Source of the DNA: Rhodocyclales bacterium
Lineage (GTDB): Bacteria > Pseudomonadota > Gammaproteobacteria > Burkholderiales > Rhodocyclaceae
Length of the DNA: 64,000 nucleotides
Assembly (NCBI GenBank): GCA_043743785.1
Contig: JAYTVW010000161.1
Coordinates: forward strand, 35,063-99,062
Direction of reading: 5' to 3'
Positions within the stretch are counted from its first letter, which is position 1. Every line of letters begins with the position of its first letter. The notes beneath the pieces are model-generated. The model had not been told where the DNA came from, made no database searches, and saw nothing but the letters and a program-made list of their open reading frames with translations. Positions 1 to 64,000 of the stretch are shown here, piece after piece. Made by a program: the position numbers and the translations under genes.

Positions 1-463
1 TCTCGACATCCAGCTTGCGGAAAATATTTTCATTACAACCAAAAGGAAAATAGATGGCATTGAGCAAGCCAATTTCGCGATACTTTACTTCTCCACGCAG
101 ATCCGGGGTGGAGAAATAGTCAAAGCGTTCAGCCCAGTATTTTGAATACTCTACACGCCAAGTATCATCGTGAAAGAAACAGAACGTTCTGGTATGTTTT
201 CTCAGCGATAAAATAATTTCCGCATCAAACTGGTCGGTATATAGTGAAAATATTGCAACATCCGGCTGCCATTCACATGCCTTGGACAAAAGTTTCTGGT
301 TCATGGCAGACTTGCCTACATCGGCGATCTCCGCCATATAGTCGAACAAATCCACCTCATGTCCCATCTCCTGCAGAACGAGGAAAAAATTGAAATACTC
401 ATAGGAGAGCTCCCGTTTCGGATCTCCATAGGAGTGACGCATGCACGCCAACAGTATTTTCAC
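1..463 (-). CDS. glycosyltransferase-like protein, 5' part only (3' end lies beyond the window start)
   Basis: Minus-strand frame open to the window edge. GTG at 463-461 overlaps the TGA of the flippase gene (GTGA coupling). Begins MKILLACMRHSYGDPKRELSYEYFNFFLVLQEMGHEV, like N-termini of CgeB/DUF3880-type glycosyltransferases. AT-rich like neighbouring O-antigen genes. Confidence 0.5.
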   Translation of the reverse strand, partial: MKILLACMRHSYGDPKRELSYEYFNFFLVLQEMGHEVDLFDYMAEIADVGKSAMNQKLLSKACEWQPDVAIFSLYTDQFDAEIILSLRKHTRTFCFFHDDTWRVEYSKYWAERFDYFSTPDLRGEVKYREIGLLNAIYFPFGCNENIFRKLDVE

Positions 464-1893
464 GTACGCCCCCCGTCCGTGAAGTGTTGCCGCAAAAACA
501 GATATTGAAATATCAAGTAGGTACTACCCACCAAAGCCATCACTCCCCCGATGTAATACCATCCCCAAGTTCCAAAAACAGCACGCGTACCGATGGTCAT
601 GCCCCACATCAGAGCTGCCGCAGCGGATGCCAGGGCCACCGGGCGCATCGACGGCCCGCCTCCCACATGTCTTGCGAGCGACCCATGCATGGTTGCGACC
701 ACCGCAAAACCCGCCAACACCAACCCCAGGCCCGCGCCCGCGGCGCCAAGCGTCGGTACAAAGATGATGACCAGGGTGATCGACAATGCGGCGCCGACAA
801 TGCTGGGCACCACGAGCCAGCGTGTCCGCATCAATACGTGAGCAATCAGGGAATAGATGCCCATCAAGACCCGGGCAGCCTCCGCGAGCGCACCCCACAA
901 TACGTATTCGGACGCCGACTGAAACTTTTCCCCAACCAACACATGGGTCAATTCAGGTGCCAGTATGATTACCAAGGCGACTGTCAAAATCAATGAAGGG
1001 ATAACTGCCGCCGCGTAGCGGTGCCAGGCGCGTGCATGGCCATCCGCATCCTGAATACACACATCCCGATATAGTCTGGGCTGAAAATACGTCGTCACCA
1101 CAGACTCGAATGCGGAAATCATTCCGGCACTTATCCCGTATCCAGCTGCAAACAACCCCAACTGGGCCAATCCTAAATGCCCATGAATCACAAAGCGATA
1201 ACCCTGCCCCTGAACCCACCCCAATCCTGCAGAAATGGCGATGGGCCATGCGAAGTTGAACAATACCTGCAAATGCCCGACCTGTATTTTCGGGTTTTTA
1301 TATACCTGCGCCTTGGGCTGGATATTCCGAAACAGGATTTCTGCCCCCACAACACCAATTACCGCCTGTCCAATTATCAGCCCAAGCATCCAGTATTGCG
1401 CTGCAGGCTGAACAATTTTAGCAAGCGCTAACGCGCCGGCAAAACTAGCCGTCATTGTAGCAAGCGACAGTAGAACAAAGGTCAAACTGTTTCCCAGTAA
1501 ATTCAATGAAGGAATCGCAGTCTGGTTTAGCGTATTAAAAAGCAGAGAACCGCACACAATAACAATCAGCCATGTAAGCGACAGCCCAAAGTCAACCGCG
1601 CCAGAGATGCAAATAGCCACAACACCGACGCTCGCAATCATCGAGGTCATCAGCAAATATCCGATGTAGTTCTTCAGATAACAGGCGGCAACACCGCTTT
1701 GCTTCCAGGCATGCAGTCGCCGATTAATGAACATCCCAACTGGATTTATCAGGAACATGGCGAAGAACGACACCGTGGTCATAACCAGGGATATCCGCCC
1801 CATTTCTGCCGGCGACAGCATCGTCGTCGCCACACGCATCATCGCAAACGCTATAAGAAACTGCGCCAATCTGCCCAATATTATTGTTATCAC
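460..1893 (-). CDS. polysaccharide/O-antigen flippase (MOP superfamily, Wzx-like)
   Basis: 477-aa ORF that is hydrophobic throughout (many predicted TM segments). N-terminus IILGRLAQFLIAFAMMRVATTMLSPAEMGRISL is typical of polysaccharide-biosynthesis flippases. Lies in the O-antigen cluster. Confidence 0.8.
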   Translation of the reverse strand: MITIILGRLAQFLIAFAMMRVATTMLSPAEMGRISLVMTTVSFFAMFLINPVGMFINRRLHAWKQSGVAACYLKNYIGYLLMTSMIASVGVVAICISGAVDFGLSLTWLIVIVCGSLLFNTLNQTAIPSLNLLGNSLTFVLLSLATMTASFAGALALAKIVQPAAQYWMLGLIIGQAVIGVVGAEILFRNIQPKAQVYKNPKIQVGHLQVLFNFAWPIAISAGLGWVQGQGYRFVIHGHLGLAQLGLFAAGYGISAGMISAFESVVTTYFQPRLYRDVCIQDADGHARAWHRYAAAVIPSLILTVALVIILAPELTHVLVGEKFQSASEYVLWGALAEAARVLMGIYSLIAHVLMRTRWLVVPSIVGAALSITLVIIFVPTLGAAGAGLGLVLAGFAVVATMHGSLARHVGGGPSMRPVALASAAAALMWGMTIGTRAVFGTWGWYYIGGVMALVGSTYLIFQYLFLRQHFTDGGRT

Positions 1894-2835
1894 CTACTGA
1901 ATACCCGGGTGTCGTTTCAACATCTCAGCCGACTCCTTCAATATTCCTTCCAGAGAAGTCAGAGAGGGTACATATCCAAAACCAGAGGCGTGGGTGTTTC
2001 GTGAGAAATAATTTCTCTTGCTACCCGTCGCGTCAATGGCAACTGGCGTTTCTGCCACTTCATAGTACAATCCGAATTTCTCTTGCATAACGCCGAGGAG
2101 TTCCATCTTTCCGACGGGGGCTCTACTATAAGTATCAACGACGTCATTGCAGACGGGTGCTTTCAGCAAGGCGCAGACCATGCTGTAAAAATCCAGCGGA
2201 TGGATATAATCGCGAACAATATTTTCGTATGAAGTGATTAACAGCGTCCGGTCCCGTATGGCCCGAAGAATATCGGTTATCAGAAATCGTGCCTTGATGT
2301 CTTGCGTGTGACTGATGTAACTGAATACACGGACATCAACAATCGGCAGATGGGACAAGGACCTGTGACGGCATTCAGCGTGAAGTTTTGCAATGCCGTA
2401 CCAGTCCTGCGGGTGCAGATCGTTCAGGGCGATGACCGCCCGGGTATCTCTGTCGGCTGGTTTGTCGAATCCTGAACCATAGGCTGCGCCACTGCTCAGA
2501 AATATATAGCGGCACTGCGGATGCTGTTGCAGGTAGTTCAGGGCCAGTTGATCGTAGGTCAGTGTCACATCAAATATCGATGCCCCCATCGCAACCGCCC
2601 GCGCGGGATCTCCAACACCCACAAAGTTCAGAATGGCATCAAAGTGAGTCGTGTGCCCAAACGCCTCAAAATCGCAAATGGAATGCCGTCCGTCGAGATC
2701 AAGGCCGGCCAGCCATTGCTGCACAGCGGTCGGTCTGCGCGCGAACAGAACCAGTTCGTGCTCCCGTTGCACAGTGAATGACAGGATCAGATCCTTCGCG
2801 ATCTGGCTCGTCGCTCCAAGTATGGCTATGCGCAT
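1894..2835 (-). CDS. NAD-dependent epimerase/dehydratase-family (SDR) protein
   Basis: 313 aa. Rossmann-like N-terminus MRIAILGATSQIAKDL and a YGIAK (YxxxK) motif. Directly downstream of the split transketolase genes. Confidence 0.8.
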   Translation of the reverse strand: MRIAILGATSQIAKDLILSFTVQREHELVLFARRPTAVQQWLAGLDLDGRHSICDFEAFGHTTHFDAILNFVGVGDPARAVAMGASIFDVTLTYDQLALNYLQQHPQCRYIFLSSGAAYGSGFDKPADRDTRAVIALNDLHPQDWYGIAKLHAECRHRSLSHLPIVDVRVFSYISHTQDIKARFLITDILRAIRDRTLLITSYENIVRDYIHPLDFYSMVCALLKAPVCNDVVDTYSRAPVGKMELLGVMQEKFGLYYEVAETPVAIDATGSKRNYFSRNTHASGFGYVPSLTSLEGILKESAEMLKRHPGIQ

Positions 2836-2838
2836 GAC

Positions 2839-3756
2839 TCAGCTTGTGGCGAGAAATTCCGCCGTTCGTTTCTCGATAGAAGCTCTGTCCAGGCCGTGTT
2901 CGCTGAGCAAATAGTCGTATGTTCCGCAATGCTGCGAAAATCTATCTCGGACGCCTAATCTCAAAATTCGTACGGGAGCGCGTTCCGATGCTATTTCGGC
3001 GATGGCAGCGCCCAATCCCCCCAGAACAGAATGTTCTTCGAGAACAATGAGCGCCCGGCTTTGTTTGCATATATCTTCCACCTGGCGGGCATTGATTGGC
3101 TTGATGCAAGGGACACTCCACACGGCCGCGTCGGGATACGCGGCTTTCGCGACATCTACGGCCGTACGTACCATGGATCCGGTGGCGAGAAAGGCGATGT
3201 CTCCTGCCCTGCCCGGCCTGACCTCCAGCAAGCGCCCAGCCTCCGGACTTGGCAAAGCGGCATGAACGTCACCCCGGTCGGATTTCCCCATCCGAAAATA
3301 GACGGCACCTTGTGCCTGGTATGCCATTTCCATGCACGCGGCCACCTCAAAATGGTCTGCAGGAGAATAGATGGATAAATTCGGTATCGCTCTGGTGCAG
3401 GCGATATCTTCCGTGGATTGATGACTGGTACCGAGGTGGCTGTAGACAAATCCGGCACCATCGCCGATGAACACAACCGGGAGCTTGTCGTGTGCGACAT
3501 CCAGTTTTATCTGCTCGATGACTCGTACCGGAATGAATGCACTCAATCCATATACAAAAGGCCGGAAGCCCAGCCTCGCAAGACCCGCAGCCATGCCGAC
3601 CATGTTCTGTTCCGCAATTCCGGCATTTATGTATTGCCGAGGGCACTCCTTGCGGAATTCATCGAATAGCGCATAGCCATGGTCCCCGGTCAGAAGCAGC
3701 ACATTGGGGTCGGCCTGGGCAAGTCGAACCAGAGCACTCGAGAAGGCATCTCTCAT
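2839..3756 (-). CDS. transketolase, C-terminal (pyrimidine-binding) subunit
   Basis: 305 aa. GIAEQNMVGMAAGLA motif and overall resemblance to the C-terminal half of transketolase. Overlaps the upstream N-terminal subunit gene by 4 nt. Confidence 0.85.
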   Translation of the reverse strand: MRDAFSSALVRLAQADPNVLLLTGDHGYALFDEFRKECPRQYINAGIAEQNMVGMAAGLARLGFRPFVYGLSAFIPVRVIEQIKLDVAHDKLPVVFIGDGAGFVYSHLGTSHQSTEDIACTRAIPNLSIYSPADHFEVAACMEMAYQAQGAVYFRMGKSDRGDVHAALPSPEAGRLLEVRPGRAGDIAFLATGSMVRTAVDVAKAAYPDAAVWSVPCIKPINARQVEDICKQSRALIVLEEHSVLGGLGAAIAEIASERAPVRILRLGVRDRFSQHCGTYDYLLSEHGLDRASIEKRTAEFLATS

Positions 3757-4574
3757 TTGGAGTTCCCCCCGATGGCGGACAATGCCTGAGCATAGGTGCC
3801 CACATCCAGCCGCGTGTAATGCCAGATGTTGTTGTTTTCCATGAACGGAACGCCTTTCCCCTTGACGGTCTTGGCAATAAGCGCCCTCGGGGATTTCGAT
3901 TCGCTTTGCCAGAGGCGTCGAATGGCGCTGTCAATCGCGCCTTCGTCGTGGCCATCTATGGTCACGGCTTCAAAACCAAAGCTCTCGAATTTTGACTGGA
4001 TCGATCCGAGCTTCAGCACTTCCTGGGTGCTTCCCATGGCCTGGTATCCATTTTCGTCGACAATCACCATGAAATTTCGGAGCTCATGGTGCGCCGCAAA
4101 AAGAGCGCCCTCCCAGATAGGGCCTTCATTGATCTCACCATCGCCAACCAGAGCATAGGTTTTTTGATCCGTGCCGCGGAGCTTTACACCCATTGCCATG
4201 CCGACACCGACCGAGAAGCCGTGCCCCAGGGACCCCGACGTCACTTCCAGGCCCGGTACGCGCGAATCCGACAGGCCTTTCAGATCGCTGCCGTCGGAGA
4301 AATATCCCGAAAAGGCAGCATCGCTCAGCCATCCCAGTTCACGCATACAGGCATACTGGGCCATGACGCCGTGGCCCTTGCTGAGCACCAAATAGTCCCG
4401 GCCTACCGCAAGCGGATCATTTCCGGGATACCGCAGATGATGGCGATACAAGACGGCCAGAAGCTCTATGATCGAAAACGCACATCCGATGTGCACCGTC
4501 GAACCAGCGTAAGCCATGTCCAGCACGGTCTTACGCAAGGTTTTCGTATCGAAACGGCTGATCAGGAAGCTCAT
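3753..4574 (-). CDS. transketolase, N-terminal (ThDP-binding) subunit
   Basis: 273 aa. GSLGHG and GDGEINEG thiamine-diphosphate binding motifs, as in split transketolases. Confidence 0.85.
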   Translation of the reverse strand: MSFLISRFDTKTLRKTVLDMAYAGSTVHIGCAFSIIELLAVLYRHHLRYPGNDPLAVGRDYLVLSKGHGVMAQYACMRELGWLSDAAFSGYFSDGSDLKGLSDSRVPGLEVTSGSLGHGFSVGVGMAMGVKLRGTDQKTYALVGDGEINEGPIWEGALFAAHHELRNFMVIVDENGYQAMGSTQEVLKLGSIQSKFESFGFEAVTIDGHDEGAIDSAIRRLWQSESKSPRALIAKTVKGKGVPFMENNNIWHYTRLDVGTYAQALSAIGGNSK

Positions 4575-4585
4575 TCTCTGTTCAC

Positions 4586-5902
4586 CTAAAAGTTCACACC
4601 CAAAAATTCCTCGATCTTGCTAACCGAGAATTCCATCATCTCCTCGGTCAGGGCCGGTTGCACGCCGATCCAGAAAGTGTTGTTCATGACGATGTCGGTA
4701 TTGGTCAATTCGCCGCTCACCCGGAACCCCCGGCCGATCATGTACGGCTGACGCGTCAAATTTCCGGCGAACAACAATCGCGTGCCAATCTTGTTCTGGT
4801 CCAGGTACTGCAGCAGATCCACCCGCGTAACCGGTGCGTCATCGCGCAGGGTAATGGGGAAACCGAACCAGGACGGCTCCGAATTTTCCGTGGCTTCCGG
4901 CAGGATGAGGAACTCCTCGCAGGACTTGAGGCGCGCCTTCAGAAATGCAAAGTTGTCCTTGCGCTGTTGGATGAAAGCCGGGGCCTTCTCCAATTGCGCC
5001 AGGCCACAGGCTGCCTGCATGTCACTGATCTTGAGGTTATATCCCAGGTGGCTGTAGGTGTACTTGTGGTCATAACCCTGAGGCAACTCCCCCAGTTTCT
5101 GGCAGAAGCGCTTGCCGCAGGTGTTGTCCTTGCCCGGTGGGCAATAGCAGTCGCGGCCCCAGTCCCGAAAGCTTTCGGCAATCTGCCTGAGTTTGGCGTT
5201 ATTGGTGAACACGGCGCCGCCCTCTCCCATGGTGATGTGGTGGGCCGGGTAGAAACTCAGGGTTCCGATGTCGCCAAAGCTGCCCACCATCCTGCCGCCG
5301 TAGGTGGAGCCGAGAGCATCACAACAATCCTCGATCAACCACAGATTGTGCTTCCGGCACAGGGCGACGATGGTGTCCAGATTGTAAGGATTGCCCAGGG
5401 TGTGGGCCAGCATGATGGCCTTGGTCTTGGGACTGATCGCCGCCTCGAGCTTGCTGGCATCGATGTTATAGGTGCCCAGTTCCACGTCCACGAACACGGG
5501 TACGGCGCCGAACTGCAGGATCGGATTGACCGTGGTGGGGAAACCGGCGGCCACGCCAATGACTTCGTCGCCCGGCTTGATGGCCCGCTCGCCCAGTTTG
5601 TGGGATGTCAGCGCGGAGAAGGCCAGCAGATTGGCGGATGAGCCGGAATTCACCGTCATCAGGTGCTTTACGCCGAGGAACGCCGCCAGGCGTTTTTCAA
5701 ACTCGTCGTTGAAACGCCCGGTGGTCAGCCATCCGTCAAGGGAAGCCTCCACCATGTTCTTGAGTTCGCTGGCGCCAATCACCTTGCCGGAGGGCGGCAC
5801 CACGGAAACACCCGGGGTGAAAGCCTTGGGGGCAAAAGCGAGTGCTGCATATTCATCGACCAGTGCGGCGATCTGCAGGCGGAGTTGTTCAGTTTTTTCC
5901 AT
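4586..5902 (-). CDS. rfbH: CDP-6-deoxy-L-threo-D-glycero-4-hexulose 3-dehydrase (E1, RfbH/DdhC)
   Basis: ATG 5902 ([10 protein letters not shown]) preferred over the upstream in-frame ATG at 5959. DegT fold with [14 protein letters not shown] (His where aminotransferases carry the Schiff-base Lys). Carries the Fe-S motif [11 protein letters not shown]. Confidence 0.9.
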
Positions 5903-5907
5903 AATAT

Positions 5908-6987
5908 TCAGGCGTTCGTTGTTTCGTACATGGCAATTTGCGCAAGCGTGAAGGCGCACATGTCGGCGTGCTTAAGATACGCCTTGTGCCACGCCACAAT
6001 ACTGGCCAAGGTATCCGGAAGCGCCCATCGAGGGTGCCATCCCAGCTTTGCCCTGGCCTTGGAACAGTCCAACTTCAGATAGTGAGCTTCGTGGGGCTGG
6101 ATGTCTTGATCCAGGCACCAGGTGGCGCCGTCACCCCACCGCTCGGTCAATTGCTCCACTATCCATTGAACAGGCCGCGCATCCTCGTCCGCAGGACCGA
6201 AGTTCCAGGCCTCGGCAAAGGCAGGGCCTTCGGTACAGGCTTTTTCCGCCAGGGCAAGATAGCCACTCAGGGGTTCCAACACATGCTGCCAGGGGCGGAT
6301 GGCGTGGGGGCTGCGAATCCGAACGGCCTCGCCTGCTTCAATGGCCCGCAATATATCCGGAATCAACCGATCCTGGGCCCAGTCGCCGCCACCAATGACA
6401 TTTCCGGCCCGAGCTGTCGCCAGGGTCACACCGTGATCGCCGTGGGTCAGGGGATTGAAAAAAGAACTCCGGTAGGCTGCGCTGACCAGTTCGGCGCAGC
6501 CTTTGCTGTTGCTGTAGGGGTCATAGCCCCCCATGGGTTCGTTTTCACGGTAACCCCAGGGCCATTCCTTGTTTTCATAACACTTGTCGCTGGTGACATT
6601 GACCACCGCGCGTACACTGTCGGTTTGCCGCACGGCTTCCAGCAGGTTGACTGTCCCCATGACGTTGGTGGCGTAAGTTTCCACAGGGGCTTTGTACGAA
6701 TAACGCACCAGCGCCTGGGCTGCCATGTGGATGACGACGTCGGGCCTGGCCTCCTTCATCGCCCGGGCAAGGGTTTCGCCGTCCCGAATGTCACCGATGA
6801 TGGACCGCATGCCGCCCTCTATTTGCGCCTCCTCGAATAGACCAGGCTGGGTCGGCGGATTGAGGGCATAGCCGGTGACTTCAGCCCCCATGCGCTGCAG
6901 CCACAGGGACATCCAGCCCCCCTTGAAGCCGGTGTGCCCGGTCAGGAAAACGCGCTTACCCTTCCAGAATGCCGGGTTCAAGGCCAC
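5908..6987 (-). CDS. rfbG: CDP-glucose 4,6-dehydratase (RfbG/DdhB)
   Basis: [20 protein letters not shown]-terminus. GTG 6987 gives 359 aa. The track start at 7017 is TTG and would overlap rfbF by 40 nt. Confidence 0.9.
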
Positions 6988-7751
6988 ACCTTCCAGGGCG
7001 CCTCGCCCGATTGCCAAAGCTCCTCGAGATACATCTTGTCCCGCAAGGTATCCATGGGTTGCCAGAAGCCTTCGTGTTGATAGGCCGCCAGTTGCCCCTC
7101 CTCCGCCAACCGCTCCAGAGGCTCACGCTCCCAGATGGTTTGGTCGTCTGTTATGTAGTCGATGACCTGCGGCGACAGAACGAAATAGCCGCCGTTGATC
7201 ATGGCGCCATCGCCCTGGGGCTTCTCGCGAAAGCTGTTGACCCTGCCATCTTTCAGCTCCAGGGCACCGAAGCGCCCGGGCGGAACGGTGGCGGTCAGGG
7301 TTGCCTTGACGTTCTGCGCCCGATGGAATGCGATCAACTCGGTGATATTTACATCAGCCACGCCGTCACCGTACGTAAGGCAGAACGCCGCCTCATCCTT
7401 GACGTAATTGGCCACCCGCTTCAGGCGACCACCGGTCATGGTGCCCTCTCCCGTATCAACCAGGGTAACGCGCCATGGCTCGGCGTGGCGCTGATGCACT
7501 TCCATCCTGTTTTCCTGCATATCGAAAGTGACATCCGACATATGCAGGAAATAATTGGCGAAATACTCCTTGATGACATAACCCTTGTACCCGCAGCACA
7601 CCACGAATTCGTTGATGCCATGGGCTGAGTAGGTCTTCATGATGTGCCACAAAATGGGCTTGCCACCAATGTCCACCATGGGCTTTGGCCGGGCAGACGT
7701 TTCTTCGCTGATGCGCGTCCCCAGACCTCCTGCGAGAATGACGGCTTTCAC
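6978..7751 (-). CDS. rfbF: glucose-1-phosphate cytidylyltransferase (RfbF/DdhA)
   Basis: 257 aa. [18 protein letters not shown] nucleotidyltransferase N-terminus. Position upstream of rfbG-rfbH. Confidence 0.9.
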
Positions 7752-7762
7752 TGGATTTCTCC

Positions 7763-8929
7763 TTACAGTTCTGCAAGCGCGGCAAAAGCGCCCGGAATTG
7801 GAAAATGATGATTTCCGACAAACAGTCCGTTCTGGTCCACATGTTCGGCATTCTTCAGCGAGCCGTGGACCTCGGAGTCGAAATATTTCACCACTTCATT
7901 TTTGGCGAAGTTGCCCGCCACAATGGGGCGGCATTCAAAGCCCAAGACTTCAAGTCTGGTTACCAGCGCCTTGCGCGTCAGTTGGCTGCCAGGGCGGATC
8001 ACCAGGCTGAATCCAAACCAGCTGCTTTCGCCAATCTCCTGCTGGATGATCACCTCCGGGTGATTGGCCAGGGTCGCCTGCAGCAACTTGCCATTCTTGC
8101 GGCGCTCTTCGATCAAGGAGGGCAAACGCTTGACCTGCTCGATACCCAATGCGCCTTCCATTTCCAGGGGACGGACGTTGTAGCCGGGCAGCACGAAGCG
8201 GAATGACTCCTCGAAGGGATCATCGCTCTTCTCGCCGCACACCCGGTTGTGCTTGGGCAGATTTCTCGTCCAACCGTGGGCACGCAGCGACAACAGTATC
8301 TGGTACAGCTCCTCATCATCGGTGACGATAAGGCCCCCCTCCATGGTGGAAATATGGTGGCTGAAGAAAGTACTGAAGCTGCCCATTACACCGAAGGTGC
8401 CGGCTTGCTTGCCCTCATAGGTCGCGCCCATGGACTCGCAATTGTCTTCGATCAGAACAATATTGCGTCGCCCGATGATTTCCTGGATACGACCGAAATC
8501 ATTTGGATTTCCCAGCAAATTCACGGCCATGATGGCGCGGGTCTTGTCCGTTACCGCGTCTGCCAATGCATCCAGATCGTAGTTCAGGGTGTTCAGATCG
8601 ATGTCGACGAACTTGATCTTCAGCCCGTACTGGTAGAGGGGATAGTAAGTGGTGCTCCAGGAAACCGCCGGCACAATGACCTCGTCCCCACGCTCCAGCT
8701 TCAAGGCGGCATTCTGGGTATAAAACAAGGCCGCCACCATCAACAGGTTGGCTGACGAACCGGAATTCACCATCACGCAATGCCGGCTACCCACGAACCG
8801 GGCAAAGTCGCCTTCGAAGGCGAGCACGTTCGCCCCCATGGTGAACATGCCGGAAGCAATCACCCGCTGCATGGCGGCGATTTCTTCCGGTCCCCAGGAA
8901 GCCGTGGCCAATGGAAATTTGACGCTCAC
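7763..8929 (-). CDS. colD: GDP-4-keto-6-deoxy-D-mannose 3-dehydratase (ColD-like, PLP-dependent)
   Basis: 388 aa, DegT fold. [12 protein letters not shown] has His in place of the Schiff-base Lys. Strings such as [22 protein letters not shown] and [10 protein letters not shown] match my memory of E. coli ColD. Sits next to gmd. Confidence 0.8.
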
Positions 8930-9858
8930 TGCGGAGCTCCCTTCAAGTAAAAGTCATAGGTTTTTTCGATGCCCTCGCGCAGGCTGTGCTGCGCCTTCCA
9001 GCCCCAGGCGTGCAGACGCTCCACACTGACCAATTTGCGTGCCATGCCGACGGGCTTGCCAAGATCGTGTGTGAAGCCCCCTGTGTAGCCCATCACCGTG
9101 GCTGCCGCCTGGTAGTACTCGTTGATGGTGTAATCATGGCCCAGTCCCACATTCAGGTAAGTGGGCAGGGCATCGAACACTTTCACCGCCCGCAGGATGG
9201 CGTCTGCCAGATCCCCTGCGTACATGAACTCCCGACGGGCCGTGCCGTCACCCCATATTTCAACATTCTGTTGCCCACTTTGCCTGGCCTGGTGCACTTT
9301 ATGAATAATCGCCGGTACAAGGTGCGAATGGGCAGGATCAAACTTGTCGTGGCGGCCAAAGATATTGCAGGGAATCAGGGTCTTGTACTGATACGCGGGA
9401 TTCTCCTGCATGATGTATTGGCAAAGCCGCGCGGTCACCACCTTGGCGAGCGCATAGCCTTCGTTGGTCGGCTCCAGTTCGCCCTTGAGCACCATTTCTT
9501 CCCGCAGAGGCTCGGAATGGTTGCGCGGGTACATGCAGGAGCTGCCCAGGTTGATCAGTCGCTTGACACCCGCCTGGCGTGCGGCCCAGACAATATTGCG
9601 GCCCATGTCCAGGTTATCCATGAGGAAACCCACGGGTTCGCGCATATTGGCTTGAATCCCCCCCACTTTGCCGGCGGCGTGGATCACCATATCCGGCCGG
9701 TGTTCGCGCAAATAGGCCGCTACAGCATCGAAATTCCGCAGGTCCAGTTCACTGCTGCGAGGCGCCAGAACATCAAATTCGGCAATGGCGGCATGTTCAA
9801 GCACATTGCGCCCCACCATGCCGCCACCACCCGTCACCAAGAGTCGAATTTTATTCAT
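8926..9858 (-). CDS. colC: GDP-L-colitose synthase / GDP-fucose-synthase-family reductase-epimerase (ColC-like)
   Basis: 310 aa SDR (LLVTGGGGMVGRN, SSCMYP, YALAK) of the Fcl/WcaG family. Its location between gmd and colD argues for ColC function. Confidence 0.7.
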   Translation of the reverse strand: MNKIRLLVTGGGGMVGRNVLEHAAIAEFDVLAPRSSELDLRNFDAVAAYLREHRPDMVIHAAGKVGGIQANMREPVGFLMDNLDMGRNIVWAARQAGVKRLINLGSSCMYPRNHSEPLREEMVLKGELEPTNEGYALAKVVTARLCQYIMQENPAYQYKTLIPCNIFGRHDKFDPAHSHLVPAIIHKVHQARQSGQQNVEIWGDGTARREFMYAGDLADAILRAVKVFDALPTYLNVGLGHDYTINEYYQAAATVMGYTGGFTHDLGKPVGMARKLVSVERLHAWGWKAQHSLREGIEKTYDFYLKGAPQ

Positions 9859-9870
9859 GCCCTGACGGAA

Positions 9871-10956
9871 CTATTCGTTGTAGTTGAAAGTCGTGTAGCC
9901 GTGCTTCTTCACCAGCTCATCACGCTCCGCCGTCTTGAGGTCTTCCCGCACCATCTCACTCACCAAGGCCTCAAAGCTGATCTGGGGTGTCCAGCCAAGC
10001 TTCGTTTTTGCCTTGCTGGCGTCCCCAAGCAGGGTTTCCACTTCCGTTGGCCGAAAGTAGCGCGGATCGACCGCAACGATGCATTTCCCCTCTGCATCAA
10101 GACCCTTTTCTTCCACACCCGCGCCCTGCCAGGTAATGGCAATGCCCAGTTCCCGGGCTGCGGCATTGACAAAATCCCGCACGCTGTATTGCACACCGGT
10201 GGCAATCACAAAGTCTTCCGGCTGGTCTTGTTGCAACATCAGCCACTGCATTTCGACATAATCCTTGGCATGCCCCCAGTCCCGCAGGGCGTCCATGTTG
10301 CCCAGATAGAGGCAGTCTTGCAGGTGAAGTTTGATGCGTGCCAGTGCGCGGGTAATCTTGCGGGTCACGAATGTTTCGCCGCGCACAGGGCTTTCGTGAT
10401 TGAACAGTATGCCGTTGCAAGCATACATGCCGTATGCTTCCCGATAATTCACGGTAATCCAATAAGCATACAGCTTGGCGACCGCATAAGGACTGCGCGG
10501 ATAAAAGGGGGTGGTTTCTTTTTGGGGAGTTTCCTGCACCAAGCCATACAGTTCGGAAGTGGACGCCTGATAGAAGCGCGTCTTCTTCTCCAAACCGAGA
10601 ATACGAATGGCTTCCAGGATGCGCAGCGCCCCCAATGCGTCCGAATTGGCCGTGTATTCAGGCTCTTCGAATGAAACGGCAACGTGGCTCTGGGCCGCCA
10701 GGTTATAAATTTCGTCCGGCTGCACTTTCTGGATGATGCGCGTCAGACTGGACGAGTCTGTCATATCGCCGTGATGCAGAAAGAATGGCCAGCCTTTTTC
10801 GTGAACATCATGAAACAGATGATCAATCCGCGCGGTATTGAACAAGGAACTGCGACGCTTGATGCCGTGCACCGCATAGCCTTTGCCCAACAAAAACTTG
10901 GCCAAATACGAGCCATCCTGACCGGTCACCCCGGTAATAAGTGCAACTTTTTGCAT
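9871..10956 (-). CDS. gmd: GDP-mannose 4,6-dehydratase
   Basis: [23 protein letters not shown] from ATG 10956, with full-length Gmd-like sequence. The upstream extension to 10983 is not conserved-looking. Confidence 0.92.
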
Positions 10957-11137
10957 CTGAAAACCTTCCTGGCATGACGGCAAACGCCGAAATAAACTTT
11001 TTTATCACCCCCTCGAACAATCAGCACGAGGGAGCTTCACTGAATACGGATTACATCAGCTTACGTAGGGCAAGCCCGGCCATCTCTCGTTTCTGCTGCG
11101 GCGCCACAGCTTCGCTTCAATGCGCTCTTCTTACCGT

Positions 11138-11219
11138 GAAAGTCGGCACAGCCGACTCACGACGCTTCCCTCTCCCCCCGGGAGAGGGATTGAGGGTGAG
11201 GGAAGCCGACATGGCTTTC
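11138..11219. repeat. palindromic PLPPGEG-type element (family B), intergenic copy
   Basis: GAAAGTCGGCACAGCCGACTCACGACGCTTCCCTCTCCCCCCGGGAGAGGGATTGAGGGTGAGGGAAGCCGAC..CTTTC. The central palindrome CCCTCTCCCCCCGGGAGAGGG is at 11168-11188. Confidence 0.75.
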
Positions 11220-13200
11220 ATACTTTGGGGGTGGATTCCAAAGCCATGTTGGTTATCGAAGCGGCACACGGGCCGACCCTCGTTTTGGACGGGCAGGCAC
11301 TTAAGGTAGACGGGGTGGCCCCCTCCAGCAGGCAGGCTTGACGCGGGGCATACTCCGGCACCCAGCGTCGCAAATCACACCTGACTTCGGCATCATCCGG
11401 CATATGCTGCTGATGCAACCAAGCCAACAAATCGTCCAGCCAGCCCGGGGCCACCTCCCTGGCCCGCGCGATGCGAAGCTTCGGGTGGTGCGTGGGTCGG
11501 GTCTCTTCGTTGTCAGCCAGCAATTCCTCGTAAAGCTTCTCTCCGGGGCGAAGGCCCGAAAATTCGATACGGATGTCCTCTTCCGAGAAACCGGAAAGCC
11601 GAATCATGTTCCGCGCCAGATCTACGATCTTCATGGGCTCCCCCATATCCAGCACAAAAATCTCGCCTCCCTGCCCCATGCCGCCTGCCTGTAACACCAA
11701 TTGGGCGGCCTCCGGAATGGACATGAAATAGCGAATGATGTCCGGATGAGTAACCGTGACCGGACCACCCCTGGCTATCTGTTCGCGGAAGGTGGGAATC
11801 ACACTGCCGGTGCTGCCCAGCACATTGCCAAACCGGACCATCTCGAAGCGGGTTGGCGATCCCTGCTGCAGCGCTTGGCAGATCATCTCGGCCAGGCGTT
11901 TGCTGGCCCCCATGACGTTGGTTGGATTCACCGCCTTGTCCGTGGATATCAGGACAAACTTTTCCACACCATGAACCGAAGCCGCCTGAGCTACCGTCCA
12001 GGTACCCAACACATTGTTCTGCACGGCCTCCCAGGTGTTTACGTCTTCCATCATCGGCACGTGCTTGTAGGCTGCCGCGTGAAAAACAAGCGCAGGGCGA
12101 TAACGCGCCAGAATCTGGGCGATGCGTGTGCCATTCTTTACGTCCCCGATGACACAAACGATCTCCTGCCCCGGAAAGCTCTCACGGAACTCCTGCTCCA
12201 AGCTATACATGGCAAATTCGTTGGCTTCGAAAAACACCAGCAGGGCAGGCTTGTAAGCCGCCATCTGTCGGCAGAGTTCGGAACCGATGGAGCCACCCGC
12301 CCCGGTCACCATCACGACTTTATCCGCAAGCAAGGCATGCAGGCTGGCACTGTCCAGGGACACGGGTTCCCGTCCGAGGAGGTCATCCAGCTCCACCTTG
12401 CGCACCTGGGAAATGGACACCTTGCCGGAAAGAAGATCGTCGAAACCAGGTACCGTCATTACGGATAGCCCCGCTGCTGCAGCCAGTTCCACGGCCCGTC
12501 GCCGTACAGTAGGAGAGGCAGAAGGCATGGCAACAATAATCTTTTCAACACCCAATTCCTTCGCGAGCTTGCCAACCTGATCCAGGCTGCCCAGGACCGG
12601 CAAACCATGCAGCAGCTGCCCCTTTTTACTCCGGGCATCATCCAGCAGTCCCTTGACACACCAGTCCGGATGAGGAGACAGATCCCGCAGGAGCAGCGCC
12701 GCTGCAGCGCCCGCTCCCATCACCAGGACGTTGGATTTACCCGTCTCACCCCATGAAAATATGTGCCCATCTTTCAGCGCCCGGTAGAAGAAACGGCTGC
12801 CCCCCATCAGCAGAAGCAAGAGCATGGGATTCAGCACCAGGACGGAACGCGGCACCAATAACAAGTGCCTGACAATGTACAAGACTTCCGGCCCCGCCAT
12901 TGCCGCCACACCGATGGCCATGAGGATGCGCTTCAGGTCCGGCAGACTGGCAAAACGCCACATGCCCCGATACAGGCCGAAGAGCCAGAAGATCAGGACA
13001 TTCACTGGCAACACCAGCGCCACGGATTCCCACAAGGAATGGCTGAATTCACCGGGTATTTCGAAATTGAAACGCAGCAGATAGGCGAACCACCAAGCCA
13101 GAATTGTGGCGAGCCCATCGTGAATCAATATCAACAAAGTTCTAAAGCTCACCGCCCACCTCCATGGAGCCGGCACTTTCGTAGTTTCAGTTGTGCACAC
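11218..13200 (-). CDS. membrane-anchored UDP-GlcNAc 4,6-dehydratase-type polysaccharide biosynthesis protein (WbpM/CapD/PglF family)
   Basis: 660 aa. N-terminal TM segments, then VMVTGAGGSIGSELCRQ, HAAAYKHVP and MVRFGNVLGSTGSVIP, as in WbpM. GTG start. The last ~40 codons run towards a repeat element that supplies the stop. Confidence 0.85.
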   Translation of the reverse strand: MCTTETTKVPAPWRWAVSFRTLLILIHDGLATILAWWFAYLLRFNFEIPGEFSHSLWESVALVLPVNVLIFWLFGLYRGMWRFASLPDLKRILMAIGVAAMAGPEVLYIVRHLLLVPRSVLVLNPMLLLLLMGGSRFFYRALKDGHIFSWGETGKSNVLVMGAGAAAALLLRDLSPHPDWCVKGLLDDARSKKGQLLHGLPVLGSLDQVGKLAKELGVEKIIVAMPSASPTVRRRAVELAAAAGLSVMTVPGFDDLLSGKVSISQVRKVELDDLLGREPVSLDSASLHALLADKVVMVTGAGGSIGSELCRQMAAYKPALLVFFEANEFAMYSLEQEFRESFPGQEIVCVIGDVKNGTRIAQILARYRPALVFHAAAYKHVPMMEDVNTWEAVQNNVLGTWTVAQAASVHGVEKFVLISTDKAVNPTNVMGASKRLAEMICQALQQGSPTRFEMVRFGNVLGSTGSVIPTFREQIARGGPVTVTHPDIIRYFMSIPEAAQLVLQAGGMGQGGEIFVLDMGEPMKIVDLARNMIRLSGFSEEDIRIEFSGLRPGEKLYEELLADNEETRPTHHPKLRIARAREVAPGWLDDLLAWLHQQHMPDDAEVRCDLRRWVPEYAPRQACLLEGATPSTLSACPSKTRVGPCAASITNMALESTPKV

Positions 13201-13327
13201 CCGCTAGCAGGAACGCAGCCCGGGGATGCAGACAACATCAGCGCTGTCCGCTCCCCGCGGAAGAAAACCGCTCTTTCTACGTGGCGGCCGGAGAAAGCCA
13301 GCCCGGATGGAAGGTATTCGCCCCGGG

Positions 13328-13882
13328 TCACGCGAAACACGCAGCATCGGCCAGCACGGCGCCCTTGGCGTCCTTGGCGGAAACAAGAGGCACATTCCCC
13401 ACCCCCTGCGGCCACGCAATAGCCAGACTTGCATCGTTCCAGGCAATGCAGCGCTCATGCTCCGGATACCAGTAATCGGTGGTCTTGTAGAGGAATTCCG
13501 CGGTATCGGAAAGCACCAGGAAGCCATGGGCGAAACCCGGCGGAATCCACAATTGGCGCTTATTGTCGGCGGAAAGTTCCACGCCCACATGCTGGCCAAA
13601 CGTCGGGGAGGACTTGCGGATGTCCACCGCCACGTCCCACACCGCCCCCTGAGTCACCCGCACAAGTTTTCCCTGGGGATGCTGTATCTGGTAATGCAGG
13701 CCACGCAGGACATCCCGTGCGCTTCTCGAGTGGTTGTCCTGGACGAACTCCACATCCAGCCCGGTGTCCTCCCGGAACATCTTGCGGCTGTAGCTTTCGA
13801 AGAAGAAACCCCGTTCGTCGCCAAAGACCCGGGGTTCAAGGATGAGCACATCCGGAATGAAAGTTGGAATGGCTCGCATCAA
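13328..13882 (-). CDS. rfbC: dTDP-4-dehydrorhamnose 3,5-epimerase
   Basis: 184 aa. [12 protein letters not shown] and VLRGLHYQ motifs. Confidence 0.92.
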
Positions 13883-14763
13883 AACAACCTTTCCTGAATC
13901 ATGGCTTGCAAATATTGGCCATAGCCATTCTTCGCCAGGGGCGCGGCGAGGCGCAGGACTTGTTCGGCGTCAATCCAGCCTTGTCGCCAAGCGATTTCTT
14001 CCGGACAGGACACTTTCAGGCCCTGGCGCTTTTCAATGGTCTGGATGAAGGTGGACGCCTCGATGAGGGATTCGTGGGTACCCGTATCGAGCCAGGCATA
14101 GCCACGGCCCATGATCTCCACGCTGAGTTGCGCCCGTTCAAGGTAAACCCGGTTCAGGTCGGTGATCTCCAGTTCCCCCCGCAGCGAAGGCTTGAGATCG
14201 GCAGCAATGTCCACAACCTGGTTATCGTAAAAATACAAGCCCGTGACCGCATAGTTGCTCTTCGGCTGCGTTGGCTTTTCTTCCAGACTGGTGGCGCCGC
14301 CCGTGGCATCAAAGGCCACCACGCCGTAGCGCTCCGGATCCTGCACCCGATAGGCAAATACCGTCGCGCCCTGCTCCCGCGCCATGGCCTGAGCCAGCTT
14401 GGCGTGCAGATCATTGCCGTAGAAAATATTATCGCCAAGCACCAGGGCGCAGGGATCCTTGCCAACGAAGTCCTTGCCGATAATGAAGGCCTGGGCCAGG
14501 CCATCCGGGGATGGCTGAACCGCGTATTGAAGATTGAGCCCCCAGGCGCTGCCATCACCGAGCAACTGCTGGAAACGCGGCGTGTCCTGGGGGGTGGAAA
14601 TAATCAGGATGTCCCGGATGCCCGCCAGCATGAGAGTGCTGAGCGGGTAATAGATCATGGGCTTGTCGTAGATCGGCAGCAGTTGCTTGGACACCACCAT
14701 GGTGACCGGATGCAGACGGGTGCCGGAACCTCCCGCGAGGATGATGCCTTTACGCTGAGTCAT
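13879..14763 (-). CDS. rfbA: glucose-1-phosphate thymidylyltransferase
   Basis: [21 protein letters not shown] from ATG 14763. The long N-terminal extension in the ORF track is Arg/Gly-rich read-through overlapping rfbD. Confidence 0.93.
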
Positions 14764-14765
14764 GA

Positions 14766-15662
14766 CTATTTCCCGATAGTTTCTGTAAGCATGCGGACAA
14801 CCCCGGCTTGCCACTGGGGCAATTCCAGGCCGAAGGTGTTGCGAAGCTTGCCGGTATCCAGCCGCGAGTTTCCCGGACGCGGGGCGGGCAAGGGAAACGC
14901 ACTGGTAGGCACGGGCCGGATCGCCTCCGGTGCCACCTTGATGTCGAGGCCGGACTGGCGCGCAAACTCGATGACAAACCGGGCGTAGTCGTACCAGGAG
15001 GTATGCCCCCCGGCCACCAGGTGATACAGACCCCCGACTTCCGGACGCTGCAGGGCCGTTCTGACGGCATGGGCCGTCACGTCCGCGAGGAGATCCGCCC
15101 CGGTGGGCGCGCCGATCTGATCGTCGATGACGGTGAGGACATCTCGCTCCCGGGCCAGCCGCAGCATGGTCTTGGCGAAGTTGCCACCCCGGGCGGCATA
15201 CACCCAGCTTGTCCGAAAGATGAGATGCCGGCACCCCGCCGCCCGGATGGCTTGTTCACCTTCCAGCTTGGTCTTGCCATACACACTCAAGGGGCCGGTG
15301 GCATCGGTTTCCCGCCAGGGACTGTCGCCACTGCCGTCAAACACATAATCCGTGGAGTAATGCATGAGCCAGGCGCCGCTGCGAGCGGCTTCCCGGGCCA
15401 GAACCGCCGGGGCCAGGGCGTTAATGGTGCGAGCGAGTTCAGGTTCGCTCTCAGCCTTGTCCACGGCGGTATGGGCCGCCGCATTGACAATGATATCGGG
15501 CGCCACGCTACGTACGGTTTGAGCCAAGCCATCCAGCTTGGTGAAATCAGCGCACAGCTCCCGGCTGTCCGAATCCAGCGCCACCACTTCCCCCAGGGGG
15601 GCCAGGCTGCGCTGCAACTCCCAGCCAACCTGACCGCCTTTTCCCAGCAAAAGAATTTTCAT
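14766..15662 (-). CDS. rfbD: dTDP-4-dehydrorhamnose reductase
   Basis: [20 protein letters not shown] from ATG 15662, which overlaps the rfbB stop (ATGA). Confidence 0.9.
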
Positions 15663-16729
15663 GCACCACGCTCGTCGTAATTCCGCGCCACCCAATCCCG
15701 ATACCCGCCACTCAGCACATTCGCCACCCAGGGCTGGTTTTCCAGGTACCACCGGACGGTCTTGCGAATACCGGTCTCGAAGGTTTCCGCCGGCTTCCAG
15801 CCCAGCTCCCGCTCCAGCTTGCTGGCGTCGATGGCGTAGCGGCGGTCGTGGCCGGGACGGTCCGTCACATAGGCAATCTGCTCCCGATAGCTCTTGCCGT
15901 CCGCGCGGGCTTGGAACTCGTCCAGCAGGGAACACACTGTATGCACGATGTCCAGGTTGGGTTTTTCATTCCAGCCGCCCACGTTATAAACCTCGCCAAC
16001 TTTACCGGCTTCGAGCACACGACGGATGGCGCTGCAATGATCCTTCACATACAACCAGTCCCGGATCTGCTGTCCGTCGCCATACACGGGCAGGGGCTTG
16101 CCCGCCAATGAATTGACGATCAACAGCGGAATGAGCTTTTCCGGGAAGTGATAGGGGCCGTAATTGTTGGAACAATTGGTGGTCAGTACCGGCAGCCCGT
16201 AGGTGTGGTGATAGGCCCGCACCAGATGGTCCGAGGCCGCCTTCGAGGCCGAATAGGGGCTGTTAGGCTCGTAGCGATGGGTTTCCGTAAAGGCCGGGTC
16301 ATGCGCCCCCAGGGAACCGTACACCTCATCGGTGGACACATGCAGGAAGCGGAAGGCCGCCTTCTCCTCTGCCGCCAGGCCGCTCCAGTAGGCGCGCACC
16401 GCCTCCAGCAGCCGGAACGTGCCGACGATGTTCGTCTGGATGAAGTCTTCCGGGCCGTGAATGGAGCGATCCACGTGGGACTCCGCGGCAAAATTAACGA
16501 TGGCCCGGGGCCGATGTTCCGCCAGGAGCGCAGCCACGCAGGCCTGGTCGCCAATATCGCCCTTTGCGAAGATGTGTCGCTTGTCGCCGTCCAAGCTGGC
16601 AAGATTTTCCAGATTACCGGCGTAGGTCAATACATCCAGATTCACCACGGGCTCGCCATCGAGTGCCAGCCAGTCCAGGACAAAATTCGCGCCGATGAAG
16701 CCGGCGCCGCCCGTTACAAGAATTGTCAT
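15659..16729 (-). CDS. rfbB: dTDP-glucose 4,6-dehydratase
   Basis: [17 protein letters not shown] from ATG 16729, with full-length RfbB-like sequence. Confidence 0.93.
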
Positions 16730-17039
16730 AAGCCCTAACCATCCGGCCCAGAGGCACGACAGGCGCACCGCCGGAACCCACCTGCTACATCACAAGGCAT
16801 CCTGAAAGGGCTGCCACCCGAGCCTTACTTATTGTTTTAATGACAAAACACAGAAAATCCTAGCCGCGCATTATCTCATAAGCCCCTGTATCCGGCTACA
16901 CGGCCAAAGGTCATACATGCGACGCCCCGAAGTCACGGCGTAGCGCAAGCAATGGCGCCGCCCAATCCCTGCAAGCAAGGCTCCGGATCACATCAATTTT
17001 CTGGGATAATTTCCCTTTCTCGAACCCAGATTTACAGCC

Positions 17040-18419
17040 ATGTCACGAACCCTCGCTCCCGAAATTTTCAAGGCCTACGACATCCGCGGCATCGTGGATA
17101 CCGTGTTGACGCCGGATGCCGTACGCGCCATCGGCCAGGCCCTGGGTTCCGAAGCGATCCAGCGCGGCCAGAAAGCCATCGCTGTCGGGCGGGATGGACG
17201 ACTCTCGGGTTCCTCCCTGGCGGAGGCGCTGATGGCCGGCATCTGCGCCTCCGGCGTGGATGCCATTGATATTGGCTGCGTGGCCACGCCCCTGTCCTAC
17301 TTCGCCGCTTTCCACCTGGGCACGGACAGCGCCGTGAGCGTCACCGGCAGCCACAATCCGCCGGACTACAACGGCCTGAAAATGGTACTGGGCGGACAGA
17401 CGCTCTACGGCGACATGATCCAGGATCTGCGCCGAAGGGTGACGGAGGACGACCTCGCAACTGGCCAGGGTCAAAAGAAGAGCGCCGATGTGCGGGACGC
17501 CTATATCGAGCGCATCGCCGCCGACGTAAAACTGGCCCGCCCCATGAAAATCGTGGTGGATTGCGGCAATGGCGTGGCCGGCGACGTGGCGAGCCGCTTG
17601 TTCCGCACCCTGGGCTGCGAAGTGGTAGAGCTCTTCTGCGAAGTGGACGGCAATTTCCCCAACCACCACCCGGACCCCTCCAAACCGGAAAACCTGCAGG
17701 ACGTAATCCGAGCCCTCAAGGAAACCGACGCGGAACTCGGCCTGGCCTTCGACGGCGACGGCGACCGCCTTGGCGTCGTCACCAAGGACGGCAGCATCAT
17801 CTACCCGGATCGGCAACTCATGCTGTTTGCTGCCGACGTGCTCTCCCGGGTCCCCGGTGGCCAGATCATCTATGACGTGAAATGCACCCGCAAGCTGGCC
17901 CCCTGGATCCGGGAGCGGGGCGGCGTGCCCGTCATGTGGAACACCGGCCATGCCCTGGTAAAGGCCAAACTGAAGGAAACCGACGCGCCGCTGGCGGGGG
18001 AAATGAGCGGCCACGTGTTTTTCAAGGAGCGCTGGTACGGCTTTGACGACGGTCTCTATGCCGCAGCCCGACTGCTGGAAATCCTCACCCGCTTTGCCGA
18101 CCCGAGCGCGGTCCTGAACGGCCTGCCGGATTCGGCGAGCACGCCGGAACTGAACCTGAAAATGCAGGAAGGCGAACCCCACACCCTCGTCGCCGAACTC
18201 AGGGAAACTGCCACCTTCGAGGGCGCCCGGGAAATCATCACCATCGACGGCCTGCGGGTGGAATACGCGGACGGCTTTGGCCTGGCGCGGCCATCCAACA
18301 CCACGCCGGTGGTGGTGCTGCGCTTCGAAGCCGACACGCCGGAGGCTCTGGAGCGCATCCAGGCGGACTTCCGGCGCGTATTCACCACCGCACGGCCCGG
18401 CATTGCACTGCCGTTCTGA
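17040..18419 (+). CDS. algC: phosphomannomutase/phosphoglucomutase
   Basis: 459 aa. IFKAYDIRGIV N-terminus and the phosphoserine loop TGSHNPPDYNG. Confidence 0.9.
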   Translation: MSRTLAPEIFKAYDIRGIVDTVLTPDAVRAIGQALGSEAIQRGQKAIAVGRDGRLSGSSLAEALMAGICASGVDAIDIGCVATPLSYFAAFHLGTDSAVSVTGSHNPPDYNGLKMVLGGQTLYGDMIQDLRRRVTEDDLATGQGQKKSADVRDAYIERIAADVKLARPMKIVVDCGNGVAGDVASRLFRTLGCEVVELFCEVDGNFPNHHPDPSKPENLQDVIRALKETDAELGLAFDGDGDRLGVVTKDGSIIYPDRQLMLFAADVLSRVPGGQIIYDVKCTRKLAPWIRERGGVPVMWNTGHALVKAKLKETDAPLAGEMSGHVFFKERWYGFDDGLYAAARLLEILTRFADPSAVLNGLPDSASTPELNLKMQEGEPHTLVAELRETATFEGAREIITIDGLRVEYADGFGLARPSNTTPVVVLRFEADTPEALERIQADFRRVFTTARPGIALPF

Positions 18420-18437
18420 TCGACCTGGAGGGGCAGC

Positions 18438-18493
18438 GTAGGTCGGGTTTCAACCCGGCAGTCATGGTGCTGTCGGGCTGAAACCCGACCTAC
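18438..18493. repeat. GTAG-type REP pair, family 1 (GTAGGTCGGGTTTCAACCCG / CGGGCTGAAACCCGACCTAC)
   Basis: Inverted pair between the convergent algC and manC genes. Confidence 0.8.
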
Positions 18494-18516
18494 GCATGAT
18501 CCCCAGAAGGACTGGC

Positions 18517-19959
18517 TCAGCCCCTGCCGTAGGTATCGTCGAAACGCACGATGTCGTCCTCACCCAGGTAAGCCCCCGACTGGACTTCGATCATCTCCAG
18601 GGGAATCCGGCCCGGATTCTCCAGTCGGTGAGTGGTGCCGAGGGGAATGTAGGTGGATTGATTCTCCCCGAGGAAGAACACTTCCTCGCCACGGGTGACC
18701 CGGGCGGTGCCGCTGACGACGATCCAGTGCTCGGCCCGGTGATGGTGCATCTGCAGGGACAGGGTCGCGCCCGGATTGACGACGATGCGCTTGACCTGGA
18801 AGCGGGCGCCCAGATCGATGCTGTCGTAATAGCCCCAGGGCCGGTAGATCTTGCGGTGGGCATCACTTTCGGAGCGCCCGGCGGCCTTGAGGGCCGCAAC
18901 CACTTCCTTGACCTTCTGGATCTGGTCCTTGTGGGCCACCAGCACCGCGTCCGGCGTTTCCACGATAATGGTATCGGAAAGGCCGATGCAGGCCACCAGG
19001 CGGCTGTCGGCCCGCACCAGGGTGTTGGTGTTTTCCAGCCCGATCACATCGCCGGAGAAGACATTGCCAGCCCCGTCCCGAGGTCCGATCTCCAGCAAGG
19101 CGCTCCAGGCCCCCACGTCCGACCAACCCGCGGACAAGGGCAGGACCGCGCTGGCACCCGCTTCCCCGGAAAGCCGCTCCATGACCGCGTAGTCGATGGA
19201 ATCGGCGGGACAAGCCGCGAAGGCCTCCCGGTCCACCCGCAGGAAATCCCGGTCACGGCTCGCCCCGGCCATGGCCTGGCGGCAGGCCGCCAGAATATCC
19301 GGCCGGAAGCGGCCGATATGGTCCAGCCAGACGCCAGCCTTCAGGACGAAGATGCCGCTGTTCCAGAAATAGCCGCCGCACTCAAGGTACTCGCGGGCCT
19401 TGTCCACGTCAGGTTTCTCGACAAAGCGGGAAAGGGCCAGGGCCGGACCGTCGCCGATGGCCGCGCCGCCCTGGATGTAGCCATAGCCGGTTTCCGGCGC
19501 CGTCGGCACGATGCCGAAGGTCACGACCCGCCCGCCTGCCGCCAGCTTTGCCGCCTGCACGACACCATCCCGGAAAGCCGCCTCGTCGGTGATGACATGA
19601 TCCGCCGGCATGACCACCAGTACCGGATCCTCGCCTTCCACCATGGCCTCCAGAGCGGCCAGGGTCAGGGCCGGGGCCGTGTTGCGCCCGACGGGCTCCA
19701 GGAGAATGCCCGCGTCGAGAACGCCGGCCTGGCGCAATTGCTCGGCGGAGATGAATCGGTATTCCTCATTGCCCACCACCAGCGTGTCCGACAGCGTCCA
19801 GCCGTCGGGCCAAGCCGCGTGGGTCATACGCAGGGCCGTGGCCTGCAGCATGGTCCGCTCCCCCACCAGGGCCAGCAGTTGCTTGGGATATTGTTCGCGG
19901 GAGAGGGGCCACAGGCGCGTGCCGGAGCCGCCGGAAAGAATGACGGGTTTGATTTTCAT
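18517..19959 (-). CDS. manC: mannose-1-phosphate guanylyltransferase / mannose-6-phosphate isomerase
   Basis: MKIKPVILSGGSGTRLWPLSR from ATG 19959. C-terminal cupin domain (ENPGRIPLEMIEVQSGAYLGEDDIVRFDDTYGR). Confidence 0.9.
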   Translation of the reverse strand: MKIKPVILSGGSGTRLWPLSREQYPKQLLALVGERTMLQATALRMTHAAWPDGWTLSDTLVVGNEEYRFISAEQLRQAGVLDAGILLEPVGRNTAPALTLAALEAMVEGEDPVLVVMPADHVITDEAAFRDGVVQAAKLAAGGRVVTFGIVPTAPETGYGYIQGGAAIGDGPALALSRFVEKPDVDKAREYLECGGYFWNSGIFVLKAGVWLDHIGRFRPDILAACRQAMAGASRDRDFLRVDREAFAACPADSIDYAVMERLSGEAGASAVLPLSAGWSDVGAWSALLEIGPRDGAGNVFSGDVIGLENTNTLVRADSRLVACIGLSDTIIVETPDAVLVAHKDQIQKVKEVVAALKAAGRSESDAHRKIYRPWGYYDSIDLGARFQVKRIVVNPGATLSLQMHHHRAEHWIVVSGTARVTRGEEVFFLGENQSTYIPLGTTHRLENPGRIPLEMIEVQSGAYLGEDDIVRFDDTYGRG

Positions 19960-20094
19960 GAGGAGGCCTTCGGCGGGGACACCGTTGCAGAAATATTTTG
20001 AAGTCCGCACCATACCTGAAAATCCATGGATCCTGAATATCACCTTCGGTTGGGTGCCAAATCGGGCAAACAAGGTTATGCGCTACAATCGGCC

Positions 20095-20850
20095 ATGCTT
20101 TCCGTCATCATCATCACCAAGAACGAGGCCCAGAACCTCGGCGCCTGCCTGGACTCCGTGGCAGAGCTGGCGGGCGAAATCGTGGTGGTGGACTCGGGCA
20201 GCACGGATGCCACCCGGGATATCGCCCGCAGCCACGGCGCCATGCTTGTCGAGACCGCCGACTGGCCCGGCTTCGGCCCCCAGAAGAATCGCGCCCTGGA
20301 TGCGGCAAGCAGGGAATGGGTTCTCAGCCTGGACGCGGACGAGCGCCTTACGCCGGAACTGGCCGAAGAAATTCGCCAAGTTCTGGCCGCCCCTGGCCAA
20401 ACCAGCTGTTTCGCCTTGCCCCGGCTCTCCTGGTACTGCGGGCGCTTCATGCGCCATTCCGGCTGGTGCCCGGACTATGTGGACCGCCTGTTCCGCCGAG
20501 GCAGTGCGCGCTTTTCGGATGACAAAATACATGAGCGCCTGCTGCCGGACGGCCCTACGGCGCGGCTCACCAAGTACCTGCTGCATTACAGCTTCCGGGA
20601 TTTCTCCAGCGTGCTGAAGAAAGTGGACGCCTACTCCACGGCCTCGGCGGAAGTAGCCTATGCCCGCGGCAAGCGCAGCTCCGTGTGGGGCGCCCTGGGC
20701 CACGGCCTGTGGGCCTTCATCCGCACCTACGTCTTCAAGGCCGGCTTCCTGGACGGTAGCCAGGGTCTGGCCCTGGCCATTTCCAATGCCGAGGGCAGCT
20801 ATTACCGCTACCTGAAGATCTGGCTCATGCAGCAAGGCCAGTCCAAGTGA
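20095..20850 (+). CDS. family-2 glycosyltransferase (LPS core, KdtX/WaaE-like)
   Basis: MLSVIIITKNEAQNL ... VVDSGSTD ... SLDADE are GT2 signatures. Lies upstream of waaC/waaA. Confidence 0.8.
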   Translation: MLSVIIITKNEAQNLGACLDSVAELAGEIVVVDSGSTDATRDIARSHGAMLVETADWPGFGPQKNRALDAASREWVLSLDADERLTPELAEEIRQVLAAPGQTSCFALPRLSWYCGRFMRHSGWCPDYVDRLFRRGSARFSDDKIHERLLPDGPTARLTKYLLHYSFRDFSSVLKKVDAYSTASAEVAYARGKRSSVWGALGHGLWAFIRTYVFKAGFLDGSQGLALAISNAEGSYYRYLKIWLMQQGQSK

Positions 20851-21641
20851 GAATCAGCGTCATCGTTACCACCTACAACCGGGTGGACGCGCTGGACCTG
20901 GTGCTGCAATCCCTGTCTGCCCAGACCGACCGCAACTTCGAGGTCATCGTCGCCGACGATGGCTCCAAGGCTGAAACCGGCACCTTCGTGCAGAACTTCT
21001 CCCGCCGCTGCCCCGTGCCGGTGCGCCATATCTGGCAAACGGATTTAGGCTTTCGCGCCGGGCGCATCCGCAACCTGGCCAGCCAGGCCGCCAGCGGCGA
21101 CTATCTCATTTACCTGGATGGGGACTGCCTCGCCCAGGCGGATTTCGTCGCCCGCCACCGGGCCTTGGCCGAACCGGGCCGGACGGTCACCGGTAGCCGC
21201 ATCCTGCTGGAACAGGCACTTACCCAATCCCTGCTCCACACCCGGCACTGGGACGAAACCACCTTCCGCCGTCAGGCCTGGCGCTACCGCCTGGGAGGCC
21301 AGATGAACAAGCTGCTGCCCCTCTTGCTCAAGGTGCCGGACAACCGCCTGCGCCACTACCGGGATTTTGTCTGGCGCCGCATCAAGAGCTGCAACCTGGC
21401 CTGCTGGAAGACGGACGCGGCCGCCATCGGTGGCTTCAGCGCGGATATGGACGGGGGCTGGGGCCACGAGGACGCGGATTTCGTCTTCCGCCTGCACCAG
21501 CACGGCGTGGGGCGCAAGTCCGGCGCCTGGGCCACGGAAGTGCTGCACCTGTGGCACCCCATGGCGAGCCGGGAAAAGACCGAGCCCAACCGCCTGCGCC
21601 TGCAGGCCAAAATTGACGCCTGGCGCGCCAGTGAGCGGTGA
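20847..21641 (+). CDS. family-2 glycosyltransferase
   Basis: GTG start overlapping the previous stop (GTGA). ISVIVTTYNR ... VADDGS ... LDGDC are GT2 motifs. The stop lies inside a heptad-repeat hairpin. Confidence 0.75.
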   Translation: MRISVIVTTYNRVDALDLVLQSLSAQTDRNFEVIVADDGSKAETGTFVQNFSRRCPVPVRHIWQTDLGFRAGRIRNLASQAASGDYLIYLDGDCLAQADFVARHRALAEPGRTVTGSRILLEQALTQSLLHTRHWDETTFRRQAWRYRLGGQMNKLLPLLLKVPDNRLRHYRDFVWRRIKSCNLACWKTDAAAIGGFSADMDGGWGHEDADFVFRLHQHGVGRKSGAWATEVLHLWHPMASREKTEPNRLRLQAKIDAWRASER

Positions 21642-21697
21642 GCGGTGAGCGGTGAGCGGTGAGCAAATCATGTCGCTCACCGCTCACCGCTTACCGC
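21631..21697. repeat. heptad-repeat hairpin (GTGAGCG)n - loop - (CGCTCAC)n
   Basis: Five GTGAGCG/GTGAGCA units, an 8-nt loop, then three CGCTCAC-type units. Overlaps the stop of the GT2 gene. Confidence 0.85.
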
Positions 21698-21761
21698 CTC
21701 TCTTACCCCTGGCTTATAATCCCGGCTCGCCTGAAACCCCGTGTCGAACCACCGCTTTCCG

Positions 21762-22727
21762 ATGACATCCATCCTGCTGGTCAAAGTCTCGTCCCTGGGC
21801 GATGTCATCCATAACCTGACGGTCGTCAGCGACCTGCGCCGACGTTTCCCGGAGGCCCGTATCGACTGGGTGGTGGAAGAAGCCTTCACGGATTTCCCGC
21901 GCCTGCACCCGGGCGTCACCGAAGTGATTCCCTTCGCCCTGCGGCGCTGGCGCCACCACTTGTTCGATCAATCCACCTGGCAGGAAATGCGTGCCTTCAA
22001 AAAGCGCCTGCAGTCCCGCCATTACGACGTCATCCTGGACACCCAGGCCCTCCTGAAGACCGCAGCCATCTGCAAGCTGGCCCGGGGCGAAAGCTGGGGC
22101 TTCGCCGCCGACACGGCCCGGGACCCCCTGGCCTCCCGCTTCTACGACCACACTGTATCACTGCCCCGGGGGCTACATACCGTGGAGCGCTACCGCGCCC
22201 TGGCCGCCGCCGCCCTGGGTTACAAGCAGGATCTGCCCCTGGAATACGGCCTCGCCGTCACGCCCCTCAAGGCCGACTGGTTGCCGAAGCGCCCCTACGC
22301 CGTGCTGTGCACCGCCACCAGCCGGGACCCCAAACTGTGGCAGGAAGAAAAATGGCTGGCGCTGGCCGCCTGGCTGCACGACCGGGGCTATGCCTGCGTA
22401 CTGCCCGCCGGCTCCCCGGTGGAACGGGAGCGGGCCGCCCGCCTGGCGGGCGCCATGGCGGATGCGGTGACCGTGCCCCCCATGAAACTGACCGACCTGG
22501 CCGCCGTCATCAAGGGTTCCGCCGTCGTCGTCGGCCTGGATACCGGCCTGACCCACATCGCCGCCGCCCTGGACCGCCTGACCCTGGCCATTTTCACGGA
22601 TTCCGATCCGGGCCATGCCGGCGCCTATGCGGGCGAAAAGGGCCTGAGCATTGGCCATCGCGGCTATTCTCCCAGCGTGGCAGAAGCCATTGCCGCCCTG
22701 GAAACCCTGTTCAAGGTCCACGCCTGA
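21762..22727 (+). CDS. waaC: lipopolysaccharide heptosyltransferase I
   Basis: MTSILLVKVSSLGDVIHNLTVVSDLRRRFPEARIDWVVEE is typical of GT9 WaaC. About 321 aa from ATG 21762. Confidence 0.85.
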   Translation: MTSILLVKVSSLGDVIHNLTVVSDLRRRFPEARIDWVVEEAFTDFPRLHPGVTEVIPFALRRWRHHLFDQSTWQEMRAFKKRLQSRHYDVILDTQALLKTAAICKLARGESWGFAADTARDPLASRFYDHTVSLPRGLHTVERYRALAAAALGYKQDLPLEYGLAVTPLKADWLPKRPYAVLCTATSRDPKLWQEEKWLALAAWLHDRGYACVLPAGSPVERERAARLAGAMADAVTVPPMKLTDLAAVIKGSAVVVGLDTGLTHIAAALDRLTLAIFTDSDPGHAGAYAGEKGLSIGHRGYSPSVAEAIAALETLFKVHA

Positions 22728-23980
22728 TGTCGCGTCTTGTCTACACCCTGCTGTGCTACCTGCTGCTGCCCCTGATTCTCCTGCGCCTGTGGAAGAAAGG
22801 GCGGCGCCAGGCCGCCTACAAGAAAAACATCGGGGAACGCTTTGGCAGCTACGGGCACGCCGTGGACGCCCCGGTGATCTGGATCCACGCGGTCTCCGTC
22901 GGCGAGACCCGGGCCGCCCAGCCCCTGGTCAAGGCCCTGGCGGACCGTTACCCCCAGGCCCGCATCCTCATCACCAACATGACACCCACCGGCCGCGCCA
23001 CCGCCGAGCAGCTTTTCGGCAACAAGGTGTTGCGGGCCTACCTGCCTTACGACTACCCCTTTGCCGTGGCCCGCTTCCTCAAGTATTTCCGCCCGGCCAT
23101 GGGCATCGTCATGGAAACGGAACTGTGGCCCAACCTGGTGGCCGCCTGTTACGCACGACGCATTCCCCTGGTGCTGGCCAACGCCCGCCTGTCCGAACGT
23201 TCCGCCGCCCGCTATGCCCGCTTCCCGGCCCTGACCCGACAAATGCTTGGCCGGCTCTCCGCCGTCATCGCCCAGACCGATGCCGATGCGGACCGCCTGG
23301 CCGCCCTGGGTGCCCTCAACGTGCAAGTAGCGGGCAACATCAAATTCGACGCCGTGCCGCCACCGGACCTCTTATCCACCGGTGCCTTCCTGCGCCGCCT
23401 CATCGGCCCGCGCATGGTGCTGCTGGCGGCCAGCACCCGGGACGGCGAAGAACGGGAGCTCTTGGACGCCCTGGCGCGGACGCCACTGGAAGGCGCCCTG
23501 CTGCTCATCGTGCCGCGCCACCCGGAACGCTTCGACGAAGTGGAAACCCTGGCCATCTCCCGCGGCTTCAAGGTTCAGCGGCGCAGCCTGGAGAAGCCCG
23601 TGGAAGCCGGCACCCAGATCCTGCTGGGCGACAGCATGGGCGAGATGTTCGCCTATTACACGGCTTGTGACGTGGCCTTCGTTGGCGGCAGCCTCCTGCC
23701 CCTGGGCGGGCAGAACCTCATCGAAGCCTGTTCTGTTGCCAAGCCGGTGCTGGTGGGCCAGCACACCTTCAACTTCCTCGAAGCCACGGAAGAGGCCATC
23801 GCCGTCGGCGCCGCCCTGCGGGTGGACAGCGCGGACCAGCTGATTTCCCTCACCCGGGTGCTCTTCTCCAATGCCAACGCCCGCCAGGCCATGGGGAGCG
23901 CCGGCCATGATTTCGCCGGACGCCACCGGGGCGCCACGGCCCGCACCCTGGAAATCATCGGCCATCTGGCCGGCGCCTGA
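22727..23980 (+). CDS. waaA: 3-deoxy-D-manno-octulosonic acid (Kdo) transferase
   Basis: ATG 22727 overlaps the waaC stop by 1 nt (the A of TGA at 22725-22727). MSRLVYTLLCYLLLPL ... IWIHAVSVGETRAA motif. The 140-codon upstream extension in the track is out of character. Confidence 0.88.
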   Translation: MSRLVYTLLCYLLLPLILLRLWKKGRRQAAYKKNIGERFGSYGHAVDAPVIWIHAVSVGETRAAQPLVKALADRYPQARILITNMTPTGRATAEQLFGNKVLRAYLPYDYPFAVARFLKYFRPAMGIVMETELWPNLVAACYARRIPLVLANARLSERSAARYARFPALTRQMLGRLSAVIAQTDADADRLAALGALNVQVAGNIKFDAVPPPDLLSTGAFLRRLIGPRMVLLAASTRDGEERELLDALARTPLEGALLLIVPRHPERFDEVETLAISRGFKVQRRSLEKPVEAGTQILLGDSMGEMFAYYTACDVAFVGGSLLPLGGQNLIEACSVAKPVLVGQHTFNFLEATEEAIAVGAALRVDSADQLISLTRVLFSNANARQAMGSAGHDFAGRHRGATARTLEIIGHLAGA

Positions 23981-24013
23981 GATTCAGGCTCCCTTCCCCC
24001 CTTGCCGCCCACA

Positions 24014-24682
24014 ATGAATAAACTCCTCATCGCTGTCCTGCTCATGAGTGCCGCCATCGTGGCCGCGCCTTTCCTCTTTCACCCGGGCGATAAGCCGGCC
24101 GTTACCCAGACCCCTGGCATGCCTTGGCAAATCGAGGTTCTGCCGGAAGGAAAATCCCGGGTCTTCGGCCTCACCCTGGGCAGCAGCGTGCTGAACGAGG
24201 CCACGGCGGCTTTTGGCGACGCCCCGCAACTGGCGGTGGTGGCCAGCTCCGGCCAGGCCGGCAGTATGGAAGCCTATTTCGAACGGGTGGCCCTGGGCCC
24301 CCTCACGGGCAAGATCATCGTGGTGGTGAACATGCCCGATGCCCGCTTGCTGGACATCCAGAAACGCGCCGACAAAACCGAACCCCTGGAGAGCGGCAAT
24401 CGCCGCTTCAGCCTCGCTGCGGAAGACCGGCAGGCGGCCGGCCTGGCCTTGGTACGGACCCTCACCTTCGTGCCCGCAGGCAAGCTGGATGCCCAGGTCG
24501 TACAGGATCGCTTCGGCCGTCCCGGCGAAAGACTGGCCGTCGGCGATATGGAGCACTTCCTTTACCCGGACAAGGGCCTGGACCTGGCCCTCTCCAGGGA
24601 GGGCAAGGCGGTCCTGCAATACGTGGCCCCCGCCGGCTTCGCCAAGCTCCGGGAACCGCTGCTGAGAGCAGGCAAGCAGTAA
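24014..24682 (+). CDS. hypothetical exported protein
   Basis: Signal-peptide-like N-terminus MNKLLIAVLLMSAAIVAAPF. Coding-like composition. No family recognised. Confidence 0.6.
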   Translation: MNKLLIAVLLMSAAIVAAPFLFHPGDKPAVTQTPGMPWQIEVLPEGKSRVFGLTLGSSVLNEATAAFGDAPQLAVVASSGQAGSMEAYFERVALGPLTGKIIVVVNMPDARLLDIQKRADKTEPLESGNRRFSLAAEDRQAAGLALVRTLTFVPAGKLDAQVVQDRFGRPGERLAVGDMEHFLYPDKGLDLALSREGKAVLQYVAPAGFAKLREPLLRAGKQ

Positions 24683-24765
24683 GCGGTGACGGGTAAGCGC
24701 GCTGCTCACCGCTCACCCATCACCGCACATCGCTCACCGCTCACCCATTACCGCTCACCGTTTTC
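24680..24765. repeat. heptad-repeat hairpin region (degenerate GTAAGCG / CGCTCAC units)
   Basis: GTAAGCGGTGACGGGTAAGCG ... CTCACCGCTCACCCATCACCG ... CGCTCACCGCTCACCCATTACCGCTCACCGTTTTCC. Starts at the stop of the 24014-24682 gene. Confidence 0.7.
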
Positions 24766-24777
24766 CCGGAGACCTGC

Positions 24778-25008
24778 ATGCCTCAATCCAACCTGAAACA
24801 GCAAAAAACCTTCACCACCATCCGGGTGGTCGGCGGCCTGAGCGCAGCCGTGGTGCTGGGCTATTCCACGTTTTCCAACTGGCTGGCCGGCGCGCCCCTG
24901 AAGGGTCCCCTGCTGGGCGTCGCCCTGCTCACCCTGGCGGCCATCGCCTATGCCGGCTTTTTTACCTGGAAACTCGGCAAGCTGGTGGAAGAAGAGGGTA
25001 AGCAGTAA
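24778..25008 (+). CDS. small hypothetical membrane protein (76 aa, two hydrophobic segments)
   Basis: GGAGA 8 nt upstream of the ATG. Two TM-like stretches. Bracketed on both sides by heptad-repeat hairpins. Confidence 0.5.
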   Translation: MPQSNLKQQKTFTTIRVVGGLSAAVVLGYSTFSNWLAGAPLKGPLLGVALLTLAAIAYAGFFTWKLGKLVEEEGKQ

Positions 25009-25088
25009 GCGGTGAGAGGTGAGAAAATCATCGCTCATCGCTCATCGCTCATCGCTCATCGCTCATCGCTCACCGCTCACCGCTCACC
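24998..25088. repeat. heptad-repeat hairpin with an 8-unit (TCGCTCA/CCGCTCA) tandem array
   Basis: Left arm GTAAGCAGTAAGCGGTGAGAGGTGAGA. Right arm is five TCGCTCA units (25031-25065), then one further TCGCTCA unit and two CCGCTCA units, ending 2 nt before ATG 25089. Confidence 0.85.
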
Positions 25089-25874
25089 ATGTCCTCCGAT
25101 CCCCTGCTGGAAGCCGTCCTCAAGACCGGCGTCACCCTGCCGACGCCCAGCATCGCCTTTGCCCGTCTGCAGGCCCTGTCGGTGAGTGAGCGGGCCGGTC
25201 CAAGGGAAATGGCGGACGTGGTGGGCAAGGATCCGGCCCTCACCGGCGCCCTCATGCGGGTGGCCAATTCCCCCGTCTTCGGCTGCCGCAGCAAGCCCCG
25301 CTCCGTGCAGGACGCCATCACCCTCCTTGGCCGTACCCGCACCCTGGCGGTCTGCATCAGCACCGCCCTGCGCAGCCAGGCGGAAGGCGTGGACACCCGT
25401 ACGCTGGAAGCGGTATGGGGCGGCAGCCAGAAGGTGGCCGAAGGCGCCTGGCGCTGCGCCCAGGCCAGCCCGGCACGGCGACTGGCGGACCAAGCCTACC
25501 TGGCGGCCCTGTTACACGAAGTGGGTATTCCCATCCTGCTCAAGCGCTACCCCATCTACCTGTTTCTGTTTCAGGACCCCAAGCGTGGGCTGGAAGAATC
25601 CTCCCGGAAACTGGATGAAATAACCCAGGCGGACCACGCTGCCGTCGGCGCCATGGTGGCGCGCAACTGGAAGCTGCCAGTGGAGATTTCGGAAGCCATC
25701 CGCTGCCATCACGACGCGGCCACCGCCGGCCGCCTGCCGGAAGAGGCCGGCACCCTGGCCACGCTCATCGCCTTTGGCCGGCTGCTGCGGGATGGTCCCA
25801 CGGAGGATTGGCTCCCCTGGGCGCCCCTGGCGGATCGCTATCTGAAACTCGACCCGGCGGGGCTGGGGGATTGA
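25089..25874 (+). CDS. HDOD domain-containing signalling protein
   Basis: LPTPSIAFARLQAL ... DPALTGALMRVANSPVFG ... HEVGIPIL ... DHAAVGAMVARNWKLP pattern is typical of HDOD domains. Confidence 0.75.
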   Translation: MSSDPLLEAVLKTGVTLPTPSIAFARLQALSVSERAGPREMADVVGKDPALTGALMRVANSPVFGCRSKPRSVQDAITLLGRTRTLAVCISTALRSQAEGVDTRTLEAVWGGSQKVAEGAWRCAQASPARRLADQAYLAALLHEVGIPILLKRYPIYLFLFQDPKRGLEESSRKLDEITQADHAAVGAMVARNWKLPVEISEAIRCHHDAATAGRLPEEAGTLATLIAFGRLLRDGPTEDWLPWAPLADRYLKLDPAGLGD

Positions 25875-25881
25875 AACTACC

Positions 25882-25945
25882 GTAGGGTGGGCAGGTTTCA
25901 TCTGTCCACGCAGGCGGTGGACACGCTACGCTTTGCCCACTCTAC
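25882..25945. repeat. GTAG-type REP pair, family 2 (GTAGGGTGGGCA...)
   Basis: GTAGGGTGGGCAGGTTTCATCTGTCCAC ... GTGGACACGCTACGCTTTGCCCACTCTAC. Lies between the convergent HDOD and MBL genes. Confidence 0.75.
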
Positions 25946-26907
25946 ACGGGAAAAGGGTAGCCTCTGGCTTCCAGGTCCAGCCAGACTTCCAGGCCCTGGG
26001 CGTTCAGCTCCAGGTCCGTATCCCACAGGGCCAGCAGATCGGCATCCGGCAGGGTGCAACCGAAGGCACGGGATTCCACCAGCAAGAGTTCCTGCAGGCC
26101 AGCCACAATGTTGGCGTGGCGCGCCGTACCCGCCCCCCTCTGCGCCAGGGCGATGTCGCAATGGGAGGCAATGAAACGCTGCATCTCCGCCGCCAGGGCT
26201 GGCACTTCACCGACCCGGCTGAAATGGGTCAGGTAGAGAAATTCAGGTGCGAAGTCGAGCAGGCGCTTGATGGTGGCCACCATGGCGTCCGGCTCGAACT
26301 GGGTGGGCGTGGTGCTCGGAAATATGAACTTCCGGCTATCCGTATCCATCTCCCGGTAGGAAAGTCCAAACACGTCGCCGGTGAAAATGCCCCGGCTCTT
26401 CCGGTCCACGATGGCGATGTGATGGCGGGCGTGGCCCGGCGCATCCACGCACAACAGTTCCCGCCCCGCCAGATCCAGCCTCAGGCCATCCACCGCGTCG
26501 ATGATGCGCGCCGCCGGCACGGGCACGATCTCGCCATACACCCGCTGCACATATTCGGCGCCATACACCGCCGTGACGCCGTCCACCAACCGGGCCGGCG
26601 AAGCCATGTGGCGCGAACCACGGGGATGCACCACCAGACGCGCATTCGGGCAAGCCTGCATGATGCTGCCGGCACCGCCCGCATGATCCAGGTGGATGTG
26701 GGTCAGGATGACGTAATCCACCGCCTCCGGCCCCAGGCCGATGCGCCCCAGGGCATCCAGCAGATGGGGCAGCGCATCGTTGCTGCCGGTATCCACCAGA
26801 GCCACCCGGCCGTTTTCCACCACCAGGTGAATGGCAGCCAACAGGGGGCGCACGTAGTTGGCGCAAAAGGCGTAAACGCCGTTGTTGTAGTCGATCCAGC
26901 GGTGCAT
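25942..26907 (-). CDS. MBL-fold metallo-hydrolase
   Basis: ATG 26907 (MHRWIDYNNGVY). THIHLDHAGG metal-binding motif. The upstream extension in the track was discarded. Confidence 0.8.
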   Translation of the reverse strand: MHRWIDYNNGVYAFCANYVRPLLAAIHLVVENGRVALVDTGSNDALPHLLDALGRIGLGPEAVDYVILTHIHLDHAGGAGSIMQACPNARLVVHPRGSRHMASPARLVDGVTAVYGAEYVQRVYGEIVPVPAARIIDAVDGLRLDLAGRELLCVDAPGHARHHIAIVDRKSRGIFTGDVFGLSYREMDTDSRKFIFPSTTPTQFEPDAMVATIKRLLDFAPEFLYLTHFSRVGEVPALAAEMQRFIASHCDIALAQRGAGTARHANIVAGLQELLLVESRAFGCTLPDADLLALWDTDLELNAQGLEVWLDLEARGYPFPV

Positions 26908-27158
26908 GGGGGAAATCTCCCGACAGGGGAGCGGCATTATAGCGAGAATGATTCCGCAGGAAGGCCGTTCATTCGACTCTGTCGTAATCAATTTAGGCCC
27001 ACGACCAAATGTTTGCGGCCCCCCCCAAGCCATCGGCGCCCATGCCGAAGGCACGCTTGTGGCAGGCCAGCGCACTCAAAATTCACATGCCCTTGCCAGG
27101 CTAGGGTTTGCGATCCCGCATTGCCTCACCTGCCGGAATGGCTTATCTTGCCCCGGCC

Positions 27159-28391
27159 ATGAGAATTATTGCTTTTACCGCCCTGCTCGCCAGCCTGCTG
27201 ACAGGCTGCGTCAGTACCGGCCCACTGGTCACCCAGCGGCCCCAGCCTGCCCAGCCCGCAGTCCCGGCGCCACCGACCGGCCAGTCCGCACCAGCGCTGC
27301 CCACTCCGCTGCCCCCGCCGCCAGCAACGCCCCGGGCCGGACCGGCGCCGATCCCGCCCGCCTACCCCGCCGAGACCGAAGGGCGCGGCAAGATCATGCG
27401 GCTCCTGCCCGCCAACGCCCCCGACCGGGCCGGCTGGGCGGCGGATATTTTCAGCGCCTTCGCCACTCTGCACTTGCCGCTGACAACGGAAAACCTGTGT
27501 TCCGCCATTGCCGTCATCGAGCAGGAATCCAGTTTCCAGGCGGACCCGGTGGTGCCGGGCCTGCCCCGCATCGTCTGGAGCGAGATCGAGAAGCGCCGCC
27601 AGAAGTACCTCATCCCGAAGCTCCTGCTGGATGCCGCCTTCCTCAAGCGTTCGCCGGACGGCAAGAGCTATAAGGCCAGGGTGGACGCCCTGCGCACGGA
27701 ACGGCAGATGAACCTGCTCTTCCAGGACATGATGGCCGAGTTGCCCTATGGCCGCACCCTGCTGGCGGGCTACAACCCCATCCGCACCGGCGGCCCCATG
27801 CAGGTCAGCGTGGATTTTGCCGAGGGCCACACCCGGCTGAAGGGCTATCCCTATGCCGTGGGCGGCAGCATCCGCAATGAAGTGTTCACCCGCCGCGGCG
27901 GGGTGTTTTTCGGCGTCGCCATCCTGCTGGATTACCCGGCTCCCTACACCCAGCCGGTGTACCGCTTCGCCGACTTCAATGCTGGCCGCTACTCCAGCCG
28001 CAACGCCGCCTTCCAGGCCGCCGTGACCAAACTCAGCAAGAAGCAGCTCGACCTGGACGGTGACCTCTTGATCTACGAGAAGGGTGAGGCCAGCCCGGAG
28101 CCATCCGCCACCCTGAACGCCCTCAAGCCCCTGGCCCCACGGCTGGGCCTGGGCAGAAACGAAATACGCCGGGACCTGCTGCTGGAAAAGACCGCCGGCT
28201 TTGCCGACACCCCGCTCTACCGCCAGGTTTTCGCCCTGGCGGACGGGGCCGGCCGGACGCCACGGGAAACTCTGCCCCGCATCGTGCTGAAAAGCCCCAA
28301 GATCACCCGCCACCTCACCACCGAATGGTTCGCCAAAAAGGTGGATACCCGTTACCAGACCTGCCTGAATCGCGGCCGGCAAACCGGCTAA
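27159..28391 (+). CDS. lipoprotein (DUF1615-like)
   Basis: MRIIAFTALLASLLTGC lipobox from ATG 27159. Pro/Ala-rich linker, then a conserved-looking domain (LLDYPAPYTQPVYRFADFNAGRYSSRNAAFQ). Confidence 0.7.
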   Translation: MRIIAFTALLASLLTGCVSTGPLVTQRPQPAQPAVPAPPTGQSAPALPTPLPPPPATPRAGPAPIPPAYPAETEGRGKIMRLLPANAPDRAGWAADIFSAFATLHLPLTTENLCSAIAVIEQESSFQADPVVPGLPRIVWSEIEKRRQKYLIPKLLLDAAFLKRSPDGKSYKARVDALRTERQMNLLFQDMMAELPYGRTLLAGYNPIRTGGPMQVSVDFAEGHTRLKGYPYAVGGSIRNEVFTRRGGVFFGVAILLDYPAPYTQPVYRFADFNAGRYSSRNAAFQAAVTKLSKKQLDLDGDLLIYEKGEASPEPSATLNALKPLAPRLGLGRNEIRRDLLLEKTAGFADTPLYRQVFALADGAGRTPRETLPRIVLKSPKITRHLTTEWFAKKVDTRYQTCLNRGRQTG

Positions 28392-28392
28392 T

Positions 28393-29526
28393 TCACTTCG
28401 GCCGGTAGGCCACTGCGGAGGTGAAGATACCGGACAGGCGCTGGACCTTGGCCCGGTCCCCCTGCCGCACCTCGCCCGCGTCCACCTTGTCGTGAATCAC
28501 GTAGCGCCGCTGGCCCAGGGCCTGGACCACGTGCTGCGCGGCGACGAACTCGATCACCCCGCGCCACTGGTTATCGCCCTCCTCTGTCTTCGAATAGGAA
28601 TACTGCTCGCAGGCTGCCGTGTTGCAGAAGCTGATACAGGCGTTCAGGCTATCCGCCGCCTCGTCCTGGCGGGCCGGCACCTTGGCTGAAGCAGGGCGCG
28701 GCACGGCAGCGACCGGGAGCGGCACAGTCGGCACCGCAGCGGCAGGCCGGGGCACTTCGACCGGAACGGCAACAGCCGCCGGTAGCACAGGGGACGCCGC
28801 CGGCACCGGAGCCACGGCGGCAGGCTGGAGACGCGCTGCGGGCGGCGTCACGACGGGGGGACGAGGAGGCGCGAAAACAGGGGGACGCAGGAGAGCAGGC
28901 GCTGCCGCCACCGGCTCCGCTGTCGGCCTCTGCCGCACCGCCGGCACACTGGCAGGCCCCGGCAGGCTGGCCAGGGGCGCCACGGCCCGCACCGGACGCG
29001 GCGGCGCCTCCGGTAGCGGAAAACTGGCCCCCATGCGGGCAGCAGCCTGTACCAGACGCACCAGGGCCAGGCTGCTGTCCTCGCCGGGCACCCGTTCGCC
29101 GATGCAGCCCACCAGGCGCACCGAGCCTTGCTCACTCTCCTTCACCGCCCCCGCGTAGCCGCTGCCGTCGCCCCCATCCAGCATGCTGACCGGCGTCGCC
29201 TCCGCGAACCAGCGGGACAGCATGGGGTGCACCAGGTTCGGCTCCACTTCCACCAGCCGGTCGATGCGGAACATCTTGGTCCAGCGATCCTGCCCCGGAA
29301 TAGCCCGCACGGCACCCAGCCAAGGCGGCAGAGTGGCCTTCGCCCAGGCGCTCAGGTCGACGATCTGCCCCGCCGGCAGCAGCACCGTCAGAGCGCGCAG
29401 AATGACCCCAGCCAGATCCGCCACCGCCGCTTCCCGCTGCCGGTCCACGTCCCGGGCCAAGGCCAGGGCCGCCAACGCCCGCGCCTCCATGTCCGTACCG
29501 ACCTCCAGCATCCTGTCAGTTTTCAT
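28393..29526 (-). CDS. hypothetical protein with long Pro/Ala/Val-rich central linker
   Basis: 377-aa ORF with globular-looking N- and C-terminal parts joined by ~115 aa of P/A/V-rich low complexity. No family recognised. Confidence 0.6.
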   Translation of the reverse strand: MKTDRMLEVGTDMEARALAALALARDVDRQREAAVADLAGVILRALTVLLPAGQIVDLSAWAKATLPPWLGAVRAIPGQDRWTKMFRIDRLVEVEPNLVHPMLSRWFAEATPVSMLDGGDGSGYAGAVKESEQGSVRLVGCIGERVPGEDSSLALVRLVQAAARMGASFPLPEAPPRPVRAVAPLASLPGPASVPAVRQRPTAEPVAAAPALLRPPVFAPPRPPVVTPPAARLQPAAVAPVPAASPVLPAAVAVPVEVPRPAAAVPTVPLPVAAVPRPASAKVPARQDEAADSLNACISFCNTAACEQYSYSKTEEGDNQWRGVIEFVAAQHVVQALGQRRYVIHDKVDAGEVRQGDRAKVQRLSGIFTSAVAYRPK

Positions 29527-29632
29527 TGTTTCACCCGCTCATTCATGCCCGCCCTCACAACGAAATCCGCCACCGGAAACCCATAGGGGGAAAAGATGCC
29601 GAGTAAAGCACAAAGCCTCGGTCGCCACCAGG

Positions 29633-29669
29633 GATATATCTTGATATATGCCACGCTCTGACCTAGACT
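29633..29669 (+). promoter_or_regulatory. putative sigma70 promoter and operator of vapBC
   Basis: TTGATA (29641-29646), a 17-nt spacer, then TAGACT (29664-29669), 30 nt before the vapB ATG. Overlapped by the 10-bp-phased direct repeat GATATAT (29633-29639, 29643-29649). Confidence 0.45.
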
Positions 29670-29699
29670 TTGGCATCACCTTTCCCAAAGAATGCCGTC

Positions 29700-29960
29700 A
29701 TGAGCCAGGTCGCCAAATTATTCACCAATGGCCGCAGCCAGGCGGTGCGCCTGCCGGCCGCCTATCGTTTTGACACCACGGAAGTTTTCATCCGCCAGGA
29801 TCCGGCAACCGGCGACGTGATCCTGTCGCGCAAACCAGACAACTGGGATGGGTTCTTCGCCAACCTGAAGACGGCCGGGATACCAGCGGATTTCCTGGAT
29901 GAAAAAGAACGCCAACAAGACAGCAAGGAGCGGGATCCTTTCGAAGGCTGCGGCGAATGA
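29700..29960 (+). CDS. vapB: type II antitoxin VapB (AbrB/SpoVT-like)
   Basis: MSQVAKLFTNGRSQAVRLPAAYRF looped-hinge-helix N-terminus. ATGA overlap with the downstream PIN gene. Confidence 0.8.
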   Translation: MSQVAKLFTNGRSQAVRLPAAYRFDTTEVFIRQDPATGDVILSRKPDNWDGFFANLKTAGIPADFLDEKERQQDSKERDPFEGCGE

Positions 29961-30355
29961 AACCCATCCTGCTGGACACTAACACCGTCAGCCATCTGCT
30001 CAAGGGCCATCCGGCTGTCGCCCAGCACGTGCAGGCCGCCCCCATGGCGGCCCTGTGCATTTCCGCCGTCACCGAAGGCGAACTGCGCTTCGGCCTCGCC
30101 AAACGCCCGGAGGCGAAACGCCTGCATCTCGCCGTGGCGGAGTTCCTCCGCCGTGTGGACGTCCTGCCCTGGAGCAGCGACGTGGCCCAGACCTACGGCC
30201 CCCTGCGCGCCGACCTGTCCCGCCACGGCAAGACCCTCACCCCACTTGATCTCCTCATCGCCGCCCACGCCCTCTCAGTCGGTGCCACCCTCGTCACCAA
30301 CGACCAGGCCTTCCGGCAAGTTAATGGACTACAGGTTGAGGATTGGACGGCGTGA
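29957..30355 (+). CDS. vapC: type II toxin VapC (PIN-domain ribonuclease)
   Basis: 132 aa. MKPILLDTNTVSHLL ... ISAVTEGEL ... DLLIAAHA ... LVTND acidic PIN signature. Confidence 0.88.
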   Translation: MKPILLDTNTVSHLLKGHPAVAQHVQAAPMAALCISAVTEGELRFGLAKRPEAKRLHLAVAEFLRRVDVLPWSSDVAQTYGPLRADLSRHGKTLTPLDLLIAAHALSVGATLVTNDQAFRQVNGLQVEDWTA

Positions 30356-30360
30356 ACCGC

Positions 30361-30450
30361 GTAGGGCGTCAATAAGCGCAGCGCATTGCGCCGATTTCCC
30401 CGGGTGCGGGCCGCCCAGCGGCGCAATGCCCTTCGGTTATTGCGCCCTAC
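30361..30450. repeat. GTAG-type REP pair, family 3 (GTAGGGCGCAATAAG...)
   Basis: GTAGGGCGTCAATAAGCGCAGCGCATTGCGCCG ... GGCGCAATGCCCTTCGGTTATTGCGCCCTAC. Lies between the convergent vapC and hicB genes. Confidence 0.8.
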
Positions 30451-30453
30451 CCA

Positions 30454-30843
30454 CTACCCTCGCAAGGCCAAGTGCGCGATATAGCCTGAACGGGATTCAT
30501 TGGCCGCCTTGGCGGCGGCATCGATGCGGCGCAGGACCCGGGCCGGCAGGGTGATGTTCACCCGCTCGGCCTTGTCCGAGAGTTGCGCCAGATCCACTTC
30601 CACCACGGCCCACACCCAGCCGGCGAATTCCGCATTGGCCTGATGTTCGGCCAGGGTGCCGGCCTCCGGCACCGGGCCGCCATCATCAATGACCGTTTCC
30701 AGCCACAACTCAATGGACTCCCGGGCATTGTCCAGCGCCTCGTCGAGCGTATCGCCCGCCGAAAAGCACCCCGGCAGGTCCGGCACCGCCACCCCCCAGG
30801 CCTGTTGTGCGTTGCCCGGCTCAAGCGCAATCGGATACCTCAT
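30454..30843 (-). CDS. hicB: type II antitoxin HicB
   Basis: YPIALEPGNAQQAWGVAVPDLPGCFSAGDTLDEAL RNase-H-like N-domain plus a C-terminal RHH (RVNITLPARVLRRID). Downstream of hicA. Confidence 0.85.
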   Translation of the reverse strand: MRYPIALEPGNAQQAWGVAVPDLPGCFSAGDTLDEALDNARESIELWLETVIDDGGPVPEAGTLAEHQANAEFAGWVWAVVEVDLAQLSDKAERVNITLPARVLRRIDAAAKAANESRSGYIAHLALRG

Positions 30844-30856
30844 GACCGCCTTCCTT

Positions 30857-31039
30857 TCATTTCAAACCGGCCTGTTTCAGAAGCTTGTGCACCAGGCCAA
30901 CGCCCATGTCCTTCTTCGGATGGGGCACGCTGATGTGGCCGCCGTGCGCTGGGTGCGTGTAGATGTGATGCGGCCCCTTCACACCCCGCAGCACCCACCC
31001 CGCCTGCTCAAGCCTTCTGATCAAGTCCGCGCTGTTCAT
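30857..31039 (-). CDS. hicA: type II toxin HicA (mRNA interferase)
   Basis: MNSADLIRRLEQAGWVLRGVKGPHHIYTHP...ISVPHPKKDMGVGLVHKLLKQAGL from ATG 31039. Confidence 0.85.
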   Translation of the reverse strand: MNSADLIRRLEQAGWVLRGVKGPHHIYTHPAHGGHISVPHPKKDMGVGLVHKLLKQAGLK

Positions 31040-31257
31040 GGGCGGACTATACACACCTTACACACGAATTTGAGCAAGTTGCCGTGATAACTCGTCTTGG
31101 CGACCGGCCACGCCTATCCACAGGTTTATGCGACAGCGCAGCACAACGCCCACCTCTTCGCCCAACGCGGTATGATTACAACATTTTGCAAAACAATAGT
31201 CCAGAACAGTCCAGATTAGACAACTGTTAACACTTGAAAAAGAAAGCTAGGCGAAAT

Positions 31258-32925
31258 ATGTCTGCGACTCAAATAACTTTATACCCTGCAATAAGGACCA
31301 AGCAACCCCACATTAAGCGCCCAAGTGAAGCCATTTCGGAAAGAAAATCTAAAGAACTTGTAATTGCATTTGCTGGACCTATTGGCTGTGGCATTAAAGC
31401 AGTCAAAGAGCGCTTAATTGAACAACTGAAGGCGTCTGGTTACTCAGTTAAGGAAATAAAGATAAGTGAATATTTGGAAGAGTGCGTCATCCAAGGGCTT
31501 ATCCCCAACACGGAAGCTATCAAACAAACCAACAAGGCTGACAGATATATTCAATTGCAAGATGCCGGCAACTCCTTAAGAATATCTCAAAGTGACATTC
31601 TTGCAGAGTATGCAATAAAGAGAATCGCGGAGACAAGAACAAAAGAAATAAAAGACGAAACAGAAAGCGTGACGGATTACATCCCCATTCGCACCGCCTA
31701 TATAATTGACCAATTAAAACATCAAGACGAGGTAAGTTTACTTAGGGCTGTATATGGAAATCTATTTTATCTTTTCGGTGTATTAAGCACATCTACTCGC
31801 CGCTCTACTCGTCTAAAGACTGACGGCATCCCACCGGACAGAATCCCTGAATTGGTTGAACGCGATCGAAAACAACGGGAAAAAAATGGTCAGCAGTTGG
31901 ACAAAGCTTTACAGTTGGCGGATTTTTTTATCCGCAATGACCATGCGAATGCAGAAGCAATTGAAAACCAGATTATTCGGTCGGTACACTTGATCCACGG
32001 AGCAAATGGCATTTCCCCAACAAAGGAGGAGTACGGAATGTATTCCGCCTACGCATCAGGCTTGCGTTCTGCTTGTTTATCTAGGCAAGTAGGAGCATCT
32101 ATCATGAACAACGACGGTATAATCATAGCTACAGGGCGAAATGACGTACCAAAAGGCGGAGGTGGTTTATATGGCCCAGAAGACGGCATAGGCGATGCTC
32201 GCTGTGTCAAACTGGAGAATGCTCAATGCCACAATGATTTCCACAAACAAAAACTAGTCAACAACATAGAAGAAATAATAAGAACCACGCTAAACAGTGC
32301 CATCACAGACATCTGTGGGAATGCTACGGAAGATCAGAAGGCTTTCCTTCAACAAATACATATTGATGAATTATCTAATAAAATCGCTTGCTCTGCGTAT
32401 GATGACACTCGCCTTGGCGGACTTATAGAGTTTTCCAGGTCAATTCATGCAGAGATGGATGCAATTGTCTCCCTCGCATCAAAGGGAGGAGGCGGCACGA
32501 AAGGTACTACGCTCTTTACCTACACATTTCCTTGCCATAACTGCGCCAGACATATTGTTGCAGCAGGAATTAGACAAGTCTATTACTTAGAACCATATGA
32601 AAAAAGTCTAGCCGTTGAGTTACACGGAGATGCAATCAATGTAGATGGCCAACGAGGGGGCTTGGGCGATGAACTTGAATCGAGAGAACAGGTGGAGTTT
32701 TTACACTTTGAAGGCGTTGCGCCAAGGCAATACCTCAACATGTTTACTCCATCAGGAGAGCGGAAAGACGGTAACGGCAAGGCAGTGAAGACCAATGTTC
32801 GCACCGCAGAGAAGAAAATTCCCGAGTACCTCGACGACTACAGAGAGTATGAGCTAAAAGTCGTCGCTCACTTGTTGAATGTAATCAACGAGTTAAAAGA
32901 AAAGGGGTTGCCGAAAAAAGGCTAG
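31258..32925 (+). CDS. avcD: P-loop nucleotide-kinase-like / deoxycytidylate-deaminase fusion protein (AvcD / dCTP-deaminase defence family-like)
   Basis: N-terminal IAFAGPIGCGIK P-loop. C-terminal zinc deaminase motifs ACLSRQVGA, HAE (32446-32454) and PCHNC (32530-32544), separated by a long insert. AT-rich relative to the flanks. ATG 31258 preferred to TTG 31234. Confidence 0.8.
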   Translation: MSATQITLYPAIRTKQPHIKRPSEAISERKSKELVIAFAGPIGCGIKAVKERLIEQLKASGYSVKEIKISEYLEECVIQGLIPNTEAIKQTNKADRYIQLQDAGNSLRISQSDILAEYAIKRIAETRTKEIKDETESVTDYIPIRTAYIIDQLKHQDEVSLLRAVYGNLFYLFGVLSTSTRRSTRLKTDGIPPDRIPELVERDRKQREKNGQQLDKALQLADFFIRNDHANAEAIENQIIRSVHLIHGANGISPTKEEYGMYSAYASGLRSACLSRQVGASIMNNDGIIIATGRNDVPKGGGGLYGPEDGIGDARCVKLENAQCHNDFHKQKLVNNIEEIIRTTLNSAITDICGNATEDQKAFLQQIHIDELSNKIACSAYDDTRLGGLIEFSRSIHAEMDAIVSLASKGGGGTKGTTLFTYTFPCHNCARHIVAAGIRQVYYLEPYEKSLAVELHGDAINVDGQRGGLGDELESREQVEFLHFEGVAPRQYLNMFTPSGERKDGNGKAVKTNVRTAEKKIPEYLDDYREYELKVVAHLLNVINELKEKGLPKKG

Positions 32926-32958
32926 TCCGCTACAGTTCGGCCCAAGGAGGATTTTAGA

Positions 32959-33165
32959 ATGTCACGGAAAAACGAGCGCAAAGACCGCCAACTGCCACTG
33001 GATTTTGAAGCCGTAAGCGCCCCCACGCCTGCAGTGTGCTTAGAACAGAAGGAATCATCGGTGGTTTGTTTCGCCTCTTACGTTCGCTCTAAATTGCCTC
33101 CTTCATCCAGCCGTGACCCTGTTTTGGATCGCCTGCTTCGTGAAGCAACACGACTAAGTTGGTAA
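32959..33165 (+). CDS. hypothetical small protein (68 aa), co-oriented with the deaminase gene
   Basis: AAGGAGG (32944-32950) 8 nt upstream of the ATG. Starts 33 nt after the deaminase stop. Followed by a hairpin terminator. No family recognised. Confidence 0.5.
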   Translation: MSRKNERKDRQLPLDFEAVSAPTPAVCLEQKESSVVCFASYVRSKLPPSSSRDPVLDRLLREATRLSW

Positions 33166-33190
33166 GAGCTGAGGCTCGTTGATCGTACGA

Positions 33191-33220
33191 AAAAGGCCAG
33201 CGGTGTTGGCCTTTTCCTTT
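33191..33220 (+). terminator. rho-independent terminator (bidirectional-looking) after the small ORF
   Basis: AAAAGGCCA-GCGGTGT-TGGCCTTTT stem-loop followed by a T-rich run. The A-tract on the other side would serve the convergent U32 gene. Confidence 0.75.
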
Positions 33221-33279
33221 AGCTAGTTTCTTAGCCCAGCTCACCGACCTAGCGGAATAAGCGTTTTATCTTTCCTTCC

Positions 33280-34587
33280 TCACACAAACCTCGCCAAAAA
33301 CGCCCCTTCGCAGCCCGCCAGCAGCGGAATCCTCACCTTGTGGCCGTTGCCCGGCGCCACGGAAATGGCCGCGCCATCCTTGTTCAGCATGGACTCGATG
33401 ACCATCTCGGTATTGCCCGCCGGGTGCAGCACCTCGATGCGATCCCCCACGGCAAAGCGGTTCTTCACATCGATCTCGGCCCAGCCGTCCGCCCAGCCCA
33501 GCACGTCGCCGACGTAGAGGCTGCGGCCTGACACCGAATTGCCCCTTGTGTAGTTCTGCAGGATGGCGTCGCCCTCCGCCGCCCAGTCCCTATCCTTGTT
33601 GCGCATGAAGAAACCGTCCGTGTAGCCCCGGTTGGCCAGGCCGTCCAGTTCCTCGATGAGGCGCTTGTCGAAGGGCCGACCGGCCACGGCGTCGTCAATG
33701 GCGCGGCGGTAGCTCTGGGTGGTGCGGGCGGCGTAATAGGGGGACTTGGTGCGGCCTTCGATCTTCAGGGAATCCACGCCGATGTCCACCAAACGCTGGA
33801 CGTGCTCGATAGCCCGCAGGTCCTTGGAGTTGAGCACGTAGGTGCCGTGCTCGTCTTCCTCCACCGGCATGAGTTCGCCGCTGCGCTGGCCCTCTTCCAG
33901 CAGCCAGGCCTTGTGATTGGCCTCGACGGCAGGCACCACGTCGCCGTCCGGCGTGTCCACCGTGTCGTGCAACTGGTAGCCCCAGCGGCAGGCATTGGTA
34001 CAGGAACCCTGGTTGGCGTCCCGGTGGTTGAAATAGCCGGAAAGCAGGCATCTCCCTGAGTAGGCGATGCACAGGGCACCGTGCACAAACACCTCCAGTT
34101 CCATGTCCGGGCATTCCTGGCGGATCTCGGCCACTTCGTTCAGGGACAGTTCCCGGGAGAGGATGACGCGACTCACACCCAGCTTCTTCCAGAAGCGCAC
34201 CGCTGCGTAATTCATGGTGTTGGACTGCACCGACAAGTGGATCGGCACCTCGGGCCAGCGTTCCCGCACCATGTCGATGAGGCCCGGGTCCGCCATGATG
34301 AGGGCGTCAGGTTTCAGCGCGATCACCGGCGCCATGTCCGCCAGGTAGTTCTTGATCTTGCTGTTGTGGGGATAGATGTTGCTCACCACGTAGAGTTTCG
34401 AGCCGACGGCGTGGGCGGCAGCGATACCTTCCGCCAGACTTTCCAGGTCGCCGAAGTCGTTGTTCCTAACCCGCAGGCTGTAGCGGGGCTGGCCGGCGTA
34501 CACGGCATTGGCGCCGAAGGCCAGGGCGGTGCGCAGCATGGCGAGGGAGCCGGCGGGGGCGAGAAGTTCGGGGGCGGGCTTGGACAT
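33280..34587 (-). CDS. U32-family peptidase (YegQ/TrhP-like)
   Basis: ATG 34587: MSKPAPELLAPAGSLAMLRTALAFGANAVYAG ... EVFVHGALCIAYSGRCLLS are U32 signatures. The 388-codon upstream extension of the track ORF overlaps the OMP gene and is Arg/Gly-rich junk. Confidence 0.88.
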   Translation of the reverse strand: MSKPAPELLAPAGSLAMLRTALAFGANAVYAGQPRYSLRVRNNDFGDLESLAEGIAAAHAVGSKLYVVSNIYPHNSKIKNYLADMAPVIALKPDALIMADPGLIDMVRERWPEVPIHLSVQSNTMNYAAVRFWKKLGVSRVILSRELSLNEVAEIRQECPDMELEVFVHGALCIAYSGRCLLSGYFNHRDANQGSCTNACRWGYQLHDTVDTPDGDVVPAVEANHKAWLLEEGQRSGELMPVEEDEHGTYVLNSKDLRAIEHVQRLVDIGVDSLKIEGRTKSPYYAARTTQSYRRAIDDAVAGRPFDKRLIEELDGLANRGYTDGFFMRNKDRDWAAEGDAILQNYTRGNSVSGRSLYVGDVLGWADGWAEIDVKNRFAVGDRIEVLHPAGNTEMVIESMLNKDGAAISVAPGNGHKVRIPLLAGCEGAFLARFV

Positions 34588-34683
34588 GGGGCGGTACGGC
34601 GGCAAAGGGAGCGCAAGGGTAAGCGCTACGGGCGGAATTTTCAAACGGCGGGCCACCCCGGGGCACCGTTGCAGATGCCGAAC

Positions 34684-34767
34684 GTAGGGCGCAATAAGCG
34701 CAGCGCATTGCGCCGCTGGTTTCGCCACGGCATCGGCGCAATGCGGCTTCGCCTTATTGCGCCCTAC
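34684..34767. repeat. GTAG-type REP pair, family 3
   Basis: GTAGGGCGCAATAAGCGCAGCGCATTGCGCCG ... GGCGCAATGCGGCTTCGCCTTATTGCGCCCTAC. Its terminal CTAC contains the TAG stop of the OMP gene. Confidence 0.8.
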
Positions 34768-36218
34768 TCCCAGCCCCCCCCCAACGCCTTGATCAACCCC
34801 ACGCTTGCCGCCATGCGGCGGGCGCGCAGGGCGCTGGCGGTGCTTTCCGCCCCCAGGGCGGCGGCCTGGGCCGTCACCACATTGAGATAGCTGACGACGC
34901 CGGCCTTGTACTGGTTGGTGGCCAGTTCCAGGGATTTCTTCGCTGCCTGCAAGGCCTCGTCCTGCACTGACGCTTCCCGCTCCAGGATACGCAAGGCCGC
35001 CAGGTTGTCTTCCACGTCCGAGAGTGCGGCCAGCACCGTCTGCCGGTAGCTGGCCACCGTGCCTGCCCAGGCCGCCATGGCCTGGTCCTGCTTCGCGCTC
35101 CTCAAGCCGCCGTCGAAAACCGTCTGGGCCAGGGCCGGACCGAAGGACCAGAAGCGGCTGGGGGCCGAGATCCAACCCACCAGCGCCGAGGACTGCCAGC
35201 CGCCGTTGGCGGAGAGGCTCAGGTCCGGAAAGAAGGCCGCCTTGGCCACGCCGATCTGGGCGTTGGCCGCCGCTACCCGCCGTTCCGCCGCAGCCACATC
35301 CGGGCGCCGTTCCAGCAGCGTCGAGGGCAGGCCGACGGGGATGGCCGGCGGCGGCGCCGTGAGCAGGGGCATGGGCGCAAGAGCAAAGGTGGACGGGGCT
35401 TGCCCCACCAAGAGGGCGATGGCGTGTTCCATCTGGGCACGTTGCACGCCTACATCGAGAGCCTGGGCCTGGGTGCTCTTCAACTGGGTTTGGGCCTGGG
35501 CCACGTCGGCGGCAGCGGCGACGCCGGCCCGGTAGCGGTTCTGCGTCAGCTCCAGGGATTTGGCGTAGCCCGCCACCGTGTCGTCCAGCAACTTCTGTTG
35601 GGCATCCAGGGCGCGCAAGGCGTACCAGTCCTGGGCCAGGGTCGCCTGGAGGGACAGCTTTGTCGCCGCCAGGTCCGCCGCGCTGGCCTCCACCCCCGCC
35701 GCCGCCGCCTCGACAGCACGGCGCACGCCGCCCCACAGGTCCGTTTCCCAACTGGCTTGCAGGGACAGGCTGTGGCTGGTGGCCACGCCGCTGGACGACG
35801 ACGTACGGCTGGACGCCTCGGAACGTATCGACGAGGCGTTGGCGCCCACGCTGGGGAACTGGCCGGCCCTTGCCTGGGCTGAGAGGGCCACCGAAGCCCG
35901 GTACTGGGCTTCCGCGAGACGCAGGTTCTGGTTCGACACCGCCACCCGCTCTTCCAGGGCATTCAGGCCCTCGTCACCGAAAACTTGCCACCACTTGCCC
36001 CGGGGCAAGGCATCCGCCGGTACCGCCGGCTTCCAGCCGACCGCTTCCTTGAACGCCGCCGGCACCTCGCTCGTCGGCTTCACGTAATCGGGGCCGACGG
36101 TGCAGCCGGCCAGCGAAAGCAATAAAGCCAAATTAAACGCCGAGGCGCCGAGGCGCCGAGGAAGGCATGAGAACGACGAATCTTGGCAATCGTCCACGAC
36201 CGCAGATATGTTGTCCAT
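34764..36218 (-). CDS. RND efflux outer-membrane lipoprotein (NodT/OprM family)
   Basis: Lipobox LLLSLAGC, TolC-like repeats and a C-terminal ALGGGWE. The start is uncertain because the 5' end lies inside a repeat element. The TAG stop lies in a REP. Confidence 0.85.
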   Translation of the reverse strand: MDNISAVVDDCQDSSFSCLPRRLGASAFNLALLLSLAGCTVGPDYVKPTSEVPAAFKEAVGWKPAVPADALPRGKWWQVFGDEGLNALEERVAVSNQNLRLAEAQYRASVALSAQARAGQFPSVGANASSIRSEASSRTSSSSGVATSHSLSLQASWETDLWGGVRRAVEAAAAGVEASAADLAATKLSLQATLAQDWYALRALDAQQKLLDDTVAGYAKSLELTQNRYRAGVAAAADVAQAQTQLKSTQAQALDVGVQRAQMEHAIALLVGQAPSTFALAPMPLLTAPPPAIPVGLPSTLLERRPDVAAAERRVAAANAQIGVAKAAFFPDLSLSANGGWQSSALVGWISAPSRFWSFGPALAQTVFDGGLRSAKQDQAMAAWAGTVASYRQTVLAALSDVEDNLAALRILEREASVQDEALQAAKKSLELATNQYKAGVVSYLNVVTAQAAALGAESTASALRARRMAASVGLIKALGGGWE

Positions 36219-36255
36219 CGAGGTTTTCTCCGCGCCTCGGCGCCTCGGCGTTTCA
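36135..36255. repeat. octamer-armed inverted-repeat element (family A), copy 1
   Basis: AAACGCCGAGGCGCCGAGGCGCCGAGG ... CTCCGCGCCTCGGCGCCTCGGCGTTTCAA around a ~65-nt loop. Fills the mdtC-OMP spacer. Confidence 0.85.
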
Positions 36256-36265
36256 ATACAGACTT

Positions 36266-39200
36266 TCATATTCCGTTCTCCACCGGTTCCTGCACGGGGC
36301 CAGCCTTCTTGCCGCGGGCAAGCCACAGGCGGAAGCGGTCCATGTAGAGATAAACCACCGGGGTGGTGTAGAGGGTCAGGAGCTGGCTCACCGCCAGGCC
36401 ACCGACGATGGAAATGCCCAAGGGTTGGCGCAGCTCCGAGCCTTCGCCACCCCCCAGAGCCAGGGGCAGGGCGCCCAGCATGGCCGCCAGGGTGGTCATC
36501 ATGATGGGCCGGAAACGCAGCAGACAGGCCTGGCGGATGGCCTCCCGGGGGGGCAGGCCCTGGCTGCGCTCCGCCTCCAGGGCGAAGTCGATCATCATGA
36601 TGGCGTTTTTCTTGACGATACCGATGAGGAGCAGCACGCCGATCATGGCCATGACGGAGAACTCACTGCCGAAGGCCATCAGGGCCAAGAGCGCCCCCAC
36701 CCCCGCCGAGGGCAGGGTGGACAAGATAGTGATGGGGTGGATGGTGCTCTCGTAGAGCACGCCCAGCACCAGGTAGAGCGTCACCAGAGCCGTCAGGATC
36801 AGGATGGGCTGGCTGGCAAGGGACTGCTGGAAGGCCTTGGCCGTGCCCTGGAAGCTGCCCTGCACGGTAGACGGCGCCCCCACCTGGGCCATGGCGCCCT
36901 GGATGAGGCGGGTAGCGTCCGAGAGGGAGGTGCCAGGCACCAGGTTGAAGGAAATCGTCGAGGCGGCGAACTGGCCCTGGTGATTCACCGACAGGGACTG
37001 GCTGGCCGGGCCGAAGCTCGCCACCGCCGACAGGGGCACCTGGGTCGGCAGCGTGCCGGCGGCACCGGGCACGCTCAGCCACAGCTTGGACAGGGAATCC
37101 GCGTTCTGCCAGTAGCGGGGCGCCGCCTCCATGACCACGTGGTACTGGTTGAGGGCCGCGTAAATGGTGGAGGCCTGGCGCTGGCCGTAGGCGTCATTCA
37201 AGGTGGCATCCACCAGCCGGGGCGACACCCTCAGGCGGGCGGCGGTGTCCCGGTCAATGGTCACAAAGGTGGACTGGCCCTTGTCCTGCTGGTCCGTATT
37301 CACGTCCGCCAGTTGGGGCAGGTCGGAAAGAGCCTTTCGCACCTTCGGCTCCCAAGTGCGCAGTTCCGTCAGGTCGTCCGCCTGCAGGGTGAATTGCCAC
37401 TGGGCATTGCTGGCCCGCCCGCCCATGCGGATATCCTGGACCGGCTGCAGGAACAGGTTGGCCCCCGGCTCCTTCGAGAGCTTGCCGCGCAGGCGGTTGA
37501 TGACCTGGTCCGCCGACACCTGGCGTTCGCGCAGGGGCTTCAGGGCGATGAACATCATGCCGGTATTCTTCTGACCGCCGCCGGTGAAGCCCACCACGTT
37601 ATCCACCGCCGGATCCTGGCGCACGATTTCCATGAAAGAGGTGAGTTTGCCGCGCATGGCCTGGAAGGAAATGCCCTGGTCCGCCTGGATGTTGCCGGTA
37701 AGCCGCCCTGTGTCCTGCTGGGGGAAAAAGCCCTTGGGCACCACGGCGTAGAGATAGAAGTTGAGTCCCACGGTGAAGAGCAGAATCAGCATGATGAGGG
37801 GCCGGTGATCCAGAGCCCAGCCCAGGCTCCTGCCATAGCCGGCCTGCAAGCGGGCAAAGCCCTTTTCGGTCCACCGGGAAAAGCCCCCCCATCGATTACG
37901 CGGAGCATCGCGACGCTCGACGCTCCCCTCTCCCCCCGGGAGAGGGGCGGGGGGTGAGGGATCTGACTTCCGAATCGGTTTCAGCCAGCGGGCACAGAGC
38001 ATGGGCGTGGCGGTGAGGGACACCACCAGGGAAATCAGGATGGCCGAGGACAGCACCACGGCGAATTCCCGGAACAGCCGCCCCAGGATGCCCCCCATGA
38101 ACAGGATGGGAATGAACACCGCCACCAGGGACACGCTCATGGACAGCACGGTGAAGCCCACTTCCCGCGCCCCCTTGAGGGCAGCGTCGAGGGGCGTTTC
38201 CCCTGCTTCGATGTGCCGCATGATGTTTTCCAGCACCACGATGGCGTCGTCCACCACGAAGCCGGTGGCCACGGTCAAGGCCATGAGGGACAGGTTGTCC
38301 AGGCTGTAGCCGCACAGGTACATGACGGCGAAGGTGCCCCCCAGGGACACGGGCACCGCCACGGCGGGAATCAGGGTGGCGGGCCCGTTGCCGAGAAACA
38401 GGAACACCACCAGGATCACCAGGCCGAAGGAAATCATCAGACTGCGTTCCACTTCCCGCAGGGACGCCCGAATGGTGGTGGTACGCTCCACGGCCACGTT
38501 CACGTCGATGGAACCCGGAATGGAGGCCTTGAGGGCCGGCAGCAGCGCCTTCACCCGCTCCACGGTTTCGATGATGTTGGCGCCGGGCTGGCGGTTGATG
38601 ATGACCAACACGGAGGGCTGGGCGTTGGAGAGGCCGGCGTTACGCAGGTCCTCCACCGAATCCACCACTTCCTCGGAGACATCCGCGAGGCGCACGGCGG
38701 CGCCGTTCCTGTAGGAAATAATCAGGGGCAGGTATTCGGCGGCGGTGCGGGCCTGGTCATTGGCGGTGATCTGCCAGTGCTTGTCACCCTCCTCCAGGTC
38801 GCCCTTGGGGCGGTTGGCATTGGCAGCGGCCAGGGCCGTGCGCACGTCCTCCAGGCCGATGCCGTACTTGTGCAGGGCCAGGGGATTCAATTCCACCCGC
38901 ACGGCGGGCAGGGAACTGCCCCCCACGGACACCTGGCCCACGCCTTCGATCTGGGCCAGCTTCTGGGCCAGGATGGTGGAGGCGGCGTCATAGATGCGCC
39001 CCTGGCTGAGCGTCGGCGAGGTCAAGGCCAGGATCATCACCGGTGCATCCGCTGGATTCACCTTGCGGTAGGTGGGATTGCCCGGCATGCCGGTGGGCAG
39101 GAGACTCCTGGCGGCGGCGATGGCGCCCTGCACATCCCGGGCCGCACCGTTAATGTCCCGGTCCAGGTCGAATTGCAGGGTAATGCGAGTGTTGCCCAGG

Positions 39201-39454
39201 GAGCTGGAGGACGTGATCTCCGTGATGCCGGCAATGCGCCCCAGGGATCGCTCCAGGGGCGTGGCCACCGTGGCCGCCATGGTCTCCGGACTGGCGCCGG
39301 GGAGCGACGCCTGCACCGAGATGGTGGGGAAATCCACCTGGGGCAGGGGTGACACGGGCAGCAACTGAAAGCCCAACAAGCCCGCCAGAAAAATCGCCAG
39401 CGTCAGCAAGGTCGTCGCCACCGGCCGGTGGATGAAGGGCGCGGAGAGGTTCAT
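36266..39454 (-). CDS. mdtC: RND multidrug efflux permease (MdtC-like)
   Basis: ATG 39454: [18 protein letters not shown]. 12-TM AcrB/MdtC architecture. Second of two tandem RND permeases. Contains an in-frame repeat insertion near 37.9 kb. Confidence 0.9.
37900..37971. repeat. family B element inside the mdtC coding sequence
   Basis: CCCCTCTCCCCCCGGGAGAGGGG (37925-37947) followed by CGGGGGGTGAGGG, alignable with the 11.2 kb copy. Read in frame as [22 protein letters not shown]. Confidence 0.75.
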
Positions 39455-39488
39455 GCCGCAGCCATCCTTGAACCCGAAAAACAAAAGG

Positions 39489-39609
39489 CTTCACCGCAAA
39501 GGCGCAGAGGACGCAAAGTCTCGCAAAGGAAAACCAAAACAAGGCCAGGAAAAGCCTTGCTCTTGCAGTTCTTCGCGGCCCTTTGCGCCTTTGCGCCTTT
39601 GCAGTGAGG
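39489..39609. repeat. octamer-armed inverted-repeat element (family A), copy 2, CAAAGG variant
   Basis: TTCACCGCAAAGGCGCAGAGGACGCAAAG ... CTTTGCGCCTTTGCGCCTTTGCAGTGAGG. Fills the mdtB-mdtC spacer. Confidence 0.8.
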
Positions 39610-39620
39610 TTTTTCGGCCT

Positions 39621-42600
39621 TCATTCTTCCTTCCCCCCCCGAAAGCGCCGGGCCAGGCGGTCGAAGGCCAGGTAGATGACGGGGGTGGTGAACAGGGTCA
39701 GGGCCTGGGACACCAGGAGGCCGCCCACCATGGTGATGCCCAGGGGGTGACGCAGTTCGGAACCCACGCCGTTGCCCAGCATCAGCGGCAGGGCGCCCAG
39801 CAGGGCCGCCAGGGTCGTCATCATGATGGGGCGGAAACGCAGGAGGCAGGCCTGGTGGATGGCTTCCCGGGGCGACATCCCCAGGTTCCTCTCCGCGTCC
39901 AGGGCGAAGTCGATCATCATGATGGCGTTCTTCTTGACGATGCCGATCAGGAGAATGATGCCGATGATGCCGATGATGCCCAGGTCGTTGCCGGAAACCA
40001 TCAGGGCCAGCAGCGCCCCCACGCCGGCGGAGGGCAGGGTGGACAGGATGGTGATGGGATGGATGTAGCTCTCGTAGAGCACCCCCAGCACGATGTACAT
40101 GCTCACCACCGCCGCCAGAATCAGCAGTAACTGGTTGTCGAGGGAGGCCCGGAAGGCGGCGGCTGCGCCCTGGAAGCGGGTCTGCAGGCTGGCGGGCATG
40201 CCGATTTCCGCTTCCGCCGCCTCAATGGCCTTGACCGCCGCCCCCAGGGAGGCCCCCGGGGCCAGGTTGAAAGACAGGGTCGCCGAAGGGAACTGGCCCT
40301 GGTGATTCACCACCAGGGCTGCCGGCCGCTCTTCCACATGCACCAGGGCCGACAGAGGCACCTGGCCGCCGCTGGCGGTGGTGAGGCGCAGGTTGTCAAT
40401 GGCAGACAGGCCTTTCCTGAATTCCGGCTTCACTTCCAGCACCACCCGGTACTGGTTGGACTGGGTGAAGATGGTGGACACCAGGCGCTGGCCGAAGGCG
40501 TCGTAGAGGGCGTTGGAAATGGCCGCCGGGGTGACGCCTAAGCGCCCGGCGGTATCCCGGTCAATGGAGATATAGGCCTGCAGGCCCTGGTCCATCAAGT
40601 CGCTGGCCACTTCCCGCAGTTCCGGCACTTTGGCCAGCCGCTCCACCAGTTTCGGCACCCACAGGGCCAGTTCCACGGGATTCGCGTCTTCCACCGAGAA
40701 CTGGTACTGGGTGCGGCTGACCCGGTCCTCAATGGTCAGATCCTGGATAGGCTGCATGAACAGGGTCACACCCGGGGTGGCTGCCAATTTATCCTGCAGC
40801 CGCGCCATGACCACCTGCACGCTGCCCCGCTCTTCCCTGGGCTTCAGGTTGATGAGCAGGCGCCCGCTGTTCAAGGTGGTGTTCACCCCATCCACGCCGA
40901 TGAAGGACGACAGGCTGTCCACCCCCGGATCTTTCAAGACCACCGCCGCCACGGCCTGCTGGCGTTCCGACATGGCGGCAAAGGATATGGACTGGGGCGC
41001 CTCGGTGATGCCCTGGATCACCCCCGTGTCCTGCAGCGGGAAGAAGCCCTTGGGCACATAGACGTAGAGCAGCACCGTCAGCAAAAGCGTGCCGACGGCC
41101 ACCATCAAGGTGGCGGTCTGGTGATTCAGCACGCGAATCAGCAGGCGGTCGTAGCCGGCAATGACGCGCTCGATGAAGGCACCGCTGGCGTGGTAGAAGC
41201 GGCCCTGCTTTTCTTCCGGCACATGGGTGAGCAGGCGCGCGCAGAGCATGGGCGTGAGGGTCAGGGACACCACGGCGGAAATCAGGATGGCCACCGCCAG
41301 GGTGATGGCGAATTCCCGGAACAGCCGCCCCACCACGTCCCCCATGAACAACAGGGGAATCAGCACGGCGATCAGGGAAATGGTCAGGGAAATGATGGTG
41401 AAGCCGATCTGCTTGGCCCCCTTGAGGGCCGCCTGCATGGGTGGATCACCGGCCTCCAGGTAGCGAGCGATGTTCTCGATCATCACGATGGCGTCGTCCA
41501 CCACGAAACCGGTGGCAATGGTCATGGCCATCAGGGTCAGGTTATTGATGGAGAAACCCGCCAGATACATGACGCCAAAGGTGCCCACCAGCGAAAGCGG
41601 CACCGCCACGCTGGGAATAAGCGTGGCCGGCAGGTTCCGGAGGAACAGGAAGATCACCATCACCACCAGCACCACGGCGAGGAAAAGTTCCACCTGCACG
41701 TCGTTCACCGAGGCCCGGATGGTCACGGTGCGGTCGGTCAGGGGCGTCACCTCAATGGAACCCGGCAGGGTGGTACGCAACTGGGGCAGGAGCTTCTGGA
41801 TGCGGTCTACCACCTCGATGACATTGGCGCCGGGCTGGCGCTGGATGTTGAGGATGACGGCGGCGGACTCGTTGGCCCAGGCGGCGAGGCGCACGTTCTC
41901 CGCGTCCTCGATGACATCGGCCACGTCGAGAAGGCGAATGGGGGCGCCGTTTTTATAGGCGATGATGACTTTGCGGTAGTCCTCGGCAGAGCGGATCTGG
42001 TCATTGGCGTCCAGGGTGGAAGCCCGGGTCGGGCCGTCGAAACTGCCCTTGGCAAGATTGACGTTGGCGTTGCCCAAAGCCGTGCGCAGATCCTCCAGGC
42101 TCATGCCGTAGGCCGACAGAGCCTTGGGATTGGCCTGCACCCGCACGGCGGGACGCTGGCCGCCGCTGATGCTGACCAGCCCGACGCCGGGCAGTTGGGA
42201 AATCTTCTGGGCCAGGCGCGTGTCGGCGAAGTCCTCCACCTTGGACAGGGGCAGGGTCTTCGAAGTGAGGGCCAGGGCCATGATGGGGGCGTCCGCCGGA
42301 TTCACCTTGCTGTAGATCGGCGGCATGGGCAGATCCGTGGGCAGATAGGTGCCGGAAGCATTGATGGCCGCCTGCACCTGCTGCTCCGCCACGTCCAGGC
42401 TCAGAGCCAGGGAGAACTGCAGGGTGATGACGGAAGCCCCGCCAGAACTGGTGGACGACATCTGGGACAGCCCGGGCATCTGGCCGAACTGGCGCTCCAG
42501 GGGCGCGGTAATGCTGGACGTAACCACGTCCGGGCTGGCACCGGGATAGAGGGTGGTGACCTGAATGGTGGGGTAATCCACCTGGGGCAGGGCCGAGATG

Positions 42601-42698
42601 GGTAAGAGCCGATAGGCCACCAGCCCGGACAGCAGGATGGCCAGCATCAGCAACGTCGTCGCCACCGGCCGCAGGATGAACAGGCGGGAGGGGTTCAC
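39621..42698 (-). CDS. mdtB: RND multidrug efflux permease (MdtB-like)
   Basis: GTG start, [18 protein letters not shown]. 1025 aa with AcrB-family architecture. Follows the MFP gene. Confidence 0.9.
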
Positions 42699-42726
42699 CA
42701 GACGATCCCTCTTTGCAAAAAGCTAT

Positions 42727-42879
42727 TTGAAACGCCGAGGCGCAGAGGCGCCGAGAACACCAAAGAAACATCCGCGGGAGCCCTTCGTAGGTCGGGTTTT
42801 AACCCGACATTCAATCTCGCTGTCGGGTTAAAACCAGACCTACGATTTTCCTCGGCGCCTCGGCGCCTCGGCGTTTCAA
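42727..42879. repeat. octamer-armed inverted-repeat element (family A), copy 3, with a nested GTAG-REP pair
   Basis: TTGAAACGCCGAGGCGCAGAGGCGCCGAG ... CTCGGCGCCTCGGCGCCTCGGCGTTTCAA. Fills the mdtA-mdtB spacer. Confidence 0.85.
42787..42843. repeat. GTAG-type REP pair, family 1, nested in family-A element copy 3
   Basis: GTAGGTCGGGTTTTAACCCGACA ... TGTCGGGTTAAAACCAGACCTAC. Confidence 0.8.
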
Positions 42880-42894
42880 TCAGTTTTTCCGGCT

Positions 42895-44262
42895 TCATTC
42901 CCCGCCCCGGCGCTTTTTCCATTCGGCGGGTTTGCCATCAGCGGAGGCAGCATTCGCGGGGGCTGCATTCGTGGGGCCGGCTTCAGCCGGCCTTGGGCCT
43001 GCAGGCTTGCCCTCCGCAGGCTTACCCTCTCCCGGCTTGCCGCCCTTCCTGCGTTCACCGCCGCCTGCGGCCTTGCCGGCGCCCGGCATCTGGGGTTCCA
43101 CCTTGGCACCTTCCCGCAGCTTGTCGGCGCCGTCGGCCACTACGGATTCGCCCGGGGCCAGGCCTTCTTCCACGGCGGTGGTTTCCCCCTCCGCCGGGCC
43201 CAGCTTTACCGGCCGCACCGTCACGCTCTTGTCGTCCTTGATGACGTAGACGAAGACATTGTTCTGTTTGCCACGCTGGATGGCGGAGGTCGGCACCAGT
43301 ACCACATCCCTCTTCACGTCCAGGGCCAGGCGCAGGTTCACGAACTGGTTGGGAAAGAGGGCGGCATCGTCGTTGGCGAACTTGGCCTTGAGCTTGACCG
43401 TGCCGGTAGCCGCATCGATCTGGCTGTCCACCGCCAGCAGGCTACCCTCGGCCAGCTTCACTTTCTGCTCCCGATCCCAGGCCGTCACCGCCAGTTTCTC
43501 CCCGGCGGCAAGTTTCTTCATGACGGCCGGAATGCTGTCCTCCGCCAGGCTGAACAGGGCGGCGATGGGCTGGGTCTGGGCGATGACCACCAGACCGTTG
43601 GCGTCCGAGGCATGCACAATGTTACCGGCGTCCACCTGGCGCAGGCCCGCCCGGCCGGCAGCCGGTGCCGTGACGCGCGCATAGGAAAGCTGCAGGCGGG
43701 CATTGTCCACCTGGCCCTGGTCCACCTTGACGGTGCCCTCGTACTGGCGCACCAGGGCCTCCTGGGTATCCAGCTGTTGTTTGGGGATGGAATCCTGGGC
43801 CACCAGGTTGCGGTAGCGTTCCTGATCCAGTTTCGCGTTCTTCAGCAAGGCCTGGTCCCGGGCGAACTGGCCTTCTGCCTGGGTCAGCAAGACCTGGAAG
43901 GGCCGCGCATCGATCTCCGCCAGCAAATCGCCGGCCTTCACCACCTGGCCCTCCTTGAAATGCACTTTCATCAACTGGCCGTCCACCCGGTATTTCACGG
44001 TGACACTGGACAAGGGCGTCACGTTGCCCAGGCCATTGAGGAAGACCGGCATGTCGCCCTTCTTCGCCGTGGCCGCCAGCACCGGCGTGGGCCGCCCGCC
44101 GCCCTTCTTGCCGGCGGCGGCCTCATCGGTAGCGCCCCCCCGTCCGGCCACAAACCAGTAGCCCGCGCCAATCACGGCCGCCACGGCCAGCCAGACCGAG
44201 GGGCGGCGCATCAGCGGCGGGATGCGGGAAACCCCAGCGTGCTTAACAGGTATCTTGTCCAT
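42895..44262 (-). CDS. mdtA: RND efflux periplasmic adaptor (MdtA-like membrane fusion protein)
   Basis: ATG 44262 (MDKIPVKH). TM anchor, lipoyl/beta-barrel MFP core ([11 protein letters not shown] ... [13 protein letters not shown]). Gly/Lys/Pro-rich C-terminal tail. Confidence 0.88.
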
Positions 44263-44466
44263 GGGGAATCGTGTACGCAGCGACGTAAAAGAGCGGGCAA
44301 TGATAATGAAAATCCCGGCGGCGCCAGGGGCGATTTTTGTATCCCAATGTACCCCGCAGTGCACAAACCAGCCCTTGCCGGCCTCCGGCGACGCCTGGCA
44401 CCGGCTGGGGCTTCAGGATCATTTACACTTTCTTGATGATTATCACGCCCCGGATACTTGTAACGC

Positions 44467-47145
44467 ATGGTTTCCCGCGCTACCGTGGGCGCTCTTCTTG
44501 AGGGATGTTCATTCATCCACCATCCCACCCACACCATGCCCCCCTCACTGCCACCGGCACCAGCCCCCCTTCCCCCGGGCCTGTCCATCCGGACCCTGCT
44601 GACGATCCTCGCCGCCCTGGTCATCCTGCCCCTGGGTTTTGATTTCTTCTACGAAACCTGGGTGGAGGAATCGGAAGGCTATGAACGGGCAAACGATGCG
44701 GCTTTGCAGATGGCCAAGGTGGCCAGTGCCGATGTCACCCGCTTCCTCAAGCAGTCCGACACACTCATGGACAGCCTGGCCCGGCGCCCCCGGGTCCAAG
44801 CCCTCGATCCAGACCACTGCGACCCGCTCCTGCAGGATATCCCGACACTGTTCCAACGCTATGAAGTGCCGTCCACCATGGACCTGAACGGCCATTTCAT
44901 CTGCCACAGCGTCCCCCTGGCCCGGCAGCCGGCAGACCCGGGGGCCGAAATCCGCGGACGCCTGGCGCAAATGCAGGCGCACCCAGGCTTCGTACTCGGC
45001 CACTTGAAACGGGGCATTCTCACTGGCAACTGGATCGTGCCCCTGTCCCGCCCCATTCTGGACGAACGGGGCACGCTGAAGGGCATGCTCAATCTGACCG
45101 TGGATCTGAAACGTTTCAGCGCCCTGGCCGCTGGCCCCCAGCCCGGCGCCCGCTACGCCATCGCCCTGGTGGATGGCCGGGGCTACATGCTCACGGGTTC
45201 CGGCGGCATGGAGCGCTTCGTCGGCCGGGACCACGCCGGGGTTCCCTTGGGCACCTGGCTGGCACGGCACCAGGAAGGCTCGGCCCGCAGCCGGGGCCTC
45301 GACGGAGTGGAACGCCTGTTCAGTTTCACGCCGGTGGAAGGCTCTAACTGGATGGTGGCCGCAGGTGCCCCGGCGGAAGACATTGATCGCCAGGTGCGGG
45401 ACAACCGGCTGCTGCATGCCGGCATCGGGCTGTTGCTGCTGGGCACGGCAGTGGCGCTGCTCTCCTACCTGAACCGGCGCATCGAGCGCCCCATCTCCCG
45501 GCTGCTGGCCACCACCCGGGCCGTGGCCGAAGGCGACACGGACGTGCGGGCGGAGTCCACCCGGGTGCCGGAATTCGCTGAGGTAGGGCGGGGCTTCAAC
45601 CTCATGCTGGATGCCCTGCAACGCCAGCGCCACGCCATCGAGGTGTCCCGCCACCAACTGGAAAGCGTGCTGGCGGCGGTGGAGGAAGTCATCTATTCCT
45701 GGTCGCCCCGGGAGCACAAGGTACATTTCGTCAGCCAGTCGGTGGAACGCCTCTACGGCATCACCGTGGCGCAAGTCCACGCCGACCCGACCCTCTGGAT
45801 GGCGGCAGTACATCCGGAGGACAAGGCCCGCGTCAAAGCGGGGCTTCAGGCCTTGCTGACCAACGTCAGCTACGACATGGAGTACCGGACCCTGCTGGCG
45901 GACGGCACGGAGCACTGGGTGCATGACCGGGCCCGCCCGGTCCGGGGACCGGACGGCAGCATCGAACGGGTGGATGGCCTGGCGATTGACATTACGGCGC
46001 GGCGCCAGGCGGAAAAGCGCATCCGGGAAAGCGAAGCCCGTCTCTCCGGTTTCATCAGTACCGCCCTGGACGGCATCGTCATGATCGACGGCAATCATCG
46101 CATCAGCCTCTTGAATCCAGCGGCGGAGCACATCTTTGGCTGGAAGGCCGGGGAACTGCTCGGCAAGCCCCTGAACGAGCTGATCCCCCAGACGGGCCGC
46201 CACGGCCACGACCATCTGATGGACCATTTCGGCGACACCAGCGAACCGGCCCACCGGCTCTTCCGTCCCGGCCAGGTCCAGGGCCTGCGCAAGAACGGCG
46301 AAGCGTTTCCCCTGGATGTCTCTGTTTCCCACATGAAGCTGGCGGGCCGCAGCTATTTCACCGCCATTTTGCGGGACCGCACGGACCAGGAAAAAGCCGA
46401 TCAGGCCATCCGCAGTCTCAACGAACAACTGGAAAAGCGCGTCGAAGACCGCACGCTCAAGCTGGAACAGGCCATGCGGCAGCTGGAATCCTTCTCCTAT
46501 TCCATATCCCATGATCTGCGGGCGCCCCTCAGAGCCATCAACGGCTTCTCCCATATTCTGCAGGAAACAGAAGCCAGCCAGCTCAGCCCGGAAGGCGCCG
46601 GCCTCTTGGAGCGCATCATGAAGAACGCCGACCGCATGGGGGAACTCATCGACGACGTCCTGGCCTACTCCCGCGTCACCCGGGCGGAACTGCGTCTGAC
46701 GGATGTTTCCATGGCTGGCCTGGCCAGCGCCGTGGCCAAGGAACTGGGCGAACAACACCCCGCAGCCAGGATAAGCATCGGTCCCTTGCCGCCCTGCCGG
46801 GGCGACGCCGCCATGCTGCGCCAGCTATGGAGCAACTTGATCGACAACGCCCTGAAGTTCTCCGAGGGCCGGACGGCGCCCGTGGTGGACATCGGTTTTG
46901 CCCGCAATCCACAGACCGGGCAGGACGAATACTTCATCCGAGACAACGGCGCCGGCTTCGACATGCGCTATGCGGGCCAGCTCTTCGGCGTGTTCCAGCG
47001 CATGCACGGCGCCCAGGCCTTTCCGGGTACCGGCGTGGGCCTGTCCATCGTCAAGCAGATCATCGAACGCCACCGGGGCCGGATCCGCGCCGAAGCCTCC
47101 CCGGGCGAGGGCGCGACGTTCTACTTCAGCATCGGCCGGCCCTAA
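44467..47145 (+). CDS. sensor histidine kinase (TM - Cache-like periplasmic domain - HAMP - 2x PAS - HisKA - HATPase)
   Basis: Two TM segments. H-box SISHDLRAPLRAINGF, N-box LWSNLIDNALKF, G-boxes DNGAGF and GTGVGLSIV. No response regulator adjacent. Confidence 0.85.
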   Translation: MVSRATVGALLEGCSFIHHPTHTMPPSLPPAPAPLPPGLSIRTLLTILAALVILPLGFDFFYETWVEESEGYERANDAALQMAKVASADVTRFLKQSDTLMDSLARRPRVQALDPDHCDPLLQDIPTLFQRYEVPSTMDLNGHFICHSVPLARQPADPGAEIRGRLAQMQAHPGFVLGHLKRGILTGNWIVPLSRPILDERGTLKGMLNLTVDLKRFSALAAGPQPGARYAIALVDGRGYMLTGSGGMERFVGRDHAGVPLGTWLARHQEGSARSRGLDGVERLFSFTPVEGSNWMVAAGAPAEDIDRQVRDNRLLHAGIGLLLLGTAVALLSYLNRRIERPISRLLATTRAVAEGDTDVRAESTRVPEFAEVGRGFNLMLDALQRQRHAIEVSRHQLESVLAAVEEVIYSWSPREHKVHFVSQSVERLYGITVAQVHADPTLWMAAVHPEDKARVKAGLQALLTNVSYDMEYRTLLADGTEHWVHDRARPVRGPDGSIERVDGLAIDITARRQAEKRIRESEARLSGFISTALDGIVMIDGNHRISLLNPAAEHIFGWKAGELLGKPLNELIPQTGRHGHDHLMDHFGDTSEPAHRLFRPGQVQGLRKNGEAFPLDVSVSHMKLAGRSYFTAILRDRTDQEKADQAIRSLNEQLEKRVEDRTLKLEQAMRQLESFSYSISHDLRAPLRAINGFSHILQETEASQLSPEGAGLLERIMKNADRMGELIDDVLAYSRVTRAELRLTDVSMAGLASAVAKELGEQHPAARISIGPLPPCRGDAAMLRQLWSNLIDNALKFSEGRTAPVVDIGFARNPQTGQDEYFIRDNGAGFDMRYAGQLFGVFQRMHGAQAFPGTGVGLSIVKQIIERHRGRIRAEASPGEGATFYFSIGRP

Positions 47146-47217
47146 GGCCGTTATAATCTCGGCCTTGATGCAACCCCGCGCGGGGCAGCAAGGCCCGCGC
47201 GCAACACCGGCGAACAC

Positions 47218-48558
47218 ATGACCAAGAAAGTCTATATCCGCACCTTCGGCTGCCAGATGAACGAGTACGACTCGGACAAGATGGTGGACGTTCTCGTCCA
47301 GCAAGCCGGAGCCGACGGCCTGGAAAAGACGGACCGCCCCGAAGACGCGGACATCATCCTGTTCAACACCTGTTCCATCCGGGAAAAAGCCCAGGAAAAG
47401 GTCTTCCACGACCTGGGCCGGGTACGCACCCTGAAACTCGCCAAGCCAAGCCTGATCATCGGCGTCGGCGGCTGCGTGGCCAGCCAGGAAGGGGCCGCCA
47501 TCATTGGCCGGGCGCCCTATGTGGACGTGGTCTTCGGGCCGCAAACCCTGCACCGGCTGCCGGAACTCATCCAGCAGCGGCGGGCCACGGGCAAGGCCCA
47601 GGTAGATGTGTCCTTCCCGGAAATCGAGAAGTTCGACAACATGCCGCCAGCCAAGGTGGAGGGGGCCACGGCCTTCGTTTCCATCATGGAAGGCTGTTCC
47701 AAGTTCTGCACTTACTGCATCGTGCCCTTCACCCGAGGTGACGAAGTCTCCCGCCCCCTGGCGGACATCCTCACCGAAATCGCCGGACTAGCCCAGCAGG
47801 GCGTCAAGGAAATCACCCTCTTGGGCCAGAACGTGAATGCCTGGCGCGGTCTCATGGACGACGGCAGTACCGCCGACCTGGCCTTCTTGCTGGAAATCGC
47901 GGCCGACGTGCCGGGGATCGAGCGCCTGCGCTTCACCACTTCCCACCCACGGGAATTCAACGCCCGGCTGGTGGACGTGTATACCCGGGTGCCCAAGCTG
48001 GTGAGCCACCTGCACCTGCCGGTGCAGTCAGGCTCTGACCGGGTGCTGGCGGCCATGAAGCGCGGCTACACCGTGCTGGAATACAAGAGCCTCGTGCGGA
48101 AAATCCGCGCCGCCCGGCCCGACATCTGCCTGTCCTCCGACTTCATCGTCGGCTTCCCCGGCGAGACCGAGGCCGACTTCGAGGCCACCATGAAGCTCAT
48201 CGAGGATGTGAGGTTCGACGCCTCCTTCAGCTTCATTTTCAGCCCCCGCCCGGGCACTCCGGCGGCGGACATGGCGGACGACACGCCAGCGGAAGTGAAA
48301 TCCGCCCGCCTCAAGCGCCTGCAGACGCGCATCGAGGAACTGGCCCAGGAAGTGAACCAGTCCATGGTGGGCAGCATCCAGCGGGTGCTGGTGGAAGGCC
48401 ACGCCAAGAAGGATGCCCTGGAACTGGCGGGCCGCACCGACAACAACCGCATCGTGAATTTCGCAGGGAATGCGCGCCTGCTGCACCAGTTCGTGGACGT
48501 ACGCATCACCTCCTCCCTGCCCCACTCCCTGCGCGGCGAGATCCTGGTAAAGGAATGA
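47218..48558 (+). CDS. miaB: tRNA-2-methylthio-N6-dimethylallyladenosine synthase
   Basis: [17 protein letters not shown]-terminus and the radical-SAM motif [12 protein letters not shown]-terminal TRAM domain. Confidence 0.93.
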
Positions 48559-48559
48559 C

Positions 48560-48690
48560 TTTGAAACGCCGAGGCGCCGAGGCGCCGAGAAACCCGAGAA
48601 CAATGCCGGTGCTGGCATCCCCGCATCCCGAGTCCGCGCATACGGGGCAGCCCTTGTCTTTCCTCTGCGCCTCTGCGCCTCGGCGTTTGA
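48560..48690. repeat. octamer-armed inverted-repeat element (family A), copy 4
   Basis: TTTGAAACGCCGAGGCGCCGAGGCGCCGAG ... CCTCTGCGCCTCTGCGCCTCGGCGTTTGA. Lies in the miaB-phoH spacer, starting 2 nt after the miaB stop. Confidence 0.85.
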
Positions 48691-48730
48691 GAACAGCTTT
48701 TCAACAGAACTCACTCCCGTCGCAGGCGCA

Positions 48731-49693
48731 ATGAACCCCCAATTCCTCCAACTCACCCTCACCCCTCTGGACAATGCCCAGCTGGCCACCCTGTGCGGGC
48801 CCCTGGACGAAAACCTGCGGCAGATCGAGATGGCCTTCGACGTGGAAATCGCCCGCCGGGGAGAGAACTTCAGCGTCCATGGCACCCTGAACCAGGCCCG
48901 GGGCGCCGCCAATGCCCTGGAGCACTTCTACGCCAAGGCGCAAAGCGGCCTGTCCATTGAGGATATCCAGCTGGGGCTGGTGGAACTGCTATCCACCCGC
49001 CAAGCGGCGGCGCCGGCCCCCGTGCTCCTCACCCGCAAGTCGGACCTGCACGGCCGCACGCCCAACCAGACTCAGTATCTGCGCCAGATCCAGGCCCATG
49101 ACATTACCTTCGGCATCGGCCCGGCGGGCACCGGCAAGACCTACCTGGCGGTGGCCTCGGCGGTGGACGCCTTCGAGCGGGACCAGGTGAGCCGCATCGT
49201 GCTGACCCGGCCGGCCGTCGAAGCTGGCGAACGCCTGGGCTTTTTGCCCGGCGACCTGTCGCAAAAGGTGGATCCCTACCTGCGGCCCCTCTACGACGCC
49301 CTCTACGACCTGATGGGTTTCGACAAGGTGGCGAAGATGTTCGAGCGCCAGGCCATCGAGGTGGCACCCCTGGCCTACATGCGCGGACGCACCCTGAACC
49401 ACGCCTTCATCATCCTGGACGAGGCCCAGAACACCACGCCGGAGCAGATGAAAATGTTCCTGACCCGCATCGGCATCGGCGCCAAGGCCGTCGTGACCGG
49501 CGACGTCACCCAGATCGACCTACCGAAGAACCAGAAGAGCGGCCTCATCGAGGCCCGGCGCATCCTGGCGGAAGTTCGCGGCATCGCCTTCACCGACTTC
49601 GACGCCGCCGACGTGGTGCGCCACCCCCTGGTGGCCCGCATCGTGTCGGCCTACGAGAAGGAAGAAGCAGCCCGCAACCCAAGGCCGGCTTGA
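48731..49693 (+). CDS. phoH: PhoH-family ATPase (YbeZ)
   Basis: Walker A GPAGTGKTYLAV. PhoH-like sequence. Conserved position between miaB and ybeY. Confidence 0.9.
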   Translation: MNPQFLQLTLTPLDNAQLATLCGPLDENLRQIEMAFDVEIARRGENFSVHGTLNQARGAANALEHFYAKAQSGLSIEDIQLGLVELLSTRQAAAPAPVLLTRKSDLHGRTPNQTQYLRQIQAHDITFGIGPAGTGKTYLAVASAVDAFERDQVSRIVLTRPAVEAGERLGFLPGDLSQKVDPYLRPLYDALYDLMGFDKVAKMFERQAIEVAPLAYMRGRTLNHAFIILDEAQNTTPEQMKMFLTRIGIGAKAVVTGDVTQIDLPKNQKSGLIEARRILAEVRGIAFTDFDAADVVRHPLVARIVSAYEKEEAARNPRPA

Positions 49694-49700
49694 ATCCGGC

Positions 49701-49724
49701 CTGACAACTGACAATTGACAACTG
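49701..49724 (+). repeat. tandem heptamer (CTGACAA)3 directly upstream of the ybeY start
   Basis: CTGACAA CTGACAA TTGACAA CTG then ATG 49725. Preceded by the hairpin AGGCCGG-N7-CCGGCCT spanning the phoH stop. Confidence 0.7.
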
Positions 49725-50180
49725 ATGCCCACCAAACTCTCCCTCTCCGTGCAATACGCCTGTAACGATGATGCCTTACCCTCCCGACCCCAGGTTCGGC
49801 GCTGGGTGACCCGGGCGCTGAAGGCTGCGGAACCCGCCACGGCCCTGGTGACGGTGCGCTTCGTCGATGCGGAGGAAGGCCAGCAACTCAACCGGGATTA
49901 CCGGGAGAAGGACTACGCCACCAACGTGCTGACCTTCGCCTACCTGCCAGGTCCAGAGCTGGCCGGCGATCTGGCCTTGTGCCTGCCGGTGGTTTTGAAG
50001 GAAGCGGCGGAGCAGGGCAAGACGCCGGAAGCCCATTTCGCCCATCTGGTGGTGCATGGTATTCTCCACCTCCAAGGTTTCGACCATCTCGAAGATGAAC
50101 AGGCCGAAGTCATGGAAGCCGCCGAAAAGGAACTCCTGGCGAAGATGGGCTTTGCGGACCCCTATGCGGCAGAACGGTAA
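49725..50180 (+). CDS. ybeY: rRNA maturation endoribonuclease YbeY
   Basis: 151 aa. [15 protein letters not shown] zinc-binding motif. Confidence 0.9.
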
Positions 50181-50183
50181 ATT

Positions 50184-50249
50184 GTGAGGTGTTAGGAATG
50201 AGGAGTCCGGGGTCGTTCCCCCCTCACTCCTCACCCCTCACCCCTCACG
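50184..50249. repeat. heptad-repeat hairpin, GTGAGG/CCTCAC variant
   Basis: GTGAGGTGTTAGGAATGAGGAG - loop - CTCACTCCTCACCCCTCACCCCTCAC. Lies immediately after the ybeY stop. Confidence 0.75.
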
Positions 50250-50259
50250 CATTACAAAT

Positions 50260-51102
50260 ATGGACCTACCCAGTAGTCGACCTTCCCTTCTTGAACGCCT
50301 CTCCTCCCTGTTGACCCGGGAGCCTGAAGACCGGGAGCAACTTGTCGAGTTGCTTCACTCCGCCTTCGAACGCAATCTCCTCGACGCCGACGCCCTCTCC
50401 ATCATCGAGGGGGCCATGCAGGTTTCCGACATGTCGGTGCGGGACATCATGGTGCCCCGAGCCCAGATGGACACCCTGGACGTGGACTCGCCCCTGGACG
50501 CCATCGTCAAGCGGGTGGTGGACACCACCCACTCACGCTTCCCCGTCATTGGCGACAACAAGGACGACGTGATCGGCATCCTGCTGGCCAAGGACATGCT
50601 GAAACTGTTCGCTGGCGAGGATCTGAGCCTGCGGGACATGCTGCGGCCGGCGGTGTTCATCCCCGAATCCAAGCGCCTGAACGTATTGCTGCGGGAATTC
50701 CGCATCAGCCGCAACCACATGGCCATGGTGGTGGACGAGTACGGCGGCGTGGCAGGCCTGGTGACCATCGAGGATGTACTGGAGCAGATCGTCGGCGACA
50801 TCGAGGACGAGTACGACTGGGACGAGGACAGCGACAACATCCGGCCGGACCAGAACGGGCGCTTCCGCGTGAAGGCCACCACGGAGATCGAGGACTTCAA
50901 CGAAGCCTTTTCGACCACCTTCGACGACGAGGAATACGACACCGTGGGCGGCCTCATCATCCGCAAACTCGGGCGCCTGCCCAAGCGCGGCGAAATCGTA
51001 ATCCTGGACAACATGCGCTTCCAGGTCCTCCGCGCCGACAGCCGGCGGGTGCATACCTTGCTGGTGGAGCCGCGCCCCCCTGTCCCGGCGGGGTCGGATT
51101 GA
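50260..51102 (+). CDS. corC: CBS-pair / CorC_HlyC transporter-associated protein (CorC/YbeX)
   Basis: 280 aa. Two CBS repeats plus a C-terminal transporter-associated domain. Conserved position before lnt. Confidence 0.9.
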   Translation: MDLPSSRPSLLERLSSLLTREPEDREQLVELLHSAFERNLLDADALSIIEGAMQVSDMSVRDIMVPRAQMDTLDVDSPLDAIVKRVVDTTHSRFPVIGDNKDDVIGILLAKDMLKLFAGEDLSLRDMLRPAVFIPESKRLNVLLREFRISRNHMAMVVDEYGGVAGLVTIEDVLEQIVGDIEDEYDWDEDSDNIRPDQNGRFRVKATTEIEDFNEAFSTTFDDEEYDTVGGLIIRKLGRLPKRGEIVILDNMRFQVLRADSRRVHTLLVEPRPPVPAGSD

Positions 51103-51120
51103 GCCCGGTTTCAAAAGCAT

Positions 51121-51265
51121 TTTCACCGCAGAGACGCAGAGGCGCAGAGGAAAGCCAAAGCTGTCGTAGGTCGGGTTTCAACCCGACAGGCACGCGGGCA
51201 TGGACTTGTCGGGCTGAAGCCGGACCTACCGTTCTTCTCTGCGCCTCTGCGCCTCTGCGTTTCAA
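51121..51265. repeat. octamer-armed inverted-repeat element (family A), copy 5, CAGAGG variant with a nested GTAG-REP pair
   Basis: TTTCACCGCAGAGACGCAGAGGCGCAGAGG ... CTCTGCGCCTCTGCGCCTCTGCGTTTCAA. Lies in the corC-lnt spacer. Confidence 0.85.
51166..51229. repeat. GTAG-type REP pair, family 1, nested in family-A element copy 5
   Basis: GTAGGTCGGGTTTCAACCCGACAG ... TTGTCGGGCTGAAGCCGGACCTAC. Confidence 0.8.
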
Positions 51266-51280
51266 TCCGGCTTTTCAAGC

Positions 51281-52861
51281 ATGAAGTCCTCGGCCCATTT
51301 CGCCCGGGCCTTCGGCCTGGGAGTTCTGTCGGTGGGCGGGTTTGCCCCTTTCGGGCTTATTCCCCTCACGCCCCTGGCCCTGGCCGGCGTGTTTTTCCTC
51401 TGGCGCAGGCACCCGGAAAAAGCGCCCCTGGCGGGATGGAGCTACGGCTTCGGCCTGTTCCTGGCCGGCGTTTCCTGGATCTATGTGAGCCTGCACCAGT
51501 TCGGCGGCATGGCGGCGCCCCTGTCGCTGCTAGCCGTGGCACTGTTCGCCGCCGTCATGGCCCTCTACCCTCTAATTGCGGGCTGGCTGTTCCGCCGCTT
51601 CCAGGGCACAAGCTGGCTGACGGACGCCCTGTTGGCCGCAGCCTGCTGGACCCTGATGGAGTGGGTGCGGGGCTGGATGTTCACCGGCTTTCCCTGGCTG
51701 GTGGCCGGCTATTCCCAGACGCCCCCCAGCCCCCTGGCCGGCTTCGCCCCCCTCTTCGGCGTGTACGGCATCACCCTGGCGCTGACGCTTGCCGCAGCGC
51801 TCATCGCCTTCGCGTGGGGCGAACGAGCCCATCTGCGCACCAGCGGCGGCTTCCTCGGCTTATTGCTGCTGGCGGGCGCCCTGCTGCTGCCCATTGCCTG
51901 GACCACACCCCGGCCCACGGCGATTGAAGTGAGTCTGCTGCAGGGCAACATCGAGCAAAGCCTGAAATGGCGCCCGGAACTCCTGGATCTATCCCTCAAC
52001 ACTTACCAGAAACTGGCCCGGGAGAATCCGGCGCGTATCCTGGTGCTGCCGGAAACCGCCCTGCCCATCGCCCTGGAACGCCTGCCCCTGTCCTATCTGG
52101 AGACCCTGCGGGGCGGCAAGGGAGCGGGCTCGACTTTACAAGACGCCCCTGAGCATGAAAGTCGTGCCCGTTCTCCCTCCCCCCCCCGCCCCTCTCCCCT
52201 GAAGGGCGAGGGGAGCGTCGTGAGTCGCTCCGCGACTTTCGTAGAACGGGACGTGATCATCGGCGCCATCACTTTCGACCAGGCGGGCAACCCGTATAAC
52301 GCCGCCGTGAGTTTCGGCGCCGCCCCCAGCCAGCGCTACGCCAAGTCCCACCTGGTGGCCTTCGGCGAATTCACGCCGCCCCTCTTCAAATGGACCCTGG
52401 ACTTGCTGTCCATCCCCATGTCGGACCTGTCCCGGGGCACCCTGAACCAGCCGCCCCTGGCCCTGGCCGGGGAAAAGATCGCCGTGAATATCTGCTACGA
52501 GGATGTCTTCGGCGAGGAAATCATACGCGCCCTGCCGGAGGCGACCATCCTGCTGAACCTCTCCAACACCGCCTGGTTCGGGGACTCCTTCGCCCAGCCC
52601 CAACACCTGCAGATTTCCCGCATGCGCGCCCTGGAAACCGGCCGCCCCATGCTGCGCGCCACCAACACCGGCATGACGGCAGCAATCGCCCCTGATGGCA
52701 CCGTCCTGGGTGTCCTGCCCCCCTTCACCGTCGGCGCCCTGAAAGTAACGGTGCACGGCTATGAGGGCCTCACCCCCTACGCCCGCTGGGGCAACTGGCC
52801 GGCCATCCTGGCCTGCCTGGGGATGCTGGGCTACGCCGTCTGGCGCAAACGCAAGGCGTAG
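51281..52861 (+). CDS. lnt: apolipoprotein N-acyltransferase
   Basis: N-terminal TM region plus a nitrilase-like domain with LPETA, KSHLVAFGE and NICYED (catalytic Glu/Lys/Cys contexts). Contains an in-frame 84-nt repeat element at 52157-52240. Confidence 0.9.
   Translation: MKSSAHFARAFGLGVLSVGGFAPFGLIPLTPLALAGVFFLWRRHPEKAPLAGWSYGFGLFLAGVSWIYVSLHQFGGMAAPLSLLAVALFAAVMALYPLIAGWLFRRFQGTSWLTDALLAAACWTLMEWVRGWMFTGFPWLVAGYSQTPPSPLAGFAPLFGVYGITLALTLAAALIAFAWGERAHLRTSGGFLGLLLLAGALLLPIAWTTPRPTAIEVSLLQGNIEQSLKWRPELLDLSLNTYQKLARENPARILVLPETALPIALERLPLSYLETLRGGKGAGSTLQDAPEHESRARSPSPPRPSPLKGEGSVVSRSATFVERDVIIGAITFDQAGNPYNAAVSFGAAPSQRYAKSHLVAFGEFTPPLFKWTLDLLSIPMSDLSRGTLNQPPLALAGEKIAVNICYEDVFGEEIIRALPEATILLNLSNTAWFGDSFAQPQHLQISRMRALETGRPMLRATNTGMTAAIAPDGTVLGVLPPFTVGALKVTVHGYEGLTPYARWGNWPAILACLGMLGYAVWRKRKA
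52157..52240. repeat. family B element inside the lnt coding sequence
   Basis: GAAAGTCG...CCCCTCTCCCCTGAAGGGCGAGGGGAGCGTCGTGAGTCGCTCCGCGACTTTC, the reverse orientation of the 11.2 kb copy. 84 nt, starting on a codon boundary. Confidence 0.8.
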
Positions 52862-52887
52862 TGCCTTCGCCCCACATTGGAACCTCC

Positions 52888-53103
52888 ATGGACCCCGCCA
52901 GCCTCGAACTGCTCGTCACGAGAACCATGCCCTACGGCAAGTACAAGGGCCGCCTGATCGCGGATCTGCCGGGGAACTATTTGAACTGGTTCGCCCGGGA
53001 AGGTTTTCCGTCGGGGGAACTGGGGCGCTTGCTGGCCCTCATGCAGGAGTTGGACCACAACGGCCTCGGGCACCTGCTGACGCCGCTGAGAAAAGGCAAT
53101 TGA
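52888..53103 (+). CDS. DUF3820-like small protein
   Basis: MPYGKYKGRLIADLPGNYLNWF motif. ATG 52888 preferred. GTG 52861, overlapping the lnt stop, is an alternative. Confidence 0.6.
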   Translation: MDPASLELLVTRTMPYGKYKGRLIADLPGNYLNWFAREGFPSGELGRLLALMQELDHNGLGHLLTPLRKGN

Positions 53104-53104
53104 C

Positions 53105-53220
53105 TAAACGCCGAGACGCCGAGGAATACTTGAGAAACCAATCAGCCTCACCCATTTGGTGAGCCCACGATTGTTGCCATATCTTTGTTTTCTCGGCGCC
53201 TCTGCGCCTCGGCGTTTCAA
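53105..53220. repeat. octamer-armed inverted-repeat element (family A), copy 6
   Basis: TAAACGCCGAGACGCCGAGG ... CTCGGCGCCTCTGCGCCTCGGCGTTTCAA. Starts 2 nt after the DUF3820 gene stop. Confidence 0.8.
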
Positions 53221-53225
53221 ACAGT

Positions 53226-54032
53226 TCAGCGCGGGAAGTTCAGGGTGGTGGGGAAGGTCAGCTCATAGATGCGGTAGCTGCCGGAGCCCTGGGCGCTGGC
53301 GAGTTTGTAAGCACTCCTGGCTGACTGCAGGAGCAATTCGGCCTCCACCCCATGCTCGGGAAACAGGCTGATGCCGATGGCGGCGCCCACATGGACGGCG
53401 CTTCCGTCCGCCAGCGTGAGGGGCGTCTGAAGCAAGCGAATCATTTCCAGCGCCAGGGACTCTGCATCCAGGGAGGCGGCCAGGTTTTCCAGCACCAGAA
53501 CAAAGTGATCGCTGTCAATCCGCGCCAGGGTATCCAGTTCCCGCCAGCGCTGTTTCAGGCGTTGGGCCACCCCCTGCAACACCTCCTCCTGGGCGCCGAA
53601 ACCCCGTTGCCCATCCGGTCCGATATATAGCACGGCACCAAGCTCGCCATTGCGACGCACCCGCGCCAGGGTATGGTTCAGGCGAATGGAGAGCAGCAAG
53701 GGGCTGGGCAGGTCGGTCACGGCGTCGTAGAGGTCCGCATGTTCCTCGGGTCTGGTCTCGGCAAGCGCCGTGGGCATGGCCCGGTCAGGCGCCGTGTCCC
53801 CCCCTTCTTTCCCCGCAGCAGGCGCTATTGGCCCCGCGCCGTGAGGAAGGGCCGTTCTGCCCTCGAGCATGCTGACAATTCCGCCGTGAGCACCTTTGGC
53901 CGTTGCGCCATAGGGCGACTCCAGCAGCAGGGGAACATAGGTTTGGAAAGCGTCCAGCGCCTCCTCCCTTGAGAACACCTCGAAGGTAAATCGCAGATCC
54001 GGATTTGAGTCGGAAGAAACGGTGATCTTCAT
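53226..54032 (-). CDS. degenerate GGDEF-domain protein
   Basis: C-terminal half aligns with diguanylate-cyclase domains (DAVTDLPS ... LARIDSDHFVLVL ... IGISLFPEHG), but the GG[DE]EF site reads IDSDHF. Confidence 0.65.
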   Translation of the reverse strand: MKITVSSDSNPDLRFTFEVFSREEALDAFQTYVPLLLESPYGATAKGAHGGIVSMLEGRTALPHGAGPIAPAAGKEGGDTAPDRAMPTALAETRPEEHADLYDAVTDLPSPLLLSIRLNHTLARVRRNGELGAVLYIGPDGQRGFGAQEEVLQGVAQRLKQRWRELDTLARIDSDHFVLVLENLAASLDAESLALEMIRLLQTPLTLADGSAVHVGAAIGISLFPEHGVEAELLLQSARSAYKLASAQGSGSYRIYELTFPTTLNFPR

Positions 54033-54062
54033 AGGGATTTTCGGAAAATTCGTGTTCCACCC

Positions 54063-54146
54063 GTAGGTCGGGCTTCAGCCCGACCCACAATTGAGCGCGC
54101 AGGATGCGCAGGGAATGCTGGGCACGCTGCGCTTTGCCCACCCTAC
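54063..54146. repeat. chimeric REP pair (family 1 left unit, family 2 right unit)
   Basis: GTAGGTCGGGCTTCAGCCCGAC ... GGGCACGCTGCGCTTTGCCCACCCTAC. Confidence 0.7.
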
Positions 54147-54150
54147 AACA

Positions 54151-54486
54151 TCAAACGCCCCAGGTCACCGGGGTGTCGTCCTTCAGGGAATATTCCATCA
54201 GCTCGATGAGGGGAATGGCCCGCTGGAAGAGGCTGACGTTGTCGATATCCGCCTTCAGCTTGGCCTTGTCCGCGTCCCGGTCCAGGGCTTCGCGGCGGGC
54301 GCGGGCTTCCGCCAGATCCTCTGCCGCTTCCGCCTTGAGAAGGGCAATGGCCTCCGGCAGTTGTGCCACCGTGAAAATACCCTTGGGCTCTTCCGGATCC
54401 TTGCCGGCAATTTTCAAGAGCTTCTTGCCCACGTGGGCAAAGGTGATGACGTCGCCGGATGCCCTGGATTTGAAAATGATCAACAT
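54151..54486 (-). CDS. DUF1840-like protein
   Basis: 111 aa. MLIIFKSRASGDVITFAHVGKKLLKIAGKD N-terminus, as in DUF1840 proteins. Confidence 0.65.
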   Translation of the reverse strand: MLIIFKSRASGDVITFAHVGKKLLKIAGKDPEEPKGIFTVAQLPEAIALLKAEAAEDLAEARARREALDRDADKAKLKADIDNVSLFQRAIPLIELMEYSLKDDTPVTWGV

Positions 54487-54540
54487 GTGCTCACCCCCTT
54501 GGAATTAAGCCGTCCATTCTAGCCCTTCGGCAGCCAATCA

Positions 54541-54574
54541 AGACACAAACAAAACGGGGCACCAGGCGCCCCGT
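54541..54574 (-). terminator. rho-independent terminator after the VOC-family gene
   Basis: Stem ACGGGGC / GCCCCGT (54554-54574). On the minus strand it is followed by TTTTGTTTGT. Confidence 0.6.
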
Positions 54575-54599
54575 TCTTTCTTGCCCCGCTGCCGAAAAA

Positions 54600-55076
54600 T
54601 CAGCTGGCGAATTTGGCGAAGGCTTCCACCACTTCCGGCGGCGCCTGCACCAGTTCGATGAGCACGCCTTCCCCGGAGATGGGGAACTGCTCATTGGACT
54701 TGGGATGCAGGAAGGTGATGTCGTAACCCGCCGCACCCTTCCTGATACCTCCGGGGGCGAAGCGCACGCCCTGGGCGGTGAGCCATTCCACGGCCACCGG
54801 CAGGTCGTCCACCCACAGGCCCACGTGGTTGAGGGGCGTGGTATGCACGGCGGGCTTCTTGTCCGGGTCCACCGGCTGCATGAGGTCCACTTCCACCTTG
54901 AACGGGCCCTTGCCCATGGCGGTGATGTCCTCGTCCACATTCTCCCGTTCGCTGACGAAATTGCCCGTCACTTCCAGGCCGAACATATCCACCCACAGGG
55001 TACGCAAACGGTCCTTGCTGGGGCCGCCGATGGCGATCTGTTGAACACCAAGAATCTTGAAAGGACGCTGGCTCAT
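54600..55076 (-). CDS. VOC-family (glyoxalase/bleomycin-resistance fold) protein
   Basis: 158 aa. Paired beta-alpha-beta-beta-beta modules ([10 protein letters not shown] ... [10 protein letters not shown] ... VLIELVQ). Confidence 0.8.
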
Positions 55077-55322
55077 GCTTGCTCCGTAATTATGAATAAC
55101 GACAGCCCGGAACTATAGCCGAAGCCGGGATGCGCGTCATCTTTCGAAACGCTCCACACCTCCCTCCTCAAGTTCACCGCGATACGGGACGTAGAAGAAA
55201 GGCTACCGCACGTCGTCGCCAGCGCCATGCATTCAAGGCCAGCCGCAAAGGGGCTATCATCCCCTTGCTTCAGGCAAACGGTTTAGAGACACCGCCGCAA
55301 CAATAAAAACAGGGGATACACC

Positions 55323-56447
55323 ATGGAAACAAAAATTCAGGAAGCCACCGAGCCTGCCGCCACGCCGGCCAAGAAATCCACGCCGACCAGGAAACGCGCC
55401 CCCCGGGCACGAGCCACTGCCGCCGGCGACATTGGCCCCATCGACAGTCCGGAGCATGTTGAAAGCTTCGCCATTGAAGAAGCCATCGATGCGGCCCGGG
55501 CCACCCGCCTCAGCGCCATGAAAGACGTGCTGACCGGCGTCAGCTCCGAAGAAGCCACCACCCTGCTGAAGGCTCTCCTCAAGCAGCAGCAACCCCGCAT
55601 CAAGCCGCCCCAGACCCCAGACGATGAGCTCTCGCCGGACTGGCGCAAGGGTGGCTACCCCTACAAAAACCTCATGTCCCGCAGCAACTACGAGCGGCAG
55701 AAATACCGCCTGCAAGTAGAGTTGCTCAAGTTGCAGGCCTGGGTCAAGGAGACCGGCCAGAAGGTGGTGATCCTCTTTGAAGGGCGGGACGCGGCGGGCA
55801 AGGGGGGCACCATCAAGCGCTTCATGGAACACCTGAACCCCCGGGGCGCCCGGGTGGTGGCCCTGGAAAAGCCCAGCGAGATCGAGCGGGGCCAGTGGTA
55901 TTTTCAGCGCTACGTGCAGCACCTGCCCACCGCCGGGGAGATCGTACTGTTCGACCGCTCCTGGTACAATCGGGCCGGCGTCGAACGGGTCATGGGCTTC
56001 TGTACCGACCAGGAATACCAGGAGTTCATGCGCCAGGCGCCGGAATTCGAACGCATGATGGTGCGAAACAACATCCACCTCATCAAGTTCTGGTTCTCGG
56101 TGAGCCAGGACGCCCAGCGCCAGCGCTTCAAGGAACGCAAGGTGCATCCGCTCAAGCAATGGAAGTTGAGTCCCATTGACCTGGCCTCCCTGGACAAGTG
56201 GGACGACTACACCACGGCCAAGGAAGCCATGTTCTTTTACACGGACACGGCGGATTCCCCCTGGACGGTCATCAAATCCGACTGCAAGAAGCGGGCGCGC
56301 CTCAACGCCCTGCGCTACATCCTGCACCGCCTGCCCTACGAAAAGAAGGACACGGACCGCATCGGCGACCTGGACCCCATGATCGTGGGCCGCGCCAACG
56401 TGGTGTACGAGCGGGGCGAAAAGAAGATCGGCGTGCCGCTGATCTGA
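55323..56447 (+). CDS. ppk2: polyphosphate kinase 2
   Basis: FEGRDAAGKGGTIKR Walker A, YFQRYVQHLP and FDRSWYNRAGVERVMGF are PPK2 signatures. Basic Ala/Pro-rich N-terminal extension. Confidence 0.88.
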   Translation: METKIQEATEPAATPAKKSTPTRKRAPRARATAAGDIGPIDSPEHVESFAIEEAIDAARATRLSAMKDVLTGVSSEEATTLLKALLKQQQPRIKPPQTPDDELSPDWRKGGYPYKNLMSRSNYERQKYRLQVELLKLQAWVKETGQKVVILFEGRDAAGKGGTIKRFMEHLNPRGARVVALEKPSEIERGQWYFQRYVQHLPTAGEIVLFDRSWYNRAGVERVMGFCTDQEYQEFMRQAPEFERMMVRNNIHLIKFWFSVSQDAQRQRFKERKVHPLKQWKLSPIDLASLDKWDDYTTAKEAMFFYTDTADSPWTVIKSDCKKRARLNALRYILHRLPYEKKDTDRIGDLDPMIVGRANVVYERGEKKIGVPLI

Positions 56448-56472
56448 ACCGGCCTTACAAATTCGCAAGATC

Positions 56473-56558
56473 GTAGGGCGCAATAAGGCGAAGCCGCATT
56501 GCGCCGATTTCGTGGCAAAGCATAACAGGCGCAATGCGCTGCGCTTATTGCGCCCTAC
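56473..56558. repeat. GTAG-type REP pair, family 3
   Basis: GTAGGGCGCAATAAGGCGAAGCCGCATTGCGCCG ... GGCGCAATGCGCTGCGCTTATTGCGCCCTAC. Its terminal CTAC contains the TAG stop of the EamA gene. Confidence 0.8.
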
Positions 56559-57502
56559 TTTCGGCTGATGATCAATATCCCGCCAATCACCAGCACGGCA
56601 CCCAGCAACTGCCACAGGGACAGGCTTTCCCCCAGCAGCAGCCAGCCAAAGAGAATGGTGGCCAAGGGACCTACCATGCCCACCAGGGACGCCCGCCCCG
56701 CCCCCAAGGCCTTGATGGCCGCCGACTGCATGAACACCGGCAGCACGGTAGACACCGCCGCCATGGCGAAGGCCAGGGCGTACACGGGCCAGCTCTGGTG
56801 CAGGATGTCCCCCAGAGGCCGGGCCAGCAGGTAATGCAGCAGGGTACCGAGTGTCGCCACCGCCATGGCCAGGGCCGTGAAGCGGGCGCTGCCCAAGCGA
56901 GCGATGAACTGGCCGCCGCCCGACAGATACACGGCGTAGGACAGACTGGAGGCGAACACCAGGCCGGCCCCCGTCCACACGGCGACCGCATCCGCCGCCT
57001 GCTGCAGGTCGTGGGCGAAGGCCGCCGCCACCCCCAGGTAGGTGAGCAGAATGGCCAGCACCTCCTTCCGGTGCAGGGTCTTGCCGAAGAACAGCACCCC
57101 CATGAGTACCGTCAGGGTCGGGTAGGTAAACAGGATCAGGCGCTCCAGGCCCGCCGTGATGTACTGCAGCCCCCAAAAATCCAGGATGCTGGCGCCGTAG
57201 TAGCCCGCCAGGCCCACCACCACCAGGGCCAGCCACTGCCGGGGCGTGAGGCTGGCGCCGCTCCGGGTGCGTAGCGCCGCGATGCCGAAGACCGGTGCGG
57301 CAAAGGCCATGCGCAGGGCCAGCAGGGTCACTGCATCCACCGGCACGCCCCCCGGCACCCGGTAGGCCAGCTTCACCAGGATGGCCTTGAACGAAAAGCC
57401 AAAGGCCGCCCCCACCGCCAGCCAGAAGCCCCGGCGATACACCGCCTTGCGCTCTGCGGCGACGTCAGGCGCTAGTGTGGCAACAGGGGCGGGAGCGGAC
57501 AT
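56555..57502 (-). CDS. EamA/DMT-family transporter
   Basis: 315 aa, about 10 TM segments in two EamA-like halves. The TAG stop lies inside a REP. Confidence 0.8.
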   Translation of the reverse strand: MSAPAPVATLAPDVAAERKAVYRRGFWLAVGAAFGFSFKAILVKLAYRVPGGVPVDAVTLLALRMAFAAPVFGIAALRTRSGASLTPRQWLALVVVGLAGYYGASILDFWGLQYITAGLERLILFTYPTLTVLMGVLFFGKTLHRKEVLAILLTYLGVAAAFAHDLQQAADAVAVWTGAGLVFASSLSYAVYLSGGGQFIARLGSARFTALAMAVATLGTLLHYLLARPLGDILHQSWPVYALAFAMAAVSTVLPVFMQSAAIKALGAGRASLVGMVGPLATILFGWLLLGESLSLWQLLGAVLVIGGILIISRK

Positions 57503-57574
57503 GGCGGGTAATAACGAAATGGCCCCGCATTACGCCACAGGCGGCGCGGCAGCACAATGGCGGGGCCATCGCCT

Positions 57575-57649
57575 GTAGGGTGGGCAAAGCGTAGCGTGCC
57601 CACGTTTCCCCGGAACTTCCCGTGGGCAGATGAAGCCTGCCCACCCTAC
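57575..57649. repeat. GTAG-type REP pair, family 2
   Basis: GTAGGGTGGGCAAAGCGTAGCGTGCCCAC ... GTGGGCAGATGAAGCCTGCCCACCCTAC. Lies upstream of both eamA and yebC. Confidence 0.8.
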
Positions 57650-57705
57650 AACTGCAGGGTGCAGCAAATCGTCGGATCAACGGCGCCCTCCCACAAGGGC
57701 TTGGG

Positions 57706-57711
57706 TATAAT
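57706..57711 (+). promoter_or_regulatory. candidate -10 element for yebC
   Basis: Perfect TATAAT hexamer 47 nt upstream of the yebC ATG in the intergenic region. No good -35 seen. Confidence 0.3.
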
Positions 57712-57758
57712 GTGCGGTTAATTCAGCTCTTTTCATCAACCGTATTCTCGAGGTAACT

Positions 57759-58484
57759 ATGGCCGGCCATTCCAAATGGGCGAACATCAAGCACAAGAAA
57801 GCTGCCACCGACGCCAAGCGGGGCAAGATTTTCACCCGGATCATCAAGGAAATCACCGTGGCGGCCCGCCTGGGCGGCGGCGACCCGAGCATGAACCCGC
57901 GCCTGCGCCTAGCCATGGACAAGGCCTCCGGCAACAACCTGCCCAAGGACACGGTGATGCGCGCGGCCCAGCGCGGTGCCGGTGAGCTGGAAGGCGCGAA
58001 TTACGAGGAAATCCGCTACGAAGGCTACGGCATTGGCGGCGCGGCCATCATGGTGGACACCATGACCGACAACCGCACCCGCACGGTGGCGGAAGTGCGC
58101 CACGCCTTCAACAAGTACGGCGGCAACATGGGCACCGACGGTTCCGTGGGCTTTCTCTTCAAGCATTGTGGTCAACTGGTGTTCGCCCCCGGTACGGACG
58201 AGGACGCCCTCATGGAGGCGGCCCTGGAAGCCGGCGCCGACGACGTGCTGACGAACGATGACGGCAGCCTGGAAGTGGTGACGCCGCCCTACGAATTCGT
58301 GGGCATCAAGGAGACCCTGGAAAAGGCCGGTTTCAAGGCCGAGTTCGGTGAAGTCACCATGAAGGCCGCCACCGAAACCGAGTTCACCGGCGACGACGCG
58401 CTGAAAATGCAGAAACTGCTGGACGCCCTGGAGAACCTGGACGACGTGCAAGAGGTCTACACCAACGCCGTCATTGAGGAATGA
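57759..58484 (+). CDS. yebC: YebC/PmpR-family transcriptional regulator
   Basis: [26 protein letters not shown] hallmark N-terminus. 241 aa. Confidence 0.92.
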
Positions 58485-58506
58485 GCGGCATACCCCGCTT
58501 TTTTGC

Positions 58507-58530
58507 AACGCCCGCTGACGCGGGCGTTTT
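58507..58530 (+). terminator. rho-independent terminator-like hairpin between yebC and ruvC
   Basis: AACGCCCGC-TGAC-GCGGGCGTT followed by TTC. Confidence 0.6.
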
Positions 58531-58533
58531 CGT

Positions 58534-59076
58534 ATGAAGCCGCAAGCAGCCCCCATCCGCATCCTGGGCATCGACCCGGGCTTGCGCATCACCGGCTTCG
58601 GGGTGATCGACAAGATTGGCAGCAAGCTGTCCTACGTCAGTAGCGGCTGCATCAAGAGCGATGCGGCGACCGACCTGCCAGCGCGCCTGGGGGTGATCTT
58701 CGCCGGCTTGACGGAACTCCTGGCCCTGCACCGGCCGGACCAGGTGGCGGTGGAAAAAGTCTTCGTGAACGTGAATCCCCAGTCCACCTTGCTGCTGGGC
58801 CAGGCCCGGGGCGCCGCCATCTGCGCCGCTGTAGCCGCAGGTCTGCCGGTGGCGGAATACACGGCCCTGCAGGTGAAACAGGCGGTGGTGGGCAATGGCC
58901 ACGCCGACAAGGAACAGGTGCAGCACATGGTGACGCGCCTCTTGGCCCTGGCGGGCGCCCCGGGGGCTGACGCTGCCGACGCCCTGGCCTGCGCCATCTG
59001 CCACGCCCACGGTGGTCAGGGCCTGGGGGCGCTGGCCACCGCCGGCTTCCGGGTCAAGGGCGGAAGACTGATCTGA
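58534..59076 (+). CDS. ruvC: crossover junction endodeoxyribonuclease RuvC
   Basis: [18 protein letters not shown]-terminus with catalytic Asp. 180 aa. Follows yebC, as in many proteobacteria. Confidence 0.92.
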
Positions 59077-59228
59077 CGCCGACCTTGCGCCCACCATTCC
59101 GCTGCCGATTCCATGGGCAGGTGCCGTCGCCTCCGCGACGTGCGGCCGGGGGTGGATTCTTGATCTGTATCGCGGCGCAAGCCGACGCGGGCCGGCACAA
59201 TCGGGCGCCTTTCTCCCTGGTCCCGATC

Positions 59229-60170
59229 ATGCCGCGCTCCGCCTCGCACCTCGCCCGTTTAGCACTGCTCGTGCCGAGCCTTTGCCTGCCCCTGACTGCA
59301 ACAGCCACCGAGGGGGGAGGAAGTTCCTATCCCGTGGGCGTGGAGACGAATTTCAGCGGGGCCATGCTGCCGGAAGGTATCCATGGCCTGGTGTATTACC
59401 AGCACTACACGGCGGAGCGAAATCGGGACAACAGCGGACACGACAATCCCCGCTTTGCCTATTTCAAGAGTCAGGCAGACGTACTGGCCCTGCGCTTCTC
59501 CAAAATATGGCCGGAGATCCGGTTTGCCGGAGCCCAAGTGGAGAGCCGGCTGGTGCTGACCCTGCCGACCCTGGACCTGCATGCGGGGCTGAGCCGGACA
59601 GCCCCCCTCCCCCCCTTGGATCGCAGCGGCTCCGCCCAGGCCCTGGGGGATACCACCCTGGCGCCGGTGCTGCTCGGCTGGCACGGGGAAAACTGGCACC
59701 AGCTTGCCGGCGTGGAGATCATCGCGCCCAGCGGCGACTACCGGGTGGAGCGTCCGGTCAACGCGGGCCGCAACACCTGGCAAACGGCGCTGCTCTACGG
59801 CGTAAGCTGGCTGCCGGGCACCTGGGAAGCCTCGGCCCGCTTGCGCATGGGTCACAACAGCCCCAATACCGCCACCGATTACCATTCCGGCGACGAATTG
59901 AGCCTGGAGTTCAGCGCGGGCCGAAAACTGGCACCGGGCTGGTTCGCGGGCATCAATGGCTACCTGTATCGCCAGCTCAGCAATGATGTGCAGCACGGCA
60001 CCGTCGTCAATGGCAACGGCAACCGGGGGGCTGCCAACGCCCTGGGGCCTTATGTGGCCTGGAGTGCTTCGCGGCAGGCCAGCCTGGTGGGCAAGCTGCA
60101 GCAGGAGTTCGATAACCGCAACCGGGCGGAAGGTCTGCGCCTGTGGCTGCAAGCCCGATATTCCTTCTAG
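59229..60170 (+). CDS. outer-membrane transporter (MetA-pathway phenol-degradation-like beta-barrel)
   Basis: ATG 59229. Signal peptide MPRSASHLARLALLVPSLCLPLTATA, then GGGSSYPVGVETNFSGAMLPEG, typical of this family. Ends in an aromatic residue (YSF). Confidence 0.7.
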   Translation: MPRSASHLARLALLVPSLCLPLTATATEGGGSSYPVGVETNFSGAMLPEGIHGLVYYQHYTAERNRDNSGHDNPRFAYFKSQADVLALRFSKIWPEIRFAGAQVESRLVLTLPTLDLHAGLSRTAPLPPLDRSGSAQALGDTTLAPVLLGWHGENWHQLAGVEIIAPSGDYRVERPVNAGRNTWQTALLYGVSWLPGTWEASARLRMGHNSPNTATDYHSGDELSLEFSAGRKLAPGWFAGINGYLYRQLSNDVQHGTVVNGNGNRGAANALGPYVAWSASRQASLVGKLQQEFDNRNRAEGLRLWLQARYSF

Positions 60171-60243
60171 CCCCACAGTTTCTTACACACCCTCGCCGGG
60201 GTTTACGGCATGCTGCCGGCCTCGCCATGAAGACGAACCGCAC

Positions 60244-60801
60244 ATGAAACGCTTGCTGCGCCGCATCCTGACTCCGCCGCTCATGCTGCTGGCGGCCCTC
60301 TTCATGTTCTTCGAGGAGTGGCTGTGGGAGCGGCTGAAGGCCCTGATGGCGGCCTTCGGACAGCTACCCCTGGTGCGGGGCCTGGAGGCCCGCATTGCCG
60401 GTCTGTCGCCGGGGCCGGCCCTGGCGGTGTTCCTGGCCCCCGCCACCCTGCTGCTGCCGGTGAAGTTGGGCGCCCTGTGGCTCATTGGCCACGGCCACGC
60501 CGTCCAGGGCATCCTGTTGATTCTGGGCGCCAAGGTGGTCGGCATGGCGCTCTTTTCCCGCATTTTCGTGCTGTGCAAACCCACGCTGCTGACCGTACCC
60601 CGTTTCCGCCGTTTCCATGACTGGCTGCTGGGCTGGAGCCTGCGCCTGCACGCCTGGATGGACAGCATCCCCGCCTGGGTCGCCGCCAAAGCCCGCATGC
60701 GGGCCTGGCGCGAGGCCTTCCGCGCCTGGCGTGCCCGCCAGGGCTCGGGCTTTCTCACCCGCCTGTGGCGCGCCATCCTGACGAAAAACCGCCACTCCTG
60801 A
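60244..60801 (+). CDS. hypothetical membrane protein
   Basis: ATG 60244 (MKRLLRRILTPPLMLLAALFMFF). Several hydrophobic segments. The upstream part of the track ORF overlaps the previous gene. Confidence 0.55.
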   Translation: MKRLLRRILTPPLMLLAALFMFFEEWLWERLKALMAAFGQLPLVRGLEARIAGLSPGPALAVFLAPATLLLPVKLGALWLIGHGHAVQGILLILGAKVVGMALFSRIFVLCKPTLLTVPRFRRFHDWLLGWSLRLHAWMDSIPAWVAAKARMRAWREAFRAWRARQGSGFLTRLWRAILTKNRHS

Positions 60802-60812
60802 TTTCGCTCGCC

Positions 60813-63800
60813 GTGCCCCTTTCCGCCCAAATCGATTCCCTGCCCCCCGACGAGCGCCAAATCCTGGACGCTCACGCCCTGTTCTGGGCTTACGCCACCC
60901 GCAGCACGCTGCTGGAGCTCTTGCGCCCGCTGTTTACCTGGAACGCCGAAGGCCGGGCTTTTTCCCACGACAGCATCAAAACCAGCAGCAACGCCTTGAT
61001 CAAGCGCGAGCTACTGGAGCAGCACCCTCAGCGACAGGGCTACTGGCGGGTACGGGAACCGGAGCGCAGCGCCGCCTATCTGGCCTTGCTGGAAAGGCTG
61101 CCGGGCGACCAACTGCGCCGGGTGGTCTTTGGCGTCGCGCACTATCAAACGGGCGCGAACATTCGCTACTGGCCGGTGGCGGACGAGGCGGCGTCCGCTG
61201 CGGTGCTGCGCGTTGCCCTGCTGACCGACACACCCGAAGCTGAATTGACGACCCTGCAGTACCTGCTGGCCCGCAGGTACGCACCGGACAACATCCTGGC
61301 CAGCGCCTTCGATGGGGATCTGGACGACGCCACCCTGAAACGCTTGCCGCCCCGGGTGCGCTGGGAAATGGTCCTGGGCCGACTGGCCGGGCTCAGCACC
61401 CATTGGGCCGCCAGGAACCTGCCCATCCTGGCCTGGGTGAAGACGGAATTGCACAGACCTGGCGCGAATTTGCCCCTGGAAGTCCGCTACCAGACGGCGG
61501 AAGTCCTGTTGCACGGGGGCGACCGGGAAGGTGTGGCGCAGCTGCTGGAAGGCGTGGACACAGCGGACGCCCAGGCCCTGCGGGCAGCCAGCATGGTCCA
61601 GCAGGGGCGCTGGCAGGAGGCCCAGGCCGGTTTCGAGGCCGCCCTGAAGGCCCTCAAGAAGGAATTCGGCGCAAAAAAAGAACTGCTTCCCCCCAACCTG
61701 GCCATGTACTACGTACTGGCCCTGCTGGCCCAGCAGACGCCCAAGTGCATCGAGACGGCACGAAAATTCTGTCTTGCCGAGTCCGGCTCCCGCAAACCCT
61801 CCCCCGCAGACGGCTGGGGCCTGTGGGTGCACGCTGCGGACGTGCGCCTGGGCAATACCCCCCTTGAACATCCCTTCACCCTGCGCTCCACCGGCAAGTA
61901 CGGCATCTACAAGGATGACCTGTGGCGCTGTCTCGTGCGGGCCTGGCTGGGGGCTTCCGTGGTGAAACCTCCGGCGACCCAGGCCGCCCGGGAAGTGGAG
62001 GCGGCAGCCCTGGCTCTGTTGCGTGAACGCCTGCAAGCCTGCGGTTTCGCCTGGCTGGATGCCCAGATGGCCGCCGCCGAAACCGTCTATCAGGGTGGAG
62101 AAGCCCCTCCCAATTTCTTCGCCCCCGGCAGCAGAGACAGCTGGCGCAGCGTCCTCACTTCCCTGCAATCCCTGGCGGGGGACCTGGTCGCCAGTGAAAA
62201 AGCCGAGGCCAGCCGCATCCTGTGGTGCCTCACCCTGGGCAGTGATGGCGGCGTAGCGGATATTCATCCCCTGGAGCAGAAACGGGGCGTGCGCGGCTGG
62301 AGCAAGCCCAAAGCCTTAAGCCTGTCCAAACTTCACGGCAACGAGAAACTGGAGCCTTGGGACGCCCGGGTGGCCCGGGCCGTGCGGGGAGATCGCTTCC
62401 ATGCCAGCCGTTACCTCCTGGACAAGGCCGTGGCCATCATGGCCCTGGTGGGCCACCCGGCTGTGGTGCTGGAGGGTGCAGAAGATCAACTGGTGGACGT
62501 GGTGGAAGGCTCTCCCGAGATGGAGGTGATACGCCAGGGCGACGGCTACGTGATGCGCATCACGCCGGCCCTGCGGGAACCGCTGCCGGCGGACCCCTAC
62601 ATCCTCGAAGCCGAGCAACGGCGGGAAATCGAAGCCCTCAACCTTATCACCGTGCTGCAGGACAGCCACCAGCGCATCCGCGTGATCCGCTTCACCCCGG
62701 CCCAGCGGCGGGCCTCCGTGCTGGTGGCAGACAAGCTGAAGATTCCCGCCAATGCCGAGGCGGAATTGCAGAAAACCCTGCAGGCTCTCACCGGCCACTT
62801 CCAGATCCAGTCCGACCACGCCGCTGCGGCCCGGGAAGTGGCGTCGGTCTCCCGCCTGCGGGCCGAGTTGGCGCCGGCCGGTGACGGCCTGGTGCTACGC
62901 CTGGTGGTGGCGCCCTTGGGCGAAGAGGGGCCGCGCCTCATGCCCGGGGCCGGCCGGGAACAGGTCATGGCCGCCGTGAAGGGCGAGGCGGTGGGCACCC
63001 GACGCGACCTGAAGGCAGAACGCCGTCACCTGAACGCCGTGCTGGACGCCCTGCCCTTCCTGGATCCGCCAGCCCGGGGTGACATGGTGGCCGAATGGAC
63101 CCTGGAAGAACCGGAACAAGCCCTGGGCCTGGTGGAGCTTCTGCCCCAAATCCCGGGGGTGGAGGCGGTGGACTGGCCCAAGGGCAAGCCGGTGCGGGTC
63201 ATCACGGTGGACTCGAAGCAACTGGGCCTGAAGGTCGCGAGCGAACACGACTGGCTGCGCCTCTCCGGCCAGGCCCGGGTGGACGAAGGCCTGGTAATTG
63301 AATTGGAAAATCTGCTGGAATGGTCCGGCAGCGGCCGCGGGCGCTTCCTGCCCATGGGGGCCGGTGTGTATGCGGCCCTGACGGATCGCCTGCGCGCCCA
63401 GCTGGCGGACCTGGCGGCGGTGGCGGAAATGGGTGACGGAGATCCGCGCATCCCCCAACTGGCGGCGGCCTGGTTGGAGGAAGCCATTCAGGGCACGGAT
63501 GTCAAACTGGACAAGGCCTTCCGGGAGCGCCTGGAACGCCTGCGGGCGGCCCAGGATCAGCAGCCACGCCTGCCCCGCAGCCTGCAGGCGGAATTGCGCC
63601 CCTACCAGGAAGACGGCTACGCCTGGGCCATGCGCCTGGCGGGGGCCGGTTTTGGCGCCTGCCTGGCGGACGACATGGGCCTGGGCAAGACCCTGCAGGC
63701 CCTGGCGGTGATGCTGAGCCGGGCCGCAGGTGGCCCCACCCTGGTGGTGGCCCCTACCTCTGTCTGCGGCAACTGGCTGGCGGAAGCGGGCCGCTTCGCC

Positions 63801-64000
63801 CCTTCCCTGTCCGTGCAGATCTACGGCGAAGGGGAGCGGGCCGGCATGATCGAGGCCGCAGGCCCCGGCGACGTCATCCTGGTTTCCTATACCCTCATGC
63901 AGCAGTCGGCAGAGGCCTTCGGCGCCCGCACCTGGCACACCTTGGTGGTGGATGAAGCCCAGGCCATCAAGAACGCCGCGGCGAAGCGCTCCCAGGCCCT
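60813..64000 (+). CDS. SNF2-family helicase with very long N-terminal region (partial, continues past window end)
   Basis: No stop in this frame from 60813 to the edge, so it is absent from the ORF track. LRPYQEDGYAW (63594), DDMGLGKT (63669) and DEAQAIKN (63951) are SNF2 motifs. GTG 60813 is tentative; the first in-frame ATG is at 61368. Confidence 0.8.
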   Translation, partial: MPLSAQIDSLPPDERQILDAHALFWAYATRSTLLELLRPLFTWNAEGRAFSHDSIKTSSNALIKRELLEQHPQRQGYWRVREPERSAAYLALLERLPGDQLRRVVFGVAHYQTGANIRYWPVADEAASAAVLRVALLTDTPEAELTTLQYLLARRYAPDNILASAFDGDLDDATLKRLPPRVRWEMVLGRLAGLSTHWAARNLPILAWVKTELHRPGANLPLEVRYQTAEVLLHGGDREGVAQLLEGVDTADAQALRAASMVQQGRWQEAQAGFEAALKALKKEFGAKKELLPPNLAMYYVLALLAQQTPKCIETARKFCLAESGSRKPSPADGWGLWVHAADVRLGNTPLEHPFTLRSTGKYGIYKDDLWRCLVRAWLGASVVKPPATQAAREVEAAALALLRERLQACGFAWLDAQMAAAETVYQGGEAPPNFFAPGSRDSWRSVLTSLQSLAGDLVASEKAEASRILWCLTLGSDGGVADIHPLEQKRGVRGWSKPKALSLSKLHGNEKLEPWDARVARAVRGDRFHASRYLLDKAVAIMALVGHPAVVLEGAEDQLVDVVEGSPEMEVIRQGDGYVMRITPALREPLPADPYILEAEQRREIEALNLITVLQDSHQRIRVIRFTPAQRRASVLVADKLKIPANAEAELQKTLQALTGHFQIQSDHAAAAREVASVSRLRAELAPAGDGLVLRLVVAPLGEEGPRLMPGAGREQVMAAVKGEAVGTRRDLKAERRHLNAVLDALPFLDPPARGDMVAEWTLEEPEQALGLVELLPQIPGVEAVDWPKGKPVRVITVDSKQLGLKVASEHDWLRLSGQARVDEGLVIELENLLEWSGSGRGRFLPMGAGVYAALTDRLRAQLADLAAVAEMGDGDPRIPQLAAAWLEEAIQGTDVKLDKAFRERLERLRAAQDQQPRLPRSLQAELRPYQEDGYAWAMRLAGAGFGACLADDMGLGKTLQALAVMLSRAAGGPTLVVAPTSVCGNWLAEAGRFAPSLSVQIYGEGERAGMIEAAGPGDVILVSYTLMQQSAEAFGARTWHTLVVDEAQAIKNAAAKRSQA

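Follow-up and report, generated by a model that had tools for sequence, protein, structure and literature searches.

The locus described here lies within a 64-kb stretch of DNA, referred to below as the window. At its core is a module at positions 31055-33225 with a G+C content of 0.451, compared with 0.655-0.656 on both flanks and 0.623 for the window as a whole. A first-pass annotation had marked this segment as AT-rich by eye, and the measured values bear it out. A vapB-like gene and a PIN-domain vapC gene (29670-30355, plus strand) and the hicB and hicA genes (30454-31054, minus strand) lie upstream of the module, and a gene for a U32 peptidase of the TrhP/YegQ type (33280-34587, minus strand) lies beyond it. 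Pfam matches and the names in the source annotation agree with the identities first given to the two toxin-antitoxin pairs and the peptidase, and the open reading frame, its motifs and its neighbours all lie where the first-pass annotation had placed them.

The module contains two co-oriented genes on the plus strand, a long one that encodes a deaminase (31258-32925) and a short one (32959-33165) that begins 33 nucleotides after the deaminase stop codon. The 5' leader of the deaminase gene (31055-31257, plus strand), with its presumed promoter region, is divergent from hicA and contains a tandem AGTCCAGA repeat, with two copies at 31199-31216, and a palindrome at 31221-31236. The module is closed by a hairpin resembling an intrinsic terminator (AAAAGGCCAGC/GTTGGCCTTTT followed by a T-rich tail; 33191-33220, plus strand) with a folding energy of -14.8 kcal/mol. 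This hairpin, which was not called by a generic consensus scanner for promoters and terminators, was found by comparative alignment and folding, and similar hairpins occur 3' of the small ORF in two other loci (L097 and L088). The proposal that the genes form a terminator-bounded unit stands for the 3' end and fails for the 5' end, which is a divergent intergenic region held in common with hicA. When 29400-34000 was compared with Rfam under a permissive threshold, the single match, sub-threshold and snoRNA-like, lay over the terminator and is taken as a chance match.

Counted from the ATG, the protein encoded by the long gene has 555 amino acids; a start at the TTG further upstream (31234) would make it 563. 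The product is clearly a member of the anti-phage dCTP deaminase (AvcD) family by its sequence. It scores 467.1 bits against the NCBIfam equivalog NF041025, above the 400-bit cutoff, and covers model positions 1-437 of 437; the PADLOC dCTPdeaminase model PDLC02373 is matched almost end to end (E = 3.5e-168). There are more than 6000 homologs, many of them named 'anti-phage dCTP deaminase'. These matches uphold the kinase-deaminase fusion of AvcD type read from the sequence at first pass, and the fold and defence-model searches suggested at that time gave the results expected of such a protein. A P-loop domain resembling nucleoside monophosphate kinases occupies approximately residues 33-246 (31354-31995) and includes IAFAGPIGCGIK at residues 36-47 (31363-31398), inside which lies the P-loop GPIGCG; residues G40, P41, G43 and G45 are invariant among 23 homologs. 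Foldseek matched this N-terminal half to the adenylate-kinase-related structure 3lw7 (target TM-score 0.64-0.72), dephospho-CoA kinase (CoaE) and thymidylate kinase (Tmk), and the C-terminal half matched dCMP deaminases in the PDB both by sequence and by fold. The zinc deaminase domain (residues 256-455; 32023-32622; Pfam PF00383, E = 4.7e-15) contains HAE at 32446-32454 and PCHNC at 32530-32544, and H397, A398, E399, P425, C426 and C429 are invariant in the same comparison of 23 homologs. The split of the deaminase core by a long insert, also noticed at first pass, is real. The insert is about 90 residues long (approximately 32155-32430) and helical in the predicted model; the 102-position Pfam deaminase profile is stretched over residues 256-444, and T4 dCMP deaminase aligns in two pieces, at residues 263-302 and 394-450.

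Housekeeping and phage dCMP deaminases such as ComEB, T4 Cd, human DCTD and chlorovirus bi-DCD have the same catalytic fold and HAE/PCxxC zinc site as the protein in the window, but they are single-domain enzymes of approximately 140-190 amino acids without the kinase domain, the ~90-residue insert or a small partner. Another counterpart is the anti-phage dCTP deaminase that Tal et al. described from E. coli AW1.7 (bioRxiv 10.1101/2021.04.26.441389; NF041025; PADLOC dCTPdeaminase): the window protein is a full-length member above the curated cutoff, the kinase-motif and zinc-ligand residues are conserved, and the distribution is likewise sparse and accessory. That system was described and modelled as a single gene, whereas the window and most of its relatives carry a conserved second gene. 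The deaminase gene in itself is an ordinary defence gene that is already annotated, and its product would, by homology, be expected to deaminate dCTP or dCMP.

The second gene corresponds to the unrecognised co-oriented ORF that had been pointed out downstream of the deaminase gene. It encodes 68 amino acids: the basic N-terminus bears QLPLDF, VVCF forms a strand, and the helix VLDRLLREATRLSW at the C-terminus is followed directly by the stop codon. A Shine-Dalgarno sequence, AAGGAGG, is read at 32944-32950, 8 nucleotides upstream of the ORF, and a purine-rich GGAGG-like box is found at an equal distance in relatives. A predicted structure of low confidence (pLDDT 67, pTM 0.24) gives one C-terminal amphipathic helix, ending in tryptophan, and disorder elsewhere. 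The peptide has no match in Pfam, NCBIfam or PADLOC and no recognisable DNA-binding domain. A predicted sigma-70-like promoter, TTGCCG-17 nt-TACAGT (32908-32936, plus strand), straddles the deaminase stop codon TAG (32923-32925). It came from comparative alignment and was not called by the generic promoter scanner. The pattern TTGNNN-N16-18-TANNNT is found in 17 of 51 loci with a downstream partner, against a background of 3.9% (p = 4e-12); it is present in nearly all members of the clade to which the window belongs and confined to that clade.

A family of small proteins could be defined from this ORF. A profile seeded with it matched 64 of 14,594 six-frame segments, every one of them adjacent to and co-oriented with a deaminase gene (57 downstream and 7 upstream), and in the loci searched the family profile had no match away from deaminase genes. 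After iteration, the profile detected a partner in 66 of 102 loci (approximately 62 of some 95 distinct loci), leaving about one third of the loci without a detectable partner. The small ORF lies downstream in most lineages and upstream, the avcI position, in Gammaproteobacteria. An exhaustive search of 1.84 billion proteins yielded 51 matches, nearly all of which are free-standing proteins with a length of 42-85 amino acids, and the three of these that were examined, each found by a search blind to context, all adjoin a kinase-deaminase gene. Members of the family carry only the label 'hypothetical'. Judged from these sequence comparisons, the two-gene arrangement is the rule across the family. 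The suggestion that the locus might be a multi-component variant is right as to the presence of two genes. The arrangement is not peculiar to this locus, however, and the second gene is probably the avcI counterpart placed 3' and not an additional component.

In AvcID, also described as DcdV-DifV, the small co-oriented ORF avcI/difV is found directly on the 5' side of the deaminase gene, whose product it inhibits (bioRxiv 10.1101/2021.03.31.437871; PMC10511110). The window module resembles AvcID of V. cholerae VSP-1 and V. parahaemolyticus in the P-loop kinase-like and zinc deaminase architecture of its enzyme, in the adjacent small co-oriented partner gene of approximately 55-75 codons, and in being an accessory, mobile module. 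The window deaminase is only about 39-48% identical to the gammaproteobacterial homologs sampled, which lie outside Vibrio. The stretch between the primers used to define avcI of V. parahaemolyticus is an ORF, MVTNLN...QKIRW-stop, whose ends agree with those of a Photobacterium 5' ORF at 16 of 19 and 16 of 18 nucleotides, with silent differences at the 3' end; the avcI ORF of Photobacterium and V. parahaemolyticus shares with the window peptide a strand and a C-terminal helix ending in tryptophan. Individual HMM E-values linking the family to enteric and Vibrio ORFs are weak (0.002-0.4), and with a profile built from downstream-type members only the 5' ORFs rank top in the enteric and Vibrio loci at E-values (0.07-0.7) that are not significant alone, so the link required profile-profile comparison and intermediates. 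With hhalign, the family and the enteric and Vibrionaceae 5' ORFs match at 85-90% probability (P approximately 2-6e-6), against P = 0.36 for a reversed-sequence control. ORFs of the H10407/GB089 type, which end in ...D-stop, gave 6% hhalign probability and HMM E-values of 0.24-1.2, and the 5' ORF of E. coli ETEC H10407 p58, a tested DifV homolog, was accordingly not tied to the family (hhalign 6%). From these comparisons the small family probably includes the Vibrionaceae avcI ORF, and the 68-codon ORF is probably the equivalent of the AvcI antitoxin locus, lying 3' of the deaminase gene where avcI lies 5'. The AvcID arrangement of a partner 5' of the deaminase gene in one operon is replaced by a 3' partner in the window and in most non-gammaproteobacterial loci, and in the window the partner also has its own predicted promoter. 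A search for an upstream AvcI-like element in the window's 5' leader found that the leader is unconserved in alignment with clade relatives and has no match to the small-ORF family profile or to Rfam.

Taken together, these observations make it moderately probable that the module is a nucleotide-depletion defence made up of two genes, an AvcID-type system in which the gene order is reversed and the product of the second gene is the cognate small inhibitor of the deaminase. The first gene would supply an enzyme that, once unleashed, converts dCTP and dCMP to dUTP and dUMP and starves phage DNA replication, as expected by homology with characterised members of the family. The second gene would be transcribed in two ways, by read-through from the first gene and from its own predicted promoter over the deaminase stop codon, the latter giving a transcript of about 280 nucleotides that ends at the terminator. 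With both routes transcribing the second gene, its product would be supplied in excess, and this would keep the deaminase inactive. Shut-off of host transcription by a phage would let the inhibitor, which is short-lived in this model, decay and so free the enzyme. The inhibitory role is assigned by analogy, from homology to avcI and from position relative to it. Toxin-first type II toxin-antitoxin operons, in the style of higBA, mqsRA and hicAB, have a toxin gene followed by a small inhibitor gene, and the latter has an additional promoter within the toxin gene or at its end. The gene order in the window and the predicted partner promoter at the end of the deaminase gene follow the same plan, although the small protein has no recognisable DNA-binding domain (HTH, RHH or AbrB) or Pfam match and its inhibitory action is presumed.

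Whether the inhibitor would act as a peptide or as RNA is a separate matter. Descriptions of AvcI to date are of a species-specific non-coding RNA without detectable conservation, which binds AvcD and decays after transcription is shut off, with activation of the enzyme as a result (bioRxiv 10.1101/2021.03.31.437871; PMC10511110). In V. cholerae, small-ORF mutants in which the start codon was changed to a stop codon or the ribosome-binding site was removed still inhibit DcdV/AvcD toxicity when overexpressed, so that translation is seemingly dispensable there (bioRxiv 10.1101/2021.03.31.437871; PMC10511110). In a classic type III AvcID, 32943-33220 would accordingly serve solely as an antitoxin RNA, which would bind the deaminase and inhibit it without being translated, and the 68-codon frame would be functionless; the predicted transcript of some 280 nucleotides does equal the size of the avcI band on published Northern blots. 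The way in which the small gene has evolved makes this unlikely. Changes at the third codon position dominate and dN/dS is about 0.1-0.2, which shows purifying selection and evolution of the coding type at the sequence level. The reading frame, the ATG, the Shine-Dalgarno box and the C-terminal tryptophan followed by the stop codon are conserved, and conservation is at the level of amino acids and not of nucleotides, so that across phyla members are detected by protein profiles only. In distant clades the small ORF and the deaminase stop codon overlap, an arrangement known from genes with translational coupling. On the RNA side, RNAalifold gave no consensus pairs for 13 homologous small-gene regions, and single-sequence folding of the small-gene RNA was no better than that of shuffled sequences (z-score -0.36). 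In contrast to AvcI as reported, the window gene therefore appears to encode a translated peptide under purifying selection, with no conserved RNA structure, and it is rather probable on these grounds that the 68-amino-acid peptide is made and is functionally relevant, possibly alongside a role at the RNA level.

This family-wide conservation at the protein level raises the question of whether AvcI is RNA only. A bolder proposal, possible if somewhat doubtful, is that avcI is more than a gene for a non-coding RNA, or is not one at all, and that it encodes a peptide of about 55-80 amino acids under purifying selection in Proteobacteria, Bacteroidota and other phyla, with a short hydrophobic strand, a C-terminal amphipathic helix ending in tryptophan and often an N-terminal QLxLxF. 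Such a peptide would be an ancestral protein-level regulator of anti-phage dCTP deaminases, encoded on either side of the enzyme gene, and may tie their activation to the status of replication or of the clamp.

The N-terminal motif also lends itself to a reading in which the small protein is a positive component, a sensor or adaptor that, for example, tethers or reports to the replisome through its QLxLxF, which resembles the motif that binds the beta sliding clamp, and so makes activation of the deaminase depend on the status of replication or on an attack on the clamp by phage. Of the 51 downstream-type members, 29 carry a strict Q[LM]x[LF]xF close to the N-terminus, compared with 0.6% of background ORFs; the published consensus for beta-clamp binding is QLxLF or QLxLxL; and a largely disordered protein with short linear motifs, as predicted here, would suit such a role. 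This reading is nevertheless improbable. It depends on the resemblance of one short sequence motif, and only 5 of 21 upstream-type (gammaproteobacterial) members have it; since most of the latter lack it, the motif is not part of the family core. In addition, the homologous position in Vibrio encodes an inhibitor.

It is very improbable that the deaminase acts as a stand-alone, single-gene defence beside which the downstream ORF is spurious or a roleless hitch-hiker. The PADLOC and NCBIfam libraries that were searched gave a model for the deaminase only and none that matches the small ORF, and the third of loci in which profiles detect no partner would be in keeping with such an arrangement. 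Counting ORFs by position alone finds one of similar size in 78% of loci, compared with 34% at random anchors in these G+C-rich loci; because this background makes positional counts weak, homology-based counts were relied on instead. By that measure the small ORF has sequence homology and not mere presence, and it has no match away from deaminase genes in the loci searched; all three context-blind matches that were examined adjoin a deaminase gene, and the ORF is under purifying selection.

The two-gene module forms part of a larger inserted segment. An accessory insertion of approximately 4.9 kb (28392-33279) separates a DUF1615 gene from the trhP/yegQ-like U32 peptidase gene; besides the deaminase module it carries vapBC, hicAB and a proline-rich ORF that matches KfrB weakly. 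In the closest relative, whose U32 protein is 92% identical, the U32 gene directly abuts the DUF1615 gene, 28392-33279 is absent and the surrounding synteny is kept, as compared at the level of gene maps. The check for presence or absence in relatives that the first-pass annotation had called for thus reveals an empty site. Because the closest relative lacks the whole segment, the deaminase gene is regarded on comparative sequence grounds as an accessory, horizontally acquired copy of a known anti-phage enzyme. The left part of the insertion has a host-like G+C content of 0.664, and the AT-rich deaminase module (0.451) is only the right-hand portion of the 4.9 kb that differ from the closest relative; the deaminase modules of relatives are also AT-richer than their surroundings, and homologs are located on small plasmids, on an ICE and at a prophage-like site in E. 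coli. The absence of a visible mobility gene was correctly noted, as neither an integrase nor a transposase was found at the insertion, nor a tRNA or a flanking direct repeat, and a search around the module for target-site duplications and terminal repeats gave short repeats at chance level only. The sole tRNA prediction for the window, 'tRNA-???', falls within a coding region and is probably a false positive. Neither of the two toxin-antitoxin pairs recurs beside the module in the gene-mapped loci of E. coli, Klebsiella, Vibrionaceae and several metagenomic contigs, and vapBC and hicAB are, as judged from these maps, unrelated cargo of the same insertion. Exact-sequence matches to the window's U32 and HicB proteins came from the same strain only. 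The synteny around a 77%-identical U32 homolog is different and uninformative on the insertion.

That the gene is instead a synteny-conserved housekeeping dCMP deaminase of pyrimidine metabolism, foreign only in appearance, is refuted by the empty site and by a score of 61 bits against the 219-bit cutoff of the ComEB equivalog TIGR02571; its catalytic domain is of the dCMP deaminase type, but it has the additional kinase-like domain, and its coding sequence has a G+C content of 0.436, about 20 points below that of the host, which leaves this reading next to no probability.

The enzyme family was already known, and what is new is a conserved family of small partner proteins, encoded across phyla next to the deaminase gene, on one side of it or the other. 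The models matched here in PADLOC and NCBIfam cover the deaminase only; if the two-gene, AvcID-type reading is true, the definition of the system in defence-finding tools would become one of two genes, and the regulator could easily be found in any genome. It would then be decidable whether RNA, peptide or both of them regulate the enzyme, which bears directly on how nucleotide-depletion systems sense phage. Should the peptide reading be true, AvcID would be a dual-function RNA/peptide system or a type II-like one, and not purely type III.

The AT-rich module at 31055-33225 (45.1% G+C, and 43.6% in its long coding sequence, against 65.5% in either flank and 62.3% in the window) carries a 555-codon gene (31258-32925, + strand, counted from the ATG) that the first-pass annotation had described as an AvcD-type dCTP deaminase, and both the composition and the identity stand. 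The predicted protein matches the NCBIfam equivalog 'anti-phage dCTP deaminase' over the whole length of the model (467 bits against a cutoff of 400), and the suggested PADLOC search returns the dCTP-deaminase model (E = 3.5e-168). The housekeeping dCMP deaminase was considered and rejected, as the ComEB equivalog reaches 61 bits against a cutoff of 219. The motifs lie exactly where they had been placed (IAFAGPIGCGIK at 31363-31398, HAE at 32446-32454 and PCHNC at 32530-32544), and 23 aligned homologs show no variation at the P-loop glycines or at the zinc and catalytic residues. The deaminase core is indeed split by a long insert (about 90 residues), which the predicted model shows as helical; a Pfam profile of 102 positions is stretched over residues 256-444 with the insert inside, and T4 dCMP deaminase aligns in two blocks. 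In the proposed fold search, which compared an AlphaFold model (pLDDT 72.5) with the PDB, the C-terminal half matches dCMP deaminases and the N-terminal half P-loop NMP kinases (an adenylate-kinase-related protein, dephospho-CoA kinase and thymidylate kinase); the PDB holds no AvcD structure. Its profile matches place the protein in the anti-phage dCTP deaminase family, a known kind already annotated as such: there are more than 6000 homologs, many of which bear that name, and an identical protein is already present in NCBI and ENA.

The deaminase module is accessory. The names borne by the closest U32 homologs suggest a Rhodocyclaceae-like betaproteobacterium as the host. In the closest available relative (sample ERZ1426850), the U32 peptidase (33280-34587, - strand, called TrhP/YegQ in the sources) is 92% identical and the surrounding gene order is kept (RND pump, outer-membrane factor, U32, DUF1615, metallo-beta-lactamase-fold protein, HDOD, glycosyltransferases). 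U32 abuts DUF1615 directly in the relative and 4.9 kb (28392-33279) separate them in the window, so that the presence/absence comparison the first-pass annotation had called for finds the deaminase segment missing from an otherwise kept order. The relative also has an 88-aa gene and an MgtC-family gene between DUF1615 and Lactamase_B, where the window has nothing; the neighborhood is therefore variable on either side of DUF1615 and may be a local insertion hot spot. As had been stated, no mobility gene is visible at the insertion, and neither a tRNA nor a flanking repeat marks it in the window. A 91-nt 'tRNA-???' call by ARAGORN at 26510-26600 on the - strand, with gtat as its four-base anticodon, falls inside the metallo-beta-lactamase-fold coding region and is most likely a false positive.

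Besides the deaminase module, the insertion holds a proline-rich open reading frame (ORF) and the two toxin-antitoxin pairs that had been noted upstream of the deaminase gene, which Pfam identifies along with the U32 neighbor. The ORF (28393-29526, - strand, 377 aa, alanine-/proline-rich) has a sub-threshold match to KfrB (E = 7e-4, 20 bits against a cutoff of 25) and none in PADLOC or NCBIfam; it is missing from the closest relative with the rest of the insertion and may be a plasmid remnant. The vapBC pair (MazE/AbrB-like antitoxin and PIN toxin, 29670-30355, + strand) and hicBA (30454-31054, - strand) lie back to back at 29670-31054, and a 24-nt inverted repeat between the convergent vapC and hicB (30370-30393 and 30419-30442, 88% complementary) is probably a bidirectional terminator. 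Both pairs have a host-like G+C content of 0.66, unlike the deaminase module, to which the AT-richness is confined (the remainder of the insertion has 66% G+C), and neither pair goes with the module in those of the other fetched loci for which a gene map was inspected. Homologous modules are likewise AT-richer than their surroundings in other genomes.

The co-oriented ORF reported downstream of the deaminase gene is a 68-codon frame (32959-33165, + strand) with a strong Shine-Dalgarno box, and a hairpin with a T-rich tail (33191-33220, -14.8 kcal/mol) closes the unit. Among 100 related loci, tblastn with the 68-aa product finds matches only immediately 3' of the deaminase gene, and with an iterated profile, 56 loci yield homologous ORFs, 50-95 codons long. 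As a control, every six-frame stop-to-stop segment of the loci (14,594 in total) was scanned with this profile up to E = 10. The 64 matches all lie on the deaminase strand and directly adjoin the deaminase gene, 57 on its 3' side and 7 on its 5' side, and none fell elsewhere among those segments. When iterated further, the profile also picked up ORFs 5' of the deaminase gene in Enterobacterales and other Gammaproteobacteria, and still matched nothing away from that gene. Linkage of the small gene to the deaminase gene is thus observed directly, and by these matches the ORF is real and a regular companion of the enzyme. The first-pass annotation had suggested a multi-component variant; a conserved second gene does adjoin the deaminase gene, but the pairing is general to the family (66/102 loci) rather than peculiar to this locus. 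A context-blind, exhaustive profile search of 1.84 billion representative proteins gave 51 matches, nearly all of them free-standing proteins of 42-85 aa; the three that were looked up all adjoin a kinase-deaminase gene (one downstream of it, two upstream), and one of the two upstream proteins bears all three family motifs. Three long proteins from this search (P0254, 1716 aa; P0298, 2975 aa; P0300, 413 aa) match the profile in several short stretches each and are probably low-complexity or repeat artefacts.

The small gene evolves as a coding sequence. In independent pairs of relatives, substitutions are dominated by the third codon position (15/9/31 and 24/14/46, for example), dN/dS is 0.1-0.2 wherever dS is unsaturated, and the start codon, Shine-Dalgarno box and reading frame are all conserved; the deaminase gene evolves more slowly. 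In distant clades, the small ORF and the deaminase stop codon share a few bases, an arrangement seen in genes whose translation is coupled. No consensus structure emerges from RNAalifold on 13 homologs, and the transcript of the window's small gene folds no better than shuffled sequences (z = -0.36). Substitution pattern, conserved translation signals and lack of RNA structure are the signatures expected of a translated gene, with which an additional function at the RNA level may be compatible. The main alternative, that the region works purely as RNA as published for Vibrio, leaves the amino-acid-level conservation of the small protein unexplained.

That conservation is seen as a basic N-terminus followed by a QLxLxF motif, then, after a linker that varies between members, a brief hydrophobic stretch, (V/I)(V/I)xF, and finally an amphipathic helix, VLxRLLxEAxxLxW, that runs right up to the stop codon at the C-terminus. 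Among 51 distinct members encoded downstream of the deaminase gene, 26 end in tryptophan (against 2.8% of background ORFs) and 29 have a strict QLxLxF-type motif (against 0.6%). AlphaFold predicts a mostly disordered protein with the C-terminal helix as the only confident element, a layout typical of a peptide that would fold on a partner. A more speculative role, as a sensor or adaptor, is suggested by the resemblance of QLxLxF to the beta-clamp-binding consensus QLxLF/QLxLxL, but most members encoded upstream of the deaminase gene lack this motif.

The small gene also has a predicted promoter, TTGCCG (32908-32913) and TACAGT (32931-32936) on the + strand with a 17-nt spacer, in a block conserved at the deaminase stop codon in an alignment of relatives, which have TTGCCG, TTGTCG or TTGACA, then 17 nt, then TAnAnT. 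Almost every member of the window's clade has the pattern, as do 17/51 downstream-type loci (against 3.9% of background, p = 4e-12). Two promoters would thus serve the small gene, the shorter of its transcripts being about 280 nt long. The last deaminase codons (GLPKKG-stop, 32905-32925) overlap the predicted -35 element, and 'G-L-P/S' codons (GGN TTG CCG/TCG) are conserved at the 3' end of the deaminase gene in clade relatives; this stretch therefore seems to be under a double constraint, from its coding role and from the promoter. A 14-nt box, TAGTCCnnnACAGT, occurs twice with 11/14 positions identical, as TAGTCCAGAACAGT in the deaminase 5' leader (31197-31210) and as TAGTCCGCTACAGT over the small-gene promoter (32923-32936), and the leader further holds a tandem AGTCCAGA repeat (31199-31216) and a TGTTAACA-centered palindrome (31221-31236). 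These elements could be shared operator sites or could have arisen by chance.

In the AvcID (DcdV-DifV) system (bioRxiv 10.1101/2021.03.31.437871; PMC10511110), the V. cholerae inhibitor maps within a 222-nt (inner 174-nt) ORF immediately 5' of the deaminase gene and in the same orientation, and the V. parahaemolyticus, P. mirabilis and E. coli H10407 homologs likewise have a small hypothetical ORF 5'. Since inhibition survived start-codon or RBS mutations and strong similarity among these ORFs was not seen, the original authors took the inhibitor to be an RNA. Primers published for the V. parahaemolyticus avcI probe begin ATGGTTACAAATTTAAATG (MVTNLN) and end at CAGAAAATTCGTTGGTAA (QKIRW-stop); published avcI is therefore exactly one small ORF with the C-terminal signature of the family. 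Compared with the ORF 5' of the Photobacterium damselae deaminase gene (MVTYLN...AAQKIRW-stop), these ends agree at 16/19 and 16/18 nt, both 3'-end differences being silent, and 5' ORFs in E. coli, Klebsiella and Vibrio coralliilyticus end ...LKW, ...IIW, ...ITW or ...LDW. Single-sequence HMM E-values tying the family to the enteric and Vibrionaceae ORFs are weak (0.002-0.4); profile-profile comparison gives 85-90% probability (P ~2-6e-6) over the strand and C-terminal helix, against 0.2% (P = 0.36) for a reversed-sequence control. The H10407-type ORF, which ends ...D-stop, has no demonstrable relation to the family in this comparison (6%). It belongs to a second class of 5' ORFs, found in E. 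coli ETEC H10407 plasmid p58 (locus L105, 2618-2803) and in loci L104 and L106 (1672-1859), that end ...IILD-stop or ...IVFD-stop rather than ...LxW-stop and have an NV(V/I)xF element and a C-terminal helix; these are either extremely diverged family members or an independent solution.

E. coli carries homologous modules on plasmids of 4.6-5.8 kb, on an integrative conjugative element (ICE) and at a site beside an integrase next to yjjG. Within Enterobacteriaceae, the two-gene module is nearly the sole cargo of two very small, 4.6-kb ColE1-like plasmids (L102 and L107); it also occurs on conjugative IncI plasmids (L109 and L112), on the ICE (L103) and at the prophage-like yjjG site (L104 and L106), where the 5' small ORF of L104 exists but is unannotated.

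The best-supported reading of the module is an AvcID-type, two-gene nucleotide-depletion system with the small gene 3' of the enzyme gene. Later work on AvcI found that its decay after phage-induced transcription shut-off frees the enzyme. By homology and position, the small gene would supply a short-lived inhibitor of the deaminase; when host transcription is lost upon infection, the deaminase would be released and would draw down dCTP/dCMP. Both the deaminase activity and the inhibitor role are inferred from characterized relatives. As read from sequence, the whole locus departs from AvcID in that the partner lies on the opposite side of the deaminase gene from avcI and has its own predicted promoter. 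The partner belongs to a conserved small-protein family that bears no functional name in any source and has no matching model in Pfam, NCBIfam or PADLOC. The literature treats AvcI as a poorly conserved non-coding RNA, and a search of full texts turned up no account of conservation at the protein level, of a peptide product or of any structure for AvcID. The small-protein family was thus not anticipated by the literature on AvcI, and the interest of the locus stems from this family-level implication of the partner rather than from the deaminase gene itself.

Follow-up and report, generated by a model that had tools for sequence, protein, structure and literature searches.

A conserved small gene strictly linked to AvcD-type anti-phage deaminases appears to evolve as a protein and is best read as an avcI equivalent

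Introduction

Catalogues list anti-phage dCTP deaminases in two forms, as a single gene (DCD; Tal et al. 2022; PADLOC 'dCTPase', NF041025) or as a pair in which the deaminase is accompanied by an RNA antidote (AvcID), and the way in which such an enzyme is silenced and then released is only partly understood. AvcID, or DcdV-DifV, has been described in V. cholerae VSP-1, V. parahaemolyticus, Proteus mirabilis and plasmid p58 of ETEC H10407 (Severin/Hsueh et al., bioRxiv 10.1101/2021.03.31.437871; Hsueh et al. 2023, PMC10511110). AvcI was published as a non-coding RNA, the type III-like antitoxin of the pair, and restrains AvcD post-translationally (bioRxiv 10.1101/2021.03.31.437871). According to the same preprint, the inhibitor locus is a 174-nt ORF within "ig222", located 5' of dcdV on the same strand, and the ORFs of the inhibitor loci show no similarity to one another. 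[quoted passage not shown] Moreover, the AvcI RNA was reported to be labile, and AvcD is activated by rifampicin and not by spectinomycin. These published results favour an RNA over a labile protein in the V. cholerae system.

A full-text literature search returned no paper on a protein partner of AvcD-type deaminases. Here we describe a deaminase locus of this type in a Rhodocyclales bacterium, within a stretch of 64,000 nucleotides that was analysed as a whole and that we call the window. In this window, a first-pass annotation had pointed to a small ORF directly downstream of the deaminase gene as a candidate protein partner. We examined its relatives, its mode of evolution and its relation to avcI.

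Results

The deaminase gene and the small gene that follows it

The two genes and their accompanying signals are laid out in the window as follows.

31258 to 32925, plus strand: gene of an AvcD-type anti-phage dCTP/dCMP deaminase of 555 aa (PADLOC, NCBIfam, Pfam, AF2)
32908 to 32936, plus strand: promoter-like site with a -35 element TTGCCG (32908-32913), a 17-nt spacer and a -10 element TACAGT (32931-32936); putative function, from conservation
32944 to 32950, plus strand: Shine-Dalgarno sequence AAGGAGG, 8 nt from the ATG, with a GGAG-type sequence at the same position in homologous loci
32959 to 33165, plus strand: small partner gene, 68 aa and TAA, best read as of avcI-family type (adjacency, dN/dS, pS, no consensus RNA structure)
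33190 to 33215, plus strand: hairpin AAAAAGGCCAG-CGG-TGTTGGCCTTTT with a predicted 11-pair stem, with an A-tract and a T-tract reaching 33220

The deaminase consists of an N-terminal P-loop-kinase-like domain and a zinc deaminase domain in which the zinc and catalytic residues are intact (H397-A-E399 and P425-C-x-x-C429). It matches the PADLOC model PDLC02373 dCTPase (E 3.5e-168), reaches 467 bits with NCBIfam NF041025 antiphage_deaminase, the cut-off of which is 400, and contains the Pfam domain dCMP_cyt_deam_1. Its AF2 model has a pLDDT above 90 across most of the chain, and the two halves of the model resemble dCMP deaminases and adenylate-kinase-like proteins. A sequence search of the PDB with this protein returned dCMP deaminases only, over the deaminase domain, and no full-length AvcD-type chain.

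Read directly from the sequence, the small ORF of 68 codons runs from the ATG at 32959 to the TAA at 33163-33165, 33 nt after the deaminase stop codon (TAG, 32923-32925). The Shine-Dalgarno sequence, the start codon, the gap and the shared strand were thus correctly described in the first-pass annotation. The strong hairpin terminator that it also described fared less uniformly: the 11-pair stem folds, and canonical terminators are found at the equivalent place in two homologous loci (L002 and L003), but the consensus terminator scan made no call for the hairpin of the window, because its T-run lies mostly within the stem. This hairpin may mark the end of a two-gene module, and, as it faces a convergent U32-peptidase gene, it may terminate transcription in both directions.

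The deaminase gene and the small ORF form an AT-richer insert (GC 0.38-0.51, against about 0.65), flanked by hicAB and vapBC on one side and by the convergent U32-peptidase gene on the other. With predicted promoters and a terminator of its own, the whole module fits compactly into about 2 kb. The vapBC pair of the window encodes a MazE-like antitoxin (29670-29960) and a PIN toxin (29957-30355), and the hicAB pair lies on the minus strand (HicB 30454-30843, HicA 30857-31054). Together (29670-31054) they abut the deaminase insert in what is a small toxin-antitoxin and defence islet.

A promoter-like site precedes the small gene

The pattern TTGnnn-17-TAnnnT was found 47-54 nt upstream of the small-ORF start in 13 of 16 loci in which this ORF lies downstream of the deaminase gene, for a chance expectation of 0.0125 per 80 nt, and a promoter scan calls the site in L001. 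In the window, the spacer of the site holds the deaminase stop codon; in L002 the stop overlaps the -35 element, and elsewhere it is placed differently again. The conservation of the site is therefore no by-product of coding. It suggests that transcripts reach the small gene by two routes, from this site and by read-through from the deaminase gene, and hence that the gene is more than the distal gene of one transcript. Such separate transcription would fit the 20-60-fold excess of difV over dcdV RNA in V. cholerae.

The small gene is strictly linked to the deaminase gene

We then asked whether the small ORF has relatives and where they lie. A word-based search gave three homologues with 63-67% identity, all on metagenome contigs and each located 33-35 nt past a deaminase gene of 555-557 aa; the surroundings were other than those of the window, for example 3' of a type I restriction R subunit. 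The ORF was also present at the same place in all seven close relatives of the deaminase taken from GTDB genomes (Burkholderiales, Proteobacteria and Pseudomonadota MAGs; Nitrotoga, Aromatoleum, Gallionella, Nitrosomonas), and a GGAG-type ribosome site and a separate start codon accompany each of these seven copies. When 1.84 billion representatives were searched with a profile, the family grew to 42 cluster representatives at E<=1e-3, 41 of which are proteins of 58-87 aa, the remaining one being a 484-aa repeat protein. Five distant matches were checked, including the weakest ones (P0044 and P0041, besides P0026, P0037 and P0042), and each adjoins a deaminase of 518-551 aa. The same adjacency was observed in Cupriavidus, in L056 and in L045, the deaminase of which is 58% identical to that of the window.

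In all loci examined, about 30, the relatives of the small ORF directly adjoin an AvcD-type deaminase gene on the same strand. Most lie 3' of it and some lie 5', which is the position of avcI; the swapped order occurs in three lineages (L027, L028/29 and Pseudoxanthomonas L044). The surroundings otherwise vary and include type I restriction-modification, McrBC and toxin-antitoxin genes, and the linkage holds across more than 50% sequence divergence. Adjacency that is kept despite a swap of the gene order argues for a functional pair. The small ORF is thus a real and conserved gene strictly linked to the deaminase gene: the check for homologues and co-occurrence that the first-pass annotation had proposed gave relatives beside AvcD-type deaminases, and the conservation on which its proposal depended is seen in the 42 profile matches and in the Shine-Dalgarno sequence and start codon kept by every close relative. 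The linkage is one-sided: we sampled 400 genomes from the class and 400 from the order, and the majority of the other AvcD-type loci had no recognisable family member.

We considered a read-through product or fusion of the two ORFs and set it aside: the frame relation is not kept, and every copy has its own Shine-Dalgarno sequence and start codon. The two ORFs share a reading frame in seven of 13 loci (L001, L002, L003, L006, L012, L016 and the window), and in the window the in-frame gap runs from the TAG through 11 sense codons (32923-32961). In the other six loci they are out of frame, and programmed read-through is therefore unlikely.

Several further observations were made in the course of these searches. 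The 484-aa match, P0024, is a tandem-repeat protein: it contains a unit of about 52 residues (..RRKDRQLQLRFRTIQRR..) eight times over, the repeats match positions 7-41 of the family profile, and the whole may be no more than repeated DNA spuriously translated. In Flagellimonas flava (L008, 4514-4702), a 62-aa ORF lies directly 3' of a deaminase 37% identical to that of the window; it has the three-block layout QIRIEF ... RVISL ... IISKIIQNSHSF-stop, with an E value of only 0.48 for the family HMM, and may represent a Bacteroidota branch of the family. Another conserved small ORF (MSTRRTSMREVIATTS...GSWVTK...) follows distant deaminases in Conexibacter (L009, about 4647-4817) and Tepidisphaeraceae (L010, about 3465-3638); it is unrelated to the family of the window and may be another type of partner. 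Finally, the best-scoring AvcD relative in a genome of the same order (L055) is followed at about 3268-3450 by an unrelated 60-aa ORF (MAKPAEINWDDQIKQAQDEIKSWSKS...) and has no family member.

The small gene evolves as a protein-coding gene

The dN/dS ratio of the small ORF was 0.16-0.39 in the ten pairs for which dS could be estimated. Differences concentrate at third codon positions, alignment gaps are whole codons, and leucine codons alternate between CTN and TTG. In unsaturated pairs, pS values of the small ORF and of the deaminase gene were 0.17 against 0.20, 0.51 against 0.50 and 0.61 against 0.50. The small ORF thus matches the deaminase gene in synonymous change, and no extra constraint at the nucleotide level is visible. 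RNAalifold found no conserved pair in the small-gene family, the single-sequence fold of the small gene was no better than that of shuffled sequences (z=+0.51), and the Rfam search gave only a sub-threshold snoRNA match; on these grounds a structured RNA element was dropped as the main reading. As judged from these substitution patterns, the small gene evolves as a protein and the peptide is under selection, with which an added role of the RNA is compatible.

Features of the peptide

No model of Pfam, PADLOC, NCBIfam or PHROGs matches the small protein, as the first-pass annotation had anticipated in calling the product unrecognised, and the family profile A1, searched against PDB sequences, reached an E of only about 0.5. 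A DNA-binding domain (RHH, HTH, AbrB or Phd) was looked for with Pfam, NCBIfam and PADLOC, and none was found; the AF2 model has no folded domain. Three blocks stand out in the alignments.

32989 to 33006, plus strand: Q11-L-P-L-D-F16, in the block [DE]RQ[LM]xLDF of residues 9-16 (alignments A1 and A6)
33058 to 33072, plus strand: S34-V-V-C-F38, in the block (N/S)VVxF (alignments)
33121 to 33162, plus strand: V55-W68 (VLDRLLREATRLSW), a predicted amphipathic C-terminal helix ending in a Trp that is followed by the stop (alignments, AF2)

In the first block, Q11 is invariant in 51 sequences, and the family keeps Q11-LPLDF-16 in the form Q[LM]x[LF]x[FL], within a segment of low pLDDT; its likeness to clamp-binding motifs is a pattern match only. 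The C-terminal block has the consensus VLxRLLxEAxxLxW-stop, with R58, L60, A63 and W68 invariant or nearly so. The amphipathic C-terminus seen in the first reading of the sequence is therefore a conserved feature of the family, modelled by AF2 as a helix over residues 54-66. The basic N-terminus and the two cysteines (C27 and C37) that were noted with it are present in the product but unconserved in the family alignment, and we rejected them as functional features.

Modelled alone by AF2, the small protein is mostly disordered, with helices at 38-45 and 54-66 and a pTM of 0.25. We also modelled a fusion built as the natural read-through product, with the TAG read as Gly, seven paired rows and about 100 deaminase rows. 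The C-terminal helix had a pLDDT of 85 in the fusion, against 74-78 alone with the same seven rows. The helix is nearly as confident alone, and the pLDDT of the fusion is therefore no real evidence of docking. The N-terminal 40 residues of the small protein remained below 50 in the fusion, with 31-34 for the QLPLDF block.

Relation to the ORFs at the avcI position

We collected AvcD loci of plasmids and of E. coli by similarity of the deaminase only. In E. coli, Klebsiella, Photobacterium and V. coralliilyticus, the ORF on the 5' side of the deaminase gene ends in A-x-x-[IL]-x-W-stop, with the following C-termini.

E. coli IncI1 plasmid: ...KVIAASKKITW
Klebsiella ColE1-type plasmid: ...RKIIEDSKSLKW
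Photobacterium: ...NLLKAAQKIRW
V. coralliilyticus: ...NLKIAASKLDW
E. coli C10 ICE: ...IIDELVERAESIIW

Among the 862 ORFs of 40-100 aa in all loci and the 64-kb window, the ending [AS]xx[ILVM]xW-stop was found in 34; every one of these 34 is an ORF adjacent to AvcD, and the ending occurs in none of the 828 other small ORFs. The HMM of the window family matches the Photobacterium ORF (E 0.005), and hhalign aligned the last 18 columns of the two groups up to the end (P=4.3e-4). The probe primers for V. parahaemolyticus avcI (S3 Table, PMC10511110) delimit a sequence that starts with ATG GTT ACA (MVTNLN) and ends with CAG AAA ATT CGT TGG TAA, and this end, QKIRW-stop, is that of the Photobacterium ORF (MVTYLN...AAQKIRW). 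On plasmid p58 of ETEC, an annotated ORF of 61 aa has a central GNVVDF block at the same position and a different C-terminal end, and in the ORF at the avcI position of the E. coli chromosome NVISF aligns to the VVxF block. The homology of the window family to the ORFs at the avcI position extends over about 18 C-terminal residues only. Given this common C-terminal signature, the ORF of the window is best read as an avcI-equivalent gene placed 3' of the deaminase gene.

No AvcD was found on the chromosome of ETEC H10407, the system of which is carried by plasmid p58. Two of the loci are on small plasmids of 4.6 kb (Klebsiella ColE1-type, L049) and 5.8 kb (ETEC p58, L054) made up largely of replication or mobilisation genes and of the ORF-deaminase pair; in Klebsiella pneumoniae, the ColE1-type module was found in 25 plasmid records. 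As for difV itself, the 174-nt ORF is the minimal active form, and activity was lost on trimming 18 nt from the 5' end or 4 nt from the 3' end (bioRxiv 10.1101/2021.03.31.437871). Should the difV ORF end as its relatives do, losing those 4 nt would take away the stop and spoil the final codon, a point of interest given the conserved C-terminal Trp.

Discussion

The module of the window is close to AvcID in several respects. Both have a two-domain deaminase, that of the window being above the NF041025 equivalog cut-off, with a partner locus of 55-75 codons directly beside it on the same strand, and both lie among toxin-antitoxin and defence genes. The C-terminal A-x-x-[IL]-x-W-stop is shared with the avcI ORF of the V. 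parahaemolyticus type, and the VVxF block with the ORF of ETEC p58. However, the partner of AvcID lies 5' of avcD in the same operon, whereas that of the window lies 3' and has its own promoter-like site. AvcI was published as a non-coding RNA, whereas the partner of the window appears to evolve as a protein with no detectable constraint at the RNA level. Its N-terminal RQLxLDF is a further difference, being missing from the enteric and Vibrio ORFs. The deaminase of the window is likewise a full-score member of the DCD family, but DCD is catalogued as one gene and the unit described here has a second conserved gene. What would be new with respect to the literature is an AvcID-type module in which the partner is located 3', has a promoter-like site that may promote it separately, and appears to be protein-coding.

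Small antitoxins can be disordered and fold upon binding. PaaA2 of the ParE2-PaaA2 system is such a protein, a small disordered type II antitoxin without a DNA-binding domain. The product of the small gene resembles it in length (about 60-70 aa), in being predicted as a largely disordered chain whose short helices would form upon binding the toxin, and in being encoded next to the toxin gene. In contrast to these general likenesses, the two proteins have no sequence or profile similarity, and a toxin-first gene order would be unusual.

We asked what the small gene could do for the deaminase. We propose, as a reading to which we give about an even chance, that the small protein is a brake or regulator of the enzyme. 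A largely disordered protein of about 65 aa would be the partner of the AvcD-type deaminase; its amphipathic C-terminal helix, ending in Trp, would dock on the deaminase and hold it inactive, the peptide acting alone or together with its own mRNA. [quoted passage not shown] A promoter of its own at the end of the deaminase gene and a strong ribosome-binding site would keep the partner in excess. Upon phage-induced shut-off of host gene expression, the partner, being short-lived, would decay, and the stable deaminase, once freed, would destroy dCTP and dCMP and starve phage DNA synthesis. We looked for decoy copies of the small gene carried by phages, by tblastn against a phage collection and by a pattern scan of IMG/VR, and found none. 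This absence counts against the brake, as do the shortness of the homology to the ORFs at the avcI position and the many AvcD-type genes with no recognisable family member.

A brake of this kind could also be the RNA. In such a scenario, it is the small-gene transcript that would bind the deaminase to inhibit it and that would decay after transcription shut-off, while the peptide would serve another purpose, for instance stabilising the complex or tuning expression. The V. cholerae difV that inhibits with neither start codon nor ribosome-binding site speaks for an RNA, as do the lability of AvcI RNA and the activation of AvcD by rifampicin and not by spectinomycin. Moreover, the family of the window shares its signature with the ORFs at the avcI position, and a dedicated promoter would yield an abundant transcript as seen for avcI. 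However, in the family of the window there is no conserved RNA structure and synonymous change is not depressed; the strong conservation of the peptide, while its leucine codons change between CTN and TTG, calls for a protein function, and the conserved Shine-Dalgarno sites are unexplained by an action of the RNA only. We consider an RNA antidote, or a dual role of RNA and peptide, less probable here than a protein brake, yet a serious rival to it. An adaptor or sensor function appears more doubtful. It would have RQLxLDF bind a third party while the C-terminal helix holds the deaminase, so that the peptide would direct the enzyme or set it off, either in place of inhibiting it or in addition. 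Candidates for the third party are a phage protein and, going by motif resemblance, the beta sliding clamp. QLPLDF matches the clamp-binding pattern QLxLx[LF] and, like 6-QLSLPL-11 of Hda (PMC5397184), is found close to the N-terminus, in the first 16 residues; Q11 is invariant in the 51 sequences, and the block is undocked on the deaminase in the AF2 fusion, which is compatible with an outside partner. Against this, the likeness is one of motif only: no more than a six-residue pattern is shared, and the remainder of the protein is unrelated to Hda. The enteric and Vibrio ORFs at the avcI position also lack RQLxLDF, which therefore cannot be the core function of the family. That the ORF is a hitch-hiker, non-functional or unrelated in function to the deaminase, is highly improbable. 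The absence of any match to a known domain would agree with it, but the linkage is strict across more than 50% divergence and in differing contexts, the adjacency survives a swap of the gene order, dN/dS is well below 1, and the Shine-Dalgarno sequence, promoter-like site and terminator are all conserved.

Returning to the small protein as a brake or regulator, the idea of a protein partner put forward in the first-pass annotation is retained in part. The gene behaves as a protein-coding one, linked to the deaminase gene and under purifying selection, but it is no alternative to AvcI, as it shares a C-terminal signature with the ORFs at the avcI position. A more general reading, which we put forward only tentatively, is that avcI would be translated into a small protein throughout the AvcD family, whether it lies 5' or 3' of the deaminase gene, and that its peptide would be the brake or an essential part of it. 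The core would then be a VVxF strand and the helix ending in Trp, to which the clade of the window would add a clamp-binding-like QLxLDF through which enzyme release could be linked to replisome state during phage infection.

Altogether, a whole clade of anti-phage deaminases has a conserved small-protein gene as its second component, and this gene is tied to avcI as published. Should the peptide prove to be the brake or a part of it, annotation pipelines should call a two-gene system, and the type III classification of AvcID would need revisiting. The respective roles of peptide and RNA would then be open to simple tests.

Follow-up and report, generated by a model that had tools for sequence, protein, structure and literature searches.

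The window analysed here, a stretch of 64,000 nucleotides from a Rhodocyclaceae genome, contains six inverted-repeat elements with arms of tandem octamers within about 17 kb, and the locus raises the question of what these elements are and why the two arms of each copy match. In the first-pass annotation the arms were described as co-varying within each copy, which was taken to fit either selection for a long hairpin or homogenisation within the element. The presence of the six elements is confirmed: the double-octamer pattern (consensus in the window arms CGC[C/A][G/A]AG[G/A], two to three tandem units per arm) has 22 matches in the window, compared with 0.12 expected from shuffles. The elements are about 150-185 nt long rather than 115-155 nt, as about 22 nt of element sequence lie outside the octamers at either end, and they fold into very stable hairpins (-72 kcal/mol, z = -4.3, for 48545-48707).

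Six octamer-armed elements in the window

Three elements are associated with efflux genes. Element 1 (36116-36272; octamer-armed inverted repeat 36135-36253, arms 36138-36161 and 36227-36250) is of type I (CGCCGAGG), has a unique core and sits four codons into an ORF for an outer-membrane efflux lipoprotein on the minus strand, which is uninterrupted across the whole element. Element 2 (39473-39625; inverted repeat 39484-39614), located between two RND permease genes, is of type III (CGCAAAGG, cap TTCAC); its arms span 39495-39510, with degenerate units in addition, and 39580-39603. Element 3 (42711-42895; inverted repeat 42718-42888, arms 42733-42756 and 42850-42873), again of type I, separates the membrane-fusion gene from the first RND gene; its core harbors a nested GTAG-type REP doublet (42785-42845), and the orthologous spacer of the congener G001 contains the REP pair only.

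Element 4 (48545-48707; inverted repeat 48564-48688) has mixed arms, with CCGAGG three times on the left and CCGAGG, CAGAGG, CAGAGG on the right, and is found at the junction of miaB (stop at 48558) and phoH (start at 48731). Element 5 (51105-51281; inverted repeat 51127-51263, arms 51127-51150 and 51236-51259), of type II (CGCAGAGG), fills the gap from the stop of corC (TGA, 51100-51102) to the start of lnt (ATG, 51281) and also has a GTAG-type REP doublet nested in its core (51166-51229); in G001 the site is unoccupied, and the corC stop and the lnt start overlap there as GTGA. Element 6 (53087-53236; inverted repeat 53106-53217, arms 53109-53124 and 53191-53214), between lnt and a convergent GGDEF gene, is of type I and combines a TTGACTAAA (‘A’) end with a GTTTGAAA (‘B’) end and a core of the TCACC-N4-GGTGA master family.

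Some details of the initial description apply to a part of the copies. The cap TTGAAA...TTTCAA is present at some ends, whereas other ends have CTAAA, TTAAA or TTCAC. The loops, regarded as mutually unrelated, include the two cores with nested REP pairs (at 42.7 and 51.2 kb) and the 53.1-kb core, which is common to at least 38 copies. The same octamer variant is indeed used on both arms at 39.5 and 51.2 kb, but not in three other copies: at octamer position 4, the left and right arms have C,C,C vs C,A,A in the 48.5-kb copy, C,A,C vs C,C,C in the 42.7-kb copy, and C,C vs C,A,C in the 53.1-kb copy.

A genome-wide repeat family

The genome-wide census that had been proposed for these elements has shown that they belong to a dispersed repeat family that numbers at least 330 copies and accounts for about 1% of the 4.6-Mb genome. 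It includes 283 well-paired elements and about 28 in which one arm is weak, besides about 24 arms located at contig ends and about 25 solo arms. Within 400 nt, no arm pairs in the minus-then-plus arrangement were found. The full element is about 155-165 bp long. It starts with a 22-nt tip (CCTTRAAAAGGCAGTTGACTAAA or CCTAAAAAACTCTGTTTGAAA), continues with three CGCMGAGR octamers and a variable core, and ends with the octamers and tip in inverted form. Each terminal inverted repeat thus spans about 46 bp, an A-rich tip starting with CCT being followed by the three tandem octamers; tip, cap and octamers are kept at both ends, and the end logos show conservation for about 18-22 nt outside the octamers. 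The tips probably bring their own TAA/TGA stops, and the elements are gene-less, with no element-specific ORF.

Three subfamilies can be distinguished (cap A with CCGAGG; cap C with CAGAGG; cap C with CAAAGG), and both ends of one copy normally belong to the same one. The cores of most copies cannot be aligned, 198 loops forming 150 clusters; the youngest subfamily has 38 copies. If one arm is intact, the partner arm is intact in about 90% of cases. The arms thus stay intact while the cores diverge, a pattern that is not expected if dead MITE copies decay neutrally.

Target-site duplications and mobility

In the youngest subfamily, 11 of the 38 copies are flanked by perfect 5-bp target duplications, compared with 0.73 expected, and eight further copies have duplications matching at four of five positions. 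The target is an AT-rich WTNAW pentamer, usually containing TGA, TAA, TCA or TTA. One nested insertion provides a filled and an empty site, CCCATGAT[CCTAAAA...TTTAAGG]ATGATTCACGC vs CCCATGATTCACGC, and a copy in an unrelated metagenome organism has ATCAA on both flanks, a perfect duplication. Outside the young lineage such duplications are not recognisable; about 20-25 of the 283 copies have one.

The family has most of the features by which MITEs are defined: short non-coding units, many copies, terminal inverted repeats, and a 5-bp duplication of fixed length and variable sequence. Because of the duplications, the filled/empty pair and the copy with a perfect duplication in an unrelated organism, the octamer-armed elements are probably MITE-like, that is, non-autonomous palindromic transposable elements that transpose.

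Gene context and distribution

The gene pairs around the copies are strongly biased (n = 184): 166 are co-directional, 12 convergent and 6 divergent, compared with a background of 67.5, 16 and 16%, respectively (p = 3e-10). Hence 90% of the copies lie between co-directional genes, where they fill the stop-to-start gap, also in conserved operons such as MFP-RND-RND-OMF and miaB-phoH-ybeY-corC-lnt (at the miaB/phoH and corC/lnt junctions). In 140 of the 166 co-directional cases the upstream stop is located in or at the tip, and the downstream start follows the last octamer at a median distance of 26 nt. The positions do not fit an intrinsic (bidirectional) terminator, given that only 12 of the 184 pairs are convergent (background 16%) and that copies reside inside MFP-RND-RND-OMF and between corC and lnt.

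Among relatives the distribution is very patchy: matches to the elements were found in 33 of 301 genomes of the bacterial family, with counts of 0 to 114 within one genus, and most relatives, even species of the same genera, have none. Across the phylum, matches are present in five of 400 other genomes. The arms were also identified in 91 viral-contig stretches and 91 metagenome stretches, and CGC-type arms occur in another proteobacterial class; the distribution spans several families. Of 26 element sites of the congener G001, 18 are empty in the genome studied here and eight are filled in both, compared with an expected occupancy of about 9%; the cores at the shared sites are unrelated.

The placement can be accommodated by the MITE-like reading. 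In a genome with 62% GC, AT-rich pentamers would concentrate at stop codons and stop/start overlaps, and insertions at other places would be purged by selection; the surviving copies may lie exactly between a stop and the next start because of these two effects. The duplication could also restore both the stop and the start, as suggested by the corC/lnt junction, which is GTGA when empty and TTGAG...ATGAA when filled. After insertion, a copy would be part of the operon mRNA and form a hairpin of about 60-70 kcal/mol there, which may affect the host, for example via RNase III processing, stabilisation of the mRNA or attenuation.

Concordance of the arms

The postulated arm-to-arm co-variation holds for the outermost octamer, which agrees between the arms of the 283 elements (C/C in 166, A/A in 86, about 30 discordant) and goes together with the cap base (AAA followed by CGCC vs AAC followed by CGCA). 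It does not hold for octamers 2 and 3, where agreement in the main type is below chance (0.549 vs a null of 0.631). The reason is the asymmetry of the master copy itself, which has CAC at one end and CCA at the other; C.U/A.G mismatches are present even in this copy. The apparent co-variation is subfamily identity, with no base-pair compensation, and the terminal repeats of a transposon subfamily would be expected to match at the two ends just as well. Selection for a long RNA hairpin is not supported either: sense and antisense RNAs fold about equally well (86 vs 77 elements, p about 0.1). With the discordant inner octamers, this symmetry and no Rfam match, a structured RNA family was rejected as well.

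It could still be argued that the hairpins are kept by the host, as RNA or as cruciform DNA (RNase III sites, stabilisers, attenuators or terminators), mobility being secondary. The stability of the folds (on average about -68 kcal/mol), the intact arms around cores that diverged until they could no longer be aligned, the precise placement in intercistronic gaps of conserved operons, and the excess of sites shared by the congeners in spite of unrelated cores are all consistent with this. We nevertheless consider it distinctly unlikely, since neither strand is preferred in folding and the orientation of the copies has no clear bias (41 vs 26), the inner octamers are discordant beyond chance, the elements are absent from most relatives, same-genus species included, and the congener lacks an element at most orthologous junctions; in addition, copies in operons with normally essential genes cannot be efficient terminators.

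If the elements are MITE-like, a transposase supplied in trans would recognise the tip and the octamer array at both ends, and the arms would match in type without a need for base-for-base pairing because the same enzyme reads both ends. As to the homogenisation within an element suggested initially, homogenisation between copies, rather than within one copy, is possible: at five of the eight sites occupied in both congeners, one or both arms are of the dominant arm type of the genome studied here.

Search for a transposase

The absence of a visible transposase, noted for the six copies, extends to the family. This assembly contains no multi-copy IS and, within the limited power of a draft, no long-range arm pair enclosing a transposase; nor do the 91 viral and 91 metagenome stretches, which as draft assemblies have limited power too, show an autonomous element whose ends match. 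The termini of the IS1380 family (e.g. ISEcp1) begin with CC, and its target duplications are AT-rich and 4-5 bp long, resembling the CCT... ends and the 5-bp WTNAW duplication of the octamer-armed elements. In the draft assemblies of carrier relatives, however, no matching ends were found beside IS1380-family genes, whose own ends are CCCGGAWATTTCA with a CTAG duplication and no octamers. An origin of the elements as IS1380-derived MITEs is not supported, as the agreement is limited to the generic CC start and the 4-5-bp duplication. Binding sites built of tandem 8-bp units would also be atypical for a transposase. Like the absence of an autonomous element, the restriction of recognisable duplications to the young lineage and the intact arms around divergent cores, this speaks against the MITE-like reading.

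Paired arrays in other bacteria

Arrays of the same architecture were described in Geobacter metallireducens by Aklujkar et al. 2009 as ‘predicted global regulator binding sites’ of classes 1-3 (PMC2700814). These are pairs of sites on opposite strands, each with 3-5 tandem hepta- or octanucleotides (GTTGCTYN, TCTCCGTS, MTYCTGA) at a variable distance, present in tens of copies in intergenic regions, also between genes of one pathway; they were interpreted as IHF/HU or regulator sites, and neither target duplication nor mobility was reported (PMC2700814). The architecture is identical, the Geobacter classes being defined by description only, whereas the unit sequences differ and the octamer family has hundreds of copies.

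The octamer arrays might likewise be binding sites of a nucleoid-associated protein or a global regulator, paired at gene junctions, as inverted pairs of tandem short units with variable spacing resemble operator arrays and the Geobacter authors read their own arrays in this way (PMC2700814). For the family studied here this is highly improbable: the target duplications, nested insertions, patchiness, and occurrence in phage contigs and unrelated organisms point to mobility, and the copies are positioned after stops inside operons and not at promoters, with only six of 184 gene pairs divergent.

A second comparison is offered by cassettes with PF05635 genes (‘23S rRNA IVS protein’) and rRNA intervening sequences, which have inverted 7-8-mer arrays as a long stem, are located at stop-to-start gaps of operons in the loci whose flanks were read, and are found in the same genome. 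They differ in having a gene of about 120 aa and other repeat units (GTGAGGG, CTCAGTCC, CGGGACT and GTGAGGT). Identity with such cassettes was rejected: 11 carrier genomes contain eight PF05635 loci, and CGCMGAGR arrays flank none of them.

Both systems could, with the octamer family, belong to a wider class of paired inverted 7-8-mer arrays at gene ends, moved or maintained by array-reading machinery of another kind than an ordinary IS transposase. In this genome and three other carriers (G226, G054 and G053), six PF05635 genes exceed the Pfam cut-off and have flanks available, and all of them lie between inverted 7-8-mer arrays; together with the three Geobacter classes and the CGC-type arms in another proteobacterial class, viral contigs and many metagenomes, this would fit such a class, and array-specific maintenance would account for intact arms with free cores. 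We judge it quite unlikely, because the PF05635 loci of the carriers use other units, the young lineage acts as a whole-unit transposon with tips beyond the arrays and a fixed 5-bp duplication, and the common architecture may be convergence. A bolder version, which also seems unlikely, would make the cap and the three-octamer array the recognition module of a pan-bacterial, phage-borne palindromic class that includes the PF05635 cassettes and the Geobacter sites, inserted at stop/start junctions by non-classical machinery that keeps the arms by concerted evolution or re-templating. If true, it would explain the perfect arms with randomised cores and the orthologous copies in two species with the arm type of their own genome.

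If instead the MITE-like reading holds, these elements constitute an undescribed and very successful MITE family with tandem-octamer terminal repeats, which has colonised the tightest spaces of a bacterial genome: stop/start junctions in operons, even those with normally essential genes (lnt, for example), have been left functional. The family would also provide a sequence-defined handle (tip, array, 5-bp WTNAW duplication and an active-looking master copy) on the octamer-array hairpins noted in Geobacter in 2009 and never explained, and it poses two questions: which enzyme moves the elements, and why do the arms resist decay? For annotation, the family explains contig breaks, spurious long ORFs across intergenic gaps and odd N-termini. 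The breaks of several contigs fall within young copies that are identical, and the signal peptide of the efflux lipoprotein is encoded by an arm of element 1.

Comparison with known repeat families

No published name was found for the family, in agreement with the first-pass annotation. A close likeness is to Correia/NEMIS elements of Neisseria and ERIC/IRU elements of enterobacteria, which are 100-170 bp long, have no ORF, carry terminal inverted repeats and reach hundreds of copies; they too are intergenic, often co-transcribed with their neighbours, fold as a whole into one hairpin and fall into internally varying subfamilies. Correia elements share with the octamer family a defined target duplication, and the involvement of RNase III or IHF is known for them. 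Correia, however, duplicates TA, whereas the octamer-armed family duplicates 5 bp (WTNAW), has three tandem octamers in its terminal inverted repeats, lies nearly always between a stop and the next start within co-directional pairs, and spans several families, a second proteobacterial class and viral contigs.

REP/BIME/REPIN-RAYT systems are similar in being abundant extragenic palindromes at gene 3’ ends, paired in inverted orientation, with patchy, lineage-specific families. The octamer elements had been described as not being GTAG-type REPs, and they are indeed much longer, have no GTAG head and make a 5-bp target duplication, while REPINs are not known to leave any. The GTAG REP doublets nested in two of the six window copies represent a separate family of the same genome.

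Six inverted-repeat elements in the window

A repeat search returned inverted-repeat pairs at all six places where the first-pass annotation had described such elements (elements 1–6, numbered by ascending coordinate), and the sequences read show arms of 2–3 tandem CGC[C/A][G/A]AG[G/A] units, in keeping with the tandem octamers it had reported. The double-octamer pattern CGCMRAGGCGCMRAGG (at most one mismatch) has 22 matches in the window versus 0.12 from shuffles, and all except one lie at 36.1–53.2 kb, inside the six elements; the six-copy observation is real and highly non-random. Other parts of the description needed amendment: the TTGAAA cap is present at some ends, but caps vary (TTGAAA, CTAAA, TTAAA or TTCAC); the loops, said to be unrelated, include two cores that have a nested GTAG-type REP doublet in common and one that belongs to a large shared family; and three of the six copies, rather than using the same octamer variant on both arms, have mixed C/A variants between them.

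Literature searches on the octamer strings found no papers, those combining Rhodocyclaceae with MITE or REP gave nothing relevant, an Rfam search of the 19.5-kb region returned just two sub-threshold matches to miRNA models, and BLASTN of a full element against a plasmid collection gave no match.

Genome-wide census and anatomy

The census covered the whole 4.6-Mb assembly (171 contigs, 62% GC). It yielded 527 strict arms, among which no minus-then-plus pair was found within 400 nt, and a median core length of 73 nt. With a one-mismatch seed, 283 paired elements were identified, beyond which there are ~28 elements with one weak arm; the unpaired arms comprise ~24 at contig ends and ~25 true solo arms. 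The paired copies alone occupy, tip to tip, ~1% of the genome. Reversed sequence is an invalid control for the degenerate arm pattern, since a reversed tandem repeat matches the pattern too. Several contigs break off within identical copies, a sign that amplification was recent.

A full element end has a tip followed by three CGCMGAGR octamers, inverted at the opposite end. In the detected arms, octamer positions 1–3 and 5–7 are 97–100% invariant, while position 4 is C (53%), A (38%) or G (7%) and position 8 is G (68%) or A (32%). Logos of the outer flanks are conserved for ~18–22 nt past the octamers and feature two end types, ‘A’ (CCTTRAAAAGGCAGTTGACTAAA) and ‘B’ (CCTAAAAAACTCTGTTTGAAA), many copies having one of each. 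The 38 near-full copies aligned from the youngest subfamily (the young lineage) have sharp boundaries at CCT...AGG and a conserved core with the tip TCACC-N4-GGTGA. Type-III copies (CAAAGG subfamily; cap TCAC, units CGCAAAGG/CGCGAAGG), such as those at C20:55694, C143:14547, C135:13716–14036 and C5:578, form a longer subfamily of their own with a conserved core (…AACGCAAAATGCCGCGAAGGAAAGCCAAAGCCCATGATTCACGCTG…) and frequently have one good arm only. Runs of 16–19 G at the start of contig C5, a contig end, and in the core of the element at C15:89914–90042 are probably sequencing or assembly artefacts.

Concordance of arms and divergence of cores

The first-pass annotation had proposed that the two arms co-vary, complementarity being kept. 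Taking the first three octamers of each arm, counted from the outside, in all of the 283 paired copies, we found that in unit 1, the outermost, position 4 is C/C in 166 copies, A/A in 86 and discordant in ~30, with the cap base tracking this concordance (AAA-CGCC versus AAC-CGCA); unit 2 gives C/A 67, C/C 61, A/C 54 and A/A 47, and unit 3 is mixed in much the same way. Among cap-A elements the overall arm agreement (0.549) is significantly below chance (permutation null 0.631 ± 0.015), because the two ends of the common form differ (CAC versus CCA). The concordance of unit 1 and the cap, combined with this asymmetry, indicates that the arms have a common subfamily label, not base-by-base compensation, and compensatory co-variation is unsupported past subfamily identity. 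About 8% of the copies are chimeric. When the 166 copies lying between co-directional genes were folded, the sense strand was not favoured (86 versus 77 more stable, p ~0.1), and orientation is only weakly biased (B>A 41, A>B 26).

Cores are mostly singletons (150 clusters from 198 loops), whereas for elements with one detectable arm the partner arm is intact ~90% of the time. Intact arms with diverged cores are at odds with neutral decay, because decay would erode both alike. The arms could be conserved by element-level selection for mobility, by gene conversion among ~330 copies with common ~46-bp ends, or by a host-level function of the stem; it is also possible that the contrast arises from instability focused on the centre of the palindrome.

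Evidence for transposition

The best-supported interpretation is that the family consists of MITE-like transposable palindromes whose terminal repeats are octamer arrays and whose insertion duplicates a 5-bp AT-rich target. In an offset scan, one specific pair of offsets gave direct repeats in 19 elements, versus a median of 1. In the young lineage, perfect 5-nt duplications at the aligned element boundaries flank 11 of the 38 copies, versus 0.73 expected (TTCAA, ATCAT, ATCAC, TTTAC, ATCAA, TTGAT, ATTAT and ATGAA among them), and eight more copies match at 4/5 positions. Since the duplicated sequence varies, these flanking repeats belong to the target rather than to the element. One copy is nested within a type-III element, and an intact paralogue of the host element represents the empty site: the sequence is CCCATGAT[CCTAAAA...TTTAAGG]ATGATTCACGC with the insertion and CCCATGATTCACGC without it. 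In another organism, represented by a metagenome contig with genes 65–75% identical to those of this genome, a young-lineage copy is 76–79% identical and has ATCAA on both flanks.

On metagenome contig L196 (860–900), a degenerate arm of a second element carries a young-lineage copy at its inner edge (TTTGAAACACCGAGGCGACGAGAAATCAA). This and the case on contig C135 show that elements land inside one another.

As had been noted at first reading, a transposase is not visible: no transposase-bearing copy was found in this assembly. The solo arms with their inward sequence did not reveal an autonomous partner, and neither did tips without octamers; the genome self-BLAST contained no multi-copy IS, and no long-range arm pairs enclose a transposase, the sole 1.1-kb pair (contig C110) having unlike arm types and a non-transposase ORF. 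The CC ends and 5-bp duplication had suggested a link to IS1380; it was rejected, as the IS1380-family transposases of carrier relatives have unrelated ends.

A low-GC block of ~3 kb with ATPase-like ORFs (C5:1100–4060) adjoins half-elements and is edged by repeated GGGGTCAGGTCT-type motifs; this may be a second kind of mobile element, with octamer elements as its targets or interrupted by it. The sequence GAAATG[C/T]GTTCGT[G/A]CAAGAC, shared or similar, comes after three solo arms, of which two are on C5 and one is on C125.

Location between stop and start codons

Flanking genes were assigned by a caller based on this genome’s codon usage. Co-directional gene pairs flank 166 elements (background 67.5%), convergent pairs 12 (16%) and divergent pairs 6 (16%), an arrangement that differs from the background with p = 3e-10. 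Upstream, the median distance from the end of the stop codon to the first octamer is 19 nt; the stop is inside the cap or tip in 97 of the 166 cases and at the tip edge in 43 more, and in some copies the cap’s own TGA or TAA serves as the stop; the first downstream start lies a median of 26 nt past the last octamer. With the stop in or at the tip and the start just past the octamers, the element itself constitutes the intergenic spacer. Within the window, elements 1–3 part the cistrons of an MFP-RND-RND-OMF efflux operon, and elements 4–6 flank miaB/phoH and corC/lnt/ (slashes mark elements). In the congener G001 (JAQTNA01, a Rhodocyclaceae MAG) the corC-lnt junction is without an element and reads GTGA, stop and start overlapping; here the element has TTGAG (stop) on its upstream side and ATGAA (start) on its downstream side. 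A 5-bp duplication of NTGAN would give just this outcome. According to the best-supported reading, the elements are tolerated almost only at stop/start junctions.

The tip AGG was considered as a source of Shine-Dalgarno sequences and dropped, AGG being there in 38 of 159 copies and any SD-like triplet in 67 of 159. A NodT-type efflux lipoprotein ORF (window 36116–36326, minus strand), whose start ATG overlaps the TGA of the RND gene, stays readable straight through element 1, the arm and tip of which encode the signal peptide’s n- and h-regions (…PRRLGASAFNLALLLSLAGC); in G001 the orthologous site has an element of different arm type and core that likewise encodes these regions (…LRLCASAVLLSFLTAC). 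A different ~85–105-nt repeat lies within the lnt ORF (window 52134–52240), with a reverse-complement copy in the second RND gene (37910–37961) and dozens of matches (80–92% identity) throughout G001; this appears to be a separate palindromic family that has entered coding sequence in frame.

Distribution and comparison with a congener

Among 60 relatives, only five other genomes have arms. In a family survey of 301 genomes, 33 had any match and ~15 had five or more, with extreme counts within genera (0, 114, 1 and 0 in one; 87, 0, 0, 2 and 39 in another), and in a phylum sample of 400 genomes five others matched, among them a different class with CAAAGG/CCAAGG variants. IMG/VR viral contigs have arms in 91 stretches, one of which lies between a stop codon and the following start in a phage-like gene block, and type-I (CCGAGG) arms were found in 91 metagenome stretches from many samples.

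Of 40 element-containing G001 regions, 26 had syntenic flanks in the genome studied here, where 18 of these sites are empty and eight occupied, a higher occupancy than the ~9% of junctions overall. At all eight common sites the cores are unrelated; the G001 copies are all type II (CAGAGG), and their counterparts are type II (three), type I (four) or have one arm of each type (one). Tip similarity of orthologous copies is not clearly above that of random pairs (ranks 25–241 of 283). The common sites are either old shared insertions, whose arms were converted to the dominant type of each genome, or hot spots hit independently.

Similar arrays in other contexts

Inverted arrays of GGCTGTAG/GGCTGAAG-type units, exactly 1065 nt apart, enclose the same 263-aa phage-like ORF on viral contigs L075 (1837–2955) and L130 (12710–13828); single genes are bracketed by arrays of the octamer type in phage genomes too.

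Clear genes of the ‘23S rRNA IVS protein’ family PF05635, at C156:22489–22793 and C63:6302–6589 in this genome and also in three other carriers (G226, G054 and G053), lie between arrays of other tandem 7–8-mers, which are inverted except on C63, where both sides have the same direction; those whose flanks were read are located in a stop-to-start gap. In this genome the arrays consist of GTGAGGGG (inverted; C156:22410–22850, loci L033/L034) or CTCAGTCC (same direction; C63:6190–6730, locus L030), and the C156 gene is frameshifted and occupies an intergenic gap within an operon. A link to PF05635 was rejected: the architecture in this genome is the same, yet no PF05635 cassette here or in the three carriers has CGCMGAGR arms. 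The sole published description of an element-like architecture found in our literature search is that of Geobacter metallireducens, whose paired hepta/octamer arrays were read by the authors as regulator-binding sites (PMC2700814).

Follow-up and report, generated by a model that had tools for sequence, protein, structure and literature searches.

The gene for an MdtC-like RND permease in a Rhodocyclaceae genome contains a stretch that resembles a palindromic repeat, which raises the question of whether a dispersed repeat has entered this gene in frame, and if so, when this happened and what became of the encoded pump. In the window analysed here (the whole stretch of DNA under study, 64,000 nucleotides), the gene occupies 36266..39454 on the minus strand as an intact open reading frame of 1062 codons plus stop (protein record P0003, N-terminus MNLSAP). 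An earlier sequence-only reading had described the repeat-like stretch as translated within mdtC, and it does lie, read on the minus strand, inside this uninterrupted frame. MdtC carries the Pfam domain ACR_tran, its closest solved structure is MdtB (9lyq_B, E = 4.6e-302), and the gene is located in a conserved operon context of MdtB, MdtC and an outer-membrane factor. Compared with an orthologue in which the site is empty, mdtC gives dN/dS = 0.14 at dS 0.35, a ratio that places the gene under purifying selection. Together, the open frame, this ratio and the preserved operon context largely rule out a pseudogene, which the same reading had named as an outcome that would speak against its proposal.

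The element-derived insert spans 37895..37975, where it lies on the plus strand in the repeat's own orientation and contributes 81 nt, or 27 codons, translated from the minus strand. It had previously been placed at 37900-37971 with about 22 extra residues; the insertion stands, while the extent needed correction to these 27 element-derived codons, which amount to a net gain of 69 nt or 23 residues over the empty mdtC site, 4 host codons being lost at the junctions. DNA alignments made with MAFFT could not be relied on at the junctions, and the boundaries were therefore set by codon-level comparison, the ends being lengthened through visual comparison with the consensus of the family; they carry an uncertainty of about 2 codons. 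The insert represents a short form, with an internal deletion, of a composite family element of 120-140 nt, which at full length consists of hairpin 1, then a BoxC/TMECO triplex motif, and then hairpin 3. A BoxC/PIT/TMECO-type triplex motif was found by regex match at 37926..37960 on the plus strand, the template strand of mdtC (CCCTCTCCC-CCC-GGGAGAGGG-gcgggg-GGGTGAGGG), and CCCCTCTCCCCCCGGGAGAGGGG is located at window positions 37925-37947. A degenerate remnant of the first hairpin, CGCG-GAGCAT-CGCG, was read from the sequence at 37899..37912 (+); it corresponds to GTCGCG-tca-GCGAC in the consensus, and its pairing is predicted in the RNA fold. The RNA of the insert region folds slightly better than shuffled sequences, at a weak z = -2.06.

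A genome-wide census, proposed by the sequence-only reading, was carried out with a profile built from 69 genomic copies and returned 147 matches, merged to 141 loci, in the source genome, about 11% of the loci being genic. The mdtC copy was recovered by nhmmer at C161:72971-73024 (profile positions 44-97, E = 2.1e-14), and the insert core is 95-97% identical to other copies in the same genome over 35-43 nt. Within the window, the pattern CCCTCNCCC-N2-7-GGGNGAGGG occurs three times, at 11168, 37926 and 52190, with 0 occurrences expected from 100 dinucleotide-preserving shuffles, and the three copies align far past the palindrome, which bears out the initial claim that the mdtC stretch matches the other two. 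One of these is a full-length reference copy at 11131..11248 on the plus strand (G000:C161:46193-46310; 86% identity to the consensus). It had been taken for an intergenic repeat at 11138-11219, and it does lie mostly between genes; its 3' end overlaps the end of a putative gene, ORF 11218-13200 on the minus strand. Three of the six reading frames of the consensus short form run through without a stop, and the sole stop codon in a fourth lies in the variable loop of hairpin 1. The element ends are weakly inverted-repeat-like (GTGAAAGTCG ... CATGAAAG), and in eight genomic copies the core hairpin houses, always at the same point, another structured element. GTAG REPs are also present in the window, as separate families.

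The segment is missing from orthologues of 11 other genera as well as from the three closest relatives, P0004, P0005 and P0006 (90-92% identical), a distribution that does not fit the ancestral peptide held out as a counter-explanation in the same earlier proposal. Alignment of the orthologues reduces the difference between P0004 and the MdtC studied here to one clean 23-residue gap, the empty site reading WLKPASERKPGRFFRW or WLKPVEERKPGRFFRW (P0004/P0006 and P0005), and the mdtB-like paralogue at 39621..42698 (-), which serves as an internal control, has no insert at the equivalent loop, as had been stated. We consider it very probable that mdtC received, in frame, one copy of a non-coding repeat that is rich in hairpins and scattered over the genome, and that the gene survived. 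The source genome was assembled from a metagenome and is fragmented (171 contigs, 2.6% contamination), repeats are able to mislead assemblers, and the mdtC junctions are unclean, so that an ancestral or independently arisen low-complexity loop, an assembly artefact or a pseudogene had to be weighed. The chance that the segment is any of these is close to negligible, as the family match lies at the DNA level with the E value given above and 0 matches expected by chance, the segment is missing in all outgroups and nearest relatives, both flanks are contiguous in-frame mdtC, and dN/dS is low. Moreover, an identical 1062-aa MdtC is encoded in two further metagenome assemblies, produced with different assemblers, on contigs of 114 kb and 189 kb.

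Other carriers of an mdtC-loop insert are found only in a sister clade of the same genus, where the insert agrees with the one studied here in position (within 0-3 codons), orientation and reading frame; in P0007 the insert at this loop is doubled (a dimer). G001, the sister-clade member examined at genome level, is rich in the repeat, and the core of its insert is found again at 39 other G001 loci with 84-97% identity (36 at >= 92%) and has no match in our source genome, whereas the insert studied here has a perfect motif and resembles its own genome's variant. The mdtC insertion in the present lineage was probably recent and independent of that in the sister clade, and the coincidence of position suggests repeated colonisation of one permissive site. 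The shared site, orientation and frame, together with a host stretch that is two codons shorter in both filled alleles (K-x-x-R-K vs KPASERK), would also fit a single early insertion in the ancestor of the genus, with loss of the insert from P0004, P0005 and P0006 by precise excision and later homogenisation of the copies by gene conversion; yet core variant and length are not the same in the two inserts, and no derived changes are common to them. Another insert, in uvrD, predates the divergence of the two species, and its persistence speaks for an old event as possible; unlike the mdtC pair, however, this truly shared insert keeps a derived GEGNV common to both genomes. On a phylogenetic tree, which leaves room for the present lineage being basal to the empty-site relatives, one gain followed by precise excision is no less parsimonious than two gains. 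Considering further that each insert matches its own genome's variant only, that the present copy is still a perfect triplex motif despite dS 0.35 to the nearest relative, and that the empty site looks ancestral and scarless against outgroups, we regard a single old insertion as rather unlikely and favour two separate gains.

The copy reported in lnt proved to be real and in frame as well. It is a full-length copy at 52124..52249 (-), inside lnt (51281-52861, plus strand), where it is predicted to encode 42 residues (AGSTLQDAPEHESRARSPSPPRPSPLKGEGSVVSRSATFVER) flanked by the Pfam domains LNT_N and CN_hydrolase. Lnt residues ~279-322 are missing in 12 of 12 matching relatives, including the same-genus G001, and the matched parts abut (13 genomes including the source genome). 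When the 42 residues, a short and low-complexity query, were searched with phmmer against 1.84 billion representatives, three weak matches were obtained (E 9e-5 to 1e-3). Across the source genome, about 15 loci besides mdtC lie inside reading frames, and in-frame copies occur in about 12 genes; the hosts confirmed by Pfam comprise Lnt, PurL, UvrD, ArgJ, an AraC-type regulator, an E2 acyltransferase, a FadB-like enzyme, a GT9 heptosyltransferase, a PD-(D/E)XK nuclease, an alpha-2-macroglobulin (4 sites) and an Eco57I-like methylase. Two loci were rejected as host genes, namely C41:30660, where a spuriously extended ORF covers a site upstream of mltA, and C121:15765, which has no Pfam support; longer matches among the related loci (L073, L101) were rejected as inserts, being fragments or duplications. 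Four of the five inserts tested are lineage-specific. Those in lnt, purL and the fadB-like gene are absent from G001, and the uvrD insert is common to both genomes, with GEGNV as a shared derived feature. Filled and empty mdtC alleles coexist among relatives that are ~90% identical, and the states of lnt, purL and the fadB-like gene differ between two species of the genus; such pairs would allow tests of protein tolerance towards random peptides, of the rate of repeat movement and of landing sites. One peptide frame is used by 6 of the ~17 genic matches, a sample too small for a frame bias beyond stop-codon avoidance to be called. For annotation, unusual 'PSPPxPLPxGEGSV' stretches, rich in Pro and Gly, that turn up in this group's proteins should be read as derived from the repeat and not as domain features.

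How the pump accommodates the additional residues was considered from structure. In an alignment to the solved MdtB, the insert appears as a gap directly after TM6, and an AlphaFold2 model of MdtC (14 sequences in the alignment, mean pLDDT 75.5) shows a helix at residues 465-500 and the next at 534-559, residues 501-533 being without secondary structure and residues 505-532 having pLDDT < 50. Both place the insert behind TM6, in agreement with the cytoplasmic TM6-TM7 loop named at the outset, and the insert is predicted to form an unstructured cytoplasmic loop between TM6 and the following helix. Seen on this model, the loop site would be permissive for insertion, and among RND pumps the TM6 loop, cytoplasmic and unstructured, varies in length. 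The reading frame stays open because the insert is the short 81-nt form, adds a net 69 nt and has no stop codon in the frame in which it is read, and mdtC is predicted to encode a pump with a 23-residue longer loop of Pro, Gly and charged residues. Over the genome as a whole, selection would have removed gene-breaking insertions and left in-frame, stop-free copies in the permissive loops and linkers of the dozen or so host genes. To judge from its location only, the added peptide would most likely be a passenger that the pump tolerates and not a new function. The colonisation of the same loop in two clades, its doubling in P0007 and the long retention of the uvrD insert could instead mean that the insert was kept as useful, either because a longer Pro/Gly-rich loop alters assembly or regulation, or because the triplex or hairpin tunes expression of the distal operon. 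We find this improbable, as the peptide is predicted to be disordered, its sequence is a mere readout of the repeat in that frame, the host genes are functionally unrelated and the nearest relatives manage without it. The RNA fold would be in line with such a role but for its weak z-score, and a further point in its favour is the link between TM motifs and locally unstable genomic DNA described for E. coli (PMC4666352).

The core of the family recalls a motif of E. coli and other Proteobacteria known as BoxC, PIT (potential intrastrand triplex) or TMECO (Holder et al., 2015, PMC4666352, where the earlier BoxC papers and those of the Maher group on PIT are cited), for which the published triplex pattern is CCCTCNCCC-N3-6-GGGNGAGGG-N3-GGGNGAGGG. 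Both have a three-block architecture of near-identical sequence (CCCTCNCCC, loop, GGGNGAGGG, loop, GGGNGAGGG), both are multi-copy, dispersed and without an associated transposase, and in both copy number and sequence type vary between close relatives. In the mdtC copy the blocks and the first loop fit exactly, whereas the second loop has 6 nt there, and 5-6 nt in our family, instead of the published 3 nt; genome-wide, the strict published pattern finds 1 copy and a second loop of 3-6 nt finds 71. Judged by sequence, the family core appears to be the BoxC/PIT/TMECO pattern with a longer second loop. In the family, however, the motif forms the centre of a 120-140-nt unit with two extra hairpins, and copies also occur inside reading frames, while in E. 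coli K-12 the motif was reported to be always intergenic, a location that describes the motif rather than defining it. What looks like a repeat left without an explanation since the 1990s, and intergenic in print, is encountered here inside genes.

The sequence-only reading had compared the mdtC insert with the Rickettsia palindromic elements (RPE; Ogata et al., 2000, 2002, summarised in PMC10969869 and PMC3733652). As an analogy this holds, given in-frame copies in about 12 genes, whereas membership would not follow, given a core of the BoxC/PIT/TMECO type (PMC4666352). Like RPE, the family consists of palindromic repeats of ~100-150 bp, many of which lie in frame in unrelated, still functional housekeeping genes, with the encoded peptides in loops or on the surface and with filled and empty alleles among relatives. 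In-frame insertion into many unrelated genes with empty alleles in relatives was observed directly, and functionality was judged from the open frames and the mdtC dN/dS. The RPE host is an obligate intracellular alphaproteobacterium, the host of our family a free-living, GC-rich betaproteobacterium, and nearly half of the loci are genic for some RPE families, compared with ~11% here. Core and host set the family apart from RPE by description, with no sequence relationship presumed between the two, and because the core is BoxC-like and the host belongs to the Rhodocyclaceae, we do not claim RPE membership; the family may rather be regarded, by analogy, as a non-Rickettsia counterpart. In-frame colonisation of genes by palindromic repeats, best known from Rickettsia and a survey of REPs, would thereby gain a second natural setting.

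Thauera is another member of the Rhodocyclaceae. REPs with a GTAG or CGTC tag, likewise short palindromic repeats, were described within known genes of several species including Thauera (Di Nocera, De Gregorio and Rocco, 2013, PMC3733652), with UvrD/Rep helicases and other repair genes among the hosts and inserts encoding 20-80 residues. Our family nevertheless lacks the GTAG or CGTC tag architecture, CGTC REPs having 8-9-bp stems that start with A/T pairs, and it does not belong with REP/REPtrons in that no RAYT gene flanks it; the single Y1 (IS200/RAYT-type) gene of the genome lies on C86, a 3.2-kb contig, unflanked by family copies. MITEs, which can create in-frame fusions (reviewed in PMC10969869), are similarly small, non-autonomous, structured and multi-copy, and the weakly inverted-repeat ends of the family are a further likeness. 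No target-site duplication (mdtC, lnt), no clear terminal inverted repeats of a known IS and no parent transposase were found for the family.

No cognate transposase for the family was seen in the source genome, and no target-site duplication was recognisable at the mdtC or lnt junctions. Since about 4 host codons are gone at the unclean mdtC junctions and a duplication is lacking there, simple cut-and-paste or copy-in transposition can only be conjectured. We speculate, while considering it unlikely as a whole, that BoxC-type repeats are actively mobile in this lineage and select their targets, by structure-directed insertion into hairpin-forming DNA, possibly via DUF559 nucleases acting in trans. 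The empty mdtC site holds a small palindrome, CGGAAG...CTTCCG, which may then be a landing site. The second element nested in eight copies would represent insertion at a fixed hairpin point, the TM6 loop of mdtC would have received separate insertions in two clades, each of its own genome's variant, with a third event producing the P0007 dimer, and genes would be struck where such hairpins fall on codons for a permissive loop. Of 4 DUF559 matches in the genome, none lies within 3 kb of a family copy, and the idea that the family forms the ends of DUF559 cassettes was rejected as no DUF559 gene is bracketed by family copies. Rfam contained no family matching the mdtC region, a long-variant copy or the DUF559 locus. 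Motifs of another variant, CCCCTCCCC-ttcaa-GGGGAGGGG-cca-GGGGTGGGG, flank one DUF559 gene, at C9:8231-8533, on both sides in inverted orientation.

A dispersed, hairpin-rich repeat has very probably been inserted in frame into a live mdtC gene, as the sequence-only reading had proposed. The minus-strand reading frame (36266-39484), whose recorded protein P0003 starts at an ATG at 39454 and comprises 1062 residues, runs uninterrupted through the repeat, including the palindrome CCCCTCTCCCCCCGGGAGAGGGG read from the sequence at 37925-37947. The flanks of the insert align cleanly at the DNA level with those of the empty site, and they enclose about 90 nt in this genome vs. about 21 nt in the empty allele. 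Judged against variant copies of the family, 81 nt of mdtC (37895-37975; 27 codons, I-R-K-S-D...P-R-N) seem to derive from the element, with boundaries good to about two codons and with about four host codons lost at the insertion site. Both ends of the element seem to have been kept, the deletions being internal, and no target-site duplication was found at the insert. The mdtC copy matches the family profile at E = 2.1e-14 (profile positions 44-97), and over 35-43 nt its core shares 95-97% identity with copies elsewhere in the genome. The related copies first noticed between genes and in lnt were recovered with core and matching flanks at 11131-11248, which is mostly intergenic, and at 52124-52249 inside lnt; the hairpin pattern has three matches in the window, with 0.00 expected from 100 shuffles.

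That the peptide is ancestral sequence is contradicted by relatives, as it is missing from MdtC orthologues of 11 further genera belonging to the family and order, as well as from three much closer MdtC proteins from other metagenomes (P0004, P0005, and P0006) retrieved by a global protein search. The empty site reads WLKPASERKPGRFFRWSERGF in P0004 and P0006, and WLKPVEERKPGRFFRWTERGF in P0005. In the orthologue alignment that had been suggested, P0003 and P0004 are 90% identical over their full length and the sole gap, of 23 residues, falls exactly at the insert; the MdtB-like paralogue of the window likewise lacks the segment, as originally stated. The comparison of mdtC with an empty-site orthologue (L021) gave a dN/dS of 0.14 at a dS of 0.35. 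Moreover, two additional ENA assemblies encode an identical 1062-residue MdtC in the same MdtB, MdtC, and outer-membrane-factor context, on contigs of 114 kb and 189 kb. Together with the intact frame, these findings make a pseudogene or a chimeric assembly very unlikely. The inserted peptide is probably translated and tolerated. Among the empty-site proteins, P0006 resembles a recombinant or chimera, its first third being P0005-like and the rest P0004-like, and the periplasmic domain of P0005 contains, at residues ~795-835, a different, Ala/Thr/Pro-rich insert (SVPAAAATATGVPATPAGAAGASVTPASLVTSGTPPAQ) about 26 residues long.

The best solved relative of this MdtC is MdtB (9lyq_B, E = 4.6e-302), and the alignment places the insert in a gap directly after ...TPMMCARML, at the end of TM6. 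An AlphaFold2 model built from a 14-sequence alignment (A2; mean pLDDT 75.5, pTM 0.70), which is numbered as P0001, i.e., P0003 plus 10, contains a helix at 465-500, no secondary structure at 501-533 and the next helix at 534-559, with pLDDT below 50 for residues 505-532. From this disordered stretch and the gap at the TM6 end, the extra residues are predicted to lengthen an unstructured loop after TM6, in agreement with the TM6-TM7 location first put forward. In RND pumps such as AcrB, the post-TM6 linker is cytoplasmic, precedes the horizontal helix before TM7 and is distant from the substrate path and the proton relay.

The genome-wide census that had been called for covered the whole assembly (4.6 Mb, 171 contigs, 62% G+C; the window is C161:35063-99062). 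A regular expression found 90 core hairpins with conserved flanks, 69 of which were used for the family profile, and the profile search returned 147 matches that merged into 141 loci (72 of at least 110 nt, 47 of 60-109 nt, and 22 shorter). The full unit of about 120-140 nt reads TTACCGTGAAAGTCGCGtcaGCGACTCACGACGCT-CCCCTCTCCC-tcc-GGGAGAGGGG-ctgg-GGGTGAGGG-AAACCGGCATGGCTTTCAT...AAAGCCATGCCGG, in the order hairpin 1, central hairpin plus third G-rich block, and hairpin 3; it matches no Rfam family. Full-length elements occur in this genome and in G001, which represents the other species of the genus (107 candidates at first look), and are sparser in one other genus (G002); the bare core is widely distributed in the order. 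At 11218-11220, the long minus-strand ORF 11218-13200 ends within the full-length copy of 11131-11248, so that the repeat may supply the last codons and stop of this ORF. Besides, eight copies (C4:12587-12795, L129; C4:6239-6449; C28:34803-35017; C48:4078-4293; C75:17483-17697; C99:50850-51065; C20:44077-44290; C89:38614-38829) contain an additional piece of about 82 nt nested within the core hairpin, always at the same point. This piece folds into three hairpins with compensatory changes in five pairs, has no Rfam family match, and could be a second small element targeting the repeat.

By sequence, the repeat is best placed with the BoxC elements, whose published pattern is 5'-CCCTCNCCC-N3-6-GGGNGAGGG-N3-GGGNGAGGG (Holder et al. 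2015, PMC4666352). The family fits this pattern, but differs by a second loop of 5-6 nt: one copy in the genome fits the strict pattern and 71 fit when the second loop may span 3-6 nt, the mdtC copy (37926-37960) being a perfect match to the relaxed form. In that study, this BoxC repeat of E. coli, otherwise called the PIT element and now TMECO, was counted 3610 times across 262 proteobacterial genomes, was shown to adopt an intrastrand triplex in vitro, was linked to local genomic instability and was described as invariably intergenic in E. coli K-12 (PMC4666352); no report of BoxC/PIT/TMECO inside reading frames was found in the searchable literature. The Rickettsia palindromic elements (PMC10969869), to which the insert had been compared, are an apt analogue in behaviour, with the sequence kinship lying instead with BoxC/PIT/TMECO. 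The intragenic GTAG/CGTC REPs are analogous in the same way; that survey covered Thauera and listed UvrD-type helicases among the hosts (Di Nocera et al., PMC3733652). In-frame colonisation by repeats was known in principle, and the mdtC case extends it to a triplex-motif family and to a free-living host, with a set of filled and empty allele pairs and apparently recurrent colonisation of one loop.

All 147 matches were screened for a frame that crosses the repeat, extends over 60 codons or more to either side and shows a coding-type GC1/GC2/GC3 signature in both flanks. About 15-16 of the 141 loci (~11%), in 12 genes, proved genic, and Pfam confirms real host genes with domains beside or split by the insert: Lnt, PurL (insert directly before the glutaminase domain), a UvrD/Rep helicase, ArgJ, an AraC-family regulator, an E2 acyltransferase (in the inter-lipoyl linker), a FadB-like enzyme, a GT9 heptosyltransferase, a PD-(D/E)XK nuclease-family protein, an alpha-2-macroglobulin of 2051 residues (four sites), and an Eco57I-like methylase. 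Two further candidate hosts were rejected. The genic share is far below that expected from the bacterial coding fraction under random landing, which fits a purge of gene-breaking insertions by selection; survivorship would account for the reading frame and location of the inserts. The consensus short form is open in three of its six frames, and in a fourth the only stop lies in the variable hairpin 1 loop. The genic copies use several frames, one of which, giving a 14-residue peptide, is the commonest.

Gene entry appears to postdate the split of the two species in four of five tested cases. None of the 12 matching relatives, G001 among them, has the Lnt insert (residues ~279-322), and their two matched parts abut. 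The 25-residue PurL insert is absent in G001 and the further relatives G002 and G005, and the single G007 match, shorter by about 21 residues over this region, is consistent with absence; the 25-residue FadB-like insert is absent in G002, G005, and G007, and the single G001 match, about 29 residues shorter, is likewise consistent with absence. The UvrD insert is common to this genome (L110, C159) and G001 (L131, C16, ORF 1492-3840, minus strand), where it occupies one and the same position of the N-terminal helicase domain with recognisably orthologous peptides (PPSPLAPLPEGEGNVER vs. TPSLPLAPSLEGEGNVVR); G005 lacks it, and the matches in G002 and G007 run 13-15 residues shorter. This shared insert is old, so that, with the lineage-specific others, the family has long been entering genes.

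Inserts in the same MdtC loop were also found in G001 (P0008, 79% identical) and its metagenomic relative P0007, 0-3 codons from the site in P0003 and in the same orientation and frame. The G001 insert reads LKGRRKDADMGLDTPSPRLRGEGDVVSRGVQLAQPGRLYRW, and that of P0007 is a head-to-head dimer of two cores. A maximum-likelihood tree separates clade A (P0003 to P0006) from clade B (G001 and P0007; 100% support for B) and does not settle the branching inside clade A, which makes two gains and a single gain with one precise loss equally parsimonious. Two gains are favoured by the G001 core, CCCTCGCCCCGC-ctg-CGGGGAGAGGG, which matches 39 other G001 loci at 84-97% identity (36 at 92% or above) and has no match at E ≤0.01 in the present genome, by the match of the P0003 insert to its own genome's variant, and by the still perfect motif of this copy despite silent-site divergence. 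Gene conversion could mimic such variant-specific matches. On balance, we consider independent, recent gains in the two clades fairly likely. The empty site holds a small inverted repeat read from the sequence, CGGAAG-N11-CTTCCG, which may or may not be relevant as an insertion target.

Neither a RAYT or IS200-type gene flanking the family nor a DUF559 gene near it was found in the genome. Inverted triplex-type motifs of a different variant (CCCCTCCCC-ttcaa-GGGGAGGGG-cca-GGGGTGGGG) bracket a DUF559 (Vsr-like nuclease) gene at C9:8231-8533 (locus C9:8129-8580, L130), which sits between genes for a copper-binding protein and a CusA-like protein, and a second DUF559 gene at C87:6087-6401 lies amid CCCCCC-tttgaaaaa-GGGGGG-tga-GGGGGG motifs. 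A separate family with tandem-octamer arms (CGCCGAGG / CGCAGAGG) and TTGAAA...TTTCAA caps flanks the mdtB-mdtC operon and neighbouring genes (36124-36268, 42718-42891, 48553-48703, 51113-51277, and 53182-53232). The window also holds at least three GTAG-tagged REP families (GTAGGTCGGG..., GTAGGGTGGGCA..., and GTAGGGCGCAATAAG...), mostly as inverted pairs, in a first set at 18437-18493, 42786-42843, 51165-51229, and 54062-54089, a second at 25917-25951, 54111-54147, and 57569-57610, and a third at 30415-30450, 34677-34767, and 56473-56565. Tandem 7-nt repeats (GTGAGCG / TCACCGC, also TCATCGC) occupy 21631-21697 and 24692-25110, about 3 kb apart and in opposite orientations.
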